NCBI GenBank assembly: GCA_963626545.1
Contig: CAVFYJ010000002.1
Coordinates: forward strand, 18,263-82,262
DNA length: 64,000 nucleotides
DNA from: Acetatifactor sp.
Lineage (GTDB): Bacteria > Bacillota > Clostridia > Lachnospirales > Lachnospiraceae
Direction of reading: 5' to 3'
A program made the position numbers and the translations under genes. The notes under the pieces were generated by a model. The model saw only the letters and a program-made list of their open reading frames with translations. It ran no database searches and was not told where the DNA came from. This document shows, piece after piece, positions 1 to 64,000 of the stretch (positions within the stretch are counted from its first letter, which is position 1; each line of letters opens with the position of its first letter).

Positions 1-65
1 ATGTACGGCATTATAGTGGGGAGAAAGTGATCGTGATGATGGTTTGCATATTATAACATAAATTA

Positions 66-98
66 GCGCCCCGACGAGTATTTTGTCGAGGCGCTTTT
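66..98 (+). terminator. Probable intrinsic terminator of an upstream gene outside the window
   Basis: GC-rich imperfect hairpin agcgccccgac...gtcgaggcgct followed by tttt. Confidence 0.5.
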
Positions 99-160
99 GC
101 AAAATTGTCGGGGGCATGAACATCATCACAAAAATTTCACAAAACAAGTCATGTTTCTTG

Positions 161-189
161 TTGACAGATAAAATAATAAATGTTATAGT
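161..189 (+). promoter_or_regulatory. Sigma-A-type promoter upstream of tnpB/dnaJ
   Basis: TTGACA-17 nt-TATAGT with TG extended -10. Confidence 0.75.
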
Positions 190-243
190 ACATATAGAGC
201 AGAAAGACGTTAATCGTATTCTGCCACTTATATAATAGTTAAT

Positions 244-1488
244 ATGCCAGTGCGAAAATCTTTTTGTTTAAAAGAATTAGCACGATTGAAGCACTATACA
301 AAAAAGGAGATGAGGTATTTGCTAAAGAGCTTCAAGACGGAAATCAATCCCACATTGGAGCAGAGAACAAAGATCAATAAAACGATTGGAACCTGCCGAT
401 ATCTATACAATTTTTATCTTTCTTATAACTTGAAGCGTTATGAGCAGGGAGAAAAATTTATGAGTGGAAAGTCCTTTAGCGTATGGCTGAATAATGAATA
501 TTTGCCGACACATCCTGAATATTCATGGATAAAGGAAGTTAGCTCAAAGGCAGTAAAGTATGCAATTGAATGTGGGTGTACCGCATTTACAAGATTTTTT
601 GAGCATCAGAGTGGATTTCCAAATTTCAAAAAGAAAGACACTTCAGATGTTAAAATGCATTTTGTGAAGAATAATCCGAAGGACTGCTTTTGTGAGCGAC
701 ACCGAATTAATATTCCAACACTTGGCTGGGTACGGCTAAAGGAAAAGGGATATCTGCCAACAACGAAAGATGGTTGGCGAATTCGAAGTGGTACTATTTC
801 GAAAAAAGCGGGGCGATTTTATGTATCTGTTCTAGTGGATGTTCCGGATTTGCCAGTCAAGCAGAAAAAAGATCAAGCTGAAGGAATAGGAATTGATCTT
901 GGACTAAAAGAGTTTGCCGTTCTTTCAAATGGTAAAACTTATAAAAACATTAATAAAACAAGCCGAATAAAAAAGCTTGAGAAACAGTTAAGACGGGCCC
1001 AGCGTTGTCTGTCTCGTAAATATGAAAATTTAAAGAAAATGAGGAAAGGAGAGTCTACTCAAAGGGCAAATATACAAAAACAAAAGCTTAGGGTACAAAA
1101 ACTTCATCAGAGAATCAACCAGATTCGAACCGATTACATTAATCAGACAATTGCAACGATTGTGAAAACCAAGCCATCGTATCTAACGATTGAAGATTTG
1201 AATGTAAAAGGAATGATGAAGAATCGTCATCTTTCGAAAGCAGTGGCTTCACAGAAATTTTATGAGTTTCGAGAAAAACTTGTGAAAAAGTGTCATGAAG
1301 AAGGAATTGAGTTGAGAATGGTAAGTAGATGGTATCCATCTTCGAGAATATGTCATAGTTGTGGATGTATCAAGAAAGATTTAAAACTTTCAAACCGAAC
1401 TTACAGATGCAGTTGTGGTTATAGAGAAGATCGTGATATCAATGCGGCACTTAATTTGAAAGATGCAATAACTTACGAAATTGCATAA
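244..1488 (+). CDS. tnpB: RNA-guided endonuclease TnpB (true start probably ~310-319 after AAGGAG)
   Basis: N-terminal OrfB HTH-like KSFKTEINPT...GTCRYLYN; RuvC motifs GIDLGLK, IEDLNV, DRDINAA; CHSC...CSC zinc ribbon. Confidence 0.93.
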   Translation: MPVRKSFCLKELARLKHYTKKEMRYLLKSFKTEINPTLEQRTKINKTIGTCRYLYNFYLSYNLKRYEQGEKFMSGKSFSVWLNNEYLPTHPEYSWIKEVSSKAVKYAIECGCTAFTRFFEHQSGFPNFKKKDTSDVKMHFVKNNPKDCFCERHRINIPTLGWVRLKEKGYLPTTKDGWRIRSGTISKKAGRFYVSVLVDVPDLPVKQKKDQAEGIGIDLGLKEFAVLSNGKTYKNINKTSRIKKLEKQLRRAQRCLSRKYENLKKMRKGESTQRANIQKQKLRVQKLHQRINQIRTDYINQTIATIVKTKPSYLTIEDLNVKGMMKNRHLSKAVASQKFYEFREKLVKKCHEEGIELRMVSRWYPSSRICHSCGCIKKDLKLSNRTYRCSCGYREDRDINAALNLKDAITYEIA

Positions 1489-1672
1489 TCGAACGCAATC
1501 GTAAGTATGTACCCAGGGCTATCTGGGGAATTCACGACTGTGGAGTGTACAAGAACTTGTGAGTAGATAGAACTTTGGTTCATCAAAAGCATACACGATG
1601 AAGCAGTAAGTAGTGTTTGTGAGAACCTACAATTCTCAATATGAGTATATTTACACATATTTTGAGTAGCAG
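1489..1672 (+). ncRNA. Putative TnpB omega/reRNA scaffold (element right end)
   Basis: Non-coding stretch between tnpB stop and element end; TnpB guide scaffolds are known to be encoded at the right end. Confidence 0.55.
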
Positions 1673-2865
1673 TGAGAGCTGTGAAGAGAGATTACTATGA
1701 AGTATTAGGCGTCAGCCAAAGTGCAGACGCATCTGCAATAAAGAAAGCATATCGAAAGCTCGCAAAGAAGTATCATCCAGACAGCAATGTCGGTGATGCA
1801 TCGGCAGCAGAGCATTTTAAGGAAGTAAATGAGGCTTATGATGTCCTCGGTGACGAGAAAAAGCGTAATCTTTACGATCAATATGGTCATGCGGCCTTCG
1901 AAGAAGGCTTTGGCCAGGGTGCAAATGGTTACTCCGGTGGTTATTCCGGTGGAGCAAGTGGCTTTGGTGGAAACGGAGGTTTCGGCGGCTTTTCAGGTTT
2001 TGGAAATGCTGGTTCCAATGGCGGCTATCAGGAGTTCCATTTTAATGGAAATGATGCCGACATGGATGATCTGTTAAAGAATTTGTTCGGAGGCGGCCAC
2101 TTTAGCGGCGGATTTGGTTCTAGTTCAGGTTCAGGCAGCTCAGGCAGACGTAGCTATTCATCCAGCGGCTTTAACTCTAGTGGCTTCGGTTCTGGCTTTG
2201 GTCAGGGTGCAAATGGAAATGGCTATAGCAGCTATTCAGACTTTGGATCCGACTACGGAGCAGGCGCAGGTTCTTCCTCTGGTTTTGGTAGTGACGCAGG
2301 AGCCGATTTCCTCGATGTCAACGCAGAAGTTACGGTCAGCTTTGACGAGGCAGCCTTTGGTGCAAACAAGAGAATTCGCTTACAGGGATCCGATGGCAAG
2401 ACACAGACACTTGAAATCAAGATTCCGGCAGGTATCGACTCCGGCAAGACGATTCGTCTGAAGGGAAAGGGCAGTATCGGTCGAAACGGTCGTACCGGCG
2501 ATCTGTTATTAAAGGTTACCGTACAGGATAAGCCAGGTTTCCGTCGTGAGGGAATGGATGTCTACACCACTGTGCAGATTCCATTTACCACAGCTGTATT
2601 TGGCGGCGAGGCACGTATTCAGACCATTCACGGCGATGTCATCTGCAAGATCAAACCGGGTACCCAGTCTGGCAGCAAGATTCGTTTAAGAGGCAAGGGC
2701 ATCGTCTCCATGAAGGACGCAAAAGTCTTTGGTGATCAGTATACAGTTGTCGAGATTCAGGTACCGACAACACTCACGCCGCAGGCCGCAAGGAAGCTGC
2801 GTGAATTTGAAACTGAGTATGCGAAGGCCTCCGGGAGTACATCAAACGGCTTTCATGCCGCGTAA
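1672..2865 (+). CDS. DnaJ-class (type II, CbpA-like) co-chaperone with long G/F/S-rich linker, no zinc finger; start may be GTG 1681
   Basis: J-domain [10 protein letters not shown]...HPD; C-terminal DnaJ_C motifs [31 protein letters not shown]; no CxxCxGxG repeats. Confidence 0.92.
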
Positions 2866-2887
2866 TGCTTTCGATAAAAATTGACAG

Positions 2888-2928
2888 AAAAAGCTCTCAT
2901 CATTCAAACAGATTGATGAGAGTTTTTT
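2888..2928 (+). terminator. Intrinsic terminator after the dnaJ-like gene
   Basis: aaaaagctctcatca...tgatgagagtttttt hairpin with T tract. Confidence 0.8.
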
Positions 2929-2987
2929 GTTGCTTTATGGAAATGGTTCCGCTATAATAGTACTGTTTATGTAAAGGAGGAGAAAAC

Positions 2988-3911
2988 ATGTCAATGCAGA
3001 TCGTGTTTGAACAGATTCTTGTCATTTTCGGCTATATAATCGTCGGATATGCGGCAGGAAAGCTGAAAATCATCAACAAGGAGCAGCAGCGTTATCTTTC
3101 AAAGCTGATTTCATCGCTCATACTTCCATTTACAGTGCTTTCAGCCAGCAGCATGCAGGTAAATGGACGTGATCTTATTAACATAGCAGAGGCAGTCGCA
3201 CTGCTGTTTGGATGTCTGGCACTCACATCGGCAGGTGTGTTGGCATATGCGAAGATCAAAAAACTGCCAGATGAAAAGAAAGCAGCATATACAGGACTGT
3301 GTACCTATCCAAATTGCACATTCATCGGAATGCCGCTTTGCATCGCACTTATGGGTGAGTGGGGTACGCTTTACGGCGCAGCAGGAATCATTTCATTTAA
3401 TATGCTTTTTTTTACACTTCAGATTTCTCTGTTTACCAGACAAAAATTTCATCCAAAAGTATTTTTGACACCATTAAATATCAGTACGCTGGTAATGATA
3501 TTGATGCTTATATTCCATGTGCAGTTTCCAACCCCGCTTCAGACTGTATGCTCCAATATAGGAGGCATCACTACACCGCTTGCACTTATCATTGTAGGTG
3601 TTATGTTGGCAGACGGAAATCTGTCAGAGATCATAACAGAGAAGCGATCCTATGTGATATCACTGATAAGAAATATCATTTGCCCGCTTGTCATGCTTGC
3701 TATTATGGCAGTGCTTCCGCTTGACCAGAATCTTAGAATGGCAGTGCTGATCTATGTGGCATGCCCTGTCGCAAATCTGACGAGCGTATATGCTATTCAA
3801 TGTGATATGGAGCCGGCATTGTGCGCAAAAGCAACAATTTTGTCAACAATTCTTTTTATCGTGACAATACCGGCAATCATATGGCTCGGACAGATGGTTT
3901 ACGGATTTTAA
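2988..3911 (+). CDS. AEC (auxin efflux carrier/malonate) family transporter
   Basis: ~10 hydrophobic segments; YPNCTFIGMPL and TPLALIIVG motifs; strong RBS. Confidence 0.85.
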   Translation: MSMQIVFEQILVIFGYIIVGYAAGKLKIINKEQQRYLSKLISSLILPFTVLSASSMQVNGRDLINIAEAVALLFGCLALTSAGVLAYAKIKKLPDEKKAAYTGLCTYPNCTFIGMPLCIALMGEWGTLYGAAGIISFNMLFFTLQISLFTRQKFHPKVFLTPLNISTLVMILMLIFHVQFPTPLQTVCSNIGGITTPLALIIVGVMLADGNLSEIITEKRSYVISLIRNIICPLVMLAIMAVLPLDQNLRMAVLIYVACPVANLTSVYAIQCDMEPALCAKATILSTILFIVTIPAIIWLGQMVYGF

Positions 3912-4146
3912 CCGAATCAAGTAAGTCCCATGCTTCAATTGCAAAAATCAGCCCAACTAACGTGTTAATTTTTTAATAAAAAGACCAAAAATACGCAAAA
4001 AGTCTTGTTCAATTGGTTAAAAAAGCAATTGACTTTTTGCATAAATTCTGGAATAATATAGATAGATTGGGGTGATTTTTGGAGATACCCAAAAGACGCC
4101 AATTGTACAAATGTACAGATATTAAGAAAAGAGAGGTTAATGTAAA

Positions 4147-5754
4147 ATGGCAAAAGTGGATTTAAGCCAGTATGGTATTACTGGAACTACAGAAGTTGTA
4201 TACAATCCTTCTTATGAAGATCTGTTTGCAGAGGAGACAAAGCCAGAGTTAGAAGGCTATGAGAAGGGACAGGTTACCGAACTGGGTGCTGTTAATGTCA
4301 TGACTGGTATTTACACCGGACGTTCTCCTAAGGATAAGTTCATCGTTATGGATGAGAATTCCAAGGATACTGTATGGTGGACCTCTGATGAGTATAAGAA
4401 CGACAACCATCCGGCTAGCGAAGAGGCATGGGCAGCTGTTAAAAAGATCGCTCAGGAAGAACTTTCCAACAAGAAGCTGTATGTCGTAGATGCATTCTGC
4501 GGTGCAAACAAGGATACCAGAATGGCAGTTCGTTTCATCGTAGAGGTTGCTTGGCAGGCTCATTTCGTAACCAACATGTTCATCCGTCCTACAGAGGAAG
4601 AGCTTAAGGATTTCAAGCCAGATTTCGTTGTTTACAACGCATCTAAGGCTAAGGTTGAGAACTACAAGGAGCTGGGTCTGAATTCTGAGACAGCTGTTGT
4701 ATTCAACATCACAAGCCATGAGCAGGTTATCATCAACACATGGTACGGCGGTGAGATGAAGAAAGGTATGTTCTCCATGATGAACTACTTCCTTCCATTA
4801 AAGGGTATGGCTTCCATGCACTGCTCCGCTAACACCGATATGAACGGTGAGAATACCGCTATCTTCTTTGGTCTGTCTGGAACAGGTAAGACCACTCTGT
4901 CTACCGACCCGAAGCGTCTCCTGATTGGTGATGACGAGCACGGATGGGATGACAACGGCGTATTCAACTTCGAGGGTGGATGCTACGCAAAGGTTATCAA
5001 CCTGGATAAGGATTCCGAGCCGGATATCTACAATGCAATCAAGAGAAACGCTCTTCTTGAGAACGTTACTGTTGATGAGAATGGCAAGATCGACTTCACT
5101 GATAAGAGCGTAACCGAGAATACTCGTGTATCTTATCCGATCGACCACATCGAGAAGATCGTTCGTCCGATCTCTGCTGCTCCGGCTGCAAAGAACGTTA
5201 TCTTCCTGTCTGCAGATGCATTCGGTGTACTGCCGCCAGTATCTATTCTGACTCCAGAGCAGACAAAGTACTACTTCCTGTCTGGTTTCACCGCTAAGTT
5301 AGCTGGTACCGAGCGTGGTATCACTGAGCCGACCCCAACCTTCTCCGCTTGCTTCGGACAGGCATTCCTTGAGCTGCATCCGACCAAGTACGCAGAAGAG
5401 CTGGTTAAGAAGATGGAGAAGAGCGGTGCAAAGGCATATCTGGTAAATACCGGATGGAATGGTACCGGAAAGCGTATCTCCATTAAGGATACTCGTGGTA
5501 TCATCGATGCAATTCTGGATGGTTCCATCACAACTGCACCTACAAAGAAGATCCCGATGTTCGACTTCGAGGTTCCGACCGCACTTCCGGGTGTTGATCC
5601 GCAGATCCTTGATCCTCGTGACACCTATGCTGATGCTTCTGAGTGGGAGGCAAAGGCAAAGGATCTGGCAAGCCGTTTCGTAAAGAACTTCAAGAAGTAT
5701 GAGGGCAACGAGGCTGGTAAGGCTTTAGTAGCTGCAGGTCCGAAGGCTGAATAA
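4147..5754 (+). CDS. pckA: Phosphoenolpyruvate carboxykinase (ATP)
   Basis: [37 protein letters not shown] motifs; highly biased codon usage. Confidence 0.98.
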
Positions 5755-5937
5755 TTCGAGCTTCGAATTTAAAATTCAGAATTCAAAAATCAATGATTTG
5801 AGTGAGATCCCATTGAATGAGATTAAATTCAGATCAAACCAAACAAAATAACGATAGGTTAATTGGGCAATTAATTGACTAAGGTAAGGCGGGTCATGCG
5901 TATGCATGGCTCGTTTTTTCATAACTGGGAGGCATTT

Positions 5938-7689
5938 ATGGAGAAGAACCAAAATAACGAAGCAAAAATAATAAGCCAGTTAAAAAAGCTTACGGAGCAG
6001 CAACAAATCGAAGCTTGCGTCTATATGTACGAGAATATGCGTGACCGAGAACGAGAAAAATTCGATTCGATATTAAGTAAATATTTGAAAAATTTGGCAC
6101 GTATAAAGGATAATACAAATGGAAATTCAAATGTCGCTGCTATGAGTTTGAAAGAAAGAACATCGTGGAAAGAGGACAGTATTAAGCTTCTTGAATCAAT
6201 TGAGAATGGAGAATATATACTTCAAGGAAGCATTGAATACGATTATGGATATGATTATTACGATGATGCTGGGGAGACTTCTTATGAGGATCCGGACGAG
6301 ATAACAGATAAAATCATGCAAATCATATTTTTTGCAAATGGTTGCTTTCAGGCAGGCTATTATCAGGATGCCCGTGATCTTTATGATCGTCTGTGGGAGT
6401 TAACGGTTACGGCTGATGTGGAAGATTACGGTGAAGAATCTCTTACATTGAATGAGTTGGTTCAAAATCAGTTATTGGCGGCAGATTTGAACCAGATGGC
6501 AGAATACACGTTATATGCCGATTATCAGGTGAGAGAGCCAGACGAACGAGTCGAGGATATGTACCAATATTTTCGTTATCCCGTTTTTGACAATATTTCC
6601 ATGGAAAAGGCATTGGCATCTGGAAAAGACAAATTGGAAGATACGGAGTTGTTCTGGAAAGAATGGATTGAATTTTTATCATCCAAGGATGGAAGAACGG
6701 AGACACGACTGATAGAGGAAGCGGCACTGTATTGTGGTGGTTGCGAGTTACTGGAGAAAGTCGCAGAGAAAAATTATCGTTTGCATCCTCAGATAGTCTT
6801 GGATGCAATGGAGACATACAAAAATGCTGCACTTTACGAAAAAATGGGACGCTGCGGAGAAAAGGCAATAAAGCAAATGAATTCGGAATATTGCATTCGA
6901 AGTCAAATTGCAAAACAGACTGCGCTTGCATATGAGTATCAGAACAAGAAATACGATCAGGGAATCATCTGGCAGGAGATATTTCGCTCAGACTCGACAA
7001 TTACGAATTTACTATTCTTTCTTGCTGCAGATCCAAAACGTGTAAAAAATTACACTGTTTACAAAAATGACGGTAAAGTGATGAACATTCAAAACAACAG
7101 AGAACTTCAAAGAAATCAGATTAGTAAAAATCAATATGTGCCATTACGGCTTTTGACGGGCGGCTTTGGTGAGGTTGAAACCTATTGTAAACGTTACAAA
7201 GCCTCTATAGGATGGACAGGAAGCTTCATGAAAAAGACGATTGCACTGTTCCTTCTTCTTCTTTATCAGGAAAAGACACTTCGGACGGCAACAAGCAGGC
7301 TGCTTTTCCAGATTGACTTTGAGGAAGTGGGAGAGGAAAAACAGGTAAATTTGGAAAAGCAGATTTACAAAGAAAGCAGAAGTAAGGATGTAAGTGCATT
7401 GTGGATACTGCTTTTGAAATGGAAGGAACAATATCCGATGGAACTCGATGAACGAAAACAGCATCTTGCATGGATTAAGAAATTAATGAAGGATCGAGCG
7501 GACGCAATTGTAGGAAATGCCTATAGGGGAAAATATCGGGAAACAGCGATGTATCTTTGTGCAATTGGTGAAGTTGAGGAATCGTTTGGAACTGTAAATG
7601 CAAAGGGCCGCATTCAACAGGAATATAAATCAAAGTTTCCAAGACATCGTGCATTTCATAGTGATATGAGTGAGTTTTGCAAAGGATAA
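5938..7689 (+). CDS. Hypothetical helical protein (start at ATG 5938 after GGGAGG rather than 5875)
   Basis: Long open frame with RBS; no recognised catalytic motif; C-terminal KFPRHRAF motif. Confidence 0.75.
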   Translation: MEKNQNNEAKIISQLKKLTEQQQIEACVYMYENMRDREREKFDSILSKYLKNLARIKDNTNGNSNVAAMSLKERTSWKEDSIKLLESIENGEYILQGSIEYDYGYDYYDDAGETSYEDPDEITDKIMQIIFFANGCFQAGYYQDARDLYDRLWELTVTADVEDYGEESLTLNELVQNQLLAADLNQMAEYTLYADYQVREPDERVEDMYQYFRYPVFDNISMEKALASGKDKLEDTELFWKEWIEFLSSKDGRTETRLIEEAALYCGGCELLEKVAEKNYRLHPQIVLDAMETYKNAALYEKMGRCGEKAIKQMNSEYCIRSQIAKQTALAYEYQNKKYDQGIIWQEIFRSDSTITNLLFFLAADPKRVKNYTVYKNDGKVMNIQNNRELQRNQISKNQYVPLRLLTGGFGEVETYCKRYKASIGWTGSFMKKTIALFLLLLYQEKTLRTATSRLLFQIDFEEVGEEKQVNLEKQIYKESRSKDVSALWILLLKWKEQYPMELDERKQHLAWIKKLMKDRADAIVGNAYRGKYRETAMYLCAIGEVEESFGTVNAKGRIQQEYKSKFPRHRAFHSDMSEFCKG

Positions 7690-7759
7690 AGCGGCTTGGA
7701 GACCTGAAAACGCAACTATTAACAGGTAATTGATAAAATATATAGGAGAGGGATAAAAA

Positions 7760-8212
7760 GTGAAGAAAATACAAAAACGCTATCCGATTCTAGCCGCGAT
7801 CATCCTGTTACTTGCAGGGTACTTTGGCTGGTACGAAAATGATCAAAGCCAAGATAATTTATTTGGGCAAGCAGGACAAGTTGTTCAGGAGGCACAGTCA
7901 TCTCAAGCAGAGAAGGTTGGTCAGTCTGTACAAGCCGGGCAGTCCACACTTACATTTCGTAGTGACGCACTTCGAGAGGAACATTATCAAAAACATGGCA
8001 TTGAGATGGGCTTTGCATCAGCCAAGGAGTATGAAAAAGCCGCATCGGCAGTTGTGTCCGACAGCAGAGCACTCTATAAGCTGGAAAAAGAAGATGACGA
8101 TGATGTTTATTATATAGAAGAAACAAATGAATTTGTGATTGTCTCTACGGATGGATATATTCGTACCTATTTTTATCCGAGGGATGGGATACGATATTTT
8201 GATAGGCAGTAA
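7760..8212 (+). CDS. Small secreted/membrane-anchored protein with toxin-RNase-like C-terminal domain
   Basis: N-terminal hydrophobic helix; Q-rich linker; HYQKHG...NEFVIVSTDGYIRTYF motif. Confidence 0.7.
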   Translation: MKKIQKRYPILAAIILLLAGYFGWYENDQSQDNLFGQAGQVVQEAQSSQAEKVGQSVQAGQSTLTFRSDALREEHYQKHGIEMGFASAKEYEKAASAVVSDSRALYKLEKEDDDDVYYIEETNEFVIVSTDGYIRTYFYPRDGIRYFDRQ

Positions 8213-8239
8213 AATTTATAAGAGGCAAAAATATTAGAC

Positions 8240-8283
8240 AAAAAGCGTTAAGAAACGAAAAAAGTTGTTTCTTAACGCTTTTT
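8240..8283. terminator. Bidirectional terminator between convergent genes
   Basis: 17-bp perfect inverted repeat aaaaagcgttaagaaac / gtttcttaacgcttttt. Confidence 0.85.
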
Positions 8284-8289
8284 ATGCTG

Positions 8290-8622
8290 TCAGGGTTTCT
8301 TTTCCGGATTCATTATGTCAAGAAGAGAAGAGTTTTGTTCACTTGAAAATAGATTGATTAGTTGATAAAGAACATTTTTCTGATCAGGCTTAAGTTGACC
8401 AATCTCTATTGATTCAGAACCAGAAATACCAAGAATATAGTCAGAGGTTACATGGAAAATGTGTGTCAGTTCTACAAGGTTTTCAGTAGATGGAGAAGAA
8501 ATTCCCATTTCCCAGGCATTAACACAGGCACGGGTGACGGAAAGCTTTGCGGCAAGAGCTGCTTGGGTGTAACCATTTTTTTCGCGAAGTTCTTTAATAC
8601 GTTCGCTTGTTGATAAAATCAT
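8290..8622 (-). CDS. XRE/Cro-C1 family HTH transcriptional regulator
   Basis: RIKELREKNGYTQAALAAKLSVTRACVNAWEMG HTH_3 pattern; AAAGGAG RBS. Confidence 0.93.
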   Translation of the reverse strand: MILSTSERIKELREKNGYTQAALAAKLSVTRACVNAWEMGISSPSTENLVELTHIFHVTSDYILGISGSESIEIGQLKPDQKNVLYQLINLFSSEQNSSLLDIMNPEKKP

Positions 8623-8708
8623 AATCGACTCGGCTCCTTTTGCAGTCTGATAGTAATTATGTGATATAATATTTACATTTAGTATAACAGATAAGAAGTA
8701 AGAATAAA

Positions 8709-8724
8709 TTATCTTAAATGATAA
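8709..8724. promoter_or_regulatory. Palindromic operator TTATC-N6-GATAA (perfect copy) in the XRE divergent region
   Basis: ttatcttaaatgataa; same motif recurs at three island promoters. Confidence 0.6.
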
Positions 8725-8781
8725 GTATAATATCTAAAAATGGACAAAAACGAAAAGAGGAAAATAAAATGTAAAGCACAA

Positions 8782-8832
8782 ATCTCTTAAAAGATAAAAT
8801 AAATTGACATACCGTATAAACAAGTGTATACT
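8782..8832 (+). promoter_or_regulatory. Island promoter P1 with upstream operator
   Basis: ATCTC-N6-GATAA, 6 nt, TTGACA (8804)-17-TATACT. Confidence 0.75.
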
Positions 8833-8919
8833 TTGGGTAAGAAAATGTCTCTGCGACGTTTCTGAGAAAGGAACGAATTAGACGGTTAGAGAGAATATTT
8901 TAATGATGAGGAGAAAGCA

Positions 8920-9552
8920 ATGGCAAGAGTTTATGTTAGAATGGGTTCGGACAGTACTGGGAGTATTTACTGCAATTCTGATGGAAAGTATATCCGAGTT
9001 GGTGACTCAAGAAGTGACGGAATTATGTACAATATAGATGGAAAGTATATCCGAGAAGGTAATGATGGTAATGGGGAGATTATGTTCAATATTGATGGAA
9101 ATTACATAAGAATAGGAGCTTCTCAAGACGGCGTAATAGGGTATATTATAGACGGAAATTATATTCGGTATGGAGATTATAATGATAGACGCATTGTGTA
9201 TAATCTTACAGAAACGTCTCGAGCATCGGGATGTTTTATAACTACCGCATGCATAAAATCTAGAGGATTGCCTGTAGATTGCTATGAATTGGAAACACTT
9301 AGAAAATTTAGGGATAATTGGGTATCAAAACATGAAAATGGTCCAGCAGAAATAGGTATATATTATGAGATTGCTCCTAAAATTGTAGAAAAATTGGATC
9401 GCCTTTCCAATGCAAAAGAAATCTATGAGCAAATTTATCAAGAGGTAGTCTTGAAATGTGTCCGATTAATTGAAGAAGGAAAGGAGGAAGATGCATATTC
9501 ATTATACAAGAATGCATCTTTCGATCTTAAGAAATATACAGATGCATTGTGA
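8920..9552 (+). CDS. CFI-box-CTERM domain protein with N-terminal 19-aa beta repeats
   Basis: GCFITTAC...CYELETLRKFRD...YYEIAP motif; ~5 repeats of (N/I)(S/I)DG(K/N)YIRxG. Confidence 0.8.
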   Translation: MARVYVRMGSDSTGSIYCNSDGKYIRVGDSRSDGIMYNIDGKYIREGNDGNGEIMFNIDGNYIRIGASQDGVIGYIIDGNYIRYGDYNDRRIVYNLTETSRASGCFITTACIKSRGLPVDCYELETLRKFRDNWVSKHENGPAEIGIYYEIAPKIVEKLDRLSNAKEIYEQIYQEVVLKCVRLIEEGKEEDAYSLYKNASFDLKKYTDAL

Positions 9553-9657
9553 TCAGAGGAATATAAGTTGATGGGATTCGTGTCTAGAATTAGTGAGGTC
9601 ACAAAGTTTGAAATTTAACTAGTTGACAAAATGAAAGGGCAAACAGCAAAATTTGCA

Positions 9658-9708
9658 CTATCAAAAAAGATAAAATAGATTGACATAGAGCAAATCGCGG
9701 TATATAAT
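9658..9708 (+). promoter_or_regulatory. Island promoter P2 with upstream operator
   Basis: CTATC-N6-GATAA, 6 nt, TTGACA (9680)-17-TATAAT. Confidence 0.8.
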
Positions 9709-9756
9709 TTGTCTTAAGAAAGTACTTTTAGCTTTCTGAAGAAAGGAGAATAGAGT

Positions 9757-9927
9757 ATGTTTTTTACAAGAACAGATGTAGCAGAGCTTAACAACTCAGT
9801 AGGAGAAATGCAGAGAAAGTACGGAACCTGTAAATCAGTAAGAATGGCAGAAGCATTTAATAATACCTGTGATAAGTGGGATTGTCCTATTAAATGTTAT
9901 TGTGCTCAATCGGAAAAAGACTCATAA
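9757..9927 (+). CDS. Unannotated 56-aa Cys-rich putative RiPP precursor (MFFTRTDVAELNNSVGEMQRKYGTCKSVRMAEAFNNTCDKWDCPIKCYCAQSEKDS)
   Basis: Translated by hand; AAAGGAG RBS, own promoter, downstream hairpin, directly upstream of radical SAM/SPASM gene. Confidence 0.8.
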   Translation: MFFTRTDVAELNNSVGEMQRKYGTCKSVRMAEAFNNTCDKWDCPIKCYCAQSEKDS

Positions 9928-9935
9928 TTAGGTCT

Positions 9936-9963
9936 GGGGGGGATTTTTAAATCCCCCTTTTTT
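9936..9963 (+). terminator. Hairpin/terminator after the precursor peptide gene
   Basis: ggggggga-tttttaaa-tccccc followed by T6. Confidence 0.75.
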
Positions 9964-10027
9964 GGCAGTAGATGTAGCGCGTGTTGCATATAATTAATAT
10001 TATAAAAATACGGTATGGGGGGAGAAA

Positions 10028-11176
10028 ATGAAAAAACGAATGCAGATATCACTGATTATTACAGAATCGTGCCCATTAGCATGTAGTTATTGCTATGAAA
10101 TACATAAGGCAAACCAAAAAATGACATTTGAGAAAGCAAAGGAACACATTGACAGAGAATTTGCTGAATTGGATGAAGATGCAGAAATAAATATAGAATT
10201 TTTTGGTGGAGAGCCATTTTTAAATTTTGAATTGATAGAACAAGTGGTAGATTATGTTGAAGAGCAGTATCCGAAACGTATGGTTACATATAATACCACA
10301 ACAAGTGGTGTAATTCTTACAGATCATATTAAGAAATGGTTGTCAGATCATAGAAGACATTTCTATGCAGCATTGTCACTTGATGGTGTTAAGGAAGCAC
10401 ATGATAAGAATCGTGTATTTGCAAGAAACAAAAAGGGCACATTCGATAGCATTGATCAAGAGTTCTTTTTGGAAATGTATCATCCGTTGCCGGTGAAGGC
10501 AACGATTGCACCAAACTGTTTGGAACAAATGGCGGAGAGTGTCATTTATTTGCTAGAAAAAGGATTTCAGGTTGATGCAACTCTGGCAATGGGGGATATT
10601 GATTGGTCGGATTCAAAAAATGTTGATGTTCTTATTAGAGAATTGGATAAACTCATAAAATATTATGGTGAGCATCCAGAAACAGAAGTAATAAGAATGC
10701 TTAATATACCGTTTGAGGCATTATTATTGGAAAAAAAGGAAAATGCAAGGTATTGTGGAGCAGGCCTTAGAATTCATTGCTACACAGGAACAGATGATTA
10801 TTGGACACCTTGTCAAGGATTTTCGAAAATAACGGTAGGACAAGACGTCTCTTTACAATATGCAGGAGAAACTTTTGAGAACTATATTGAACCGGAGTCA
10901 GTATGTAAAAGGTGTCCTTTGAATAATGTCTGTTCAAGATGCTGGGGAACAAATTTGGCAGCGACTGGTTCCATTCATAAACCAGATCCTTGGCTGTGTG
11001 TGATTAATCGTATTATGCTTCAGGCTGGAAGTAAAATTCGTTACGATAAAATAATGAAAAAGCCAAAGGAGGAGTGGGGAGAAGCAGAATATCAGATTTT
11101 AAAATGTATATCAATTATTATGGATGTAGCAGAAAATTCAGATATTGAGTATCTGTCAGATTCGATTGGCAAATAG
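10028..11176 (+). CDS. Radical SAM/SPASM-domain enzyme, probable peptide maturase
   Basis: CPLACSYC (CxxxCxxC), FFGGEPF, SLDG; C-terminal Cys cluster CGAG...PC...CKRC...CSRC...C. Confidence 0.9.
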   Translation: MKKRMQISLIITESCPLACSYCYEIHKANQKMTFEKAKEHIDREFAELDEDAEINIEFFGGEPFLNFELIEQVVDYVEEQYPKRMVTYNTTTSGVILTDHIKKWLSDHRRHFYAALSLDGVKEAHDKNRVFARNKKGTFDSIDQEFFLEMYHPLPVKATIAPNCLEQMAESVIYLLEKGFQVDATLAMGDIDWSDSKNVDVLIRELDKLIKYYGEHPETEVIRMLNIPFEALLLEKKENARYCGAGLRIHCYTGTDDYWTPCQGFSKITVGQDVSLQYAGETFENYIEPESVCKRCPLNNVCSRCWGTNLAATGSIHKPDPWLCVINRIMLQAGSKIRYDKIMKKPKEEWGEAEYQILKCISIIMDVAENSDIEYLSDSIGK

Positions 11177-11263
11177 TGTTAATTGGTTTTACAAATAAAG
11201 AATTTAAATGTTTTCGCAAAATGTTTCATTTTGCAGTGAGTGATTTTTTAGGAGGAAAGAAAA

Positions 11264-11419
11264 ATGTATGATTTTATAAAAAAATTACAGAGTCAAACTT
11301 ACTCGTCCAAAGAAGCTGCTAATAATCAGATAACAAGAGAAAAAACAAATGGAGCAGGAAAGAAGGCAAGCAATAGTGATCAAAAGATTAGGACTCGTGA
11401 CAACGGTCGTTGTCGATAG
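11264..11419 (+). CDS. Unannotated 51-aa protein (MYDFIKKLQSQTYSSKEAANNQITREKTNGAGKKASNSDQKIRTRDNGRCR), paralog of 15692..15952
   Basis: AGGAGG RBS; stop overlaps RBS of next gene; clear similarity to the 86-aa ORF. Confidence 0.75.
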   Translation: MYDFIKKLQSQTYSSKEAANNQITREKTNGAGKKASNSDQKIRTRDNGRCR

Positions 11420-11428
11420 GAGTGCATT

Positions 11429-12742
11429 ATGCCGATCAACAGAAGAGTAATAGAGGGAAGCAGTGTTTCGCAAAATCCACTGCCTCCTCAAAATTCAAAT
11501 CCGAAGGTGACACTTCAAGGGGAATTTCGAAAGCAAAGAGGAAAATTCTCACTTGATGAAAATATATTAAGTAAGCATACCTTGTTTGTGGGTGGTACTG
11601 GATGTGGAAAAACAACATTATTTTATCATTTTGTAAAGCAATTGCGACAGACGTTGACAAATGATGATGTAATGGTCATTTTTGATAGTAAGGGGGATTT
11701 TCATTCAAAGTTTTTCAGGCAGGGAGACTTTATAATAGGAAATTCTTCTCAATATCAAAAAGAGTCACAGCGCTGGAATATATTCAAGGAGATATTGGCA
11801 GATGGATGGAATGAGAGTGTATATGGATTAAATATTCAGGAAATATGTCGTTCACTTTTTGAAGAAAAAGTAAAACAGAATTCCTCAAATGCATTTTTTC
11901 CCAATGCGGCGAGAGATCTGCTATCATCAATTATAGAGTGTCTCATTCGGGCTGGGGCACGAGATCGCGATACTAGACAAGCTATGTTTTTTAATGATGA
12001 ACTGAGAAAATTACTAGATGGATGTGACATCGATGAGATTTTGGATATCTTAAAGGATTACCCAGACATGAGAGGTGTTATGTCATATATCCAAGATCAA
12101 GGCAGTCAGGCAATGGGTGTTTTAGCGGAGATGTTTTCGGTTGTCAGAGATTTATTTATTGGTATTTTTTCGGACAAAGGATATTTCTCTATGAGGCAAT
12201 TTGTTCGAAATAAAGGTGGAAAGGTATTGTTTATCGAATATGATTTGTCGATTGGTTCTGTATTGACACCAATTTATCGGTTGCTATTTGATCTAGCTCT
12301 CAAAGAAGCATTAGGAAGAAGTTCGGCTCAAAAAGGAAATGTGTATTTGATTTGTGATGAATTTAAATTAATTCCGCATTTACAGCACATAGAGGATGGT
12401 GTCAATTTTGGACGAAGTCTTGGGGTGAAGATCTTTGCAGGACTACAGAGTATTGAGCAGCTTTATGAAATTTACGGAGAAAGTCGTGGAAAAAACATTG
12501 CGGCTGGTTTTTCCTCAATCTTTGCATTTAAAGCAAATGATGTTACAACGAGACGGTATCTTTCAGACTTGTATGGAAGCAATTACACGATCGAACAGTT
12601 TATGATGAATAACCGTTACGAGGAGGAAAAAAGAATTGGTCGAGTGATTGAAGACTGGGATATGTCAAGATTACAGGTTGGTGAAGCGATAGTTTGTCTG
12701 CCATTTACAGAACCCTTTCAATTCAGATTTGATCCATACTAA
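11429..12742 (+). CDS. TrwB/TraD (type IV coupling protein)-like P-loop ATPase, soluble
   Basis: Walker A GGTGCGKT, VIFDSKGDF, Walker B LICDEF, GRSLG, LQSIEQL..IYG motifs; no N-terminal TM. Confidence 0.85.
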   Translation: MPINRRVIEGSSVSQNPLPPQNSNPKVTLQGEFRKQRGKFSLDENILSKHTLFVGGTGCGKTTLFYHFVKQLRQTLTNDDVMVIFDSKGDFHSKFFRQGDFIIGNSSQYQKESQRWNIFKEILADGWNESVYGLNIQEICRSLFEEKVKQNSSNAFFPNAARDLLSSIIECLIRAGARDRDTRQAMFFNDELRKLLDGCDIDEILDILKDYPDMRGVMSYIQDQGSQAMGVLAEMFSVVRDLFIGIFSDKGYFSMRQFVRNKGGKVLFIEYDLSIGSVLTPIYRLLFDLALKEALGRSSAQKGNVYLICDEFKLIPHLQHIEDGVNFGRSLGVKIFAGLQSIEQLYEIYGESRGKNIAAGFSSIFAFKANDVTTRRYLSDLYGSNYTIEQFMMNNRYEEEKRIGRVIEDWDMSRLQVGEAIVCLPFTEPFQFRFDPY

Positions 12743-12764
12743 GCACAAAAGAAGGGAGGATATT

Positions 12765-13754
12765 ATGTGCGAGGAATTTTATCGGACACACTTGCCCAAA
12801 ATACAACAGCACCTATATAAAGTAATATACCATGAGCTACTGCGATGTAATAAACAAATTTCTGTTTGTGGTTCATTGGAGACTATAAAAAGTATTTATG
12901 AGGCTGTGTTAGATGATCATCCGGAATTATTCTTCGTGGATACATCAAGAGTCACATTTTCTTATGGAACATATTTCTGTATAATCACCGTTAGATATGT
13001 GTATTCAAAAGAACAAATACAGAAAATAAATACAGTAATACAGCAAGGGATTGACGGTGTTGCACAAAAGGCATGTAGGGAAAATAGCACAGCTGTAATG
13101 GTTATAAAATATATTCATGATTATATAATCAGAACGGTGCGTTATGATATGGAATCGTTTGAACGAGGAGTAACACAGATTGAAAACCAAAATATTGTTG
13201 GTGTATTTTTAAATCATAAGGCAGTATGTGAAGGTATTGCAAAAAGTGTACAGCTTCTCTTAAACAGGTGTGGGATTTTGTGCAGCCTTGTAAAGGGAAA
13301 GTTAGTGACAACTTTGAGAAAATCTGATCACGCATGGAACATCGTGAACATAGACGGAAAATGGTATCATTTGGATGTTACGTTGGATATCGGAATGTCA
13401 CAACAAAATCCATTGTATATTGGATATGATTATTTCAATCTAGATGATAAAACGATAAAAAGGGATCACGATGAGTATCAGCTTCCGGTAAAATGTGAAG
13501 GTTATCAGTATAATTATTTTCATATAGCCAAAGCAGCGATTGACGACATCATGTATCTGGAACGCTATTTGGGCGTAGGAATAGATCGAAAGTATAAACG
13601 CCTGTACTTTCAAGTTCAGTCGGATGGAATACGAGAAGAAATAGTAGAACAGATGATTCAAAAGAAATTATCCAACACGACGGCATATGGCAGTGTGCGT
13701 TGGACAATTCGAAAGAATGAATATCAAAAGATTTATGAAATTCGATTGGAGTGA
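12765..13754 (+). CDS. Transglutaminase-like cysteine protease/transferase (start ATG 12765)
   Basis: AVCEGIAK, HAWNIV, HLDVT catalytic Cys-His-Asp triad; GGGAGG RBS. Confidence 0.85.
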   Translation: MCEEFYRTHLPKIQQHLYKVIYHELLRCNKQISVCGSLETIKSIYEAVLDDHPELFFVDTSRVTFSYGTYFCIITVRYVYSKEQIQKINTVIQQGIDGVAQKACRENSTAVMVIKYIHDYIIRTVRYDMESFERGVTQIENQNIVGVFLNHKAVCEGIAKSVQLLLNRCGILCSLVKGKLVTTLRKSDHAWNIVNIDGKWYHLDVTLDIGMSQQNPLYIGYDYFNLDDKTIKRDHDEYQLPVKCEGYQYNYFHIAKAAIDDIMYLERYLGVGIDRKYKRLYFQVQSDGIREEIVEQMIQKKLSNTTAYGSVRWTIRKNEYQKIYEIRLE

Positions 13755-13758
13755 TTGT

Positions 13759-14166
13759 ATGAATGAGCATTGGGGAGAAAAGTGGAAACTGGAACGTTAT
13801 CTGCAGACAATTCGGTTGGATTATGATGAGGATATCTGGGAAGAAATTCGACAATATTGTTGGAAGCTTTTTTCAAAAAAGTCGGTTACTCAGGAGGAGT
13901 TGCATTTACTAGTAAGTTTGCTTAGTAGAAAATCGAAAAGAAAAATGGTGGCAGAACCAACCGAATGGGAAGATCAGATTTTAGATAATCAAGATAATAC
14001 TGTTCAGAAAGATTGTTGGAAGTACGAGGAAGAAGATACCATGATTCGAAAAATAATGTTGGGCAGAGTTCAGTTTGAACTTTATCTTCTATTTGAAGGC
14101 TTTTTGCCGGAGAGAGAATGTAATGTTCGAAAAAATAAAAAAGAACGCTCATGGAGCCGAATATAA
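13759..14166 (+). CDS. Hypothetical protein (start ATG 13759)
   Basis: GGAGTGA RBS; tightly packed in operon. Confidence 0.6.
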   Translation: MNEHWGEKWKLERYLQTIRLDYDEDIWEEIRQYCWKLFSKKSVTQEELHLLVSLLSRKSKRKMVAEPTEWEDQILDNQDNTVQKDCWKYEEEDTMIRKIMLGRVQFELYLLFEGFLPERECNVRKNKKERSWSRI

Positions 14167-14187
14167 ACGTATAGAGGAGGGATTGAT

Positions 14188-15522
14188 ATGCTTCGATTAA
14201 TTTTTATGTTGATTGTTCAACTGTTGAATCTATTTTTTGCGTTGCTGCGGGGAATATGGAACGGGACATGTGGACTGATTAATCTTTTGACTGGAAATAC
14301 GGTAGAGGGAAGAAATCAAAGAAGAAAAGGAATTAAAGAATATCAACCTTCTGAAATTGGTGGTTTCTTTCAGGAAAATGATGATTTGGATAATATGATT
14401 ATTTCAGGTGGAACAAAAGAAAAGCGAGTAGAAGCAATGGAAGCATATATTAATTTGAGCTGCTATTGTGATAGTGCAGTATTGATTCTCCACGCAAATG
14501 ATTATGAACTGGAAAAGACAATTGAGCAAAAATACGGAGGCACAGGACGGCTTGTTATCATCAATGGAAAAAATCCATGTTTTGACCCATTTTATGGATT
14601 GAGTTCGAAAGAGATTGGCCAGTTGATAAAAGAGTCAGCTGATAAGGATGATGACATGAGGGCAAATGTATTAACATATTTGGATGGTTTGACTGAGTAT
14701 CTTTATGCAAAGAAAGTAAAGCCAAGTTATGAACTGTTTCAGACATGTCCATACATGGCACTATATCAGAAAACAGATGATTTAGTTGCAAGACAAGTGA
14801 TTACATTAGATCAGGGAGATCGCATTAAATCAAAGCTTATGGCAGGACAGTCGGAATATTATAAGCTGGAATCTTATTTTTCAACGTTAGACAGTCAGAT
14901 GGGAGATATTGCTTACAGAAGAGGCTATGGAAACTCTCCTATTAATCTAAGTGATGAGATGAAGAATAAAAAGATTGTATTGATTAATGTGGGAATGGAT
15001 AGTAATCGTCTGCTGCTTGATCTGATTCTTGCTAGAATGAAACAATTAAATGGACAGCGAATTGCATTTGCTTGTATTATAGATGAGCTTTCTGTTTCTG
15101 ATAATCCGAAACTAGAGAATTGGTTAAAAGGTGCTTCTGATACTTGCAAGCGAGTGATAAGTGCAACCGATGTATATGCAATGTGTAGTGCAGATGAAAG
15201 GCTATTTAATGCATTACTGGGAAATAGCAGAAATAATGTAATATTTAAACATACATCTGCATCAAGTGCAAAAAAATGGTCAGAAGCGATCGGATATTAT
15301 GAAAAAGAAGAAGTGTCAACAAATGTAAGTCATGGAAAGAATTATTCACCATATTCACTCTTCCCAGGTAGCAGTACAAGCAGCGGAAGCAGTATTTCGA
15401 TGAAGCAGGAGTATATTGTAAAACCGGAAGAGATCCTTAGAATGGACAACAATGAAGTTTATATCTATAAAGGTGCTACAAGTGAGCTGATACATACAAG
15501 GCTGGTAAAGCGTATTAATTAG
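14188..15522 (+). CDS. Degenerate TraD/TraG-like ATPase with N-terminal membrane anchor
   Basis: Hydrophobic N-terminus; degenerate P-loop IISGGTKEKR; CIIDEL; TraG-D_C-like SAKKWSEAIG...VKPEEILRM. Confidence 0.65.
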   Translation: MLRLIFMLIVQLLNLFFALLRGIWNGTCGLINLLTGNTVEGRNQRRKGIKEYQPSEIGGFFQENDDLDNMIISGGTKEKRVEAMEAYINLSCYCDSAVLILHANDYELEKTIEQKYGGTGRLVIINGKNPCFDPFYGLSSKEIGQLIKESADKDDDMRANVLTYLDGLTEYLYAKKVKPSYELFQTCPYMALYQKTDDLVARQVITLDQGDRIKSKLMAGQSEYYKLESYFSTLDSQMGDIAYRRGYGNSPINLSDEMKNKKIVLINVGMDSNRLLLDLILARMKQLNGQRIAFACIIDELSVSDNPKLENWLKGASDTCKRVISATDVYAMCSADERLFNALLGNSRNNVIFKHTSASSAKKWSEAIGYYEKEEVSTNVSHGKNYSPYSLFPGSSTSSGSSISMKQEYIVKPEEILRMDNNEVYIYKGATSELIHTRLVKRIN

Positions 15523-15530
15523 TTTATTTT

Positions 15531-15568
15531 AAAGAGTTCAATCATTTTATTATGAGAGAACTCTTTTT
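15531..15568 (+). terminator. Intrinsic terminator
   Basis: aaagagttc...gaactcttttt. Confidence 0.7.
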
Positions 15569-15602
15569 GTTTGCAGTTTTATAGAAAACAGCAAAATCGG
15601 AA

Positions 15603-15653
15603 TTATCCAAAAAGATAAAATAAATTGACATGGTTTGCAAATATAGTTATACT
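15603..15653 (+). promoter_or_regulatory. Island promoter P3 with upstream operator
   Basis: TTATC-N6-GATAA, 6 nt, TTGACA (15625)-17-TATACT. Confidence 0.8.
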
Positions 15654-15691
15654 ATAGTCAAGTAGAAATTATTCTTTAAAGGAGGAAAAGT

Positions 15692-15952
15692 ATGTTTGAC
15701 TTTAAAAAAAAAAGAGAAGAATTAAGCCAGAAGGCTACACAGAAAAATACACAAACAAAAAGTAATAGTGTTCAAAATGAAAATAGTCAAGGAGGATCTA
15801 TAGGAAATAGTTTAAAGAAATGGGTCAACTCGTCAGAAGAGATTGCTGATAATGACATAAAAGACAAAACTGAAGCGCAAAAAACAAGCGGTGCCAGTAA
15901 CAGTGATCCAAAGATTAGAGAGCACAAGCATAGCCATGGGCATGGTTTATAG
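15692..15952 (+). CDS. Small hydrophilic protein with basic/His-rich tail
   Basis: AAAGGAGG RBS, own promoter; paralog of 11264..11419. Confidence 0.8.
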   Translation: MFDFKKKREELSQKATQKNTQTKSNSVQNENSQGGSIGNSLKKWVNSSEEIADNDIKDKTEAQKTSGASNSDPKIREHKHSHGHGL

Positions 15953-16099
15953 AAGCTTGTTATGGAAGCAAATAGAAGCGTAAGAAAGAGTCAGCTTTTT
16001 TGTGTAGCAATAATATTGGATAAGATTTGGCTACAGGGATTATAAGCAGTTTATGCTTTATAATAAATATTACTTTTGAGTAGAAAGGAATGAGGAGAT

Positions 16100-17386
16100 A
16101 TGGCTGAAACAAAGCAAGATCAATTAGCGCCAGGGACTCAGATCGCAACGAAATCAGGAACGATGGTTACGATCATAAAGTTTCTGGGTGAAGGTGGTCA
16201 GGGAGCTGTATATGAAGTTGATTACGGTGGAGTGAAAAAGGCACTAAAATGGTATAAGGAGTTAGGAAAGGATCCGGAAGCTTTCCGTAAAAACCTGGAA
16301 GAAAACATTGCGCAGGGACCGCCTACGCCGGCCTTTTTATGGCCGGAAGATATTACTGTATGGAAGAATGGAACTTATGGGTATGTGATGGAACTTAAGC
16401 CAGAAGGTTATTATGAGATAGCAGAGTTTTTAATCGCGAAAGTAAAAGCGGATTGGAAGCGGCTCGTTGATGCAAGTATGAATATTGTCACTGCCTTTCG
16501 TATTTTGCATAACCGAGGATACAGTTATCAGGATTTAAATGATAAAAACTTTTTCATTAATCCACAGACCGGAGATGTAAAGATTGCAGATAATGATAAT
16601 GTTGCACCGTTCGGCAAAAATATGGGGATTATGGGAAAACCACGTTATATAGCACCAGAAGTTGTGGTGGGCGAGAATTTACCGAATACAGCTAGTGACC
16701 GATATTCACTTGCATTAGTGTTGTTTTTACTGTTATTAAGAGGTCATCCATTGGATGGAAAAATACCGATAATGACGAATGATGCAGTGGCAAGAAAAAT
16801 TTATGGTGAGAACCCCGTATTTATTTTTGATCCAACAGATGATTCAAACCGCCCAAATGAAGAAGTACATAAGGGGGTAATTGAATTGTGGAAATGTCTT
16901 CCGCAGTATATGAAAGATTTATTTATCCGTGCGTTTAGTCAGGATTCGCTTAAGAAAAAGCACCGAGTAGTGGAATTAGAATGGCTTCGTGCATTGACAC
17001 GCTTTCGAAGTGATATTGTAAGATGCAGTTGTGGAAATGATGTATTCACTGAGAATGCCAGAGACATTTGTTGTGATAGCTGTGGAAAGAAATTGTCATT
17101 TAAAAATAAAATTCATCTTCCGGAATATTCAATTCCGGCAGTGCCGGATAGTCGAATTTATCGTGTACAGCTAGGAACGGTAAATCCTGAAGATGCATTG
17201 AAACCAGTAGGTATTATTATACGTTCAACGGATCCCAATGTTGTATTGCTTCGTAATTCAAGTGATAGTACATGGAATTGTATCACATCAAAGGGAACAA
17301 GTAGAATATTAAGAAAAACAGAAGCAGCACCTGTGAAAGCGGGAATTAAGATGAAAGTATATGGTGCGGATATCGAGCTAGAATAG
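16100..17386 (+). CDS. Ser/Thr protein kinase (TerY-P/YegI-like) with C-terminal zinc ribbon
   Basis: LGEGGQGAVY, ALKWY, YQDLNDKNF, DNDN, YIAPE; CSCG...CDSC. Confidence 0.9.
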   Translation: MAETKQDQLAPGTQIATKSGTMVTIIKFLGEGGQGAVYEVDYGGVKKALKWYKELGKDPEAFRKNLEENIAQGPPTPAFLWPEDITVWKNGTYGYVMELKPEGYYEIAEFLIAKVKADWKRLVDASMNIVTAFRILHNRGYSYQDLNDKNFFINPQTGDVKIADNDNVAPFGKNMGIMGKPRYIAPEVVVGENLPNTASDRYSLALVLFLLLLRGHPLDGKIPIMTNDAVARKIYGENPVFIFDPTDDSNRPNEEVHKGVIELWKCLPQYMKDLFIRAFSQDSLKKKHRVVELEWLRALTRFRSDIVRCSCGNDVFTENARDICCDSCGKKLSFKNKIHLPEYSIPAVPDSRIYRVQLGTVNPEDALKPVGIIIRSTDPNVVLLRNSSDSTWNCITSKGTSRILRKTEAAPVKAGIKMKVYGADIELE

Positions 17387-17397
17387 GAGAAAATGAT

Positions 17398-18195
17398 ATG
17401 CCAGGAAATGATATTGCAATAACAAGAAAGAAATTAGTAATATTTTATGTGTTAGATACATCTGGAAGTATGGTCGATGAGGGAAAAATCGGTGCATTAA
17501 ATGAGGCAATGCGAGAAACGGTAACTGTGCTTCAGGAAATTGCAAGCAAAAATGCAGATGCTGAAATGCAGATTGCTGTTATGGAGTTTAGCTCAGGAGC
17601 ACGATGGATAACAGATACACCTACTTTTTTAGAGGATTTTTACTGGGATGATTTAACAGCAGGTGGTTTAACCGATATTGGAGATGCATTACATGAATTA
17701 AGAACCAAAATGTCTAGAAGCGCTTTTTTACAAAGTGATACTGGATATATGGTTCCGATCATTATTTTTATGAGCGATGGCCTTCCAACGGATCCGGGTT
17801 CTTGGGAGAAAGAACTTCAAAAACTCACTGATGAAAAAACTGGAAATAAGTGGTTTAAGCGTAGTACAAAAATTGCATTTGCTCTTGGAAAAGTTGCAGA
17901 CGTAAATATGTTAAGTAAGATCGTAGGAAATAAAGAAGCAGTTATTCAAACAAATGATCTCGAAGATTTTAAGAAAATGATAAAAGTAGTATCAGCAACC
18001 TCTTCTCTTTTGAATAGTGTTTCTCAACCTACTGGAGGAGCGGGAACATCAGGAGTAGATATTGTAAAAAAAGCAACAGGTGAAGAGTCTGATCCGATTC
18101 CAGATCCGGATCCAGATCCAATTCCAGAGCCAGAAACGATACCAATAGTTTCAGGGTCAACTGAAGAGGTGGGAAAAATAGAGCCGGGTTGGTAA
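17398..18195 (+). CDS. TerY-like vWA domain protein
   Basis: MIDAS DTSGSM, GGLTD, IFMSDGLPTD; acidic DP-repeat tail ending in W. Confidence 0.88.
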   Translation: MPGNDIAITRKKLVIFYVLDTSGSMVDEGKIGALNEAMRETVTVLQEIASKNADAEMQIAVMEFSSGARWITDTPTFLEDFYWDDLTAGGLTDIGDALHELRTKMSRSAFLQSDTGYMVPIIIFMSDGLPTDPGSWEKELQKLTDEKTGNKWFKRSTKIAFALGKVADVNMLSKIVGNKEAVIQTNDLEDFKKMIKVVSATSSLLNSVSQPTGGAGTSGVDIVKKATGEESDPIPDPDPDPIPEPETIPIVSGSTEEVGKIEPGW

Positions 18196-18211
18196 AACTT
18201 AAAATAGCGGC

Positions 18212-18254
18212 GTCTATTGGGAGACGGTTTATCCATTTCCGTCTCCCAATAGAC
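18212..18254 (+). other. Intercistronic 16-bp perfect stem-loop without U-tract
   Basis: gtctattgggagacgg / ccgtctcccaatagac. Confidence 0.8.
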
Positions 18255-18318
18255 TCTAATATACATTTTGTAAAAATTAAGTTAGAAAAAAGAAAATTAA
18301 GAGAGGAGGAAGCTAATT

Positions 18319-19848
18319 ATGTCAAATTATCAAGCTTTTTCTGCTTCCGTGCAGGGAGCTTCGCATGTGAAGAAAAAGATTGTCATGCAGGATGCTTCAG
18401 GCAATTTTGAAGATGAAAAGGTAAAACTAATTGCATTATCAGATGGGCATGGCGATTCCAGTTGCTTCCGCAGTGATCGAGGTTCTAGATTGATCGTAGA
18501 TGTTGGAATAGCTGAATTGAAAGCATTTGCCGAGGAAATGGATGGAAAGGAATGCGAACTGGACGATGAGAAAAGTAGAGAAATTCGAATCAGACAGTTG
18601 ATTCGCAGAATACTGGCAAACTGGAATATTGAAGTGGAAAAAGATTTGGAAAATAATCCGGTTTCAGAAGAAGAGTATCAGATATGCAGCGATGAAACGA
18701 TCAGGCAGGCATACAAAAATGGAAGTAAGCAAAATGGAATGTACGGTGCTACCTTTATTGCGGTATTGCTAACTGATACATATGTATTGGCACTGCATCA
18801 AGGGGATGGCAGATGTTTGATGATAGACCGAAAGGGTGAAGTTATATATCCAATTCCATGGGATGAACGGTGTCAGGGAAGAAATACAACCTCGGTGTGC
18901 AATAGTGATGCGGCAGAATCAACACGATATTATTATGCAAGATTGGATGAACAAGATTGTCCTGCTGCTTTTTTTATGGCTTCTGATGGTATTGAGGATT
19001 CGTATCGTACACTAGAACTATCACAATGCTTTTATAAAGATTTGTGTGAAAAGTTGGTAATGGATGGGAAAGAAGAGACGACCCAGTGGTTGCTAAATGA
19101 ACAGTTGTATAAAGTTAGTTCGATAGGCAGTGGAGATGATATGTCAGTTGCTGGGATATTTGATACAGAAGCATTAAAGGCATTGACTCCAACTATGCAA
19201 AAGAAATACGATCAGCTTGCTTGGGAAGAAAAAGCAAGAAATGCAAAAGAACATTTGGATTCTATGCAGGGCAAAAGAAAGTATTTAAGAAAAAGATATG
19301 AAGAAGCACTGGCAAGAGGAGAGAAAGTAAATAATGTCCAGACGGACGAAACGAAATTAGAGGCAGAGAAAGCACGCAAGGTGGCTTTATACGAGGAATT
19401 AGAAAAGGCTGCATCACAGATTCATTTGTTAGAAGAGACACTCCAAAAACTTCGTGCTCATAAAGCAAAATATGAAAAAATAGAGGCTGAGTATAAAGAA
19501 TGTGAACAGACGCTTCATGCAATGGAAGAATGTGGAGACAGTCAAAAAAGATTTACGCATGAGCTGCAGCAGATTTCAAAAGAATATCAGGAATATGAAG
19601 AACGGTATCAAAACTGTCTGAATGCATATGATACAGCGATGGCAGAGGCAGATCGACTTCAAAATGAACAAAACCTACTTAAAGACAAAAAAGTAAACAA
19701 AGAAGCTGATACAGAGGTAACAGATGAAAGTGCAGCTGCAAAAGAAGCTGAAGAAGATGATTTTGCCCCAATGATTGATGAAGAAGAAAAGAAAATTGCA
19801 CTTCAAAAAAAGGCAATTGATGATTATATAAAAGATACACTGATGTAA
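18319..19848 (+). CDS. PP2C-family protein phosphatase with C-terminal coiled coil
   Basis: SVQGASH..QDA, ALSDGHG, QGDGR, ASDGIEDS, GDDMS. Confidence 0.9.
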   Translation: MSNYQAFSASVQGASHVKKKIVMQDASGNFEDEKVKLIALSDGHGDSSCFRSDRGSRLIVDVGIAELKAFAEEMDGKECELDDEKSREIRIRQLIRRILANWNIEVEKDLENNPVSEEEYQICSDETIRQAYKNGSKQNGMYGATFIAVLLTDTYVLALHQGDGRCLMIDRKGEVIYPIPWDERCQGRNTTSVCNSDAAESTRYYYARLDEQDCPAAFFMASDGIEDSYRTLELSQCFYKDLCEKLVMDGKEETTQWLLNEQLYKVSSIGSGDDMSVAGIFDTEALKALTPTMQKKYDQLAWEEKARNAKEHLDSMQGKRKYLRKRYEEALARGEKVNNVQTDETKLEAEKARKVALYEELEKAASQIHLLEETLQKLRAHKAKYEKIEAEYKECEQTLHAMEECGDSQKRFTHELQQISKEYQEYEERYQNCLNAYDTAMAEADRLQNEQNLLKDKKVNKEADTEVTDESAAAKEAEEDDFAPMIDEEEKKIALQKKAIDDYIKDTLM

Positions 19849-19864
19849 GGGAGGCGAAGAAACA

Positions 19865-20989
19865 ATGTCGGATATTGATAGAATAGGAGAGGAACTGCAA
19901 AAACGAGTTCTTCAGGATGGTATCATTTTTTTGGAACAGGAAGGAAAGCTGAATGGAATATTAGCTGATATGTTTCCAGAGTTAAAGAAAGAACGCAGAT
20001 GGGTTCGGATGGCAATGGAAAGTGGAATAGGAAAAACATTCAGTCGAATTGCTTCCTGTACCAACGAAAATGAAAAACAAAATTTATATCAGCAGATAAA
20101 AGCGCAGATTGAAGACGATGGTCTGGCGGATATTGCGATTGGATATGTCCTAGAGGCATTTTGTTATGCAATTGATTGGAATGCAAATACAGAAAAAAAA
20201 GAAAGGTTTGTTGAAAATTCTGTATATAATGAGTGGTCACAAAGTCCACAGTCTCATGCAATGGAAAATAATTCGGATAGACCGAGGAAAACATTGGGGG
20301 CAACTACAAATGCAGATATTGTATTTGTAATTGATGCAACAGATAGTATGTCTCCTATTCTAAATACGGTTAAAAACTTTACCATGTCTCTGCATGAAAA
20401 AGTAATACAGGGATTGCAGCAGTATCATCGTAAAATAAAACAGCTTAGAGTAAAGGTAATTGCCTTCAGAGATTATTATTGCGATGGGTATATGTCGCTT
20501 CAGGAGTCTCCATTTTTTTATCTTCCAGAGGATAATGAGAGATTTAAGGATTTTGTAACTAGGATAGAAGCGAAGGGCGGCGGAGATGAACCAGAAAGTG
20601 GATTGGAAGCATTAGCAGTAGCAATGCGTTCTGATTGGGAGAAGACTGGAACTTCAAAACGTCATGCAATCGTATTGTTTACGGATGCAGCGGCACATCC
20701 GCTTGAGCAGCAAAGATATGGAATTCCTGAAAATTATCCATCACCTATGTTAAAGTCGTATGAGGATCTGATGAGAGCATGGGATGGAGAAATGTATGGA
20801 ATGGAAGAATGCTATAATATGGATCGAAATGCAAGAAGATTGATTTTATTTACACCTGATACGGCTCCATGGAATCGAATTCGAGATAATTTTGATGTTA
20901 CAGTGTGGAATCCAACGATGAGAGATCGCGGTGGAGCAGAATTAAACATGGATTTGATTATTAATACGCTGTGTAAATCATTGAAATAA
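19865..20989 (+). CDS. vWA domain protein with N-terminal helical adaptor-like domain
   Basis: DIVFVIDATDSM, GGGDEPESGLEAL, VLFTDA. Confidence 0.87.
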   Translation: MSDIDRIGEELQKRVLQDGIIFLEQEGKLNGILADMFPELKKERRWVRMAMESGIGKTFSRIASCTNENEKQNLYQQIKAQIEDDGLADIAIGYVLEAFCYAIDWNANTEKKERFVENSVYNEWSQSPQSHAMENNSDRPRKTLGATTNADIVFVIDATDSMSPILNTVKNFTMSLHEKVIQGLQQYHRKIKQLRVKVIAFRDYYCDGYMSLQESPFFYLPEDNERFKDFVTRIEAKGGGDEPESGLEALAVAMRSDWEKTGTSKRHAIVLFTDAAAHPLEQQRYGIPENYPSPMLKSYEDLMRAWDGEMYGMEECYNMDRNARRLILFTPDTAPWNRIRDNFDVTVWNPTMRDRGGAELNMDLIINTLCKSLK

Positions 20990-21001
20990 TAGGAGAAAAA
21001 A

Positions 21002-22756
21002 ATGGAATATGGAAAAATAACACCTTTCACAGTACATTGTGCGGCTGTTTCTGATGAAGATGCACCACCAGAAGCAAACGAAAAATTTCTGATCGTATGC
21101 GATGGGCTAGGAGGAACTGGTCAGACAAAGCATAAAATTGGTGACCAATATTTTACTAGTGCTTATATTGGCTCAAGATGTGTAAGCGATGCTGTCAAAA
21201 AATATTGCGAAGATCGTAAGGGAGAATTGTGGAATGAAGATATAGCCATGATTACCAAAAAATTAAAAGATTATTTGGCATTGCGATTGGAGGAATGCAT
21301 TCAGAGCTATCACCTTGAAAAAACGTTAAAGGGCAATATGATTGAATTACTTCCGACAACATTGGCTATGGCTGTTTTTCGAAAGAACGGAAGTTTTCTT
21401 GATGTGCGCGTGATTTGGGCAGGAGATTCAAGAATATATCTTTTGACCCCTACAGATGGGCTTTCACAGTTATCTGTGGATGATGTAGATGGAAACTTTG
21501 ATGCAATGCGAGCATTGGGGCAATCGAATATGAATAATAATGTAACTGGTGAGGGAGTTGATCGGTTCCATTTGAATTATGCCGAGTACAAAATTCCGAT
21601 AAAGGATGGTTTGATTTTGTTTGCTGCGTCGGATGGCTGTTTTGATTATATTTCATCTCCAATGTGGTTTGAATATAAGCTACTAACAGCAGTTCGAGGT
21701 GTGTTTGATGATAGTCCATCTACTTTAGGGGAATGTATTGCAGATAATTATCAGGGAGAAAATTGCAAGGATGACACAACAATAGCAGGTATTGTGATTC
21801 AGTGGAATGAAGAGAAAAGCATTCGTGAGCTGTATCGAACAAGAGTCCTTTACATGAATGAAAATTTTCGCAATCCTTTTCGAAATGTAGTTGGAGATCA
21901 AAGCATCAGGGAGGAAGATTTAGATCAGAAGAAAACAGATTTGAATAGACGATTCAGTCTAATTGAAGCAGAACTTATAAAAGCAACAATCACATTTTTG
22001 CGACAACCAGTATGGTTTGATATGCAGCAAGAACTGAAAAGTCGTATTTTAAAGATGGATTGTCTGGCAAATTATTTTCTTGCACGGACTCAGTGCAAGG
22101 AAGAATTGCGGAAAAAACAACAAGAATTGCAAATAGAGACGTCAGAGAAAAAGAAAGATGAGCAGTCTTTAAATCGCTTGATTGAATACTATATGAAAAA
22201 TTATATTCAGAGATTGGAAATTCCACAGAAGAAAATCCTTTTCTGGGATAAAAAAAGAGATCCAATTTGTGAGATGGTTGAAAGATATAGAGAGCTGGCA
22301 AGGTCTCAGAAAAATGAAGAGAACGCTGACGAAATGACGAATAGAAACATGAACCAGCTGTATCAGAAAATTCAAAATCAATTGGAGCAGTCAGGCGAAC
22401 TTGATCGTGTACGTATGCAAAGCAATGAAATTGAAAGTATGCAGCGTCATGATTTAAATATTGCACGCTTAAGAGAGGAAATAAAGAGTTTACAAAGAGG
22501 ACAGGACATTGAACAGTATATAAACGGAATCAGAAAAAAATTCTGTTTGGAATGTTTGTATGTGTTTGGAATGGAGCGCATTCTTAATCAGGAGGTAAAA
22601 CAAGAGTTTTTGAAACTTCAGTCCGATTTTAAGTGTATAGAAGATCTGCAATATGAATATGAAAAGAACCAAAATTGGGAAAATTTATTTTGGCAGGATC
22701 ATTATAAAGAAAAATATGAAAAATATAGACTAGCAAAGAGTCTGGGGAAGGTATGA
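21002..22756 (+). CDS. PP2C-like phosphatase with C-terminal coiled coil
   Basis: EDA, VCDGLGG, PTTLA, WAGDSR, ASDGCFD, KDDTT. Confidence 0.87.
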   Translation: MEYGKITPFTVHCAAVSDEDAPPEANEKFLIVCDGLGGTGQTKHKIGDQYFTSAYIGSRCVSDAVKKYCEDRKGELWNEDIAMITKKLKDYLALRLEECIQSYHLEKTLKGNMIELLPTTLAMAVFRKNGSFLDVRVIWAGDSRIYLLTPTDGLSQLSVDDVDGNFDAMRALGQSNMNNNVTGEGVDRFHLNYAEYKIPIKDGLILFAASDGCFDYISSPMWFEYKLLTAVRGVFDDSPSTLGECIADNYQGENCKDDTTIAGIVIQWNEEKSIRELYRTRVLYMNENFRNPFRNVVGDQSIREEDLDQKKTDLNRRFSLIEAELIKATITFLRQPVWFDMQQELKSRILKMDCLANYFLARTQCKEELRKKQQELQIETSEKKKDEQSLNRLIEYYMKNYIQRLEIPQKKILFWDKKRDPICEMVERYRELARSQKNEENADEMTNRNMNQLYQKIQNQLEQSGELDRVRMQSNEIESMQRHDLNIARLREEIKSLQRGQDIEQYINGIRKKFCLECLYVFGMERILNQEVKQEFLKLQSDFKCIEDLQYEYEKNQNWENLFWQDHYKEKYEKYRLAKSLGKV

Positions 22757-23976
22757 TGGCAGAAATAATAGAGGGATATCATTGTCAAGGAAATTGGCAG
22801 ACGGCGGCAAATGGTGATTATATTTTTGCTGAGAAAAATGGAAGAGAATTCTTTTTAAAGCGATTTCAAGAACCAAAATATCCAGAGGAAAGTTTGAGTG
22901 CTGAGTTTCGTGATAAAAAGATACAAAGATGTGAGCAATTTAGTCAGGAACGAAGAAAAATTATTGTGGCATTGCAGCAAGTTTCAATGGGAAATGGAAA
23001 CATACTGACCCCGCAGGAATTTTTTTTAAGTAAGCCGTATTATTATCAGGCAAGTTTGAAAAGTAGTGAACAGGAGGCAACAATCTCTGAGATCGTAAAG
23101 CTTCCAGAAGAAAAGCGAATGTTATTGATAAAAACACTCTGCATGGATCTGATGAAAATTCACAGTGCGAAGATTGTACACGGTGATTTGAAACCAGATA
23201 ATATATTGATTTCAAGATCAAAAAGTGGCGAGTTAGTCTGTAAATTGATTGATTTTGATGATTCGTATTTTTCACAGCATCCGCCACTGCCGGGTGATAC
23301 AATGGGAACAGAGGAATATTGGAGTCCTGAATTGGCAGAGTACAAGGTAACAGAAGATGCATCTTTGGCATCTAAAATTACATGTCAGTCTGATGTTTTT
23401 GCGTTAGGATTGATTTTACATGAGTATTGTACTGGAAAATTACCGGATACACATGGTGGTGGAAATGCATACGAGTATGTGTATGAAGGTGGGGTTTTGA
23501 CAGCAGATAAAAGCATTAAATCAGAAAAGTTGCGAAAGCTGATCAACTCAATGCTGCTGTTTGAACCGAGTGAGCGCCCAACAAGCAAAGAAATTGTTGA
23601 GCAGTTAACGGGAATACAAAAAAAATATTATATAGTTGATGTGGAGAGTACGCAGGGAGGTATTGCACTAGTAAATGAAAAGCCATTTTTAAAGGTAACA
23701 GAGAAAGATATATTAAATTTTTCAGCGGAACCAATAAAAGGATATCGTTTTTTATATTGGGAGTGCAATGGGATTCAAAAAGAAGAGTCTGTACTTCGGA
23801 TAAGAACAACTCAAGATTTATCAGTAAAGGCTTTTTTTGAAAAAATAGAAGAGTCAGAAGATGATGATTTTGTAACGCTCATCCCGTTAGAGAACGATAA
23901 GCTAAAAGCAGTATTTCCAGACAATACCGCCCAGATTTTGGATACGGCAACTGCGAAAATATTGGGATGGATTTAA
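22753..23976 (+). CDS. Ser/Thr protein kinase with C-terminal InlB-B-repeat-like beta domain
   Basis: FFLKRF, HGDLKPDNIL, IDFD, GTEEYWSPE, SDVFALG; AEPIKGYRFLYW...VKAFF. Confidence 0.9.
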   Translation: MMAEIIEGYHCQGNWQTAANGDYIFAEKNGREFFLKRFQEPKYPEESLSAEFRDKKIQRCEQFSQERRKIIVALQQVSMGNGNILTPQEFFLSKPYYYQASLKSSEQEATISEIVKLPEEKRMLLIKTLCMDLMKIHSAKIVHGDLKPDNILISRSKSGELVCKLIDFDDSYFSQHPPLPGDTMGTEEYWSPELAEYKVTEDASLASKITCQSDVFALGLILHEYCTGKLPDTHGGGNAYEYVYEGGVLTADKSIKSEKLRKLINSMLLFEPSERPTSKEIVEQLTGIQKKYYIVDVESTQGGIALVNEKPFLKVTEKDILNFSAEPIKGYRFLYWECNGIQKEESVLRIRTTQDLSVKAFFEKIEESEDDDFVTLIPLENDKLKAVFPDNTAQILDTATAKILGWI

Positions 23977-23988
23977 GGAGGAGCAAGG

Positions 23989-24762
23989 ATGTGGTATTGG
24001 ACATGTGATAAATGCAATCACGAGAATCCGTGCATCAATGATACCTGTGAACTATGCAAAGAAAAATGGAGCGTACAAAATGCTGCGGAGATGAAAAGGG
24101 TAATTGGAACAAAACAGACAGAGATAGCAGAAACAAAAAAGAAAATTGCAATTGATAAAGTAAATCAAACTAGGGAGAAACAAAAAAGATTTAAGGTGGA
24201 AAAACGTAGACTACAGTCAGCAACATTTTATGTTCAGATGATGAGATTCATGAAAATAGCATCCATCGCAATCGTGCCAGTTGCTATATGTGGAATATTG
24301 TTTTTCTGTTTCAATTTGTTTGGGTTGAAGAAAGAACTGTTTTGGCTTTTTCAAGGAGTGCTAATCGTTGCAAATGGAATTGCGTTCGCTGCGATTTTGA
24401 TGATGTTTGGCTATTCAGTTGTCAATAATTTTACAAAACATTCAATAGTTACGACGACAACGATAAATGGTTATATTGCTGAATGTAGAATTTTGGGAGT
24501 GATTTCAGCTATTATTGCTTATTTTTGCTTGCCGGGAAAAACAGCAGTCGAAATGATTTCACTTTATCAGGTGTTGTCTATAAGCAGCAGGGTTGTCGGA
24601 ATGATATGGATTGTTTTCGGGATACTGAATCTTTTGATCACAGCGGTAGCAATACTTTGTAAAAGAAAAAAGGCAAGGATTGAATTGTTGGATGGAACAA
24701 GAATTCCAGCATTTGTGGTAGGAGCATTATTCTTTTGGATGGCTGGATTGTTTGCAATATAA
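23989..24762 (+). CDS. Membrane protein with N-terminal RanBP2-type zinc finger
   Basis: W-x-C-x2-C-x3-N-x6-C-x2-C (WTCDKCNHENPCINDTCELC); coiled coil; ~5 hydrophobic helices. Confidence 0.75.
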   Translation: MWYWTCDKCNHENPCINDTCELCKEKWSVQNAAEMKRVIGTKQTEIAETKKKIAIDKVNQTREKQKRFKVEKRRLQSATFYVQMMRFMKIASIAIVPVAICGILFFCFNLFGLKKELFWLFQGVLIVANGIAFAAILMMFGYSVVNNFTKHSIVTTTTINGYIAECRILGVISAIIAYFCLPGKTAVEMISLYQVLSISSRVVGMIWIVFGILNLLITAVAILCKRKKARIELLDGTRIPAFVVGALFFWMAGLFAI

Positions 24763-24789
24763 ATTTATGGACAAATATATGACGAAAGG

Positions 24790-25158
24790 ATGGTAGAAAA
24801 AATGGCAAGACATGAAGCAGTTTTTATGGATATTACATGTAGTGTGTACAAGCAAAAGTTTTATCTGCGCTATGATTATGCAGCAGATGATATGTGGGTG
24901 TTGACATATGGAGTAAAAGAAAAGGAGCGTTCGACTCAAATGATAGGATCGAGTCAAAGCATTGATATGTCGCAGACTAGAACCGGTCCGCAATATAGAT
25001 GCCCATATTGTGGAAATATCCATATTGTTAAATGTGGAGCTTGCGGCCAACTAGTATGTCATGACGAATCGGATCGTTTTCAGTGCATATGTGGACACAG
25101 AGGTACAATTACTGGAAGAATTCGAACAGTATCTGGTTATACGGGAAAAGCACAGTAG
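24790..25158 (+). CDS. TerY-C-type metal-binding domain protein
   Basis: CPYCGN...KCGACGQLVC...CICG Cys pattern in TerY-P context. Confidence 0.75.
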   Translation: MVEKMARHEAVFMDITCSVYKQKFYLRYDYAADDMWVLTYGVKEKERSTQMIGSSQSIDMSQTRTGPQYRCPYCGNIHIVKCGACGQLVCHDESDRFQCICGHRGTITGRIRTVSGYTGKAQ

Positions 25159-25239
25159 CACAAGAATGGGAGGAGTCGGCATGATATCCTCCCGTTTTGC
25201 TAATAGAGAATTGTGGCTGGTAAATGAGAGGAAAAAGAG

Positions 25240-26634
25240 ATGAAAAAAACAACGGGAGATATAATTGCACAGATTTGTCAAAGCAAGGGCATGAAAGTAC
25301 TGGAAAAAGAACAGACTGCAACAATGGCATTTGCAATGGAAACAACAAAGCTAAAACGACAAAAAGAATTGCTAAAGGGATTGTACAAATCAGATGAAAT
25401 GAAACATTTGATAGAGGCAGCGGACAAAGATGAGGCAGAAAAACGAGTTGCGCTTCTTGCAGCGAAGGAAAGTCTTTTGAAACAAAAGATATGTATTGAT
25501 CAGATGGAGGCAGTCATATTTGTGAATGAGATCGCAAAGGGATTCTCATGGAATTTAGGATTGCCATATCCGGAAACAATGAAAAGAAAAACAAAAGAAA
25601 CAATAAGTTGGAAAGATCTTCCCCTTTCAAGAATAAAAAAGATGGCAGAGGACGGAAATGGGGAAGCACAGTTTTACCTTGGAAAATGCTATTTTAATGG
25701 ATATCGAGAGAATGCGCCATTACATGCTGTAAAGAAATGGCTGAGGATTATCAAAAATGGATATATAGGAATTAGGAGTGAATTCACAATGATAGATAGT
25801 GCAGATATGGCTGAACTTTGGTTTCATGAGGCACTCAAAAGCGGAGTAGAGGAAGCTTATGGATATAAGGGAGAGATCTATCGGATAAATAAAATGGAGT
25901 ACAAAACCGCCATTTCCTTATATAGGAAAGGCATGCAACATGGGTATATTTTTGCAACACGTGGATATGCGATTTGCAGATTGTATGGAATTGGGATTGA
26001 ACCAAATGAAATAGAAGCTAGAAAAATGTTGGAAGAATTAGTAGAAAATGGGGATGCCTTATCAATGTATTGGATGGCCAGATTGTACCAAGAAGGTCTA
26101 GGGGGATGCGAAGCAAATGGTGAAAAAGCAATTGAGTGGTGCAAGCGTGCGATTGAAAAAAAGATGAGAGGAACTTATTCAATATGGGGAGATTGCTATG
26201 CAGATGGTGAAGGGGGGATAAAGCAAGATTATAAAAAGGCGGTAAAGATCTACCGAAAAGGAACCTTACATGGTGGGAACAGCTCTGTATACAGGTTGGC
26301 ACGCTGCTATTACTTTGGACAAGGAGTAACAAAAAATAAAAATAAGGCATTGCGTTTGTTTAAGTTAGCCGCATCGTGGGGAAATGTACAGGCTATGGCG
26401 GTTGTGGGACAGATGTGTTATGAGGCGGATGGTGTAATAAGAGATTATCCAAGCGCAATTAAGTATTTTACAAGAGCAGCTGATCGAGGAGATACTGCCG
26501 CTATGAGATACCTTGTAGAAGCATATAGAGATGGAGTAGGAGTTAAGAAAAATACAGATGAAGCATTAAAATGGTTTCACAAGGCAGAAGAATATGAAGC
26601 AAAAGAGGCGGAACTGGAAAAAGAAAGCAATTGA
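25240..26634 (+). CDS. Sel1-like repeat protein with N-terminal helical domain
   Basis: Multiple Sel1 repeats (AQFYLGKCYFNG, LARCYYFGQGV, AMRYLVEAYRDGVGV). Confidence 0.88.
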   Translation: MKKTTGDIIAQICQSKGMKVLEKEQTATMAFAMETTKLKRQKELLKGLYKSDEMKHLIEAADKDEAEKRVALLAAKESLLKQKICIDQMEAVIFVNEIAKGFSWNLGLPYPETMKRKTKETISWKDLPLSRIKKMAEDGNGEAQFYLGKCYFNGYRENAPLHAVKKWLRIIKNGYIGIRSEFTMIDSADMAELWFHEALKSGVEEAYGYKGEIYRINKMEYKTAISLYRKGMQHGYIFATRGYAICRLYGIGIEPNEIEARKMLEELVENGDALSMYWMARLYQEGLGGCEANGEKAIEWCKRAIEKKMRGTYSIWGDCYADGEGGIKQDYKKAVKIYRKGTLHGGNSSVYRLARCYYFGQGVTKNKNKALRLFKLAASWGNVQAMAVVGQMCYEADGVIRDYPSAIKYFTRAADRGDTAAMRYLVEAYRDGVGVKKNTDEALKWFHKAEEYEAKEAELEKESN

Positions 26635-26639
26635 TTTAA

Positions 26640-26683
26640 AAAGATTGCGTATTTTTAGTAAAAAACTAAAATACGCAATCTTT
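26640..26683. terminator. Bidirectional terminator
   Basis: aaagattgcgtatttt(t)ag / ctaaaatacgcaatcttt between convergent genes. Confidence 0.8.
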
Positions 26684-26694
26684 ACTGGAATATG

Positions 26695-27123
26695 TTAAGA
26701 AACAGAACGACAGTCTAACAGTTTAGGATAAACCGCATCACATATTTTTGCAGCAACAAGGCAAAGATTCATACATGTTTTGCCAACAATACCCGACTGA
26801 ATAAAGGCGTCAATAAAGACATCTACTGTATTTTGGTCTGTATTTAGACAGAAGCGGACGAAGCGGTATGTATTATTGAAGGTATTGATCAGTGATAAAA
26901 CTGTATTTTGGGAAATAGAAGAAACTTGAAATAGATTCCAGATACGGATATAAACAACCTGATTGTTGGAATCAAAAATAAGGTGAACGTTAAAATTAGA
27001 CAGTGTATCGCCAGTGATTTTTATAGAGATCTGGTCATTTCCGCTTTGTGTGTTTTCCTCTATACAGTAATGAATTTTATATTGCTTTAAAAACTCAGTA
27101 AATTCTTTTGTTGTGTTTAGCAT
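26695..27123 (-). CDS. YbjN/T3SS-chaperone-like domain protein
   Basis: LSLINTFNNTYRFVRFCLN...DA pattern typical of YbjN; size 142 aa. Confidence 0.7.
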   Translation of the reverse strand: MLNTTKEFTEFLKQYKIHYCIEENTQSGNDQISIKITGDTLSNFNVHLIFDSNNQVVYIRIWNLFQVSSISQNTVLSLINTFNNTYRFVRFCLNTDQNTVDVFIDAFIQSGIVGKTCMNLCLVAAKICDAVYPKLLDCRSVS

Positions 27124-27305
27124 ATTAATCGAATCCTTTCCCTTTTTATTTTACTATAATTATATCAAAAATTTCTGCGGGGGGGGTAAATTTTGACGCA
27201 AACTTAACCAATTTTGCTGTTTTGAGAGAAAATCGATAGTTTGATATAAAATACCATTGCAAAGAAAAGGAAACATGAATACTATTTGAGTAGGAGGTAT
27301 GGATA

Positions 27306-27704
27306 ATGAATACATACGAAAACTATTTAGAGACAGCAAGAAGTCTGACATTTGAGCAAATGAAGATGCTTCATCAGGAGCTGCTTGCAGAGATTGATAA
27401 CGATCCGGTTGGACAGGAGTTGTATGAAGAACTGATTGGAGAAGCCACTTCCTATGCAAAGATTCGGGCAGAGTGGTTACGCATGGAGCGCAGTCAGAAG
27501 ATGGAGCAGGATTCGCTTCGCACAGGCTATCATAATAGTGTGATTACATGTTTTAACATGATGGCACGCTATTTAAAGACACAGGGGAAGCCAGCAAAAT
27601 GGCGAGATGAATTAGGATATGAGGAAGAGGATAAATATTTCCGAAAGACAATTGGTGATTTTGGATGCTATCTTGTCTTTATCAACAGCCTTTGTGCGAG
27701 ATAA
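27306..27704 (+). CDS. Hypothetical helical protein
   Basis: AGGAGGT RBS; 132-aa ORF. Confidence 0.7.
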   Translation: MNTYENYLETARSLTFEQMKMLHQELLAEIDNDPVGQELYEELIGEATSYAKIRAEWLRMERSQKMEQDSLRTGYHNSVITCFNMMARYLKTQGKPAKWRDELGYEEEDKYFRKTIGDFGCYLVFINSLCAR

Positions 27705-27823
27705 TTTCCTACTTCCTATTTCCACCTATATGTGTTATAATTATTCCGTATGGTTTCTGTAAAAAGAATGTAACTATATTGAATGATTTCACGTTGCCTG
27801 CATAACAGGCAGGGGAGAGATGG

Positions 27824-30004
27824 ATGCATATGGAGAAAAAAACTAGGCCGACCGAAACGGTACCGGAGCCAGACGGATTGAAGAATGCCCCCACTGCGGC
27901 AGATATCGAGCGAAAGCGCGAGGAACGGGCAAAGCTTCGTGAGACGCAAAAGCAAAATGCAGTGAAGGTGCACGGAAGTTTGAGTGCATACATGAACTGG
28001 CCGCTTCTTGTCTGCATCGCGCTTTTGATTCTCAGTATCATTGTCACGATGATTGACTGGATGGCGGGCGTGGCGGCAAGTGTTTGCTCGATCGTTCTGA
28101 TCATAGGCCTGATGGCACTCTCGATCTACTACCACCGCAGAATCAACAGTGATATGGTCGGATTCGGTGCAGGGTATGCCCAGGTTCAAAAGCAGTTGCT
28201 TCAGGAGATGGAGTTCCCGTACGGTGTGGCAGATGAGACTGGCAGGCTGATCTGGATGAACCAGTCGTTTAAACAGATTGTTCAGCTGAATAACAATTCA
28301 CACAAGAATCTGGCAGCGCTGTTTCCGGGAATTGACCGACAGTTTCCAAAGAATCAGAAGATTGCCAAGATTCACTCACAATATCTGGATCGAAAGTACC
28401 AGATCACGATCAAGGGTGTGTCGATCCGCGATATCGTGGATACGGTAATTGATGATGAGGATCAGGGCAAGAATGCGCCGCTTATGTACGCGGTGTATCT
28501 GTCCGATGAGACGCAGATGCTTGGTTGGAAGCAAAAGGTCGAAGATGAGAAGCTTGTCGCGGCACTGATTTATCTGGACAACTATGATGAGGCTCTTGAC
28601 TCGACAGAGGAGACGAGACGCCCACTTTTATCCGCGCTGATTGACCGTCAGATCACAAAGTATATCAGTGCTTACCACGGTGTCATTAAGAAGCTGGAGA
28701 ATGATAAATATTTTGCCATTGTCAGCAATGAGCATTTAAAAGAAATGCAGGCAAATGATTTTTCGCTTCTTGAGGATGTCAAGACGATCAGCATCGGTAA
28801 TACCATAAATGTCACGATCAGTATCGGACTTGGAATTAACGGCGGAAGCTATTCCAAGAACTATGACTATGCGCGTATGGCAATCGACATGGCGCTTGGT
28901 CGTGGAGGCGATCAGGTTGTCCTGAAAAATCAAGATGAGATTACCTATTATGGCGGTCGCACACAGAGTCAGGGCAAGAATACGCGTGTAAAGGCGCGTG
29001 TAAAGGCACAGGCACTGAAGGAATTGATCGAGGCATCGTCCGATGTGCTGATTATGGGCCATTCGATCAGCGATGCGGACTGTATCGGTGCCTCTGTCGG
29101 TATCTATCGTGCAGCCAGAACATCCGAAAAGGAAGTTCATATCGTACTGAATACGATTGCAAACAGCATAAAGCCACTCTTAAACCGATTAGGTGAGGAA
29201 GAAGAGTATGGAAATAAGCTGTTTATCAACAACGAAACGGCAATTCAGAATATCACCGAGCGTACGCTTTTAATTGTGGTGGATAACAACCGTCCAAGCA
29301 GAACCGAGTGCCCGGAGCTTTTAAAGCTGGCGCAGCATGTGGTGGTACTCGATCATCACCGTCAATCGCGCGACTGTATTGAGGGCGCTGTGCTCAGCTA
29401 TGTGGAGCCGTATGCGTCATCTGCCAGCGAGATGGTAGCGGAGATTTTGCAGTATTATTCGGATTCGATTCGAATTCGTCCGATTGATGCCGATGCGATG
29501 TATTCTGGAATTGTTGTGGATACGAACAATTTCATGAACAATACCGGAGTGCGTACCTTTGAGGCCGCGGCATTCTTACGACGAAATGGCGCAGATATTA
29601 CGAAAGTGCGAAAGCTTTTCCGCGATGATATGGAAGATTACAAGGCAAAGGCAGAAGCCGTGCGTGAAGTGGAGATGTTCCATGAGCGCTACGCGATCAG
29701 CGTATGTCCGAGCGATATGACCGGCAATCCGACGGTCATTGCGGCACAGGCAGCCAATGAGCTGCTTGGCATTCGCGGCATCCGCGCATCCTTTGTGATG
29801 ACGGAGTATGAAAACATGATTTACATCAGCGCCCGTTCCATTGATGAAGTCAATGTACAGACCATCATGGAGAAGCTTGGCGGAGGCGGCCATATGAACG
29901 TTGCCGGTGCACAGCTTCGCGATGTAACGCTCGGACAGGCCAGATGCATGTTGAAGGATGTGTTGATGGCGCAGGAAGAGAAGGGCGATGAGGTGAAGGG
30001 CTAA
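27824..30004 (+). CDS. gdpP: Cyclic-di-AMP phosphodiesterase GdpP (TM-PAS-GGDEF-like-DHH-DHHA1)
   Basis: MGH..DAD, LDHHR, GGGGH motifs; conserved gdpP-rplI-dnaB synteny. Confidence 0.92.
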
Positions 30005-30101
30005 ACCAGTCACAATTGACGGCGTCCATTTTTTCATACACATTGTGTCACATGTGAATTGCAATAAAAACATTATAGAGCAGCAAATGGAGGAAAAAGA
30101 A

Positions 30102-30548
30102 ATGGAAGTAATTTTATTACAGGATGTAAAATCACTTGGAAAAAAGGGTGAGCGTGTAAAGATCAATGACGGTTACGCAAGAAACTTTGTGCTTCCAAAG
30201 AAGCTTGGAATCGAGGCAACCGCAAAGAACTTAAACGATCTGAAGCTGCAGAAGGCAAATGAGGACAGAATCGCAGCACAGAAGTTAGCAGAAGCAAAAG
30301 AGTTAGCAGCAAAGGTTGAGGCAAAGCCAGTCGTACTCAGCGTTAAGACAGGTGAGGGCGGAAAATTGTTCGGTTCTGTTTCCACAAAGGAAATCGCTAT
30401 TGCATGCGAGAAGCAGTTAGGTCTTGAGATTGACAAGAAGAAGATGGTTCTGCCAGAGCCAATCAAGGCTTGTGGAACGATGATCGTTCCGGTTAAGCTT
30501 CACAGAGAAGTAACCGCAAAGCTGACTGTTAAGGTTCAGGAAGCATAA
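30102..30548 (+). CDS. rplI: 50S ribosomal protein L9 (start ATG 30102)
   Basis: [17 protein letters not shown]...GYARNF; GKLFGSV. Confidence 0.97.
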
Positions 30549-30553
30549 CAAAC

Positions 30554-31897
30554 ATGGAAGAGGCATTAATAAAACGGGTACTCCCGCACAATACAGAGGC
30601 CGAGCAGTTAGTGATCGGCTGTATGCTCATGGATAAGGAAGCCATCTCGGCTGCCAGTGAGATCATCCATTCCGATGATTTTTACGGACGGCAGTACGGT
30701 GCCATGTTTGAAGCGATTACCGAGCTTTATAATGAGGGAAAGCCGACCGATCTGGTAGCGGTTCAGGAGCAGTTAAAGACAAAGGATGTGCCGCCGGAAA
30801 GCTATAGCATCGCAGCATTCCGAGAGCTGTTGAATATGGTGCCGACTTCCGTGAACATCCGTTATTACGCCAATCTCGTGTACGAGAAGGCGCTGCTTCG
30901 TCGTCTCATCCGAATCAACGAGGAGATTGCAAATGACTGCTACATGGAAAAAGAGGACGTCAACACAATCCTCGAATCCACAGAAAAGCGCATTTTCGGT
31001 CTGCTCGAAAATCGAACGACAAGTGATTACGTGCCGATTCGCGATGTCGTAATCAATGTCGTAAATAAGATTGAGATTGCATCCCGAAACCACAGTATGG
31101 TAACAGGTCTTTCCACCGGCTACACCGATCTGGATCGTCAGACCTCCGGTATGCAGCCGTCTGATTTGATTTTGATTGCGGCGCGTCCTTCCATGGGAAA
31201 GACGGCGTTTGTCCTTAACTTGGCACATAATATGACCATAAAAGATAAGAAGACGGTTGCGATCTTTTCCCTTGAGATGTCAAAGGAGCAGTTGGTAAAT
31301 CGTCTGCTGTCCATGGAGTCGCGTGTCGATTCTCAGACACTTCGTACCGGAAATCTGTCCGACAGCGATTGGGATCAAGTCGTAGAGAGTTCTGGTGTTA
31401 TTGCGAATACAAAGCTGTTGCTGGACGATACGCCAGGTATCACCGTGGCAGAGCTTCGTTCCAAATGCCGTAAGTTCAAGCTTGAGCATGGTCTTGACTG
31501 TATCATGATCGACTACTTGCAGTTAATGAGCGGAAGCGGAACCAGAAAGGGCGATAGCCGACAGCAGGAGATTTCCGATATCTCTCGTTCCTTAAAGGCG
31601 CTTGCCAGAGAGCTGAATGTGCCGGTAATCGCGCTGTCACAGTTGTCTCGTGCTTGCGAGACAAGAACGGATCATCGCCCGATGCTTTCCGACCTTCGTG
31701 AGTCTGGTGCGATCGAGCAGGATGCGGATATTGTAATGTTCCTTTATCGAGACGAATATTATAATAAGGATTCGCCGTCAAAGGGAATCACGGAAGTTAT
31801 CATCGCTAAGCAGCGTAACGGCCCGATTGGAACGGTTGAGCTTGTATGGATGGGTGAACGGTGTCGCTTTGGAAATAAGGAATATACAGCGTCATAA
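30554..31897 (+). CDS. dnaB: Replicative DNA helicase
   Basis: AARPSMGKT, IDYLQLM, LSQLSR, DLRESGAIEQDAD. Confidence 0.97.
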   Translation: MEEALIKRVLPHNTEAEQLVIGCMLMDKEAISAASEIIHSDDFYGRQYGAMFEAITELYNEGKPTDLVAVQEQLKTKDVPPESYSIAAFRELLNMVPTSVNIRYYANLVYEKALLRRLIRINEEIANDCYMEKEDVNTILESTEKRIFGLLENRTTSDYVPIRDVVINVVNKIEIASRNHSMVTGLSTGYTDLDRQTSGMQPSDLILIAARPSMGKTAFVLNLAHNMTIKDKKTVAIFSLEMSKEQLVNRLLSMESRVDSQTLRTGNLSDSDWDQVVESSGVIANTKLLLDDTPGITVAELRSKCRKFKLEHGLDCIMIDYLQLMSGSGTRKGDSRQQEISDISRSLKALARELNVPVIALSQLSRACETRTDHRPMLSDLRESGAIEQDADIVMFLYRDEYYNKDSPSKGITEVIIAKQRNGPIGTVELVWMGERCRFGNKEYTAS

Positions 31898-31936
31898 ATA
31901 TAAATAAGGGAACATCATAAACATCATAGATTAGTA

Positions 31937-31990
31937 AAAAAGATCAGCGAAGATTGGAAGAAGATTCCACTCGATCACTGATCTTTTTTT
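31937..31990. terminator. Terminator between convergent dnaB and transglutaminase gene
   Basis: aaaaagatcagcga...tcactgatctttttt. Confidence 0.7.
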
Positions 31991-32053
31991 GTGTGAGCTT
32001 ATGCTTACGCGTATAGGGATGATTCTGGGTTTGGGATTATCGTTCTCATATAT

Positions 32054-33331
32054 TTAATAGAAGGAAAGCTTCACGGCAAGCAGCTGTTGATTGGAAAAAT
32101 CATAGCTCACTAAGTTACAGCCGGCGGCATGCATGTTAATGAAAGACTGAATCCAGCCATTGTAGGATGCGGCTGCTGCATTATAATCCGAGGCACTTTC
32201 AAAGCGAATCATTACAAGCCCTTCGCTTCCAGACTCCCACACATTTTCGGTCTGAGCAACGAAGAGTGCTCTCGCGCGGTCGATGGCGGTGCCAGCGGCT
32301 GGATCACTGTCGGGTGTGTCGGCAGATATCCACAGACCGGATTGAACATGGTAATTGAGGTCCCACCGTGTGGTGGCAGGATAGCCGCGTCTCTGATAAA
32401 AGTCGTCTGCCGGGTACGGATCCGATGCAATTGTGGATTCTGGTACATTGAAGTAGGCATAGCACAGTGGCTGTTGAATGCCATCATTTTCGTTATCATC
32501 GTAGGTCGGATCTACGTTGTAATCAAAGTCACCGATGTGAGCAATTACCCATGCATGGGTGCTTCCGGTGATGACGGAACTTTTTATGCCGAGGCTTCGA
32601 AGTCCCCAGACAAGCGCCTTGGCGCGTCCATCGCATTTTGCCTGACCGCCGATTAAAGCACCATAGGCGCTCTGGCAGTTCTCGGCTTGTGTGGAATAGA
32701 CGCAGTTTTCAATAATGTAATTGTAGATCGTAAGCTCAGCCTGATAAGCACTCTGACCAGAGAGTGCAGCCTGCCAGTTTTGAATCAGCGCATTTATGGC
32801 AGCAGTCTGTGCGTCAAAGGCTTCCTTTGAGAGCGTGTACTCAGGGGAAACAGAGACAACAAGGCCGAGCAGATTCGAGTGCTCCACCCAGCGCGAAGAC
32901 AGCTGTAACAGCTCAGGACACTCATTTGCTAGAAGATGCATTAGGTCGCTGATTTCCTCTGAACTAGTGGCAACAGGAAGTGCAATTGTGTCCTCAAAAG
33001 CCTGTATGCCAGCATAGAGTGCTTGGAAGTTTTCTGCTTCATCTGATTCCAATGCAGACAGATAATAGCTGTAATCGGCGTACAGAGGCGTAGAAGAGGT
33101 GGCAGTGAGATCTTCTGTGACAGAGGAGACAGAAGGAGACAGATCTGCGGCAGAAGAAAACAGGGCATCTTCGCTTCGCTGTCCGATGACATCGTCTAGG
33201 AGTTCGTGGTAGGTGGTAAGACCTGTGCGAAAATAGGAGAGCGGTGTCTGGGCAGAAGTGCATCCACTGATCGTCAGGCAGGAAAGAATCCAAAGAAGGC
33301 CAAGCGATAAAAAATGAAGTAAGCGTTTCAT
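32054..33331 (-). CDS. Transglutaminase-like domain lipoprotein (likely start 33331)
   Basis: Signal ending ISGC; AKCDGRAK, HAWVI, NVDPT triad. Confidence 0.8.
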   Translation of the reverse strand: MKRLLHFLSLGLLWILSCLTISGCTSAQTPLSYFRTGLTTYHELLDDVIGQRSEDALFSSAADLSPSVSSVTEDLTATSSTPLYADYSYYLSALESDEAENFQALYAGIQAFEDTIALPVATSSEEISDLMHLLANECPELLQLSSRWVEHSNLLGLVVSVSPEYTLSKEAFDAQTAAINALIQNWQAALSGQSAYQAELTIYNYIIENCVYSTQAENCQSAYGALIGGQAKCDGRAKALVWGLRSLGIKSSVITGSTHAWVIAHIGDFDYNVDPTYDDNENDGIQQPLCYAYFNVPESTIASDPYPADDFYQRRGYPATTRWDLNYHVQSGLWISADTPDSDPAAGTAIDRARALFVAQTENVWESGSEGLVMIRFESASDYNAAAASYNGWIQSFINMHAAGCNLVSYDFSNQQLLAVKLSFY

Positions 33332-33554
33332 AATAGTTTTCGTAATCCTTTTCCTTTTCGTGAGAATGGGGCAAGCAATCAAAGTACAATACATGCAATA
33401 CGTACAAAAAGTGTAGCCCCGGAAAATAGAGTTAAGAAGCAGGCGAGTGTCGCCTGCTTTCTGCATCAGTATTATACCATAAAAAAATTTAGAAGCAAGA
33501 GGGGAAAAAATATAGATACGAAAAAAGAAAGTCTAACGACTTCCTTCAACTAAG

Positions 33555-33626
33555 AGCGCGAGACGGGATTCGAACCCGCGACCCTCGCCTTGGCAAGGCG
33601 ATACTCCACCACTGAGCCACTCGCGC
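33555..33626 (-). tRNA. tRNA-Gly (GCC)
   Basis: Reverse complement folds to cloverleaf; anticodon loop TTGCCAA; GGTTCGAATCCC T-arm. Confidence 0.96.
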
Positions 33627-33653
33627 ATATGTTACACAGAATTGCTTCTGCAA

Positions 33654-33724
33654 AGCGGGTGATGGGAATCGAACCCACGTATCTAGCTTGGAAGGCTAGT
33701 GTTCTACCATTGAACTACACCCGC
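33654..33724 (-). tRNA. tRNA-Gly (TCC)
   Basis: GCGGGTGTAGTTCAATGGTAGAAC...TTCCAAG...GGTTCGATTCCC. Confidence 0.96.
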
Positions 33725-33728
33725 ACAG

Positions 33729-33801
<73 letters not shown>

Positions 33802-33862
33802 ATCTCATCAACATTGAGTATTTCGTTTCGCTTTTGTTTATTACTCGCTGTCGACGATAGTT

Positions 33863-33891
33863 ATTCTACAACAAGACAAGAGAAAAGTCAA
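33863..33891 (-). promoter_or_regulatory. Promoter of tRNA operon
   Basis: Minus strand TTGACT-17-TAGAAT with AT-rich UP region. Confidence 0.75.
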
Positions 33892-34093
33892 GCACTTTTT
33901 TAAAAAAAATTCAATTTTTTTTGAAGGCGTGTTTTTTGCCCCATTTCATACAATTTGCAAGCATAGAAAAACCGCCAAAAACCTAGCATTTATGCGGGTT
34001 TCAGCGGTTTTTGCCTTGAAATGCTCTTTAAAATGATGAGACACAATTCAATACGATTCTTTCATGGTTCATTTAAGATCCAATCAAAATTCG

Positions 34094-35380
34094 TTAGTGA
34101 TTGGTCTTTCGATTGATAAAGCGGGTTCGATATTTGGAGTAAACAATGGTTTGGTCAGCATACAGACCATAATAGCCAGACATTGCATAGCTGACGGCGA
34201 TGACTAAGATCATATAGTGAGCAGAATCAAAGCCAAACAGCTCGAATGCAATCAGAATCGAAGTGATTGGGCAGTTGGTGACACCGCAGAAGACGGCCAC
34301 CATACCCATCGCTGCGCAAAGAGATGGCGCAAAGCCAAACAGCTGACCGAAAAAGCATCCAAAGGAAGCACCCACGCAGAAGGATGGCACAATCTCACCG
34401 CCTTTGAAACCACCGCCGAGCGTGACCGCAGTAAACAGCATCTTAAGTAAGAAGGCAGCAGGGAAAATGGTCTCTTCCTGAAAGGCCTGCTCAATCAGAT
34501 TGCTTCCGGCACCGAGGTAGCTTCGTCCATCTGGGAGAATCAGTGCAAATATGATGACAATTACCGCAGAGACAATGGCGCGCAGGTACGGATTTTTCAC
34601 ATAGGTCTTTAAGAGACCGCCAACCTTATGCAGAATAATGCAAAGAAGAATGCTGACCGCTGCACACAAAATTCCAAGGAGTACGGTTTCGATCGTACCT
34701 TGAATGGAAAAGCCGGGGATGCTAATAATTGAAAACTGTTCAGCATGAACACCCAGCATAGAAGCCAAGTGACTTGCAATCAATGCTGACAGCACACATG
34801 GAACAAGTGCGGCATAATACATAACGCCGACACTGACCATTTCAAGTGAAAAGACGGCTGCGGCCATCGGCGTGCCAAACAATGCGGCAAAGGCAGCGCT
34901 CATGCCGCACATGATTAACACATGGCGATCCTCATCGTCAAGATGAACGATCTTTCCAAGGAGATTTCCAAGACTGCCTCCGATCTGGAGAGCTGCGCCC
35001 TCTCGTCCAGCAGAACCGCCGCACAGCTGTGTCAGGATCGTTGAGAGAAAAATGAGCGGTGCAACACGGGCAGGCGTCTCCTCATTTGCATGAATGGATG
35101 CGATAACAAAGTTTGTGCCGCGGTCATTAGCCTGTCCACAGAAGCGGTAGAGCACCGTGATTGCAAGACCAGCGAGCGGCAGTAAGAATAAGAGCCAGCT
35201 GTAGGCAGAGCGAAATTCAATCGCCTTGCCAAGACATTTGGCAAAAAGTGTTGAGATTCCTCCGATCAGAAGGCCGGACAGAAGGGAAAAGCCGATCCAT
35301 TTGAGAAGAACCAGAAGATTTTGCCCAATATTGGGCAGATAGCATTTGCGGGCAAGTTTCCGCAGCTTAGGGGAAAACAT
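34094..35380 (-). CDS. ClC chloride/fluoride channel family protein (EriC-like)
   Basis: GGSAGREGAALQIG, FGTPMAAAVF, GGFKGGEIVP. Confidence 0.9.
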   Translation of the reverse strand: MFSPKLRKLARKCYLPNIGQNLLVLLKWIGFSLLSGLLIGGISTLFAKCLGKAIEFRSAYSWLLFLLPLAGLAITVLYRFCGQANDRGTNFVIASIHANEETPARVAPLIFLSTILTQLCGGSAGREGAALQIGGSLGNLLGKIVHLDDEDRHVLIMCGMSAAFAALFGTPMAAAVFSLEMVSVGVMYYAALVPCVLSALIASHLASMLGVHAEQFSIISIPGFSIQGTIETVLLGILCAAVSILLCIILHKVGGLLKTYVKNPYLRAIVSAVIVIIFALILPDGRSYLGAGSNLIEQAFQEETIFPAAFLLKMLFTAVTLGGGFKGGEIVPSFCVGASFGCFFGQLFGFAPSLCAAMGMVAVFCGVTNCPITSILIAFELFGFDSAHYMILVIAVSYAMSGYYGLYADQTIVYSKYRTRFINRKTNH

Positions 35381-35519
35381 AAGCAGACCTCCGAGAAACG
35401 TTTATTGGCAATGGAAAAAGACCACTGTACTTTTTCCAATCGTAGCAGAAATGATAAGGAAAGTCAACGAAACACGCGATATGGAAGGAATCGTTGTCCC
35501 GTAAGCCATAGCAATTTTT

Positions 35520-36386
35520 TTATGTTACTTCGCTGCCATTTAGGCGGTACATAGCCGGCGTCATGCCGGCTCTTTTTTTAAAGGTAATGCAAAAAGAGCT
35601 TTCACTTGAAAAACCGCAGGAAAAGCAAATATCTTTGACCGACATCTGTGTATTTCGAAGCAGATAGCGTGCATTTCCAAGCCGTGTGTTAATGACATAT
35701 TCGTGCGGTGTAAACCCGGTTTCACGCTTGAATACGCGGATAAAATGGTAGTGACTCAGTCTGGCGAGGTCAGCAAGATTGGCATCGGACAGATCTTCCT
35801 TAAAATGTTCATTGATATAGGAGATGACCGATTCAATCGTATCGGTGCGGTCATTATTATTGTCGGCAGGGCTGTACAGTAGAAAGCCTGTTAAAATATC
35901 ATTAATATATTTTGAAAGAAGTGCCTCTTTGATTGCCGAGCGTTGAAAGCTTTCAAGAATCAAGGTCAGCTTACTTACCGTTGGTGCAGAATTGCCGATG
36001 GAAAATACGGTGCCAAGATGCGACAGAATCGTATCATAAAAATTTCGGGCAAGCGGGCCGTCAAAGTGGCACCAGATGCATTCGCTGCCAGTATTAGTAC
36101 CATAGCTGTGCGGCTGATAACAGTCCAAAAGCACAAAATCGTCCTCATGAGCGAGAAATGTGTCATTTTGTGTCTGTATGTACATACTGCCGGATTTAAC
36201 ATACAATAAAAGAAAGCTGTCGAAAGAGGCGCGGTGCAAATGATACCTAGGCGCATAGAAAAAACGACCGCAGGTAAGCGGATAAAAGAACATACTTCGG
36301 CCAGACAGGCTTGGAGAATAGACATAATAGTTCGAGTCGGGCAGAATAAATGGTTCGTGCGTTTTCATGGGGCCTCCTTGCTTCAC
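35520..36386 (-). CDS. AraC family transcriptional regulator
   Basis: N-terminal cupin; C-terminal HFIRVFKRETG...CGFSSESSF...TP. Confidence 0.92.
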   Translation of the reverse strand: MKQGGPMKTHEPFILPDSNYYVYSPSLSGRSMFFYPLTCGRFFYAPRYHLHRASFDSFLLLYVKSGSMYIQTQNDTFLAHEDDFVLLDCYQPHSYGTNTGSECIWCHFDGPLARNFYDTILSHLGTVFSIGNSAPTVSKLTLILESFQRSAIKEALLSKYINDILTGFLLYSPADNNNDRTDTIESVISYINEHFKEDLSDANLADLARLSHYHFIRVFKRETGFTPHEYVINTRLGNARYLLRNTQMSVKDICFSCGFSSESSFCITFKKRAGMTPAMYRLNGSEVT

Positions 36387-36621
36387 AATCTTTCATTATG
36401 CTTATTTTAACGTAGAATGCTGAGAAATACAAGAACCGCAATATTTTAAAATACAATCGCAACGAAAGATAATGTATTTCAAGTATTCCTGTAGTATAGT
36501 AAGAGCAGAAAATGAAAGTCAGAGCTTTGCAAACCGCAAAGCAAAGACAGAAAACAAAAAAATAGAAAATAAAAAGCCAAAAGCAGAAAAGTAAGAAAAG
36601 CAAGAAAACAGGAGGATAACA

Positions 36622-39600
36622 ATGCAAAAAGCAAGTGTATGGGCAGAGAAAATCATGATTCCTACATATGAAATCGGAGAGGCAGAGAAAAATCCGATCT
36701 TCTTAGAGAAGCGTGTATATCAGGGCAGCAGCGGAAAGGTATATCCGTATCCGACAATCGAAAAAATCAGCGATGAAAAGAAAGATAAAGAGTACACCGC
36801 CGTTTGGCTGGAGAACGAATACATTAAAGTCATGGTTCTTCCAGAACTCGGTGGAAGAATTCAGCGTGCCTACGACAAGACAAACGGCTACGATTTTGTC
36901 TATTATAATCACGTCATCAAACCGGCACTTGTCGGCCTGACTGGTCCGTGGATTTCCGGTGGTATCGAGTTTAACTGGCCGCAGCACCACCGCCCGACGA
37001 CCTTCCTTCCAGTTGATTATGAAATTCAGGAAAATGAGGATGGCAGCGCATCTGTTTTGTGCCACGATGTCGATCAGATGTATGGAACCAAGGGACTGAT
37101 GCGTTTTACCGTATATCCGGGAAAGGCATATATCGAGATTAAGGGACAGCTCTACAACCGTACCCCTCTGCCGCAGACTTTTCTCTGGTGGGCGAACCCA
37201 GCCGTCCCAGTCAACGACAACACACAGTCCATTTTCCCGCCGGATGTTCACGCCGTTATGGATCATGGAAAGAGAGATGTTTCTCGTTTCCCGATCGCGA
37301 CAGGTGTTTACTATAAGAAGGATTACAGCGAGGGTGTCGATATCTCTCGTTATAAGAATATTCCAGTGCCGACCTCTTACATGGCAGAAAAGTCAAAGTA
37401 TGACTTTGTCGGTGGCTATGATTACGGCAAGAGCGCGGGTATCTTGCATGTGGCAGATCATCACGTTTCCCCGGGAAAGAAGCAGTGGACATGGGGCTGC
37501 GGCGATTTTGGAAAGGCGTGGGATCGCAACTTAACAGACGAGGATGGCCCATATGTCGAGCTGATGACTGGTATGTTTACCGACAACCAGCCAGATTTCA
37601 CATGGTTAAAGCCATTCGAGGAGAAGACCTTTACGCAGTATTTTATGCCATATAAGGAAGTTGGGCAGGTAAAGAATGCTTCAAAAGAGGCAGCCGTTCA
37701 TCTGTCTGTCGCAAAAGCAGCAGATGGAAGTGATGTGGCAAAGGTGATTGTCTACGCAACTGCTGCGTATGAAAATGCAAGAATCGTGTTAACCCACAAG
37801 GGTGCTGTCGTTCTTGATGAGCGCGCTGACATTTCTCCAGTTCAGATTTTTGAAAAGACAGTGGCACTGCCAGAACATACAAACGGGGAAAGATTGAACG
37901 AGAAACTGAACGAGGAACTGAAGGAAGAGTTGAAAGCGGAAGAGGTAAAAGAGGAAGAACTGAAAATCGAAGTGTTTGCACAGGGTCGAAGCTTGATCGC
38001 TTACCAGCCAGAGGCAGAGGAGATTCCAACGCTTCCAGAGCCAGCAAAGGCAGCCGAGGAGCCGTCAAAGATTATGACGAACGAGGAACTGTATCTGACC
38101 GGACAGCACATCGAGCAGTACCGTCATGCGACATGGCGCCCAGATCCATATTATTTAGAGGGATTAAAGCGTGACCCGAGTGACATCCGCATCAACAACG
38201 CATATGGTATGTTACTGATGAGACGTGGATTGTTTGAGGAGGCAGAGCCGTACTTCAGAACCGCGATCAAGCGCCTGACCTGGAAGAATCCAAATCCGTA
38301 CAACAGCGAAGCCTATTATCTGCTGGGACTGGATTTGTGTTATCAGGGAAGAGACGATGAGGCATATGATGCGTTCTATAAGGCTGCATGGAGCAATGAG
38401 CAGCAGGAAATGTCTTTCTACTATCTGGCAGCGATTGCCGCAAAGAAGGGGCAGTTTGAGACTGCGCTTGAGCATGTAGAAAAGTCCCTTGTAAAGAATT
38501 CACATAACATCAAGGCGAGAGGCTTAAAGGCATGGCTTTTTGCAAAACTCGGAAAAGCAAAGGCGGCAGCATGCATGCTAGAGGACAATTTAGAGCTTGA
38601 TCCATTTGATTTTGTATCCGGCTTTGAGACAATTAAGGAAGAGTCTGACTCAGAGAAGAAAGCGCAGATGCTTGTACAGTGGAATGCACTCATGCGTGAT
38701 TTCCAGGAAAATTATCTGATGACGGCAAGAGACTACGCACAGTGGGGGGCATATGAGGATGCAATTTCCGTACTGGAGCAGTGCACAAAGCAGTATCCGA
38801 TGCTGTACTATTATGCAGCCTTTTATGAGAAGAAACTGGGCAAGACAGAGGAAACCAAAAAACGATTAGACAAGGCAGAGGCGTGTGCACCAGATTACTG
38901 TTTCCCGAACAAATTAGACGATATTGCTGTGCTGACATTTGCAATTGGAAACGGCTGCACAAAGAAGGCACCGTACTATCTTGGTAATTTGTTCTATGAC
39001 AAGCTTCAGTGGAAGAAATCTGTTGCATTATGGGAGCAGTCTGAGGCCGAAGATGACACGTTCTCGATTGTTCACCGTAATCTTGCACTGGCTTACTACA
39101 ATAAGATGGGCGATGCGCAGGCAGCTAAGCGTGAGTTAGAGCGTGCTTTTGACTTAAACCGCAAGGATGCCCGCATTTTCCTTGAGCTGGATCAGCTGTA
39201 CAAAAAGCTTGATTATAGCTTTGAGACGCGCCTGGCAAATTATGATAAGGATCCGTCTCTTGCTGAGAGCCGAGACGACTTGTATATTGAATATATTACC
39301 CTTATGAACATGTGCGGCGAGTATGAGCGTGCTTATAACTGCATCATGGGACGCCGTTTCCATCCGTGGGAGGGCGGCGAAGGAAAAGTTACGACACAGT
39401 ACACGATTGCGTTGCTTGAGATGGCAAAGGCGTGCCTAAAGAAAGGCAAAGAGAGTCAGGCAGAAGGCAAAGAAAATCAGGCGAACGCAGAGGGTGAGAA
39501 GACAGCATATGAAAAGGCAGAGGAACTTCTCAGACGCGCACTTGTTTATCCGGAAAATCTTGGAGAAGGCAAACTCGAAGGAACAAAGGACAATCATTTG

Positions 39601-40056
39601 TATTATCATCTGGGTCTGGCGCTGGAAGCACAGGGTAAGAGCGAGGAAGCAAAACAGTGTTTTGAAATCGCGACAGTTGGAACCGATGAACCGGCAGGTG
39701 CCATGTACTACAATGACCAGCCAGCCGATATGATTCTCTATCAGGGTCTTGCGTTTGAAAAATTAGGAAAGACAAGAGAGGCAAAATCACGTTTCTATCG
39801 ACTGATTGATTATGGTGAGCAGCACTTAAATGACGAGGGTAAGATCGAATATTTTGCTGTTTCCTTGCCAGATTTTCTGATCTTTGATGAGGACTACACA
39901 AAGAAGAATCGTGCGCATTGCTGCTATCTGATGGCACTTGGAAATATTGGCTTACAGAATCGCGAAAAGGCAGCAGAGTTTTTAAAGGATGCGCTTACCA
40001 TTGAGCCGTCTCATATGATGGCAACGCTGTATCAGAAATCATTGGAAGAAAAGTGA
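36622..40056 (+). CDS. DUF5107-type protein with C-terminal TPR repeats
   Basis: LENEYIKVMVLPELGGRI, WISGGIEFNWPQHH; TPR-like helices; next to GH2. Confidence 0.82.
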   Translation: MQKASVWAEKIMIPTYEIGEAEKNPIFLEKRVYQGSSGKVYPYPTIEKISDEKKDKEYTAVWLENEYIKVMVLPELGGRIQRAYDKTNGYDFVYYNHVIKPALVGLTGPWISGGIEFNWPQHHRPTTFLPVDYEIQENEDGSASVLCHDVDQMYGTKGLMRFTVYPGKAYIEIKGQLYNRTPLPQTFLWWANPAVPVNDNTQSIFPPDVHAVMDHGKRDVSRFPIATGVYYKKDYSEGVDISRYKNIPVPTSYMAEKSKYDFVGGYDYGKSAGILHVADHHVSPGKKQWTWGCGDFGKAWDRNLTDEDGPYVELMTGMFTDNQPDFTWLKPFEEKTFTQYFMPYKEVGQVKNASKEAAVHLSVAKAADGSDVAKVIVYATAAYENARIVLTHKGAVVLDERADISPVQIFEKTVALPEHTNGERLNEKLNEELKEELKAEEVKEEELKIEVFAQGRSLIAYQPEAEEIPTLPEPAKAAEEPSKIMTNEELYLTGQHIEQYRHATWRPDPYYLEGLKRDPSDIRINNAYGMLLMRRGLFEEAEPYFRTAIKRLTWKNPNPYNSEAYYLLGLDLCYQGRDDEAYDAFYKAAWSNEQQEMSFYYLAAIAAKKGQFETALEHVEKSLVKNSHNIKARGLKAWLFAKLGKAKAAACMLEDNLELDPFDFVSGFETIKEESDSEKKAQMLVQWNALMRDFQENYLMTARDYAQWGAYEDAISVLEQCTKQYPMLYYYAAFYEKKLGKTEETKKRLDKAEACAPDYCFPNKLDDIAVLTFAIGNGCTKKAPYYLGNLFYDKLQWKKSVALWEQSEAEDDTFSIVHRNLALAYYNKMGDAQAAKRELERAFDLNRKDARIFLELDQLYKKLDYSFETRLANYDKDPSLAESRDDLYIEYITLMNMCGEYERAYNCIMGRRFHPWEGGEGKVTTQYTIALLEMAKACLKKGKESQAEGKENQANAEGEKTAYEKAEELLRRALVYPENLGEGKLEGTKDNHLYYHLGLALEAQGKSEEAKQCFEIATVGTDEPAGAMYYNDQPADMILYQGLAFEKLGKTREAKSRFYRLIDYGEQHLNDEGKIEYFAVSLPDFLIFDEDYTKKNRAHCCYLMALGNIGLQNREKAAEFLKDALTIEPSHMMATLYQKSLEEK

Positions 40057-43040
40057 GGAACGCGATGAAAATAATTGATTTGACAACACAGCCCTGGCAG
40101 CTTACCCTGCCGGGGGAGAAAGAAGAAGTTTCTTCTAAGAAAATGGTGTACCTGCCTGGAACGCTTGATGAATTTGGCGTTGGTCACGCGGATCGACTTG
40201 ATAACTCCTGCCATCCAGACGAGGGCACTGCACAGAGCTTTGATGCAGACGTGATTGCGACACGCTTTACAAGAAAGCATACCTATGAGGGACCAGCCTA
40301 TTTTGAGCGGGACATTACCATTGCGCCAGCAGCGCAGTGCCGCACCTTTTTTGAGATTGAGCGCGCCAGATGTGTGCGCATTTCTCTCGATGGTGAAGAA
40401 ATTTCTGCATACGAGGAGCAGACAATCAGCACACCACATGTCTTTGAATTGACAGGGCATGAGGGCACACATCATCTTTGCGTAGAGTCGGATAACAGCT
40501 ATCCGGGACTGCCGCACGATGCAATCGTGTATTCATCGGCAGCAACAGATGAGACACAGACAAACTGGAACGGATTACTTGGCTATATTCGTCTTCGTGA
40601 AGAGAATTCGACCTTTTTCTCACAGGTACGTGTGTACCCCGAAAGAGAAGAAAACAAGTTGCGTGTAGAACTGGAAATAGACGCAAAGAAGCCGGATATG
40701 ACTGCTGAAAACGTGTATCCTCTTTCAATTTTGATAGAGAGTTCTGCATTAGAAGAACCGTATTATATGAGAATGGGCCTTTTCTATGGAAAAGATAAGT
40801 TATCCATTCATCCGAAGCTTTCAGAAGACGCACAAAAATGGGATGAGTATGAGCCTTATTTATATGATTTAAAGGCCACGATAAGAGTGCTTACAACGGA
40901 GGAATTTGAGGCAGAGGGAAACGAGTCGGTTATAGGAATCATCTTAGACGAAAAGACCGTTCGCTTTGGCATCCGTACCTTTGGCGATGACGGACAAGGT
41001 CATTTGGCATTAAATAGTAGACGTATTTTTCTTCGCAGTGAAGCAAACTGTGCCGAATTTCCGGAGACTGGATACATTCCGATGGAAGTGGACGCATGGA
41101 AAGCAATTTTGCAGACCTACAAGGATTATGGCATCAATATGGTGCGTTTTCATTCGCATTGTCCGCCGGAAGCTGCATTTACAGCTGCGGATGAGATGGG
41201 AATTCTCATGCAGCCAGAGCTTTCACACTGGGATCCAAAGCATGCATTTGAAGCGGATGAAAGCTACGAATATTATCAAAAGGAACTGCGTCAGATCATC
41301 AAAACGCTTGCCAATCATCCATCTTTTGTCATGCTGACATTTGGAAATGAGCTACATTGCGGTGCGCTTGGCACGAGCAGAATGCATCAGATGATACAGG
41401 CAGCGAAAAAACAGGATCCGACAAGACTTTATGCGAATGCGTCAAATGCACATTATGGAAATGAAGGCTGCGATGAGGAAAGTGATTTCTACGCATCACA
41501 GAGCTTCTATAATGATCGAATCCGCGGAACACTTGCAGGAAATCCGGAGACGCATGAGGAGGCGGCAGCAGTTGAAGCGTATGAGAAGGCACATGGAAAG
41601 CTGGCAAAGGTCAACATTAAGGGTTACATTAACAACCAGTATCCGAATGCGAAGACAAATTTTGATGATACCTTGAGAAAGATTCGTGAGCAGTACAAAA
41701 AGCCAGTATTTAGTTTTGAGGTTGGTCAGTTTGAGGTGCTTCCAGACTTTGATGAGTTAGCGCATTTTAGGGGCATTTCCGATCCGGCAAATTACAGACG
41801 CATTCAGCGCATGGTTCGCGAGAAAGGCTTAGAGTCCGTGTGGAAGCAGTATGTTGAGGCAACAGGTGAGCTGTCAAGGCTGTGTTACCGCGAGGAAATC
41901 GAGGCGGCAATGCGCACCAAAGAATTATCTGGCATTTCACTTTTGGGACTACAGGATTTTCCAGGACAGGGAACCGCTCTTGTCGGAATGCTTGATTCGC
42001 ATTTGGAGCCAAAGCCATTTGACTTTGCAAAGCCAGAACATTTTCATGCATTTTTCCGTGAACAGCTTCCGCTTGTCGGCCTCGAAAAGTATACCTATGA
42101 GGAGGGCGAGACACTTCGTGCCAAGGTGCAGCTTGCCAATTATGGAAAGACAGACTGCGAGGGAGAGCCACAGTGGACTTTGTGGGTATATACACAAAAT
42201 GGAACAAAGATTGCTGTAAAGAGTGGCCGAATGAGCGCTGTTTCATGCCCGAAGGGAACACTTAGCGAAGCGGGAACACTGGAGATTCAACTGTGCGATC
42301 TGGCGAATACAAATGAATTAAATTTGAACAAATTAAATCCGAACGGACTGAATGAAACTGGAAATGGAACGAACTGGAAAGAACGAAATAGTACTAGTAC
42401 GATTCCAACTCCGCTTCGCTGTGAGCTTACCGTGCAGATTGCAGAGGCAGTCAATTCCTATCCAATTTGGATTTATAAGAAAGAACTGCCAACGTGCCCG
42501 GATCATGTTTATAAGACAACGGTATTGGATGCACAGGCAAAGCAGGTGTTTGAAAATGGTGGTATCGTGTATTATTCACCAAAGTCCGAGGAAACTTCCT
42601 TCCACAATTCGATTCGTGCGCAGTTCTCAACAGACTTCTGGTCAGTTGGAACCTTTGGCAGACAGGAAGGGGCAATGGGACAGCTGATTCAAAAGGATCA
42701 TCCATTGTTTAAGGAGTTTCCAACGGAGAGCCACACAAACTGGCAGTGGTGGCCGATGGCAAACCAGAGAGCGGTTGTATTGCCAGAGACAGTAGGTCTT
42801 GGAAAATCCTTTGACGCGATTATCACAGAGATGGACAGCTATGCATTTTTAAGACCGATGGCACAGCTGTTTGAGTGCCGTGTCGGAAATGGAAAACTTC
42901 TTTATTCCACGCTTGGCTTGCAGGATTTGCAGCAGTATCCAGAAGGAAGAGCGTTACTTCGTGCAATTTATAAATATTTGGATTCCGATGCATTTGCACC
43001 AATGCAGAGCATGGAGTGGGAGACGGTTGTAAGCTTGTAA
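40053..43040 (+). CDS. Glycoside hydrolase family 2 protein
   Basis: FGIRT, GINMVRFHSHCPP, NHPSFVMLTFGNE, FEVGQF. Confidence 0.85.
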   Translation: MRNAMKIIDLTTQPWQLTLPGEKEEVSSKKMVYLPGTLDEFGVGHADRLDNSCHPDEGTAQSFDADVIATRFTRKHTYEGPAYFERDITIAPAAQCRTFFEIERARCVRISLDGEEISAYEEQTISTPHVFELTGHEGTHHLCVESDNSYPGLPHDAIVYSSAATDETQTNWNGLLGYIRLREENSTFFSQVRVYPEREENKLRVELEIDAKKPDMTAENVYPLSILIESSALEEPYYMRMGLFYGKDKLSIHPKLSEDAQKWDEYEPYLYDLKATIRVLTTEEFEAEGNESVIGIILDEKTVRFGIRTFGDDGQGHLALNSRRIFLRSEANCAEFPETGYIPMEVDAWKAILQTYKDYGINMVRFHSHCPPEAAFTAADEMGILMQPELSHWDPKHAFEADESYEYYQKELRQIIKTLANHPSFVMLTFGNELHCGALGTSRMHQMIQAAKKQDPTRLYANASNAHYGNEGCDEESDFYASQSFYNDRIRGTLAGNPETHEEAAAVEAYEKAHGKLAKVNIKGYINNQYPNAKTNFDDTLRKIREQYKKPVFSFEVGQFEVLPDFDELAHFRGISDPANYRRIQRMVREKGLESVWKQYVEATGELSRLCYREEIEAAMRTKELSGISLLGLQDFPGQGTALVGMLDSHLEPKPFDFAKPEHFHAFFREQLPLVGLEKYTYEEGETLRAKVQLANYGKTDCEGEPQWTLWVYTQNGTKIAVKSGRMSAVSCPKGTLSEAGTLEIQLCDLANTNELNLNKLNPNGLNETGNGTNWKERNSTSTIPTPLRCELTVQIAEAVNSYPIWIYKKELPTCPDHVYKTTVLDAQAKQVFENGGIVYYSPKSEETSFHNSIRAQFSTDFWSVGTFGRQEGAMGQLIQKDHPLFKEFPTESHTNWQWWPMANQRAVVLPETVGLGKSFDAIITEMDSYAFLRPMAQLFECRVGNGKLLYSTLGLQDLQQYPEGRALLRAIYKYLDSDAFAPMQSMEWETVVSL

Positions 43041-43237
43041 GTATTTAACATGGAAAACGGCTATTGGAGGCGGGAAATAAGCCGCCTTCAGTGGCTTATT
43101 TGACTTACAAAACCAGTGCGTCTAAGGAAGAACAACATTGTTAAAAACCCTTAGACACACTGGTATTTTATTTGTGGATGTGGTATGATAGATGAAGTCA
43201 GAAAAAAACCATATTCGAAAAATTGGAGGAAAAAACA

Positions 43238-44524
43238 GTGAGTGATTATACCTTAAATACAAAGTGCGTGCAGGCGGGCTATACGCCGGGAAACGGAGAG
43301 CCGCGCCAGATTCCGATCATTCAGTCTACGACATTTAAATATGATACCAGTGAGGACATGGGAAAATTATTTGATCTGGAGGCATCCGGCTATTTCTACA
43401 GTCGTCTTCAGAATCCAACAAACGATTATGTAGCAGCAAAGATCGCTGAGTTAGAGGGCGGTACCGCAGCAATGTTGACTTCATCCGGTCAGGCAGCAAA
43501 CTTCTTTGCATTATTTAATATTTGCGAATGCGGTAGCCACATCGTAGCTTCCTCATCCATCTATGGCGGAACCTATAACCTGATCGCCGTAACACTGGCA
43601 AAGATGGGCATTCATGCGACCTTTGTTTCTCCAGACTGCACCGAGGAAGAGTTAAACGCAGCGTTCACCGAAGATACCAGAGCAGTATTTGGTGAGACCA
43701 TCGCAAATCCGGCGCTGACGGTTCTTGATATTGAGAAATTTGCAAAGGCAGCGCATGCTCATGGCGTTCCGTTAATCGTGGATAACACCTTCCCGACACC
43801 GGTAAACTGCCGTCCGATCGAGTGGGGCGCTGATATCGTAACGCATTCCACCACAAAATATATGGATGGTCATGGTGCAGCACTCGGTGGCGCAATTGTA
43901 GATGGCGGTCATTTTGACTGGATGGCACACGCAGACAAGTTCTCAGGTCTGTGCACACCAGATGAGTCTTATCATGGAATCACCTACGCAGAGAAGTTTG
44001 GCATGGGCGGTGCCTTTATCACAAAGTGTACCTCTCAGCTGATGCGTGACCTTGGCTGCATGCAGTCTCCGCAGAATGCATTTATCTTAAATCTTGGCCT
44101 TGAATCCTTACATGTAAGAATGCCGCGCCACGTTGAGAATGGACAGGCCGTAGCAGAGTTTTTACAGGCACAGCCGCAGGTTGCCTATGTCAATTATCCG
44201 GGTCTGCCGACAGATAAGTATCATGAGATTGCAAAGAAGTATCTTCCAAACGGCGGATGTGGTGTTGTTTCCTTCGAGTTAAAGGGTGGTCGTGCTGCGG
44301 CAGAGACCTTCATGAAGCATTTAAAGCTTGCAGCAATCGAGACACATGTTGCGGATGCACGTACCTGCTGCTTAAACCCAGCAACATCCACACATCGTCA
44401 GATGAATGATGAACAGCTTGCAGCGGCTGGTGTTCCGGCAGGACTCGTTCGTATTTCTTGTGGATTGGAAGATAAGAAGGATTTGATCGCAGATTTGGCA
44501 CAGGCACTAGCAGCAATCGAGTAA
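43238..44524 (+). CDS. metY: O-acetylhomoserine aminocarboxypropyltransferase/sulfhydrylase (start GTG 43238)
   Basis: YSRLQNPT, SGQAA, DNTF, HSTTKYMDGHG PLP motif. Confidence 0.9.
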   Translation: MSDYTLNTKCVQAGYTPGNGEPRQIPIIQSTTFKYDTSEDMGKLFDLEASGYFYSRLQNPTNDYVAAKIAELEGGTAAMLTSSGQAANFFALFNICECGSHIVASSSIYGGTYNLIAVTLAKMGIHATFVSPDCTEEELNAAFTEDTRAVFGETIANPALTVLDIEKFAKAAHAHGVPLIVDNTFPTPVNCRPIEWGADIVTHSTTKYMDGHGAALGGAIVDGGHFDWMAHADKFSGLCTPDESYHGITYAEKFGMGGAFITKCTSQLMRDLGCMQSPQNAFILNLGLESLHVRMPRHVENGQAVAEFLQAQPQVAYVNYPGLPTDKYHEIAKKYLPNGGCGVVSFELKGGRAAAETFMKHLKLAAIETHVADARTCCLNPATSTHRQMNDEQLAAAGVPAGLVRISCGLEDKKDLIADLAQALAAIE

Positions 44525-44640
44525 GAAATTTATAGGGTGACAAAAAATGGAGGCTCATTTTTTATTTGTAATGAATGTAACGGGGATACGGATGAAAAAA
44601 GAGGGCATACATCGAAGTGATGTGTGCCCTTTTTGACTTT

Positions 44641-45873
44641 TTATTCGTTTAAGCCTGCTGCTTCTTGCAACGCTTTCTGTACGGCATTTTTGATTCCGTT
44701 TGAGCTGTAGGTCGCACCGGAAACGGCATCGACCTCGGTGTTTTGTGCTTCAAGAATTTCCGAAACAACCTTATTTTTGCACTTGTCGAAATACCACAGG
44801 TCACTTTCTGTACTGCTGCAGGAAATATCGGTGATTTTTCCACCCTCAATGGTGACAGTTACTTTTACAGTGCCATCATAGCCTGCGGCTTTTGCCTCGT
44901 AAACACCATCGGTAAGAGTAGAATCCGAATTGTCAGAACCTTCAGAATCTTCTTTTGAAATTGTCTCGGAGTCCGTTGACAGTTCTGTTTCAGAGGCAGC
45001 ATTTGAACTACTTTTTGAAGCAGTTGTTGCCGATTCAGATCCTATTTCTGTATTTTCAATCGTTTCAAGTGTTTCAGTCGCTTCTGTATTTTGAGCGTTA
45101 TCAGTCGCCGTATCCTTAGGCTTTGCAGCTACACAAACAATTGCTAGAATCACAGCAAACAGTACAGCGCAAGCAGCGGTAATTTCGCGCTTATGACTTG
45201 GCTTTTTCTTTAGAAAATACCATTTGCGGATGCGGCAGATGGCGTATCCAAAGAAAATGGCGGTGTAAACGAGTACAGAAAAGTAGTAGCCATCCCTGCC
45301 ATTCTGGGCGAGCGGAAGAAATAACAGCATAATGTGGATGTAAAGCAGCGCATAAAACAGATAGGCAAAGCGCTGGATTTGCTTCCACTTTTTTGCTTTC
45401 ATGCGCTTGCGAATCTTCGGAAAAGAAAGAATCGTGAGCGGAATCATGATTGCAAGAAGAACGAGGGTAATGATACATGCGGCAAGCTGATTGGCAGGAA
45501 GCGAGGCTGCGTCGGTGAAGAAACGAATAAAGTAGGTTCTTCCGTAGCCAATGTTATGACCGAGTGTCAGCATGGCAGCGAAAATGGAAAGCTCACCGCG
45601 TACCGGCATCAAGCGCTTAATTAGCTTGGAACCATTCGAAAACGCGCCTGTCCACATGACAATACACCAAAGCGCACAGGCAAGTGCACCGCGGCGAAAC
45701 AGATCAAGAACAAATGTGACAGATTCAGGCAGATCTCGTGAAAATGGAAACAGTGAGACAAAAAGCGTTAGCACAAGCGCACCGATGTACCACGGATATG
45801 GATGACGTTTGATCGTGGATTTTGCAGTCAGTGCAAAGATCGCTGCGATGATCAGTGAAAAAAGAAATAGCAT
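44641..45873 (-). CDS. Ferric-reductase/MsrQ-like membrane domain fused to FMN-binding (flavinylated) domain
   Basis: RGELSI, LGHN, WKQIQRFAY, YIH heme-type motifs; C-terminal GYDG...VDAVSGATYSS. Confidence 0.85.
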   Translation of the reverse strand: MLFLFSLIIAAIFALTAKSTIKRHPYPWYIGALVLTLFVSLFPFSRDLPESVTFVLDLFRRGALACALWCIVMWTGAFSNGSKLIKRLMPVRGELSIFAAMLTLGHNIGYGRTYFIRFFTDAASLPANQLAACIITLVLLAIMIPLTILSFPKIRKRMKAKKWKQIQRFAYLFYALLYIHIMLLFLPLAQNGRDGYYFSVLVYTAIFFGYAICRIRKWYFLKKKPSHKREITAACAVLFAVILAIVCVAAKPKDTATDNAQNTEATETLETIENTEIGSESATTASKSSSNAASETELSTDSETISKEDSEGSDNSDSTLTDGVYEAKAAGYDGTVKVTVTIEGGKITDISCSSTESDLWYFDKCKNKVVSEILEAQNTEVDAVSGATYSSNGIKNAVQKALQEAAGLNE

Positions 45874-46002
45874 AGATACTTAATTACCTCCATTTGTACA
45901 ATTTATGTAAGTTATGTGAGAAAGAATAGAGTCAGTGTAGCATAAGAAAAAACACATCACAAGCAAACAAAAGGCAGAAAAAAGACGAAAAAAAGGCAAC
46001 GA

Positions 46003-46205
46003 GTTCGGGTAAACTAACAAGAAATAGACAAACAGAAAGAAAGGCAGTCTGCAAGAAAGAAGAAAAATACTTAAAATTTGTTAGAAATAGCTAACTACAG
46101 TTCAGAATAAAAACCATAAAAAACATCAAATTGCCGTTTTTAAATAAATGACTTTTTTTCTCAAAAAATGGGTTGATTTTTTAAAATGAGTTAGATTATA
46201 CTAAC
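46003..46205. promoter_or_regulatory. Three GTTAG-N6-CTAAC palindromes (DtxR/MntR/SirR-like boxes)
   Basis: 46003-46018 (1 mismatch), 46080-46095, 46190-46205; last overlaps -10 TATACT. Confidence 0.7.
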
Positions 46206-46296
46206 CAATACATGGCAGTCAAGGTTGCATCGGAATCTTTTGGGGGATTGGTTCAAGAGCAGATTAGACGCCTGGTAGGAAGGAGAAAAGAAAATT

Positions 46297-47814
46297 ATGA
46301 GAACAAGAATGGTATTGGCTGTGCTGGCGGCAAGTACATTAGCAGCAGGAAATATGAGTGCTTTTGGCAGCATTCTGAAGAGTGAAAGTGCACCGGCAAC
46401 AAGTGAAGCTGAAACGGAAGGTGCTTCTGATGCAGAGGAGCAGGCTCCGGCAGTAAGCATTGAGACAAGCGAGTACTATTTTGGAAAAATTGATGTTCCG
46501 TATGCAGATTTCTATTATGGCGAGATCAATAAGGTACAGCCAGAGGCACTTGAGGATGCAGCAGCCGGACAGTATGATGTTGAGGATAAGGTGACAGCAG
46601 CTGGTCTTCGTGAAGAAGGAATTTATGATTCTGTTACATCTGCAACAAGCCAGAAGTCTCAGCGCTTTGAGAAGAGCTATTTTGAGCAGAATGGCGATGG
46701 AACTGATATTTTAGGACCGTCTGGCGTAAATGTGGCTATTCCGAAGACTCTGTATGATGATGTAAAGGCAGCAATCGAAGCTGGTACGGAGTGCAGCAAT
46801 CCACTTGTTAATTTTGTATCCGCTCTTGAAGAAGTTTCCGAAGAGGTTCCAGCTGAATATAAGGTAATTAATTCGGATGGTACCTTAAGCCAGACAATTG
46901 GAACGACTACAGAGGCAGAAAATGTAGAAGTTTCCTTTGCAACCGTTTCCACATGGGGCAATTATCAGATTGACTTTGAAGGCCTTGAGATTGAATCTGC
47001 TGATATTCAGGGTGCACTTCTTGAAACATCCGATGGAGAAGTTTATGGCCTTGAGCATCTGGATAATCTGTGGCTGCGCGCAAATGAGATTGCATTTGCG
47101 GCAGAGGAGATGACTGAGCCACACGGAAATACACCATCTTGGCAGCGTTTTGCAGATATTCAGGGAAAGACCATCACAAAGGTAACTTATATGCTGGCAG
47201 ATCAGGATGATATTTCGATTGAGACGGATCTGTACTGCAAGGAATTGCTTGGTGAGGAATACTCAATTACATTGGATGAAAGCGTTACTTATCAGAAGGA
47301 TGGCACTGCCGTTAATATTACATATACCATTCCAGAAGACAGCAGCTACAGTGTAGAATCAGTTGCAGCAGGACGTACTGCTGTGGAGGACGGACTTTAC
47401 AGTGTAGATGGAAATGTTCTTACTCTGAGTGGTGAGTTAAAGCCGGGCAGCTACACCGTTACCTTCTCCGATGATAAGTATGCAAGCAAGAAGGCAAGTA
47501 CATTGGTTGAGTCTGGTCTGGAGGACGGCAGTGTTTCGATTGAAAATAATGCCGTTGTAATCGCAGACAACGAGCAGGGACTGACTGGTGCAGATTATGT
47601 TGCACAGGTAACAAGTGTTACGGTAAACGGTGAGCCGGTAAGTGGAAAAGGAATTGCTTCTATTGTATTTAATGAGGATGGAAGTGTAAATCTGGATGCT
47701 GAAATCGAGAGCCAGGACGGAAATGTCAAGGTGTTTGATGGAAGTGATTCTTATGAGATTGAGCTGGAAGCAACTGGTTATCCTTCTGTAAAGGGAACCG
47801 TAAACGCACAGTAA
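46297..47814 (+). CDS. Secreted acidic Tp47-domain-like protein, candidate flavinylation substrate
   Basis: Signal peptide; PYADFYYGE, YDSVTSAT, YGLEHLDNLW, EPHGN motifs; upstream of apbE. Confidence 0.65.
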   Translation: MRTRMVLAVLAASTLAAGNMSAFGSILKSESAPATSEAETEGASDAEEQAPAVSIETSEYYFGKIDVPYADFYYGEINKVQPEALEDAAAGQYDVEDKVTAAGLREEGIYDSVTSATSQKSQRFEKSYFEQNGDGTDILGPSGVNVAIPKTLYDDVKAAIEAGTECSNPLVNFVSALEEVSEEVPAEYKVINSDGTLSQTIGTTTEAENVEVSFATVSTWGNYQIDFEGLEIESADIQGALLETSDGEVYGLEHLDNLWLRANEIAFAAEEMTEPHGNTPSWQRFADIQGKTITKVTYMLADQDDISIETDLYCKELLGEEYSITLDESVTYQKDGTAVNITYTIPEDSSYSVESVAAGRTAVEDGLYSVDGNVLTLSGELKPGSYTVTFSDDKYASKKASTLVESGLEDGSVSIENNAVVIADNEQGLTGADYVAQVTSVTVNGEPVSGKGIASIVFNEDGSVNLDAEIESQDGNVKVFDGSDSYEIELEATGYPSVKGTVNAQ

Positions 47815-47959
47815 AATTATTGTGAGCGGTAACAAATGAATCGTGAATAGTAAACGAAAAGGCTGGCTGCCATATTGACTCGTAGCCGGCCTTTTTGTAC
47901 AATGTAGATCGGTGATCAATGAGAGGAACTGGTGACCAATAAGAGAAGGGAAATTTTAC

Positions 47960-49060
47960 ATGAATCGAAAGAAAATTGTAGAAATAACAGTGAAAACAAC
48001 GATAAATGGAATACAAAAGATTGTAATCGGTGTGGCGGGCGTCAGCCTTTTTGGTGTGATGTTCGCTACAGCCTGTTCAGGTACTTGGGCAGCGGCGCTG
48101 GATGATAGTGAGAGCATAACCGATACCGCGATGGGAACCGATTGCAGCGTGCGTGTGTTTGGTGCAAAAGGGGCTGCGAAGGACATTATGGACATGTTGT
48201 CCGATATTGAAAGTAATTATCTGTCCTGGCGCATTGAGGGAAGCGACATTGCCAAGATCAATGAAAATGCGTCAGAAGACGAGTTGGTTACGCCATCGGA
48301 ATGGACATACGATTATCTGGAAAAGGTGCTTGGTCTTGCAAAAGAAAGTGATGGTGCATTTGACCCAACATTAGGCCGCCTGTCTCAGCTTTGGAATCTG
48401 GGGACGGACAACCCATATATTCCGAAAAAATCCGAGGTGACAGAGCTTCTTTCGGAGACTGGTTGGGAGAAAATCACGCTGGATGATGGCGATGTATATT
48501 TAAAGGATGGCGTGCAAATTGATCTGGGTGCTGTGGGAAAAGGAATCGGATGCGATGAAGCACTCAAACTGTTAGAGGAGACAGAGGCTGATGCAGCAGT
48601 CGTAGCGGTCGGAGGCAGTATTTTAACTTATGGAGACAAGCCGGATGGAAAGCCATGGAAGGTCGGCATTGCCAATCCGCGCACCGAGGACGGCGAGGCA
48701 TATCTGGGCGCACTCACAATCGAGGGAACACGCAGCATTTCCACATCAGGCGATTATGAGAAATATGTCATTCAGGATGGTGTGCGCTATCACCACATTT
48801 TAGATCCTAAGACGGGTTATCCGGCAGAGAGTGGGTTAATTTCCGTCACAATTGTCTGCGAGGACGGATGGCTCAGCGATGGTCTTTCTACGGCATGCTT
48901 TGTGCTTGGCTATGAGGACAGTTTATCGCTGTTAGAGGCGTATCAGGCAGAGGCGGTGTTTGTCACCGAGGATAAAAAAGTGCTTGTGACAGATGGCTTG
49001 AAGGATTTGTTTACACTGACCGATTCCTCATATGAGCAGGTGGAAGAGGAAGAAGAATGA
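47960..49060 (+). CDS. apbE: FAD:protein FMN transferase
   Basis: AMGT, GAFDPT, IDLGAVGKG, STSGDYE, HHILDPKTGYP, SDGLSTA. Confidence 0.93.
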   Translation: MNRKKIVEITVKTTINGIQKIVIGVAGVSLFGVMFATACSGTWAAALDDSESITDTAMGTDCSVRVFGAKGAAKDIMDMLSDIESNYLSWRIEGSDIAKINENASEDELVTPSEWTYDYLEKVLGLAKESDGAFDPTLGRLSQLWNLGTDNPYIPKKSEVTELLSETGWEKITLDDGDVYLKDGVQIDLGAVGKGIGCDEALKLLEETEADAAVVAVGGSILTYGDKPDGKPWKVGIANPRTEDGEAYLGALTIEGTRSISTSGDYEKYVIQDGVRYHHILDPKTGYPAESGLISVTIVCEDGWLSDGLSTACFVLGYEDSLSLLEAYQAEAVFVTEDKKVLVTDGLKDLFTLTDSSYEQVEEEEE

Positions 49061-49440
49061 GAGAAAAGAAACGTGCAATTATCGTTGCCTTGGTACTAGG
49101 TCTTATTTTTCTGGCATCTGTGATCTGGACGGCGCATCAGTTTTTGGCAAAGCCTGAATCGGTGAGTGCTGCAATTTACCAAAACGGCACATTGATTAAA
49201 ACAATCTCCACCGATCACGAGGAGACCTTTCGAATTGAGGAAGGCGAAAACTGGAATGAGATTACCGTGGACAAAGATGGAATCCATGTGAGCGGAGCGA
49301 GCTGCCCGGATAAGATCTGTATGCATACGGTGTGGAAAGGAACGGGTTCCCTTCCAATTGTGTGTCTGCCAAACCATCTTGTGATTACGGCGGCACCAGA
49401 CGAGGATGCGGATGATGGTTTTGATGTGTTGACATACTAG
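49057..49440 (+). CDS. NusG domain II-containing protein
   Basis: ASCPDKICM...IVCLPNHLVI; N-terminal TM. Confidence 0.85.
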   Translation: MREKKRAIIVALVLGLIFLASVIWTAHQFLAKPESVSAAIYQNGTLIKTISTDHEETFRIEEGENWNEITVDKDGIHVSGASCPDKICMHTVWKGTGSLPIVCLPNHLVITAAPDEDADDGFDVLTY

Positions 49441-49444
49441 GAAT

Positions 49445-50011
49445 ATGGGGGCAATAAAGAAGAAAGAAAAAATGGAAACAAAGAAAACAAATCAAACAAA
49501 TAAAATAGATATCAAAAAGATGGCAGCGCTCGCAATGTTTTCTGTCATTGCGCTTACTATCTTTACGGTAGAGTCCATGATCGGCCCGATTGTTCCAATT
49601 CCAGGAATTAAGTTGGGACTGGCTAATATTGTCACACTTCTTGTACTAGTTTTATATGGTCCGAAGGAAGCCTTGTTTGTGCTGATCGTGCGAATTCTGT
49701 TAGGAAGCATGTTTGGCGGGCAGATGATTTCCTTCTTTTACAGTTTGTCTGGCGGCGTTTTGTGTTGGCTTGTTATGAGTCTGATCAATGTGCTGTTAAA
49801 GAATAAATTTCTGGTGCTGACAAGTATGTGTGGTGCCGCCGCTCATAATATCGGACAAATCTTGGCGGCGATTGTGATTACGCAGTCTATCAGCGTGGTC
49901 GCCTATCTGCCCGTTTTGATGGTCAGTGCAATGATCACAGGCTGTTTTACTGGACTTGCCGCACAGGTGAGTGCAAAGCGCCTACAAAAGATTTTAAGAA
50001 TCTATTTTTAA
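49445..50011 (+). CDS. Gx transporter family / heptaprenyl diphosphate synthase component I-like membrane protein
   Basis: PGIKLGLANIV, GAAAHNIGQ. Confidence 0.85.
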   Translation: MGAIKKKEKMETKKTNQTNKIDIKKMAALAMFSVIALTIFTVESMIGPIVPIPGIKLGLANIVTLLVLVLYGPKEALFVLIVRILLGSMFGGQMISFFYSLSGGVLCWLVMSLINVLLKNKFLVLTSMCGAAAHNIGQILAAIVITQSISVVAYLPVLMVSAMITGCFTGLAAQVSAKRLQKILRIYF

Positions 50012-50129
50012 CATTAGCAGGCAAGAAGTCTCCTACTTCTAAAGTGGCGGGATGAATTGCCTCTTTTTTTTATTGACATTCTGCTTGCTTTATGGTAAAA
50101 TCAAATCAGTCGATAGCATATAAAAGTAG

Positions 50130-50582
50130 GTGATTACAATAGAATTAGATAGAAATATGCATTCAGTATTTTTACTCAATTATCATCTTATATTAGTAAC
50201 AAAATACCGCAGAAAGGTCTTTGACGATGCGATTTCTGCACGAGCAAAAGAGATTTTTGAGTATATTGGTGAAAATTATCACATTACAGTGGTTGAGTGG
50301 AACCATGATGTGGATCACGTTCATATTCTGTTTCGTGCTCATCCGAATACACAGATCAGCCGCTTCTTAAATGCTTATAAGAGTGCAAGCAGTCGATTGC
50401 TGAAAAAAGAATTTCCACAGATACGGGAGAAATTATGGAAAGAAACCTTCTGGAGTCAGAGCTTTTGTCTGCTGACAACAGGAGGAGCCCCTGTCGAAGT
50501 GATTCGGCAGTATATAGAAAGTCAGGGAATGAATGAGAAGAAAGGAAGAAAGAGAAAAAAAGAATTCACAGATGGGGAATAA
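50130..50582 (+). CDS. tnpA: IS200/IS605 Y1 HUH transposase
   Basis: YHLILVTKYRR, DHVHIL (HUH), YIESQ catalytic Tyr. Confidence 0.95.
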   Translation: MITIELDRNMHSVFLLNYHLILVTKYRRKVFDDAISARAKEIFEYIGENYHITVVEWNHDVDHVHILFRAHPNTQISRFLNAYKSASSRLLKKEFPQIREKLWKETFWSQSFCLLTTGGAPVEVIRQYIESQGMNEKKGRKRKKEFTDGE

Positions 50583-51684
50583 AGCTTACCGTTTTCGAAT
50601 CGAACCAAATGCAGAGCAAAAGATCTTGTTTGCGAAAACGTTTGGATGTGTGCGATTTATTTATAATCGTATGCTGGCGGATAAAATAGAACATTATAAG
50701 AATACAAAGAGTATGTTGAATACGACACCGGCGCAATATAAGGATGAGTTTGAGTGGCTAAAGGAAGTCGATAGTCTGGCACTGGCGAATGCGCAGCAAA
50801 ACCTACAGAGAGCATATGGAAACTTTTTTCGAAGTCCAGAGGTGGGATTTCCAAAGTTTAAGTCGAAGAAGGAACATCGAGACAGCTACACAACAAACAA
50901 CCAAAAAGGAACGGTGTCGTTGTGTGGAGGATATCTGAGACTTCCAAAGGTAGGAAAAGTAAAGGTTCGACAGCATAGAGAAGTACCGGAAGAATATCGG
51001 TTAAAATCCGTAACAATCACAAAAACACCATCGGGAAAGTATTATGCAAGTATTCTGTACGAATACGATTTGTTGCAAAAACCAGAGAAAAAGGAAGCAG
51101 AATTTGTAATAGGACTGGACTATTCACTGGAGAGCTTCTATGTGGATAGCAATGGAAAAAGTGAAGGATATCCGAAGTATTACCGGATATGTCAGGAAAA
51201 AATGGCATGGGAGCAAAGAAAGCTGTCCCATATGGAAAAGGGGTCAAAAAACAGAGAAAAGCAACGGATCAAGATTGCCCGACTGCATGAAAAAATATCA
51301 AATCAGAGAAAAGATTTTTTGCATAAGGAATCAAGACAGATAACCAATGACTGGGATTGTGTATGTATAGAAGATCTTAATCTGAAGGAGATGGCAGGAA
51401 AGGAACATCATGGAAAATCCGTATCCGATACCGGTTGGGGAATGTTTACGGCATTTTTGAGCTACAAGCTGCAGGAAGTGGGAAAACGTCTCATTCATGT
51501 GGATCGTTATTATCCGAGTTCTCAGTTGTGCAGTGAGTGTGGGTATCAAAACAAAGAGACAAAGGATGTGTCCGTAAGAAAGTGGATATGTCCAAAGTGT
51601 AAAGCGGAGCATGATCGGGATTGGAATGCAGCAAAAAATATACGAAAAGAAGGAATCCGTCTGATGAAGATGGAACTAGTATAA
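50572..51684 (+). CDS. tnpB: RNA-guided endonuclease TnpB (start likely ATG 50572)
   Basis: KAYRFRIEP; RuvC GLDYS, IEDLN, DRDWNAA; CSEC...CPKC. Confidence 0.93.
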   Translation: MGNKAYRFRIEPNAEQKILFAKTFGCVRFIYNRMLADKIEHYKNTKSMLNTTPAQYKDEFEWLKEVDSLALANAQQNLQRAYGNFFRSPEVGFPKFKSKKEHRDSYTTNNQKGTVSLCGGYLRLPKVGKVKVRQHREVPEEYRLKSVTITKTPSGKYYASILYEYDLLQKPEKKEAEFVIGLDYSLESFYVDSNGKSEGYPKYYRICQEKMAWEQRKLSHMEKGSKNREKQRIKIARLHEKISNQRKDFLHKESRQITNDWDCVCIEDLNLKEMAGKEHHGKSVSDTGWGMFTAFLSYKLQEVGKRLIHVDRYYPSSQLCSECGYQNKETKDVSVRKWICPKCKAEHDRDWNAAKNIRKEGIRLMKMELV

Positions 51685-52164
51685 AGAAAAAGAACCGTGG
51701 GACACACGGGGTTAGCCTGTTGATACTGTCGGAATGATCCGGCTTGAGCAGGAAGCCCCCACCTCAGGCGAAGCATCTTTCAGTGAACGATGCTTCATCT
51801 GGTGGCGGGAGCATGTCACCGAGCGAGTACTGGAGGAGGCGAAAAACATGAAGGCACTGCTATGTAAGCGCTTTTCATTTGCGGCGATCTATCAGAGCAA
51901 TTCGGATGAATTTTTATGGTTCGTGTGGGATTGCTGATTGATCAGAAGAGGCAAGCGGGAAAATAAAACACAGATGACCGCTCAACTCTCAGGAATATTT
52001 TTACGATCAGGCGTATGAGGCTGCACAGAATAAATAAAAATAAATTGCTGGAATTGCTTTTCATTGCCCGCTGCGATATACTTTGTTGTATCGCAGCGGG
52101 TATTTTTAATTTTATTGTTTTATTATTTCTGTTTTATCAAAAACGAAAAACGGAGGGAGAAAAA

Positions 52165-53070
52165 ATGGCAAAATATATTGAACGGTGTGTGGATAGTCTG
52201 ATACGAAATGATCATTATTTTGTCCATTTCGGGCATAAAAATAGTGAGATGCCGTTGTCACTTGTTCAGACCGGATGGCATCAGACAAAAGGGGGATACG
52301 GCTATGGTCCGATGATTCGAGATCATTGGCTGCTCCATTTTATTGCAAAGGGAAATGGAATGATTCGCGTCGAAAACATGGAATATGAAGCGAGTGGTTC
52401 TCAGATCTTTGCGATACGCCCGCACCAGATTACCTATTATCAGGCATCGGCAAGCGCACCGTGGGAATATTTTTATATCGGATTTGAGGGCGATTGGGCA
52501 CCACAGGTCATGAAGGATATTGGATTTATCAATGACGATACGATTGTAATCCAGATTCCCAATCCGGAGGAAGTATTTCAACTGCTAAAAAAAGTAAGGA
52601 GATATGTTAAAACCTATTTGGAGACGGGAGATGGTGTACTTGGAATGTGTGGATGCATTTATGGAATTTTTCAGCTTTTGAGTGAGGGAAGAAACGATAA
52701 GCAGATCATATCAGGACATGAAAATTCCGATTTGCTTCAGCATGAGTATACCAGAACCTTGATTTCGATTATTGAAACATCCTATTCAGAAAAAATAAAC
52801 ATTCAGGAATTGGCAAATCGTCTTCATTTAAACCGTTCGTATATGTCGGAATTATTTTCGCAGGATACTGGAATGTCGATTAAAAGCTATCTAACAGAGA
52901 AGCGCATGCAATGGGCAGCAATTATGCTTCAAGCACCGGAACGTTCCATTAAAAGCATTGCGGCAGCATGTGGATATGAAGATTCGCTGTATTTTTCACG
53001 TGCATTTAGCAAATATTTTGGCGTTTCTCCCCAACAGTATCGAAAACAAGTTTTAAAAGATATAAAATAA
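52165..53070 (+). CDS. AraC family transcriptional regulator (start likely ATG 52165)
   Basis: YGPMIRDHWLLHFI cupin; CGYEDSLYFSRAF HTH. Confidence 0.9.
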   Translation: MAKYIERCVDSLIRNDHYFVHFGHKNSEMPLSLVQTGWHQTKGGYGYGPMIRDHWLLHFIAKGNGMIRVENMEYEASGSQIFAIRPHQITYYQASASAPWEYFYIGFEGDWAPQVMKDIGFINDDTIVIQIPNPEEVFQLLKKVRRYVKTYLETGDGVLGMCGCIYGIFQLLSEGRNDKQIISGHENSDLLQHEYTRTLISIIETSYSEKINIQELANRLHLNRSYMSELFSQDTGMSIKSYLTEKRMQWAAIMLQAPERSIKSIAAACGYEDSLYFSRAFSKYFGVSPQQYRKQVLKDIK

Positions 53071-53197
53071 CACAAAACAACCCAACATTTATCCATATTT
53101 GTTGAACATTATTCTATGGAAACCCTACGAAACTGCATATATAATAGAGTCATCAGAACAACGAAAACAAAATACAACAAGAAAAGGAGAAAATTGT

Positions 53198-54874
53198 ATG
53201 AAGTTAAGAAAAGCGTTAGGCATGGTTCCTGTAGTATCAATGGTTTTAGGAATGGCTGTACCGGCAATGGCAGAGCAGAATACGACAGCAGATGCATTTG
53301 GTTGGACCGTTCCAGAAGACACATTAAAGATCAGTGTATTTCTTGCAAATGATAATTTCAGTGTCGGCGAAGAAGCTGAGCAGGGAATTAAAAATATGCA
53401 GGCATACTTGCTGGAGAACTTCAACATTGATTATGAAGTTCGCACAACAGATGGAAGCGCAGAGGAAGAGTTAAACCTGATGCTTGCCTCTGGTGATTAT
53501 CCAGATGTGATTATTGGTGCTTCCACCACAATGCGCCAGCGCTTTGTTGATCAGGGCCGTGTAGCAGAGTTGACCGATTACTTGAATGAAGAGACCTGCC
53601 CAGATCTGGTAAATCGTCTTGGTGATCTGATTGGTTTGTATGCAAATGAGGACGGCGCATATTATTATCTGCCAACAACATATAGCAATCTGATGGATCT
53701 TCCAGATTATTCCGCTCATCTTCGTCTGGACGAGATGGAAGCAGCTGGAATTGATTACAGCACAATCAAGACACCAGAAGATTTCTACAATGCAGCAATG
53801 AAGCTTTATGAGGCAAATCCAACAGCTGAGGATGGCGAAAAGCGATATTCGCTTGGCTTATATAGTCAGGGAATGCCAGAGTACTTAAGTGGATACTGGG
53901 GACTTGAGCGTGGTTGGCAGATCAATGATGACAATACATTGACCTACTGGATCGAGACTGAGGCCGGAAAGAAGATGGCAAAATATTTCAATGACTGGTG
54001 GCGCACTGGTACAATGGATCCAGATTCTTTCACCGATGAGTGGAACGATCTGAAGACAAAGGTTTCTCAGAAGCGTGAAGTTGCCTTAATCGGTGGCTGG
54101 TGGATCGGATTAAACGGTGGTTCTGAGGTATGGAAGTCAACCGATGAGGATTGGACCTCGGATGAAACCTATGTCTGCATCGGTTTTAAGGATGAGGATG
54201 CAGCGCAGGCAGCAGCAACCGTTAAGAACAATGCCGGAGATAAATGGACTTTTGTTACTGACAAGTGCGAAAATGTGGAAGGCGTTATGCAGTGGTTGAA
54301 CTTCGTAGCAACCGATCTTGGAACTGTTTTGACAAACTGGGGTCTGCCAAATGAAGTAGAATCCTACAAGAATCCGGGAACTTACACAACAGAGTGGACA
54401 CTTGCGGATGACGGTACATGGGAGATTAATCCAGATGCAAAGGAACAGCTGATTTCCGAGACATGGGATTACAATGAGGCTGGTATTTACGGTGGCGATT
54501 CTGGTGTATTTGCAGCAATGGCATATCAGGGACGTTTCGAGGACGGCGAGCATTGTCTGTGGCTGAACCAGATGTGGTATTCTGAGAATCCGTGGAAGAG
54601 CATTATGCTTGAGAATATGAAGGATACCATTGTGGATGGAACCTCTCTTTTGTTTGAGACACTTGTTATGAATGATGAAGTGACCATGGCAAAAACTGCA
54701 ATCGCAGATGCATGGAAGCAGTATTATCCATTAGCTGTTATGTCTTCAACTGATGAAGAATTTGAGCAGAATTGGGAAAATCTTCAGGCAGCTGTTCAGG
54801 CAGCAGGACTGGATGTTTATACCCAGTATCGTACCGAGAACTATCAGGCAAATCTTGAGCTGATGGCAAAATAA
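53198..54874 (+). CDS. Carbohydrate ABC transporter substrate-binding protein (start ATG 53198)
   Basis: Signal peptide; LNLMLASGDYPD; upstream of two permeases. Confidence 0.88.
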   Translation: MKLRKALGMVPVVSMVLGMAVPAMAEQNTTADAFGWTVPEDTLKISVFLANDNFSVGEEAEQGIKNMQAYLLENFNIDYEVRTTDGSAEEELNLMLASGDYPDVIIGASTTMRQRFVDQGRVAELTDYLNEETCPDLVNRLGDLIGLYANEDGAYYYLPTTYSNLMDLPDYSAHLRLDEMEAAGIDYSTIKTPEDFYNAAMKLYEANPTAEDGEKRYSLGLYSQGMPEYLSGYWGLERGWQINDDNTLTYWIETEAGKKMAKYFNDWWRTGTMDPDSFTDEWNDLKTKVSQKREVALIGGWWIGLNGGSEVWKSTDEDWTSDETYVCIGFKDEDAAQAAATVKNNAGDKWTFVTDKCENVEGVMQWLNFVATDLGTVLTNWGLPNEVESYKNPGTYTTEWTLADDGTWEINPDAKEQLISETWDYNEAGIYGGDSGVFAAMAYQGRFEDGEHCLWLNQMWYSENPWKSIMLENMKDTIVDGTSLLFETLVMNDEVTMAKTAIADAWKQYYPLAVMSSTDEEFEQNWENLQAAVQAAGLDVYTQYRTENYQANLELMAK

Positions 54875-55042
54875 ATCTTTTAATGAATCTTTTAATAAAA
54901 GAAGCACAGAAGTACAACAAAAGTATAAAAATACAAATCGTATAGAGAGAAAAAGTTTGTAAGAAAAAATGAACAGGGCCGCCGCATTTAGATATAGAAG
55001 CGGCGGCTCTGCTCGTTTTAAAGAAAGGAAGATGAAACAAAT

Positions 55043-55969
55043 ATGAAGCGTCCTTTGAAAAAACACCCATTGATTCAAAGCTTTCGAAAACAAAAGCAGA
55101 TGTGGCTGATTTGTATCCCGATTATTATATGGGTTGCAGTTTTTTGCTACTATCCGATGTATGGTTTAACAATGGCATTTGTGGACTATGTGCCAGGAAA
55201 AGAAATCTGGCAGTGCAAATTTGTTGGATTTAAATATTTTAAAAATTTCTTGACAAGCACGGATTTTCCAAGATTGTTACGAAATACGCTTGCAATGTCG
55301 GGCTTGAATATCACAATTGGATTTTTGATGCCGATTTTCTTCGCATTTTGTTTAAATGAGGTTGGCGGAACCCGTCTGAAAAAATTTGTGCAGACAGCAA
55401 GCTATTTGCCACACTTTATCAGCTGGGTTGTAGCGGGAACCATGGTAACAACCGTACTTGGAACCGATGGTGTAATCAATGATCTGCTGCTTGCCCTTGG
55501 CGTATCTCAGACGAGAATTCAGTTCTTGCAGAAGGGAGAATGGTATTGGGCAATCATAACAATTGTAAATATCTGGAAGGAGCTTGGCTGGTCGGCGATC
55601 ATTTATCTGAGTGCCATGGCCGGTGTCGATGAGGAACTTTGCGAGGCTGGAGCCGTTGATGGAATGGGTCGTCTTGATATGGCGCTTCACATTACACTTC
55701 CAACAATTATGCCGACAATCATTCTGCTTTGGATTATGCAGGTTGGAAATATTCTTTCCGCAGGTTTTGATCAGCATTTAATCATTGGTAATACAGTAAC
55801 ACAGCGCTACTGGGATGTCATTGATACCTACGCATATCGCTATGGTGTACAAAACGGTTATTATTCGCTCGGTGCAGCGGTATCCATGATCAAATCGGTG
55901 ATTGGATTTGCCCTCGTACTGATTACGAATGCGATTGCGCGTAAGTTCAGCGATGTTGCACTGTTTTAA
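55043..55969 (+). CDS. Carbohydrate ABC transporter permease
   Basis: YLPHFISWV, EAGAVDG EAA loop. Confidence 0.92.
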   Translation: MKRPLKKHPLIQSFRKQKQMWLICIPIIIWVAVFCYYPMYGLTMAFVDYVPGKEIWQCKFVGFKYFKNFLTSTDFPRLLRNTLAMSGLNITIGFLMPIFFAFCLNEVGGTRLKKFVQTASYLPHFISWVVAGTMVTTVLGTDGVINDLLLALGVSQTRIQFLQKGEWYWAIITIVNIWKELGWSAIIYLSAMAGVDEELCEAGAVDGMGRLDMALHITLPTIMPTIILLWIMQVGNILSAGFDQHLIIGNTVTQRYWDVIDTYAYRYGVQNGYYSLGAAVSMIKSVIGFALVLITNAIARKFSDVALF

Positions 55970-55981
55970 AGGAGGACGTAT

Positions 55982-56881
55982 ATGAGAAAGAGAGCATATT
56001 TAAAACAGACAAAAAGCGGAAGAGTATTTGACTGCTTCAATGGCATTTTCCTTGCTGTTATCACGTTTATCACGATTTATCCATTTTGGAATATGCTGGT
56101 GTTGTCTTTCAATGATGGAACCGATGCCATTCTTGGAAAGCTCTATTTTTGGCCGCGTGTGTGGACCACAGCCAACTACGAGTATGTGCTTCGAAATGGA
56201 AAGCTGCTTCATGGTGCCGTAATTTCCGTGCTTCGTGTATTTGTCGGAACCTTAACGGGCGTTATTTGTAATTCTCTGCTTGGCTATATTTGCGCAAATA
56301 AAAGTTTTTATGGACGCAAATTTATGCGAGTATTGTTTTTAATTACAATGTATTTCAGCGGTGGTTTAATTCCAACCTACCTTTTAATGATTCGTTTGGG
56401 CTATATCAATTCCTTTGCGGTTTATATCGTACCAGCGCTATTTTCTTCTTATTACATGCTGCTTGCATCCAGTTATTTTCAGTCCATTCCAGATGCATTG
56501 TTTGAGTCAGCGCGTATTGATGGCGCATCCGAGCTTCGTAATTTCTGGAGCATTGCAGTTCCGCTTGCAAAGCCAATGTTAGCCTGCATCGCGGTTTATA
56601 TTGCGGTCAATCACTGGAACAGCTGGTTTGATGTTTCTCTTTATTCAAAAGATGGAACATGGGACACCCTTCAGATTATTCTGTATTGTTTGTTAAATCA
56701 GGCTTCGGCAAAATCCGAGATGATGAATCAGCAGCAGCTGTACGCATCCATGAGAACAATTCAGCCAGAGACTGTGCGTGCAGCAATTACAGTTGTGGTT
56801 GTCGTACCGATTGTATTTATTTATCCATTCTTCCAGCGCTATTTTGTAGGTGGTATTACATTGGGTGCAGTAAAGGGATGA
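55982..56881 (+). CDS. Carbohydrate ABC transporter permease
   Basis: YFSGGLIPTY, ESARIDGA, YPFFQRYFV..GAVKG. Confidence 0.92.
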   Translation: MRKRAYLKQTKSGRVFDCFNGIFLAVITFITIYPFWNMLVLSFNDGTDAILGKLYFWPRVWTTANYEYVLRNGKLLHGAVISVLRVFVGTLTGVICNSLLGYICANKSFYGRKFMRVLFLITMYFSGGLIPTYLLMIRLGYINSFAVYIVPALFSSYYMLLASSYFQSIPDALFESARIDGASELRNFWSIAVPLAKPMLACIAVYIAVNHWNSWFDVSLYSKDGTWDTLQIILYCLLNQASAKSEMMNQQQLYASMRTIQPETVRAAITVVVVVPIVFIYPFFQRYFVGGITLGAVKG

Positions 56882-57020
56882 TTGAAAGAGATAAGGGGAT
56901 CGAAAGAGAAAAAGAAAAGAAGCGAAACAAAAAAGGAAAATAAAAGAAGAAATAAAAGAAGAGAAATAAGAAGTGAAATAGAAAATGCAGTGCATATTTG
57001 CATGGAAATGAGGATGTTCT

Positions 57021-59255
57021 ATGAAAAAAGTACAGGAAAGCGAAAATATGTCAAGTGTGGTTTCATCACCCGCAATGCAGGCACCACAAAAAAATGAGAT
57101 GCTTGCATATCATGCAGATCCGATTCAGAAAAATCCACCACAGGTACATAGCCGTATCTGGCAGAAGGATGATGGAAGCTATGCAATTTCGTACAATGGA
57201 GTAGATTTGCTGACATTTGAATTTTTGGATGAGACCGTTCCGATTTTGCGTTTCCATTCGGATGGTGATTTTCAGTCAGAGCCGTTTATTCAGCAGTTTC
57301 AGATCTGGTCAAACACGCCGTCTGCGCTGCGTGTGACCATCAGTGCGCCGGTTGAGTGGTGGAACGTTCGCCCAACTCGTGCAGAGAAAGGCCAGTCGAT
57401 TATCGGTCAGTTAGGAAGGCCGCTTCTTTACGGCGTAAATGGTATTTATCTTCCAGACTGGGATTTGCTTGTTAGTCTGCATGGTGTTCCATTTACATGG
57501 GAACAAAGTCGTGTGCAGGAAAAGAATGGCGTGTACACGGCCAGTTTGATCGCACAGATGGACGAATATCCGTGGGTTGTTTTGATTCGTCCACATTATT
57601 TTTCGGAGCATCTTGGCTATCGAAATTATGAGCCTTGGAATCGTCGTCCGAAGAAGGATACGATCTGCGGATGGTGTTCGTGGGAGGCCTATCACAGCGA
57701 CGTGACACTGGAAAATGTGGCAGAGACATCAAAGGCACTCGCGCCATTAAAGCCGTGGGGCATTGAGTTGATGCAGCTCGATGATGGCTATCAGCAGACG
57801 CAGGTGCCAATGCGAAAGGGCGGCGAGGTCGGTGAGAGCTGGCTGACGCCCAATGAGAAGTTTCCGGGAGGTCATCCGGCGATTATAGAGGCAATGAAAT
57901 CGGGTGGTTTTACACCGGGCATCTGGATTAACGCGACCTTAACCAATAAAGAAAATTCAGAATCAATTGGCTGTTGCATAAAAGATAAAAATGGTGAGTT
58001 GATTAAGGGTGACTGGATTCAGTATATTATGGACTGTACGCCTGAGACACTTAAGGTTCATGTAGAAAAGTGTTATCGCCAACTTCGCGAGCAGGGCTAC
58101 CGGTATTTTAAGATTGATTCCATTCGCCATCTGATCTACGATGGACTTGAGGAGGCTGTGCGTCGGGGACTCATGACAACTGAAGAGGCAAGAAAGCGCC
58201 ATAAAGCGTATTTACAGGCAGCGCGTGACGGCATGGGAGAGGATATTTATCTGCTGTCGTGTTGGGGCGTGTTAAGTTCGAGCATTGGTATCTGTGATGC
58301 CATGCGTGTGGCAACCGATGCCAATCCAGGTTGGGGTGCATTCAGTATGCAGATCAGAGAGACCGCTCGCTGGTATTTTGCACATCGTGTTTTGTTTACG
58401 GTGGATCCGGATCATGTTTGTGTTCGCGCAAAGCTTCCATGGGTGCGAATGATGTTGTCGCTCGTGTCTTTAAGCGGAGGTGTCATGATGGTATCCGATC
58501 CGCCGCAGACCTATGATGCAGACCGCATTGGACTGATGAAGCGAACCATGCCGCCGCTTGCAACACATGCCGGTGAATTTGGGCCAATTGACTATAGCAC
58601 ACCGGCTTGCACCTATATTCCAAAGACAAAAACAGAGGAGGAAGCAAGCTATGCGATTGCCCATGAAAAGAAGGGTGAAAATTATCCGATGGGGTCATTG
58701 TGGTCAATCCATATGGAGCAGGGTGGCAGAAATTGGTGCGTAATACAGCGCTGCGGCGTGACACCGCTTGAAACGGCGAATCTTCCACTGGAAAAAGTTT
58801 GCCTGAATCCGTCGAGAACATATTATGCATTTGATTTCTGGAAGCAGCTGGCATGGAAATGCACAGATGGCGTTTTAAATATGCATGAACTTGCGCTTGG
58901 TGATTGTCAGGTTGTGGCACTGACCGATATCACGGATAAGAAGATTGCGCTGCTCGGTTCGGATCGCCATGTAAGCTGCGATGCAGTCAGTGTATTGACA
59001 GAGACAATTACAGATACACCAGATGGAATGGATTATCGCTTGGAATTAAAAGGCTTTGAGGGACTTCATGTAACCTACACGTTGTATGCAGAAAATGCGG
59101 CCGATGTCACAAAAGAAGCGCTTCATGAAGCAATTCACGCGCAGGGCGCACAGATTGCTTCGGTACAGGCAGAGGAAGATCTTTTACAGATTGAAGTTGT
59201 GTTTGAATGTGAGAATGCGACAGTTGAACTGAAATTGAACGAAACTGAAATTTGA
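57021..59255 (+). CDS. Clan GH-D (GH36/GH27-like) glycoside hydrolase
   Basis: GWCSWEAY, QLDDGYQ, KFPGG, YFKID, DPD. Confidence 0.75.
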   Translation: MKKVQESENMSSVVSSPAMQAPQKNEMLAYHADPIQKNPPQVHSRIWQKDDGSYAISYNGVDLLTFEFLDETVPILRFHSDGDFQSEPFIQQFQIWSNTPSALRVTISAPVEWWNVRPTRAEKGQSIIGQLGRPLLYGVNGIYLPDWDLLVSLHGVPFTWEQSRVQEKNGVYTASLIAQMDEYPWVVLIRPHYFSEHLGYRNYEPWNRRPKKDTICGWCSWEAYHSDVTLENVAETSKALAPLKPWGIELMQLDDGYQQTQVPMRKGGEVGESWLTPNEKFPGGHPAIIEAMKSGGFTPGIWINATLTNKENSESIGCCIKDKNGELIKGDWIQYIMDCTPETLKVHVEKCYRQLREQGYRYFKIDSIRHLIYDGLEEAVRRGLMTTEEARKRHKAYLQAARDGMGEDIYLLSCWGVLSSSIGICDAMRVATDANPGWGAFSMQIRETARWYFAHRVLFTVDPDHVCVRAKLPWVRMMLSLVSLSGGVMMVSDPPQTYDADRIGLMKRTMPPLATHAGEFGPIDYSTPACTYIPKTKTEEEASYAIAHEKKGENYPMGSLWSIHMEQGGRNWCVIQRCGVTPLETANLPLEKVCLNPSRTYYAFDFWKQLAWKCTDGVLNMHELALGDCQVVALTDITDKKIALLGSDRHVSCDAVSVLTETITDTPDGMDYRLELKGFEGLHVTYTLYAENAADVTKEALHEAIHAQGAQIASVQAEEDLLQIEVVFECENATVELKLNETEI

Positions 59256-59458
59256 ACTGAAATTTGAATTGAAATTGAAGATGTAAATTATGATTTGCGC
59301 GGGATGCCCATTTTTGAATAAATAGGTGTCCCGTAAATTGTAATCGTAAATTATAATCATAAATTGGAATGTGGATAAAAATAGAGAAGAAATGTCAAGA
59401 AAAAAACCTTTTGAATCCAATACAAAAATGATAGAATCAGTGCAGGAGGGTAAAGAAT

Positions 59459-62182
59459 ATGGCAATTTACGTGAATAAAGAAAAAGGACTGTTTCAACTG
59501 AATACAGCGCATACAAGCTACGCGATGGGCTTATCGCCAGAAGGCTATTTGGGGCATGTTTATTATGGAGAGCGTCTGCATGGTGAGGCGGATTTGAGTT
59601 TGCTTCGCATGAACGAGAAATTCCGTACACCGACAAAAATTCCGGGAGAAAAATCCAGATTTTTGGATTTCTTTGCGATGGAATATCCGACAGGAGGAAT
59701 CGGTGATTACAGGGAAAGCTGTCTGGATGTAAGAAACGAACAGGGAAATCTGGCATGTGAGCTTTTTTATGATGGATATCGAGTTGAGAAAGGAAAACCA
59801 GCATTAAAAGGACTGCCAGCTTCTTTTGGAACGGACGATGAGGTGGAAACACTTGTGATTGTTTGCAAGGATGAGGTGCTTGGTCTGACAGTAGAATTAC
59901 TGTACTCTGTATTTGAGGCAGAGGACGTGATTTGTCGAAGTGCAAAAATCGTCAATGAAGGAACACAAAAGCTTGTGCTTGAGAAGGTCTATAGTGCCTG
60001 CATTGAGATGGATAATGAGAAATTTGAAGTGTTGACACTTCCTGGTTCCTGGGAACGTGAGCGCCACATTGAAAGACACGCTGTCTTTTCTGGAAAAATG
60101 AGAAGTTCTTCAAATAGAGGTTCCTCTGGTCATCAGGATCATCCATTTTTCGCACTTTTGTCAAAGGGCACTGATCAGGAGCGTGGACGTGTTTTGGCAA
60201 TGAATTTTGTGTATTCTGGAAATTTTGTCGCACAGGCAGAGGGAACACAGTTTCAGACGGTTCGCATGGTGATGGGAATCAATGAAGATGGTTTTTCGTG
60301 GCGCTTAGGACCACAGGAAATGTTTCAGGCACCTGAGGTTGTCATGACATATTCATCTGAGGGAATTGGCAAAATGACCTGCACGTATCACGATTTTTAT
60401 CGAAATCATTTAATTCGCAGCAAGTACACCCATTGTATGCGACCGATTCTGATCAACAACTGGGAAGCAACCTACTTTAATTTTGATACAGAAAAGCTGC
60501 TTTCGATTGCGAGAAAAGCAAAGGAAACTGGCATTGAGATGCTGGTCATGGATGATGGCTGGTTCGGAAAAAGAAATGATTCACGTAGCTCCCTTGGAGA
60601 TTGGTTTGTCAATACCAATAAGATAAAAGGTGGATTGGAGTATCTGGTGAGTGAAGTAAATAAGATCGGGTTGGAATTTGGCATTTGGTTTGAGCCAGAG
60701 ATGGTATCACCAGATTCGGATTTGTATCGGGCGCATCCAGATTGGGCGATTCAGATCGAAGGAAGACAGACACCACTGTTTCGTACCCAGTATGTGCTTG
60801 ATTTTTCAAGAAAGGATGTGCGGGATTATGTGTATGATGCGGTGGCATCCATTCTTCGCAGCGCAAATATCCACTATGTAAAATGGGATTTAAATCGCTA
60901 TACCAGCAATGTGGGTGGCAGAATGCTGTCCGGAGATGGTGTTGGCGAATTGCAGCACCGCTATATGCTTGGTGTGTATGAGCTTCAGGAGCGACTGATC
61001 ACAGAGTTTCCAGATTTGCTGTTAGAAAACTGTGCGAGTGGAGGCGGACGCTTTGATCCGGGAATGCTGTATTATTCGCCGCAGATTTGGTGCTCCGATG
61101 ATACCGATGCGATTGAGCGATTGAGCATACAGGAGGGTACGGCAATCGTCTATCCGCTTGCCACAATGGGCGCACATGTGAGTGCATCGCCAAATCATGG
61201 AATCGGAAGAAAAACACCGTTTGAGACGAGAGGGCATGTGGCATTGGCAGGAACCTTTGGTTATGAATTGGATATCACACAGCTTGGGGAGGATGAACTT
61301 TCGCAGATTCCAAAGCAGGTAGAAATGTATCATAAATACAATGATTTGGTAAGAGAGGGAGATTATTATCGCATTGCTTCTTACAGCGAAAATCATCTGT
61401 ATGATTGTTGGGAAGTGGCGGCGAAGGACAAGAGTGAAGTGCTTGTGACCTATGTACAGGTACTTGCAGAGCCAAACAGTCGTAGCAAAAAATTGTATTT
61501 GAGAGGCTTTGACTGTGAAGCATCGTATCAGCTAGAAGAGACAGGAGAAATTTTCCGTGGAGAAAATTTGGAAAAATGTGGATTCCTTATGGAAGCGATG
61601 AAGGGTGATTTTGTGAGCCGACTGCTGCATTTTGTACGGGTAGATACAGAAAAAAAGCTGATTATTTTTACTGATATCGGAGATACGATAATTGATGAAA
61701 GCACAGAGGTATATAAGGTGCCAGGCAGCGTGGTGGATCATGCAGAATGCATTCCGGGGGCAAAGCAGACGATGCTTTCTCTCTATGAGAAGGGATATCC
61801 AATCGTTATGGTAGCCGATGGATTCACACAGTCTTTCCACAATACGATGGGACAAAGTGGTCTTTCTCATATCTTTTCGGAGTGGGTAACTTCGGAGGAG
61901 GTCGGTGCAGAAAAGCCAAGCGCAGCGATGTTTGAGACGGCAATGAAGCGCATGGGACTTACAGAGCGCGACAAGGCACGCATCATCATGGTGGGAAATA
62001 ATGTGGAGCGTGATATGGCAGGTGCAAATCGTTTTGGCATTCGTTCTGTGCATTTATGCTGGTCAAAGCGTCATCCGTTTGAACCAAAAACGCCGGATGA
62101 AGTGCCGGATTATGTGATTTCGACACCAAGCGAATTGCTTCCGCTTGTGGAGAAACTGGAAACAGAGCTAGAAGAACAATAA
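59459..62182 (+). CDS. GH36 alpha-galactosidase fused to C-terminal HAD hydrolase
   Basis: NNWEATYF, VMDDGWFG, FGIWFEPEM, YVKWD, CASGGGRFD, WCSDDTD; C-terminal DIGDT...EKP...GNNVERD. Confidence 0.9.
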   Translation: MAIYVNKEKGLFQLNTAHTSYAMGLSPEGYLGHVYYGERLHGEADLSLLRMNEKFRTPTKIPGEKSRFLDFFAMEYPTGGIGDYRESCLDVRNEQGNLACELFYDGYRVEKGKPALKGLPASFGTDDEVETLVIVCKDEVLGLTVELLYSVFEAEDVICRSAKIVNEGTQKLVLEKVYSACIEMDNEKFEVLTLPGSWERERHIERHAVFSGKMRSSSNRGSSGHQDHPFFALLSKGTDQERGRVLAMNFVYSGNFVAQAEGTQFQTVRMVMGINEDGFSWRLGPQEMFQAPEVVMTYSSEGIGKMTCTYHDFYRNHLIRSKYTHCMRPILINNWEATYFNFDTEKLLSIARKAKETGIEMLVMDDGWFGKRNDSRSSLGDWFVNTNKIKGGLEYLVSEVNKIGLEFGIWFEPEMVSPDSDLYRAHPDWAIQIEGRQTPLFRTQYVLDFSRKDVRDYVYDAVASILRSANIHYVKWDLNRYTSNVGGRMLSGDGVGELQHRYMLGVYELQERLITEFPDLLLENCASGGGRFDPGMLYYSPQIWCSDDTDAIERLSIQEGTAIVYPLATMGAHVSASPNHGIGRKTPFETRGHVALAGTFGYELDITQLGEDELSQIPKQVEMYHKYNDLVREGDYYRIASYSENHLYDCWEVAAKDKSEVLVTYVQVLAEPNSRSKKLYLRGFDCEASYQLEETGEIFRGENLEKCGFLMEAMKGDFVSRLLHFVRVDTEKKLIIFTDIGDTIIDESTEVYKVPGSVVDHAECIPGAKQTMLSLYEKGYPIVMVADGFTQSFHNTMGQSGLSHIFSEWVTSEEVGAEKPSAAMFETAMKRMGLTERDKARIIMVGNNVERDMAGANRFGIRSVHLCWSKRHPFEPKTPDEVPDYVISTPSELLPLVEKLETELEEQ

Positions 62183-62253
62183 AAATTGGTAATGATGCAG
62201 CGTTGCACGTTGTCTATGCAGCGCTGAATTGTTATAAGAAGGAGCGTGAGAAC

Positions 62254-64000
62254 GTGGTAAAAAAATTTATTCTTGTTTTTAAAACGCACTTTGATATTGG
62301 ATTTACTGATCTGGCAGAAAATGTAATTCGAGGCTACGGAGATTCGATGTTAAAAGAGGTCATTGAAACCTGCAATGCGACAGCGGACATGGGACTGCTT
62401 CGCTATGTTTGGACAATGCCAGCATGGCCGCTGTGGTATATCACAAAAAATTGCAATCCAGTATTAAAGCCAGAGCTTGATCGTCTGATTCATGAGGGGC
62501 AGATTGTGTGGCATGGTCTTCCGTTTACCTCACATACGGATTTTTCTGCACCAGACGAGTATGCAGAGACGTTTCGCTATTCGAGGGAGTTGGCAGCTGA
62601 GTATCAAAAGCCCATGCCGGTGGCAGCGAAAATGACAGATGTGCCGGGTCATGGCTGGATGCTTCCAGATGTGCTTGATCAGGCAGGCATTCACTTTCTT
62701 CATCTGGGCTGCAATGAGTTTGCAACGCCTCCAGATGTGCCAGAGCTGTTTTTCTGGGAAGGACCGGGAGGCGGCAGGGTATTAACCATGTATAGCAAGG
62801 GTGGCTATGGAACAGGGCTGTTTCCGCCAAAGGAATGGCCGTATCCAGTCTGGATGGCACTGATGCACACACATGACAACAGTGGCCCGCAGAGTGCATC
62901 TGCAATCAAAAAGATGGTAGCGCAGATACATGAAGAATATCCAGATGCTGAGATTATCTGTGGCACAATGGATGATTTTTATCGTGAGATGGCACAGTGC
63001 GATTTATCGGATATTCCAGTCTTAAAAAAGGATTTGGCAGATACCTGGATTCACGGAGTTGGCTCTTACCCAGCAGAGGTCAGCCTGGTGCGCCAGTGCA
63101 GAGAGCGGGCACGAGTGCTTCATCACATATATTTCAATCAGCTGATGAAAAAAGATGGTAGCAATGCACCTGCGATTGAACAATTGTGGAATCAATATTA
63201 TGAGGAGATTGCGCTGTTTGAGGAGCATACATGGGGCGCAGATGTGAAAACATGGCTTGGCGCAGATCGTGTTTACGAAAAAGAAGCATTTTTGCAGGCG
63301 AAAAATGAACCGCGCTATCAGTTTATGGAAAAATCATGGAATGAACAGCGCGGACGGGCAAAGCGAGCCGCCCATTGTCTTGACCAGATTGAAGTGCTGC
63401 TTGGGATTACACATTCTGCTTTCTATTCTGATTCAGTGAAAAATGAGCTTCAATTAGAGCAGGCAGGTAATTTGGTGATTGCGTCAAGCCATCGCTATCA
63501 GCTTGTTTTTAATTGGTTCACTGGTAACATTCAATTTGTGTATGACAGGAAAAACAAAAAAACAATTTTGCAGGCAGGAGAACAAGGCCTTTTCACCTAC
63601 CAGTATGATCGCTATGGTTTCGATGATATCAATGAATTTTTGCGAAACTATGGCTATCACTTCTTAACGTGGGGCATTCAGGATTACGGAAGAGAAAACT
63701 ATCCGACTCGAACCACGCATAAAACCTTCTACCCAGAGTTTGTGCGATGGGAGATTCAGCAAGAAGCACTGCTCTTTCATTACAAAACTGATGAGAGCAG
63801 TACAAAGTATGGCGATGCGAAGGAAATCACCTTGCGTATTGCCTTTCCAAAGAAAGACGATACGATTCACATAACGCTCAAACTTACAAATAAGCAGGAA
63901 ACTCCATTTGTCGAGTCGGGAAGCTTTGTGATTCCATTTGTGAACGGAGCATCCTGGCAGATCGGAAAGCCGGGTGGCATTGTCAATCCACAGACGGATA
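62254..64000 (+). CDS. GH38-like/DUF5054 glycoside hydrolase, partial (runs off window; absent from ORF track)
   Basis: GTG start after AAGGAG; MVKKFILVFKTHFDIGFTD, TDVPGH, HDNSGP, DTWIHG, EHTWG. Confidence 0.82.
   Translation, partial: MVKKFILVFKTHFDIGFTDLAENVIRGYGDSMLKEVIETCNATADMGLLRYVWTMPAWPLWYITKNCNPVLKPELDRLIHEGQIVWHGLPFTSHTDFSAPDEYAETFRYSRELAAEYQKPMPVAAKMTDVPGHGWMLPDVLDQAGIHFLHLGCNEFATPPDVPELFFWEGPGGGRVLTMYSKGGYGTGLFPPKEWPYPVWMALMHTHDNSGPQSASAIKKMVAQIHEEYPDAEIICGTMDDFYREMAQCDLSDIPVLKKDLADTWIHGVGSYPAEVSLVRQCRERARVLHHIYFNQLMKKDGSNAPAIEQLWNQYYEEIALFEEHTWGADVKTWLGADRVYEKEAFLQAKNEPRYQFMEKSWNEQRGRAKRAAHCLDQIEVLLGITHSAFYSDSVKNELQLEQAGNLVIASSHRYQLVFNWFTGNIQFVYDRKNKKTILQAGEQGLFTYQYDRYGFDDINEFLRNYGYHFLTWGIQDYGRENYPTRTTHKTFYPEFVRWEIQQEALLFHYKTDESSTKYGDAKEITLRIAFPKKDDTIHITLKLTNKQETPFVESGSFVIPFVNGASWQIGKPGGIVNPQTD

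Follow-up and report, generated by a model that had tools for sequence, protein, structure and literature searches.

A probable composite conflict locus adjoining PEPCK in Acetatifactor sp. carries a coupling-ATPase pair, tailed cargo genes and an extended TerY-P switch

Organization of the island

The window, i.e., the whole stretch of 64,000 nucleotides that was analysed (Acetatifactor sp., assembly GCA_963626545.1, contig CAVFYJ010000002.1), carries at positions 8290-27123 an island of 20 genes, including small ORFs of 56, 51 and 86 aa. Genes and promoters lie on the + strand unless indicated. The initial annotation had counted about 19 genes but was right about their tight packing (93% coding) and about an AT-richer block: the GC content is 36.6% versus 44.5% for the genome, and only 3 of the 258 genomic segments of 18.8 kb are equally low. 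A bidirectional terminator-like hairpin (8237..8291; fold of -25 kcal/mol, A-tract before and T-tract after) marks the left border and another strong one (26640..26682) lies between the convergent Sel1 and YbjN genes. These hairpins, both missed by an automated terminator scan, agree with the borders first proposed, except that the right one leaves the YbjN gene outside.

Scanning 21 proteins against Pfam/NCBIfam revealed no integrase, relaxase or VirB gene, as initially noted; the relaxase, integrase and VirB4 that would define a conjugative or mobilisable element are absent from this set. The domain calls were recovered in the same way (two TrwB_AAD_bind, two kinases, two vWA, two PP2C_2, Transglut_core, Radical_SAM, Bflower_3 with CFI-box, Sel1 and HTH_3), while the PADLOC matches on the island were limited to generic ones (kinase, ATPase, HTH, rSAM). 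The comparison of strains proposed at the outset revealed an empty site in congeners. The congener G001 (L158) shows the order PEPCK-up150-dn132-GdpP, PEPCK directly adjoins dn132 in G009 and G002, and G007 harbours another island at the same site. The island is best explained as a composite conflict locus at a hotspot adjoining PEPCK, and its status as acquired DNA is supported.

An XRE-type HTH regulator, encoded divergently (8290..8622, - strand; HTH_3, E 1e-13) and 97% identical in sister loci, is a candidate controller of three promoters: P1 (8789..8832, a sigma70 match), P2 (9665..9708, 12/12 consensus) and P3, which together with a candidate operator occupies 15603..15653 and is preceded by a hairpin (~15531-15567). 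The corresponding sites 8804, 9680 and 15625 are the top three (11, 12 and 11 of 12) of 80 sigma70 matches, a total that is not above that of shuffles (70.7 +/- 8.9). All three share a 21-mer that, even with 2 mismatches allowed, is found nowhere else in the assembly (3.4 Mb), which bears out the near-identical promoters of three units reported earlier. The palindrome TTATC-N6-GATAA, a candidate operator (8709..8724), has a second perfect copy at 15603, and degenerate copies immediately precede P1 and P2. Sister loci hold several copies each (up to 6), mostly at the same promoters; genome-wide, it is not enriched (10 matches versus 2-12 for other spacers). The island probably comprises three transcription units under one promoter/operator type; P2 serves the peptide and rSAM genes and, probably, those of the ATPases as well.

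Coupling ATPases and tailed cargo

ATP1 (11429..12742; TrwB_AAD_bind, E 6e-42) is a TrwB/VirD4-like ATPase devoid of membrane anchor. Its Walker A and B motifs are intact, its best PDB match is TrwB, no hydrophobic segment was found in it and its mean column identity reaches 70% across 19 homologues. The family amounts to 394 clusters at 50% identity (E up to 1e-30); Walker A is intact in 112 of its 119 full-length members, whose N-terminus bears a hydrophobic segment in only 2 cases. In a quick tree, the ATP1 clade is separate from four VirD4s of ICEs, although long branches meet there.

ATP2 (14188..15522), which has an N-terminal hydrophobic/amphipathic helix, is according to alignment and a predicted model (pLDDT 89.6; Foldseek matches to TrwB and Cag-beta, E 1e-11) a dead paralogue with a full TrwB/Cag-beta fold minus Walker A. 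Its kinship with ATP1 rests on structure and weak Pfam matches. In a distant clade, a small membrane protein with 2-3 TM segments takes its place. Between the transglutaminase gene and ATP2 lies the gene of a small protein (13687..14166; 45-47% identity, sister loci only) that has no Pfam match and is unlinked to a similar-looking 130-aa family. The genome carries a second copy, C16, 25% identical, with tailed cargo, ATP1 and an ATP2-like gene, and with kinase-like and PP2C genes adjacent. The set made of an anchor-less coupling ATPase, a Walker A-less paralogue and tailed cargo (module A) is apparently undescribed.

The cargo genes of the island are pep51 (11264..11419), located 9 nt before ATP1 and a shortened relative of an 88-aa peptide of sister loci, and its paralogue pep86 (15692..15952; repeat D20). 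Both are toxin-less stubs, and no recognisable toxin domain was found in the window. It should be emphasized that the slot filled by these small "peptides" is that of tailed polymorphic toxins; this had been missed initially, as had the nature of the ATPases, one active and one dead coupling protein. In relatives, the cargo combines an N-terminal toxin payload with a polar, disordered C-terminal tail. A SUKH immunity gene lies directly upstream of HNH toxins (14/14) and a conserved small gene directly upstream of zincin-like toxins (6/7); no immunity gene was recognised for TNT-like cargo.

The polar tail is found on all 30 distinct toxin-domain proteins of ATP1 loci, versus a background of 150/3,682. 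By the strict test, 16 of the 41 clusters have a tailed gene immediately before ATP1, versus 8 tailed ones among the 3,682 ORFs of this genome; a relaxed test, defined post hoc, gives 21/41 versus 17/3,682. On held-out, more distant loci, the pattern fixed beforehand recovered none of the 9 evaluable cases, and 5 of them only once relaxed. As positive controls, the MobA/MobL relaxase of the genome passes the strict test and 9 of 163 ORFs of conjugative regions pass the relaxed one. In their sequence, the tails resemble type IV secretion signals. According to the available text of PMC8740702, such signals carry Arg and small or hydrophobic residues at their end and VirF requires terminal Arg-Gly-Leu; most sister-locus peptides end exactly with these three residues.

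The extended TerY-P module

Two TerY-P triads with catalytic motifs follow one another. The first includes the TerY-P-type Ser/Thr kinase KinA (16100..17386; Pfam), whose Zn ribbon has four invariant Cys, the TerY-like vWA1 (17398..18195; MIDAS DxSxS) and the phosphatase PP2Ca (18319..19848; PP2C_2, E 9e-26, catalytic Asp motifs), which ends in a coiled-coil tail. The second consists of vWA2 (19865..20989), where a new N-terminal adaptor domain is fused to a vWA with a variant MIDAS (DxTxS), PP2Cb (21002..22756; PP2C_2), seen in sister loci only, and KinB (22753..23976; Pkinase, E 8e-24). A membrane protein with about five hydrophobic segments (23989..24762; homologue absent from the loci fetched), a TerY-C-like metal-binding protein (24790..25158) and a protein joining the adaptor (HMM E 4e-20) to Sel1 repeats (25240..26634; Sel1 E 8e-41), a candidate sensor, come next. 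TerY_C matches the island protein below cut-off (E 0.003), and its homologues up to E 1e-10. Upstream of both triads, a cytoplasmic transglutaminase-like thiol enzyme (12729..13754; Transglut_core) bears a Cys167-His201-Asp216 triad that is invariant in 14 homologues.

The adaptor domain, of about 110 aa and seven helices, has no match in Pfam, and its best structural match (Z 6.1, rmsd 3.6, 84 aligned) is below chance level for helical bundles. About 90 distinct adaptor domains occur across ATP1 loci; in this genome, the HMM detects only 2 of 3,948 ORFs, both inside the island. A shared N-terminal adaptor is thus borne by variable sensors, as in conflict systems with effector-associated domains.

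Among 15 fully flanked clusters whose ATP1 is at least 50% identical, 13 have a triad; none of 7 clusters below 50% does, so that this link is limited to one subclade. Loci that lack the ATPases also carry the triad module, next to BREX, Ter or FtsK genes; even there, it is accompanied by TerY-C and by the transglutaminase (9 of 16 ATPase-less triad loci), which belongs to it. Module B is an extended TerY-P triad made of kinase, vWA, PP2C, TerY-C, transglutaminase and adaptor-domain proteins.

Passenger genes

The rSAM RiPP genes, the CFI-box gene, the second triad and, presumably, the YbjN gene are passengers. The Beta-flower and CFI-box-CTERM protein (8920..9552; Bflower_3 E 4e-16, NF041770 above cut-off) is found in sister loci only, plus one fused copy in L031. 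The 56-aa Cys-rich precursor (9757..9927; CX3D and CX3E motifs) has 36-98% identical copies in sister loci. Its neighbour, a radical SAM/SPASM maturase (10028..11176; CxxxCxxC at residue 15), is nearest to PapB and TIGR04115, below their cut-offs, and scores 148.8 bits against NF047865 (PapB-type ranthipeptide; cut-off 340). Other RiPP enzymes occur in such islands: rSAM in L012/L013, PqqD and rSAM in L098 and LanM in L099. The YbjN-like protein (26695..27123, - strand) scores 21.3 bits for a cut-off of 22; the YbjN and TerY-C calls of the initial annotation correspond to matches that are both sub-cut-off.

Toxin export or a switch inside the cell as candidate mechanisms

The reading that we put first, with nearly even chances, is toxin export: the ATPase pair would pick up tailed toxins and send them out through a channel that it borrows. 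ATP1 and ATP2 would form a mixed ring at the membrane, the N-terminal helix of ATP2 standing in for the missing anchor. As VirD4-family proteins do, this ring would recognise its cargo by the C-terminal tail, then unfold the toxins and feed them into a type IV channel that a conjugative element, either resident in the same cell or just entering it, would provide in trans, the upstream immunity genes protecting the producer. In the ATP1 subclade, the kinase/phosphatase switch would gate the ATPases, with adaptor-linked Sel1, LRR or DUF6273 sensors as inputs. In this genome, the cargo of the island would be reduced to toxin-less stubs (decoys, tethers or relics), so that it probably no longer works as a weapon.

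The kept Walker motifs and high conservation of ATP1, the fold of ATP2, the tails with their positive controls, the toxin-immunity pairs, whose layout is that of Xanthomonas T4SS effectors, and C16 all argue for export. VirB4 is above cut-off in 13 of 21 carrier genomes tested versus 37 of 101 in a family sample; mobile-DNA load and relatedness confound this excess, as does the deeper scoring that the carriers received. Against export count its absence above cut-off in 8 of these 21 carriers, the lack of any channel gene or VirB4 match in the ATP1 loci, and the lack of VirB4 and of a further VirD4 in this genome (96.6% complete, 195 contigs). The same is true for the failure of the preset tail pattern on the held-out loci, for the TNT-like cargo, for the capture of TerY vWA tails by the relaxed pattern, for the non-significant profile-profile comparison of ATP1 with ATP2 (probability 0.4%), for the want of a recognisable toxin domain in the window and for the restriction of the triad link to one subclade.

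Tentatively, and at somewhat less than even chances, this could be a new class of polymorphic-toxin delivery, with a stand-alone active/dead coupling-ATPase ring, C-terminal type IV-like signals, N-terminal toxins and a non-encoded channel. It would be widespread in Bacillota and reach Actinomycetota, its channel being hijacked from conjugative elements or still unknown; one subclade would be gated by a TerY-P phospho-switch, with adaptor-linked sensors beside DGR genes in some loci.

The missing channel genes would be of no consequence if, as is rather unlikely, the locus were an intracellular suicide or dormancy switch, in which sensing of an invader makes TerY-P activate the ring; by threading a toxin by its tail, the ring would strip off the immunity protein in the same cell and cause abortive infection. 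The sensors are indeed cytoplasmic adaptor fusions, and in 5 of the 16 loci without ATPases the triad module has BREX as its neighbour (from gene size and order, Pfam-confirmed for L151). Furthermore, the accessible parts of the literature report TerY-P activity against T7-like phages (PMC7699616) and CoCoNuT-linked FtsK- or VirB4-like ATPases without membrane segments beside TerY vWA genes (PMC11090510). However, swappable toxin domains with cognate SUKH immunity follow the grammar of exported polymorphic toxins (PMC3482391, in the text available), the tails match those of exported substrates, the triad is absent from distant clades and a toxin-less copy would be without effector.

Should module A export toxins, it would bring coupling-protein-based antagonism to gut Clostridia and imply that conjugative elements are open to parasitism for use as weapons. 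Should it instead work within one cell, it would amount to a toxin-antitoxin switch driven by an ATPase that threads its substrate. In both cases, TerY-P, a switch that is still poorly understood, gains a concrete candidate output, and the partners that it was missing are defined, namely the thiol enzyme and the new adaptor.

Assortment of the modules

The initial annotation took all the genes, including the rSAM/peptide pair, the CFI-box gene and both triads, for one co-regulated defence/stress system. One promoter/operator type does precede each unit, here and in sister loci, RiPP enzymes recur, and the TrwB-like ATPases are repeatedly found together with the small paralogous peptides, the transglutaminase and the first triad. 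Yet among 400 other genomes of the family, 16 have the triad kinase and 8 have ATP1, but only 1 has both; the window-type rSAM is found in 2 and the stand-alone CFI-box gene in 1 of the 15 clusters, vWA2 and PP2Cb are confined to sister loci, and these shuffle or add passenger cassettes. This assortment largely refutes a single system, which is now improbable: the island is real, yet very probably made of module A, module B and passengers.

It is equally doubtful that the island is the remnant or accessory of a mobilisable element, in which ATP1 would couple DNA and the tailed genes would be relaxase relics or encode co-transferred proteins, since the status of the TrwB family as a conjugation family, the conjugative or mobilisable fragments at most 10 kb away in L028, L032, L088 and L114 and the megaplasmid-borne Curtobacterium copy, which has ssb and NlpC/P60 genes nearby, have to be set against the window's gene content, the separate ATP1 clade, the conservation and toxin-immunity pairs, which argue against decay, and 8/8 plasmid matches typed as non-mobilizable.

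Comparison with known systems

Like PapB-type ranthipeptide systems, the island has a rSAM/SPASM enzyme adjoining a Cys-rich precursor with CX3D/E, presumably the PapB-type motif; unlike them, it is far below the NCBIfam cut-off and has neither an N-terminal recognition domain nor an exporter.

According to the available text of a standard survey, type IV secretion is not a route taken by classical polymorphic toxins (PMC3482391); the literature consulted describes one exception, the bactericidal Gram-negative X-T4SS of Xanthomonadales (X-Tfe/X-Tfi), whose effectors have upstream immunity, an N-terminal toxin and a C-terminal signal (PMC7777525, part of the text). Module A shares with it a VirD4-family ATPase (PMC7777525, PMC8740702, as far as available) and, in relatives, cargo with an N-terminal toxin, immunity directly upstream and a disordered polar tail that has Arg, small and hydrophobic residues at its end. 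It differs by the lack of a VirB channel in the locus, an anchor-less ATPase with an adjacent dead paralogue, toxins acting in the cytoplasm (HNH, zincin-like, TNT-like), a distribution mostly in Bacillota and the attached phospho-switch. No Pfam match to XVIPCD was found on the cargo proteins scanned, its model being possibly outside the library.

Module B has the composition of the TerY-P triad (Anantharaman 2012 and Gao 2020, as cited in the available parts of PMC11090510, PMC4978471 and PMC7699616), i.e., a vWA with MIDAS, a PP2C and a Ser/Thr kinase with Zn ribbon, along with TerY-C, and is likewise a plug-in beside Ter, BREX or FtsK/toxin genes. It differs from it by conserved extras (thiol transglutaminase, adaptor-fused sensors) and by a VirD4-like rather than FtsK/WXG100 partner. 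In the minimal type VII-like FtsK/WXG100 unit and the Type III-A CoCoNuT ATPase extensions, as the accessible text of PMC4978471 and PMC11090510 describes them, an anchor-less secretion-type ATPase is also plugged into a TerY-P locus; for example, L142 has FtsK and an HNH toxin beside the same kinase family. Here, the ATPase family is another one, the cargo is of tail type instead of WXG100 type and there is no McrBC core.

Finally, the NTP-dependent conflict systems with effector-associated domains and DGRs (PMC7159879, in part) also have a small helical adaptor on variable sensors, and vWA. Some ATP1 loci likewise have a reverse transcriptase with bAvd, and double-GTPase/Hsp70 units occur in neighbouring loci. 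In contrast to those systems, a coupling-protein pair serves here as the NTPase, and the adaptor has no match among Pfam families.

Island content, borders and insertion site

The island (8290-27123) contains 20 genes, with a coding fraction of 93%. At 36.6%, its GC content lies below the 44.5% of the 3.4-Mb genome, and among 258 windows of this size only 3 reach such a high AT content, so that the AT-richer block described in the initial annotation is real. The near-identical promoters reported there for three transcription units are confirmed as well: all three are close to the consensus and share a 21-mer that has no other occurrence in the assembly. Their upstream elements overlap with a palindrome, which is present again at the same promoters in the sister loci, the close relatives of the island. 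As this palindrome is not enriched genome-wide, it can be proposed only as a candidate operator of the divergent HTH protein. Concerning the terminators thought to bound the island, a hairpin does lie at the left border, whereas the right one sits between the Sel1 and YbjN genes.

The search for an empty site in related strains, suggested at the same time, was successful, since the site is empty in the congener G001. In another congener, G007, it is occupied by other DNA. This second conflict island (L159, 2646-19768) carries two Hsp70-like genes, a HerA-type ATPase gene, a YezG-like immunity gene and a transglutaminase gene. Between PEPCK and the island, the window also carries an orphan gene (5875-7689; 604 aa) that has no Pfam hit and is absent from the congeners examined; it represents a separate insertion into this hotspot. 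A DNA search of 60 relatives gave no copy of the island and short matches only.

The two ATPases

ATP1 (11429..12742, + strand) is an ATPase of the TrwB/VirD4 kind; its Walker motifs are intact and it lacks a membrane anchor. Its closest named relatives are from Blautia, which makes a member of the Lachnospiraceae the probable host. The ATP1 family is large (394 clusters with E-values of 1e-30 or lower). Among the best 150 of these clusters, 119 are full length, of which 112 retain Walker A and 2 have an N-terminal hydrophobic segment. By contrast, Walker A is lost from ATP2 (14188..15522, + strand) in the 13 aligned copies. The ATP2 model (pLDDT 89.6) matches TrwB and Cag-beta across its full length (E 1e-11); the ATP2 profile gave no match among PDB sequences, and the comparison of the ATP1 and ATP2 profiles was not significant. 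The structure model alone connects the two ATPases, which are probably kin.

The comparison drew on 22 genome loci, 80 of the 487 metagenome matches, two from a viral collection and further genome handles. With a threshold of 85% ATP1 identity these collapse into 43 clusters, one of which unites 58 loci through single linkage. ATP2 is found in 17 of the 22 clusters with complete flanks. A distant clade, to which Paenibacillus and Curtobacterium plasmids belong, has in its place a conserved protein with 2-3 TM segments; the ATP1 tree is a quick tree only, in which long branches meet. Elsewhere in the genome of the window, an AT-rich block of contig C16 (1623-15907, L129) harbours the module a second time, as a distant copy with an ATP1 25% identical, an ATP2-like gene and a tailed 250-aa cargo of unknown domain. 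On the opposite strand of this copy lie the genes of a PP2C and of two WD40 proteins that are kinase-like and ~1,650 aa long.

Cargo genes and their tails

The gene directly before ATP1 varies strongly between loci. Its product can be an HNH nuclease (Tox-GHH or Tox-HHH), a zincin-like domain (a label based on the HExxH motif, without Pfam hit), an unknown domain, or the tail alone. In the window, both pep51 (11264..11419) and pep86 (15692..15952) are tail-only cargo. A TNT-like cargo family, no more than a lead at an Atlas score of 0.93, is mostly found 3' of ATP1. In the relatives' loci, a SUKH immunity gene lies directly upstream of all 14 HNH toxins, and 6 of 7 zincin-like toxins come with a conserved small gene.

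A polar tail is present in all 30 distinct toxin-domain proteins, versus 150 of 3,682 background ORFs. Of 41 clusters, 16 have a gene directly upstream of ATP1 that satisfies a strict tail rule, versus 8 of 3,682 background ORFs; the rule was derived from these very sequences. It was then fixed in advance and tried on 11 further loci, more distant ones, two of which start at a contig edge: none of the nine evaluable cargo passed. Five of these nine have polar, mostly acidic tails that end with Gly and a hydrophobic residue, and pass only a relaxed rule defined post hoc (17 of 3,682 background ORFs). This indicates that the polar tail is general and the exact terminal motif clade-specific. Among the controls, the genome's own MobA relaxase passes under the strict rule; under the relaxed one, 9 of 163 ORFs of conjugative regions do so. 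This relaxase (MobA/MobL) belongs, with an integrase-like gene, to a small mobilisable element of contig C37 (L130, 5040-11121). According to two papers, known type IV signals comprise both basic and acidic/hydrophobic forms (PMC8740702, PMC10025392).

In two loci, L120 (1894-4692) and L123 (2107-4221), the cargo proteins reach 932 and 704 aa; most of their length consists of repetitive linkers, acidic or of Gly/Ala/Gln/Lys, that separate the payload from the tail. Furthermore, a short Phe/Leu and Lys motif opens the toxin-less cargo (window 11264-11290 and 15692-15720) and some toxins (loci L011-L014, L115 and L120); we take this N-terminal motif to resemble a membrane-targeting helix.

The TerY-P module

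KinA, vWA1 and PP2Ca (16100-19848) form a TerY-P-type triad with intact motifs. The link between the TrwB-like ATPases and a phosphorylation module put forward in the initial annotation holds among close relatives, the triad accompanying ATP1 in 13 of the 15 fully flanked clusters with at least 50% ATP1 identity (0/7 below 50%). In a 400-genome family sample, the triad kinase was found in 16 genomes, ATP1 in 8 and both in one. With no more than four candidates scored per genome, the searches of this sample failed to recover the C16 copy, and distant ATP1s are therefore undercounted.

Neither ATP1 nor ATP2 was found in the fetched flanks of 16 other triad loci. These adjoin TerD genes, BREX, a MoxR-like ATPase, or FtsK with an HNH toxin, and they include the adaptor domain in 14 cases, a transglutaminase in 9 and TerY-C in 6. 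The transglutaminase, whose Cys-His-Asp is invariant, and TerY-C are thus parts of the triad module. In five loci (L151-L154 and L156; Pfam-confirmed for L151), an extended module made of an adaptor-LRR protein, kinase, vWA, PP2C, TerY-C and transglutaminase lies directly 3' of BREX pglZ-brxL. TerY-like vWA proteins (window 17398-18195; L144, L147, L152, L154) end with a low-complexity tail and a terminal Trp.

The adaptor, an N-terminal domain of 110 residues modelled as seven helices (pLDDT 92), is common to the vWA2 and Sel1 proteins of the window, its only matches among the 3,948 ORFs of the genome. About 90 distinct proteins carry it, with DUF6273, LRR, RCC1, Sel1, TPR, MORN or vWA as the fusion partner. 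Comparison with the PDB by sequence and by fold gave no convincing match, which does not establish a new fold, and in the Atlas only unnamed clusters were obtained at 0.9 or more. In some loci, reverse transcriptase and bAvd genes adjoin DUF6273 genes. In L016, L017, L021, L081 and L106, adaptor-bearing DUF6273 genes have a reverse transcriptase gene as neighbour, some of these loci also having bAvd; these DUF6273 proteins are candidate DGR-diversified sensors. DUF6273 is presumably a DGR target.

Possible functions

Beyond the composition, linkage, catalytic states, toxin-immunity order and tails observed here, ATP1 and ATP2 would assemble as a mixed ring, the cargo would be recognised by its tail, and phosphorylation would gate the ATPases. 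Export of the cargo through a borrowed channel is the reading that we tentatively favour. None of the ATP1 loci encodes VirB4; elsewhere in the genome, it is found above the cut-off in 13 of 21 carrier genomes, versus 37 of 101 in the family sample, an excess that is modest and confounded, and the genome of the window is among the negative carriers.

Alternatively, the toxin could be freed from its immunity protein inside the cell, which seems rather unlikely to us. The island's cargo in the genome of the window is toxin-less, and its output there may therefore be purely regulatory or vestigial.

The initial annotation inferred that the parts of the island, including the rSAM/peptide pair and the CFI-box protein, act as one system, a candidate undescribed defence or stress system. 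This is improbable, and these last two are better seen as passengers: within 10-kb flanks, beyond which KinB, the membrane protein and YbjN fall, the window-type rSAM is found in 2 of 15 clusters and a stand-alone CFI gene in one. Moreover, the peptide, CFI, rSAM and TerY-C cassettes are rearranged among sister loci. From the second triad (19865-23976), vWA2 and PP2Cb are found in sister loci only. The ORF 13687-14166 looks similar to a 130-aa family whose HMM did not recover it, and homology is therefore not claimed. Unrelated RiPP maturases do recur inside such islands: rSAM (L012, 7000-8648), PqqD and rSAM (L098, 3021-4425), LanM (L099, 7573-10749) and a second rSAM (L034, 7682-9013).

A remnant of DNA mobilisation is just as improbable. 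All other explanations together have a very small probability.

Comparison with known systems

No description of module A (ATP1, ATP2 and tailed cargo) was found in the literature searched, although primary TerY-P papers or their supplements may mention the ATPase context. This literature gave no paper joining TerY and TrwB, and the combination of VirD4, polymorphic toxin, SUKH, transglutaminase and vWA matched only a Xanthomonas review. The papers matched for TrwB_AAD_bind deal, by their listed entries, with plasmids and mobile elements. The phrase "orphan VirD4" does not occur among the literature matches listed, and VirD4 and TrwB are absent from the portions of text examined of PMC7159879, PMC11090510 and PMC3482391.

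Module A is arranged like the VirD4/X-Tfe/X-Tfi system of Xanthomonas. However, it has neither channel nor anchor and therefore falls outside this type. Module B consists of the TerY-P triad itself, joined by members not found described in the literature searched. According to PMC4978471 and PMC11090510, the association of TerY-P with FtsK/WXG100 offers a parallel to the union of modules A and B.
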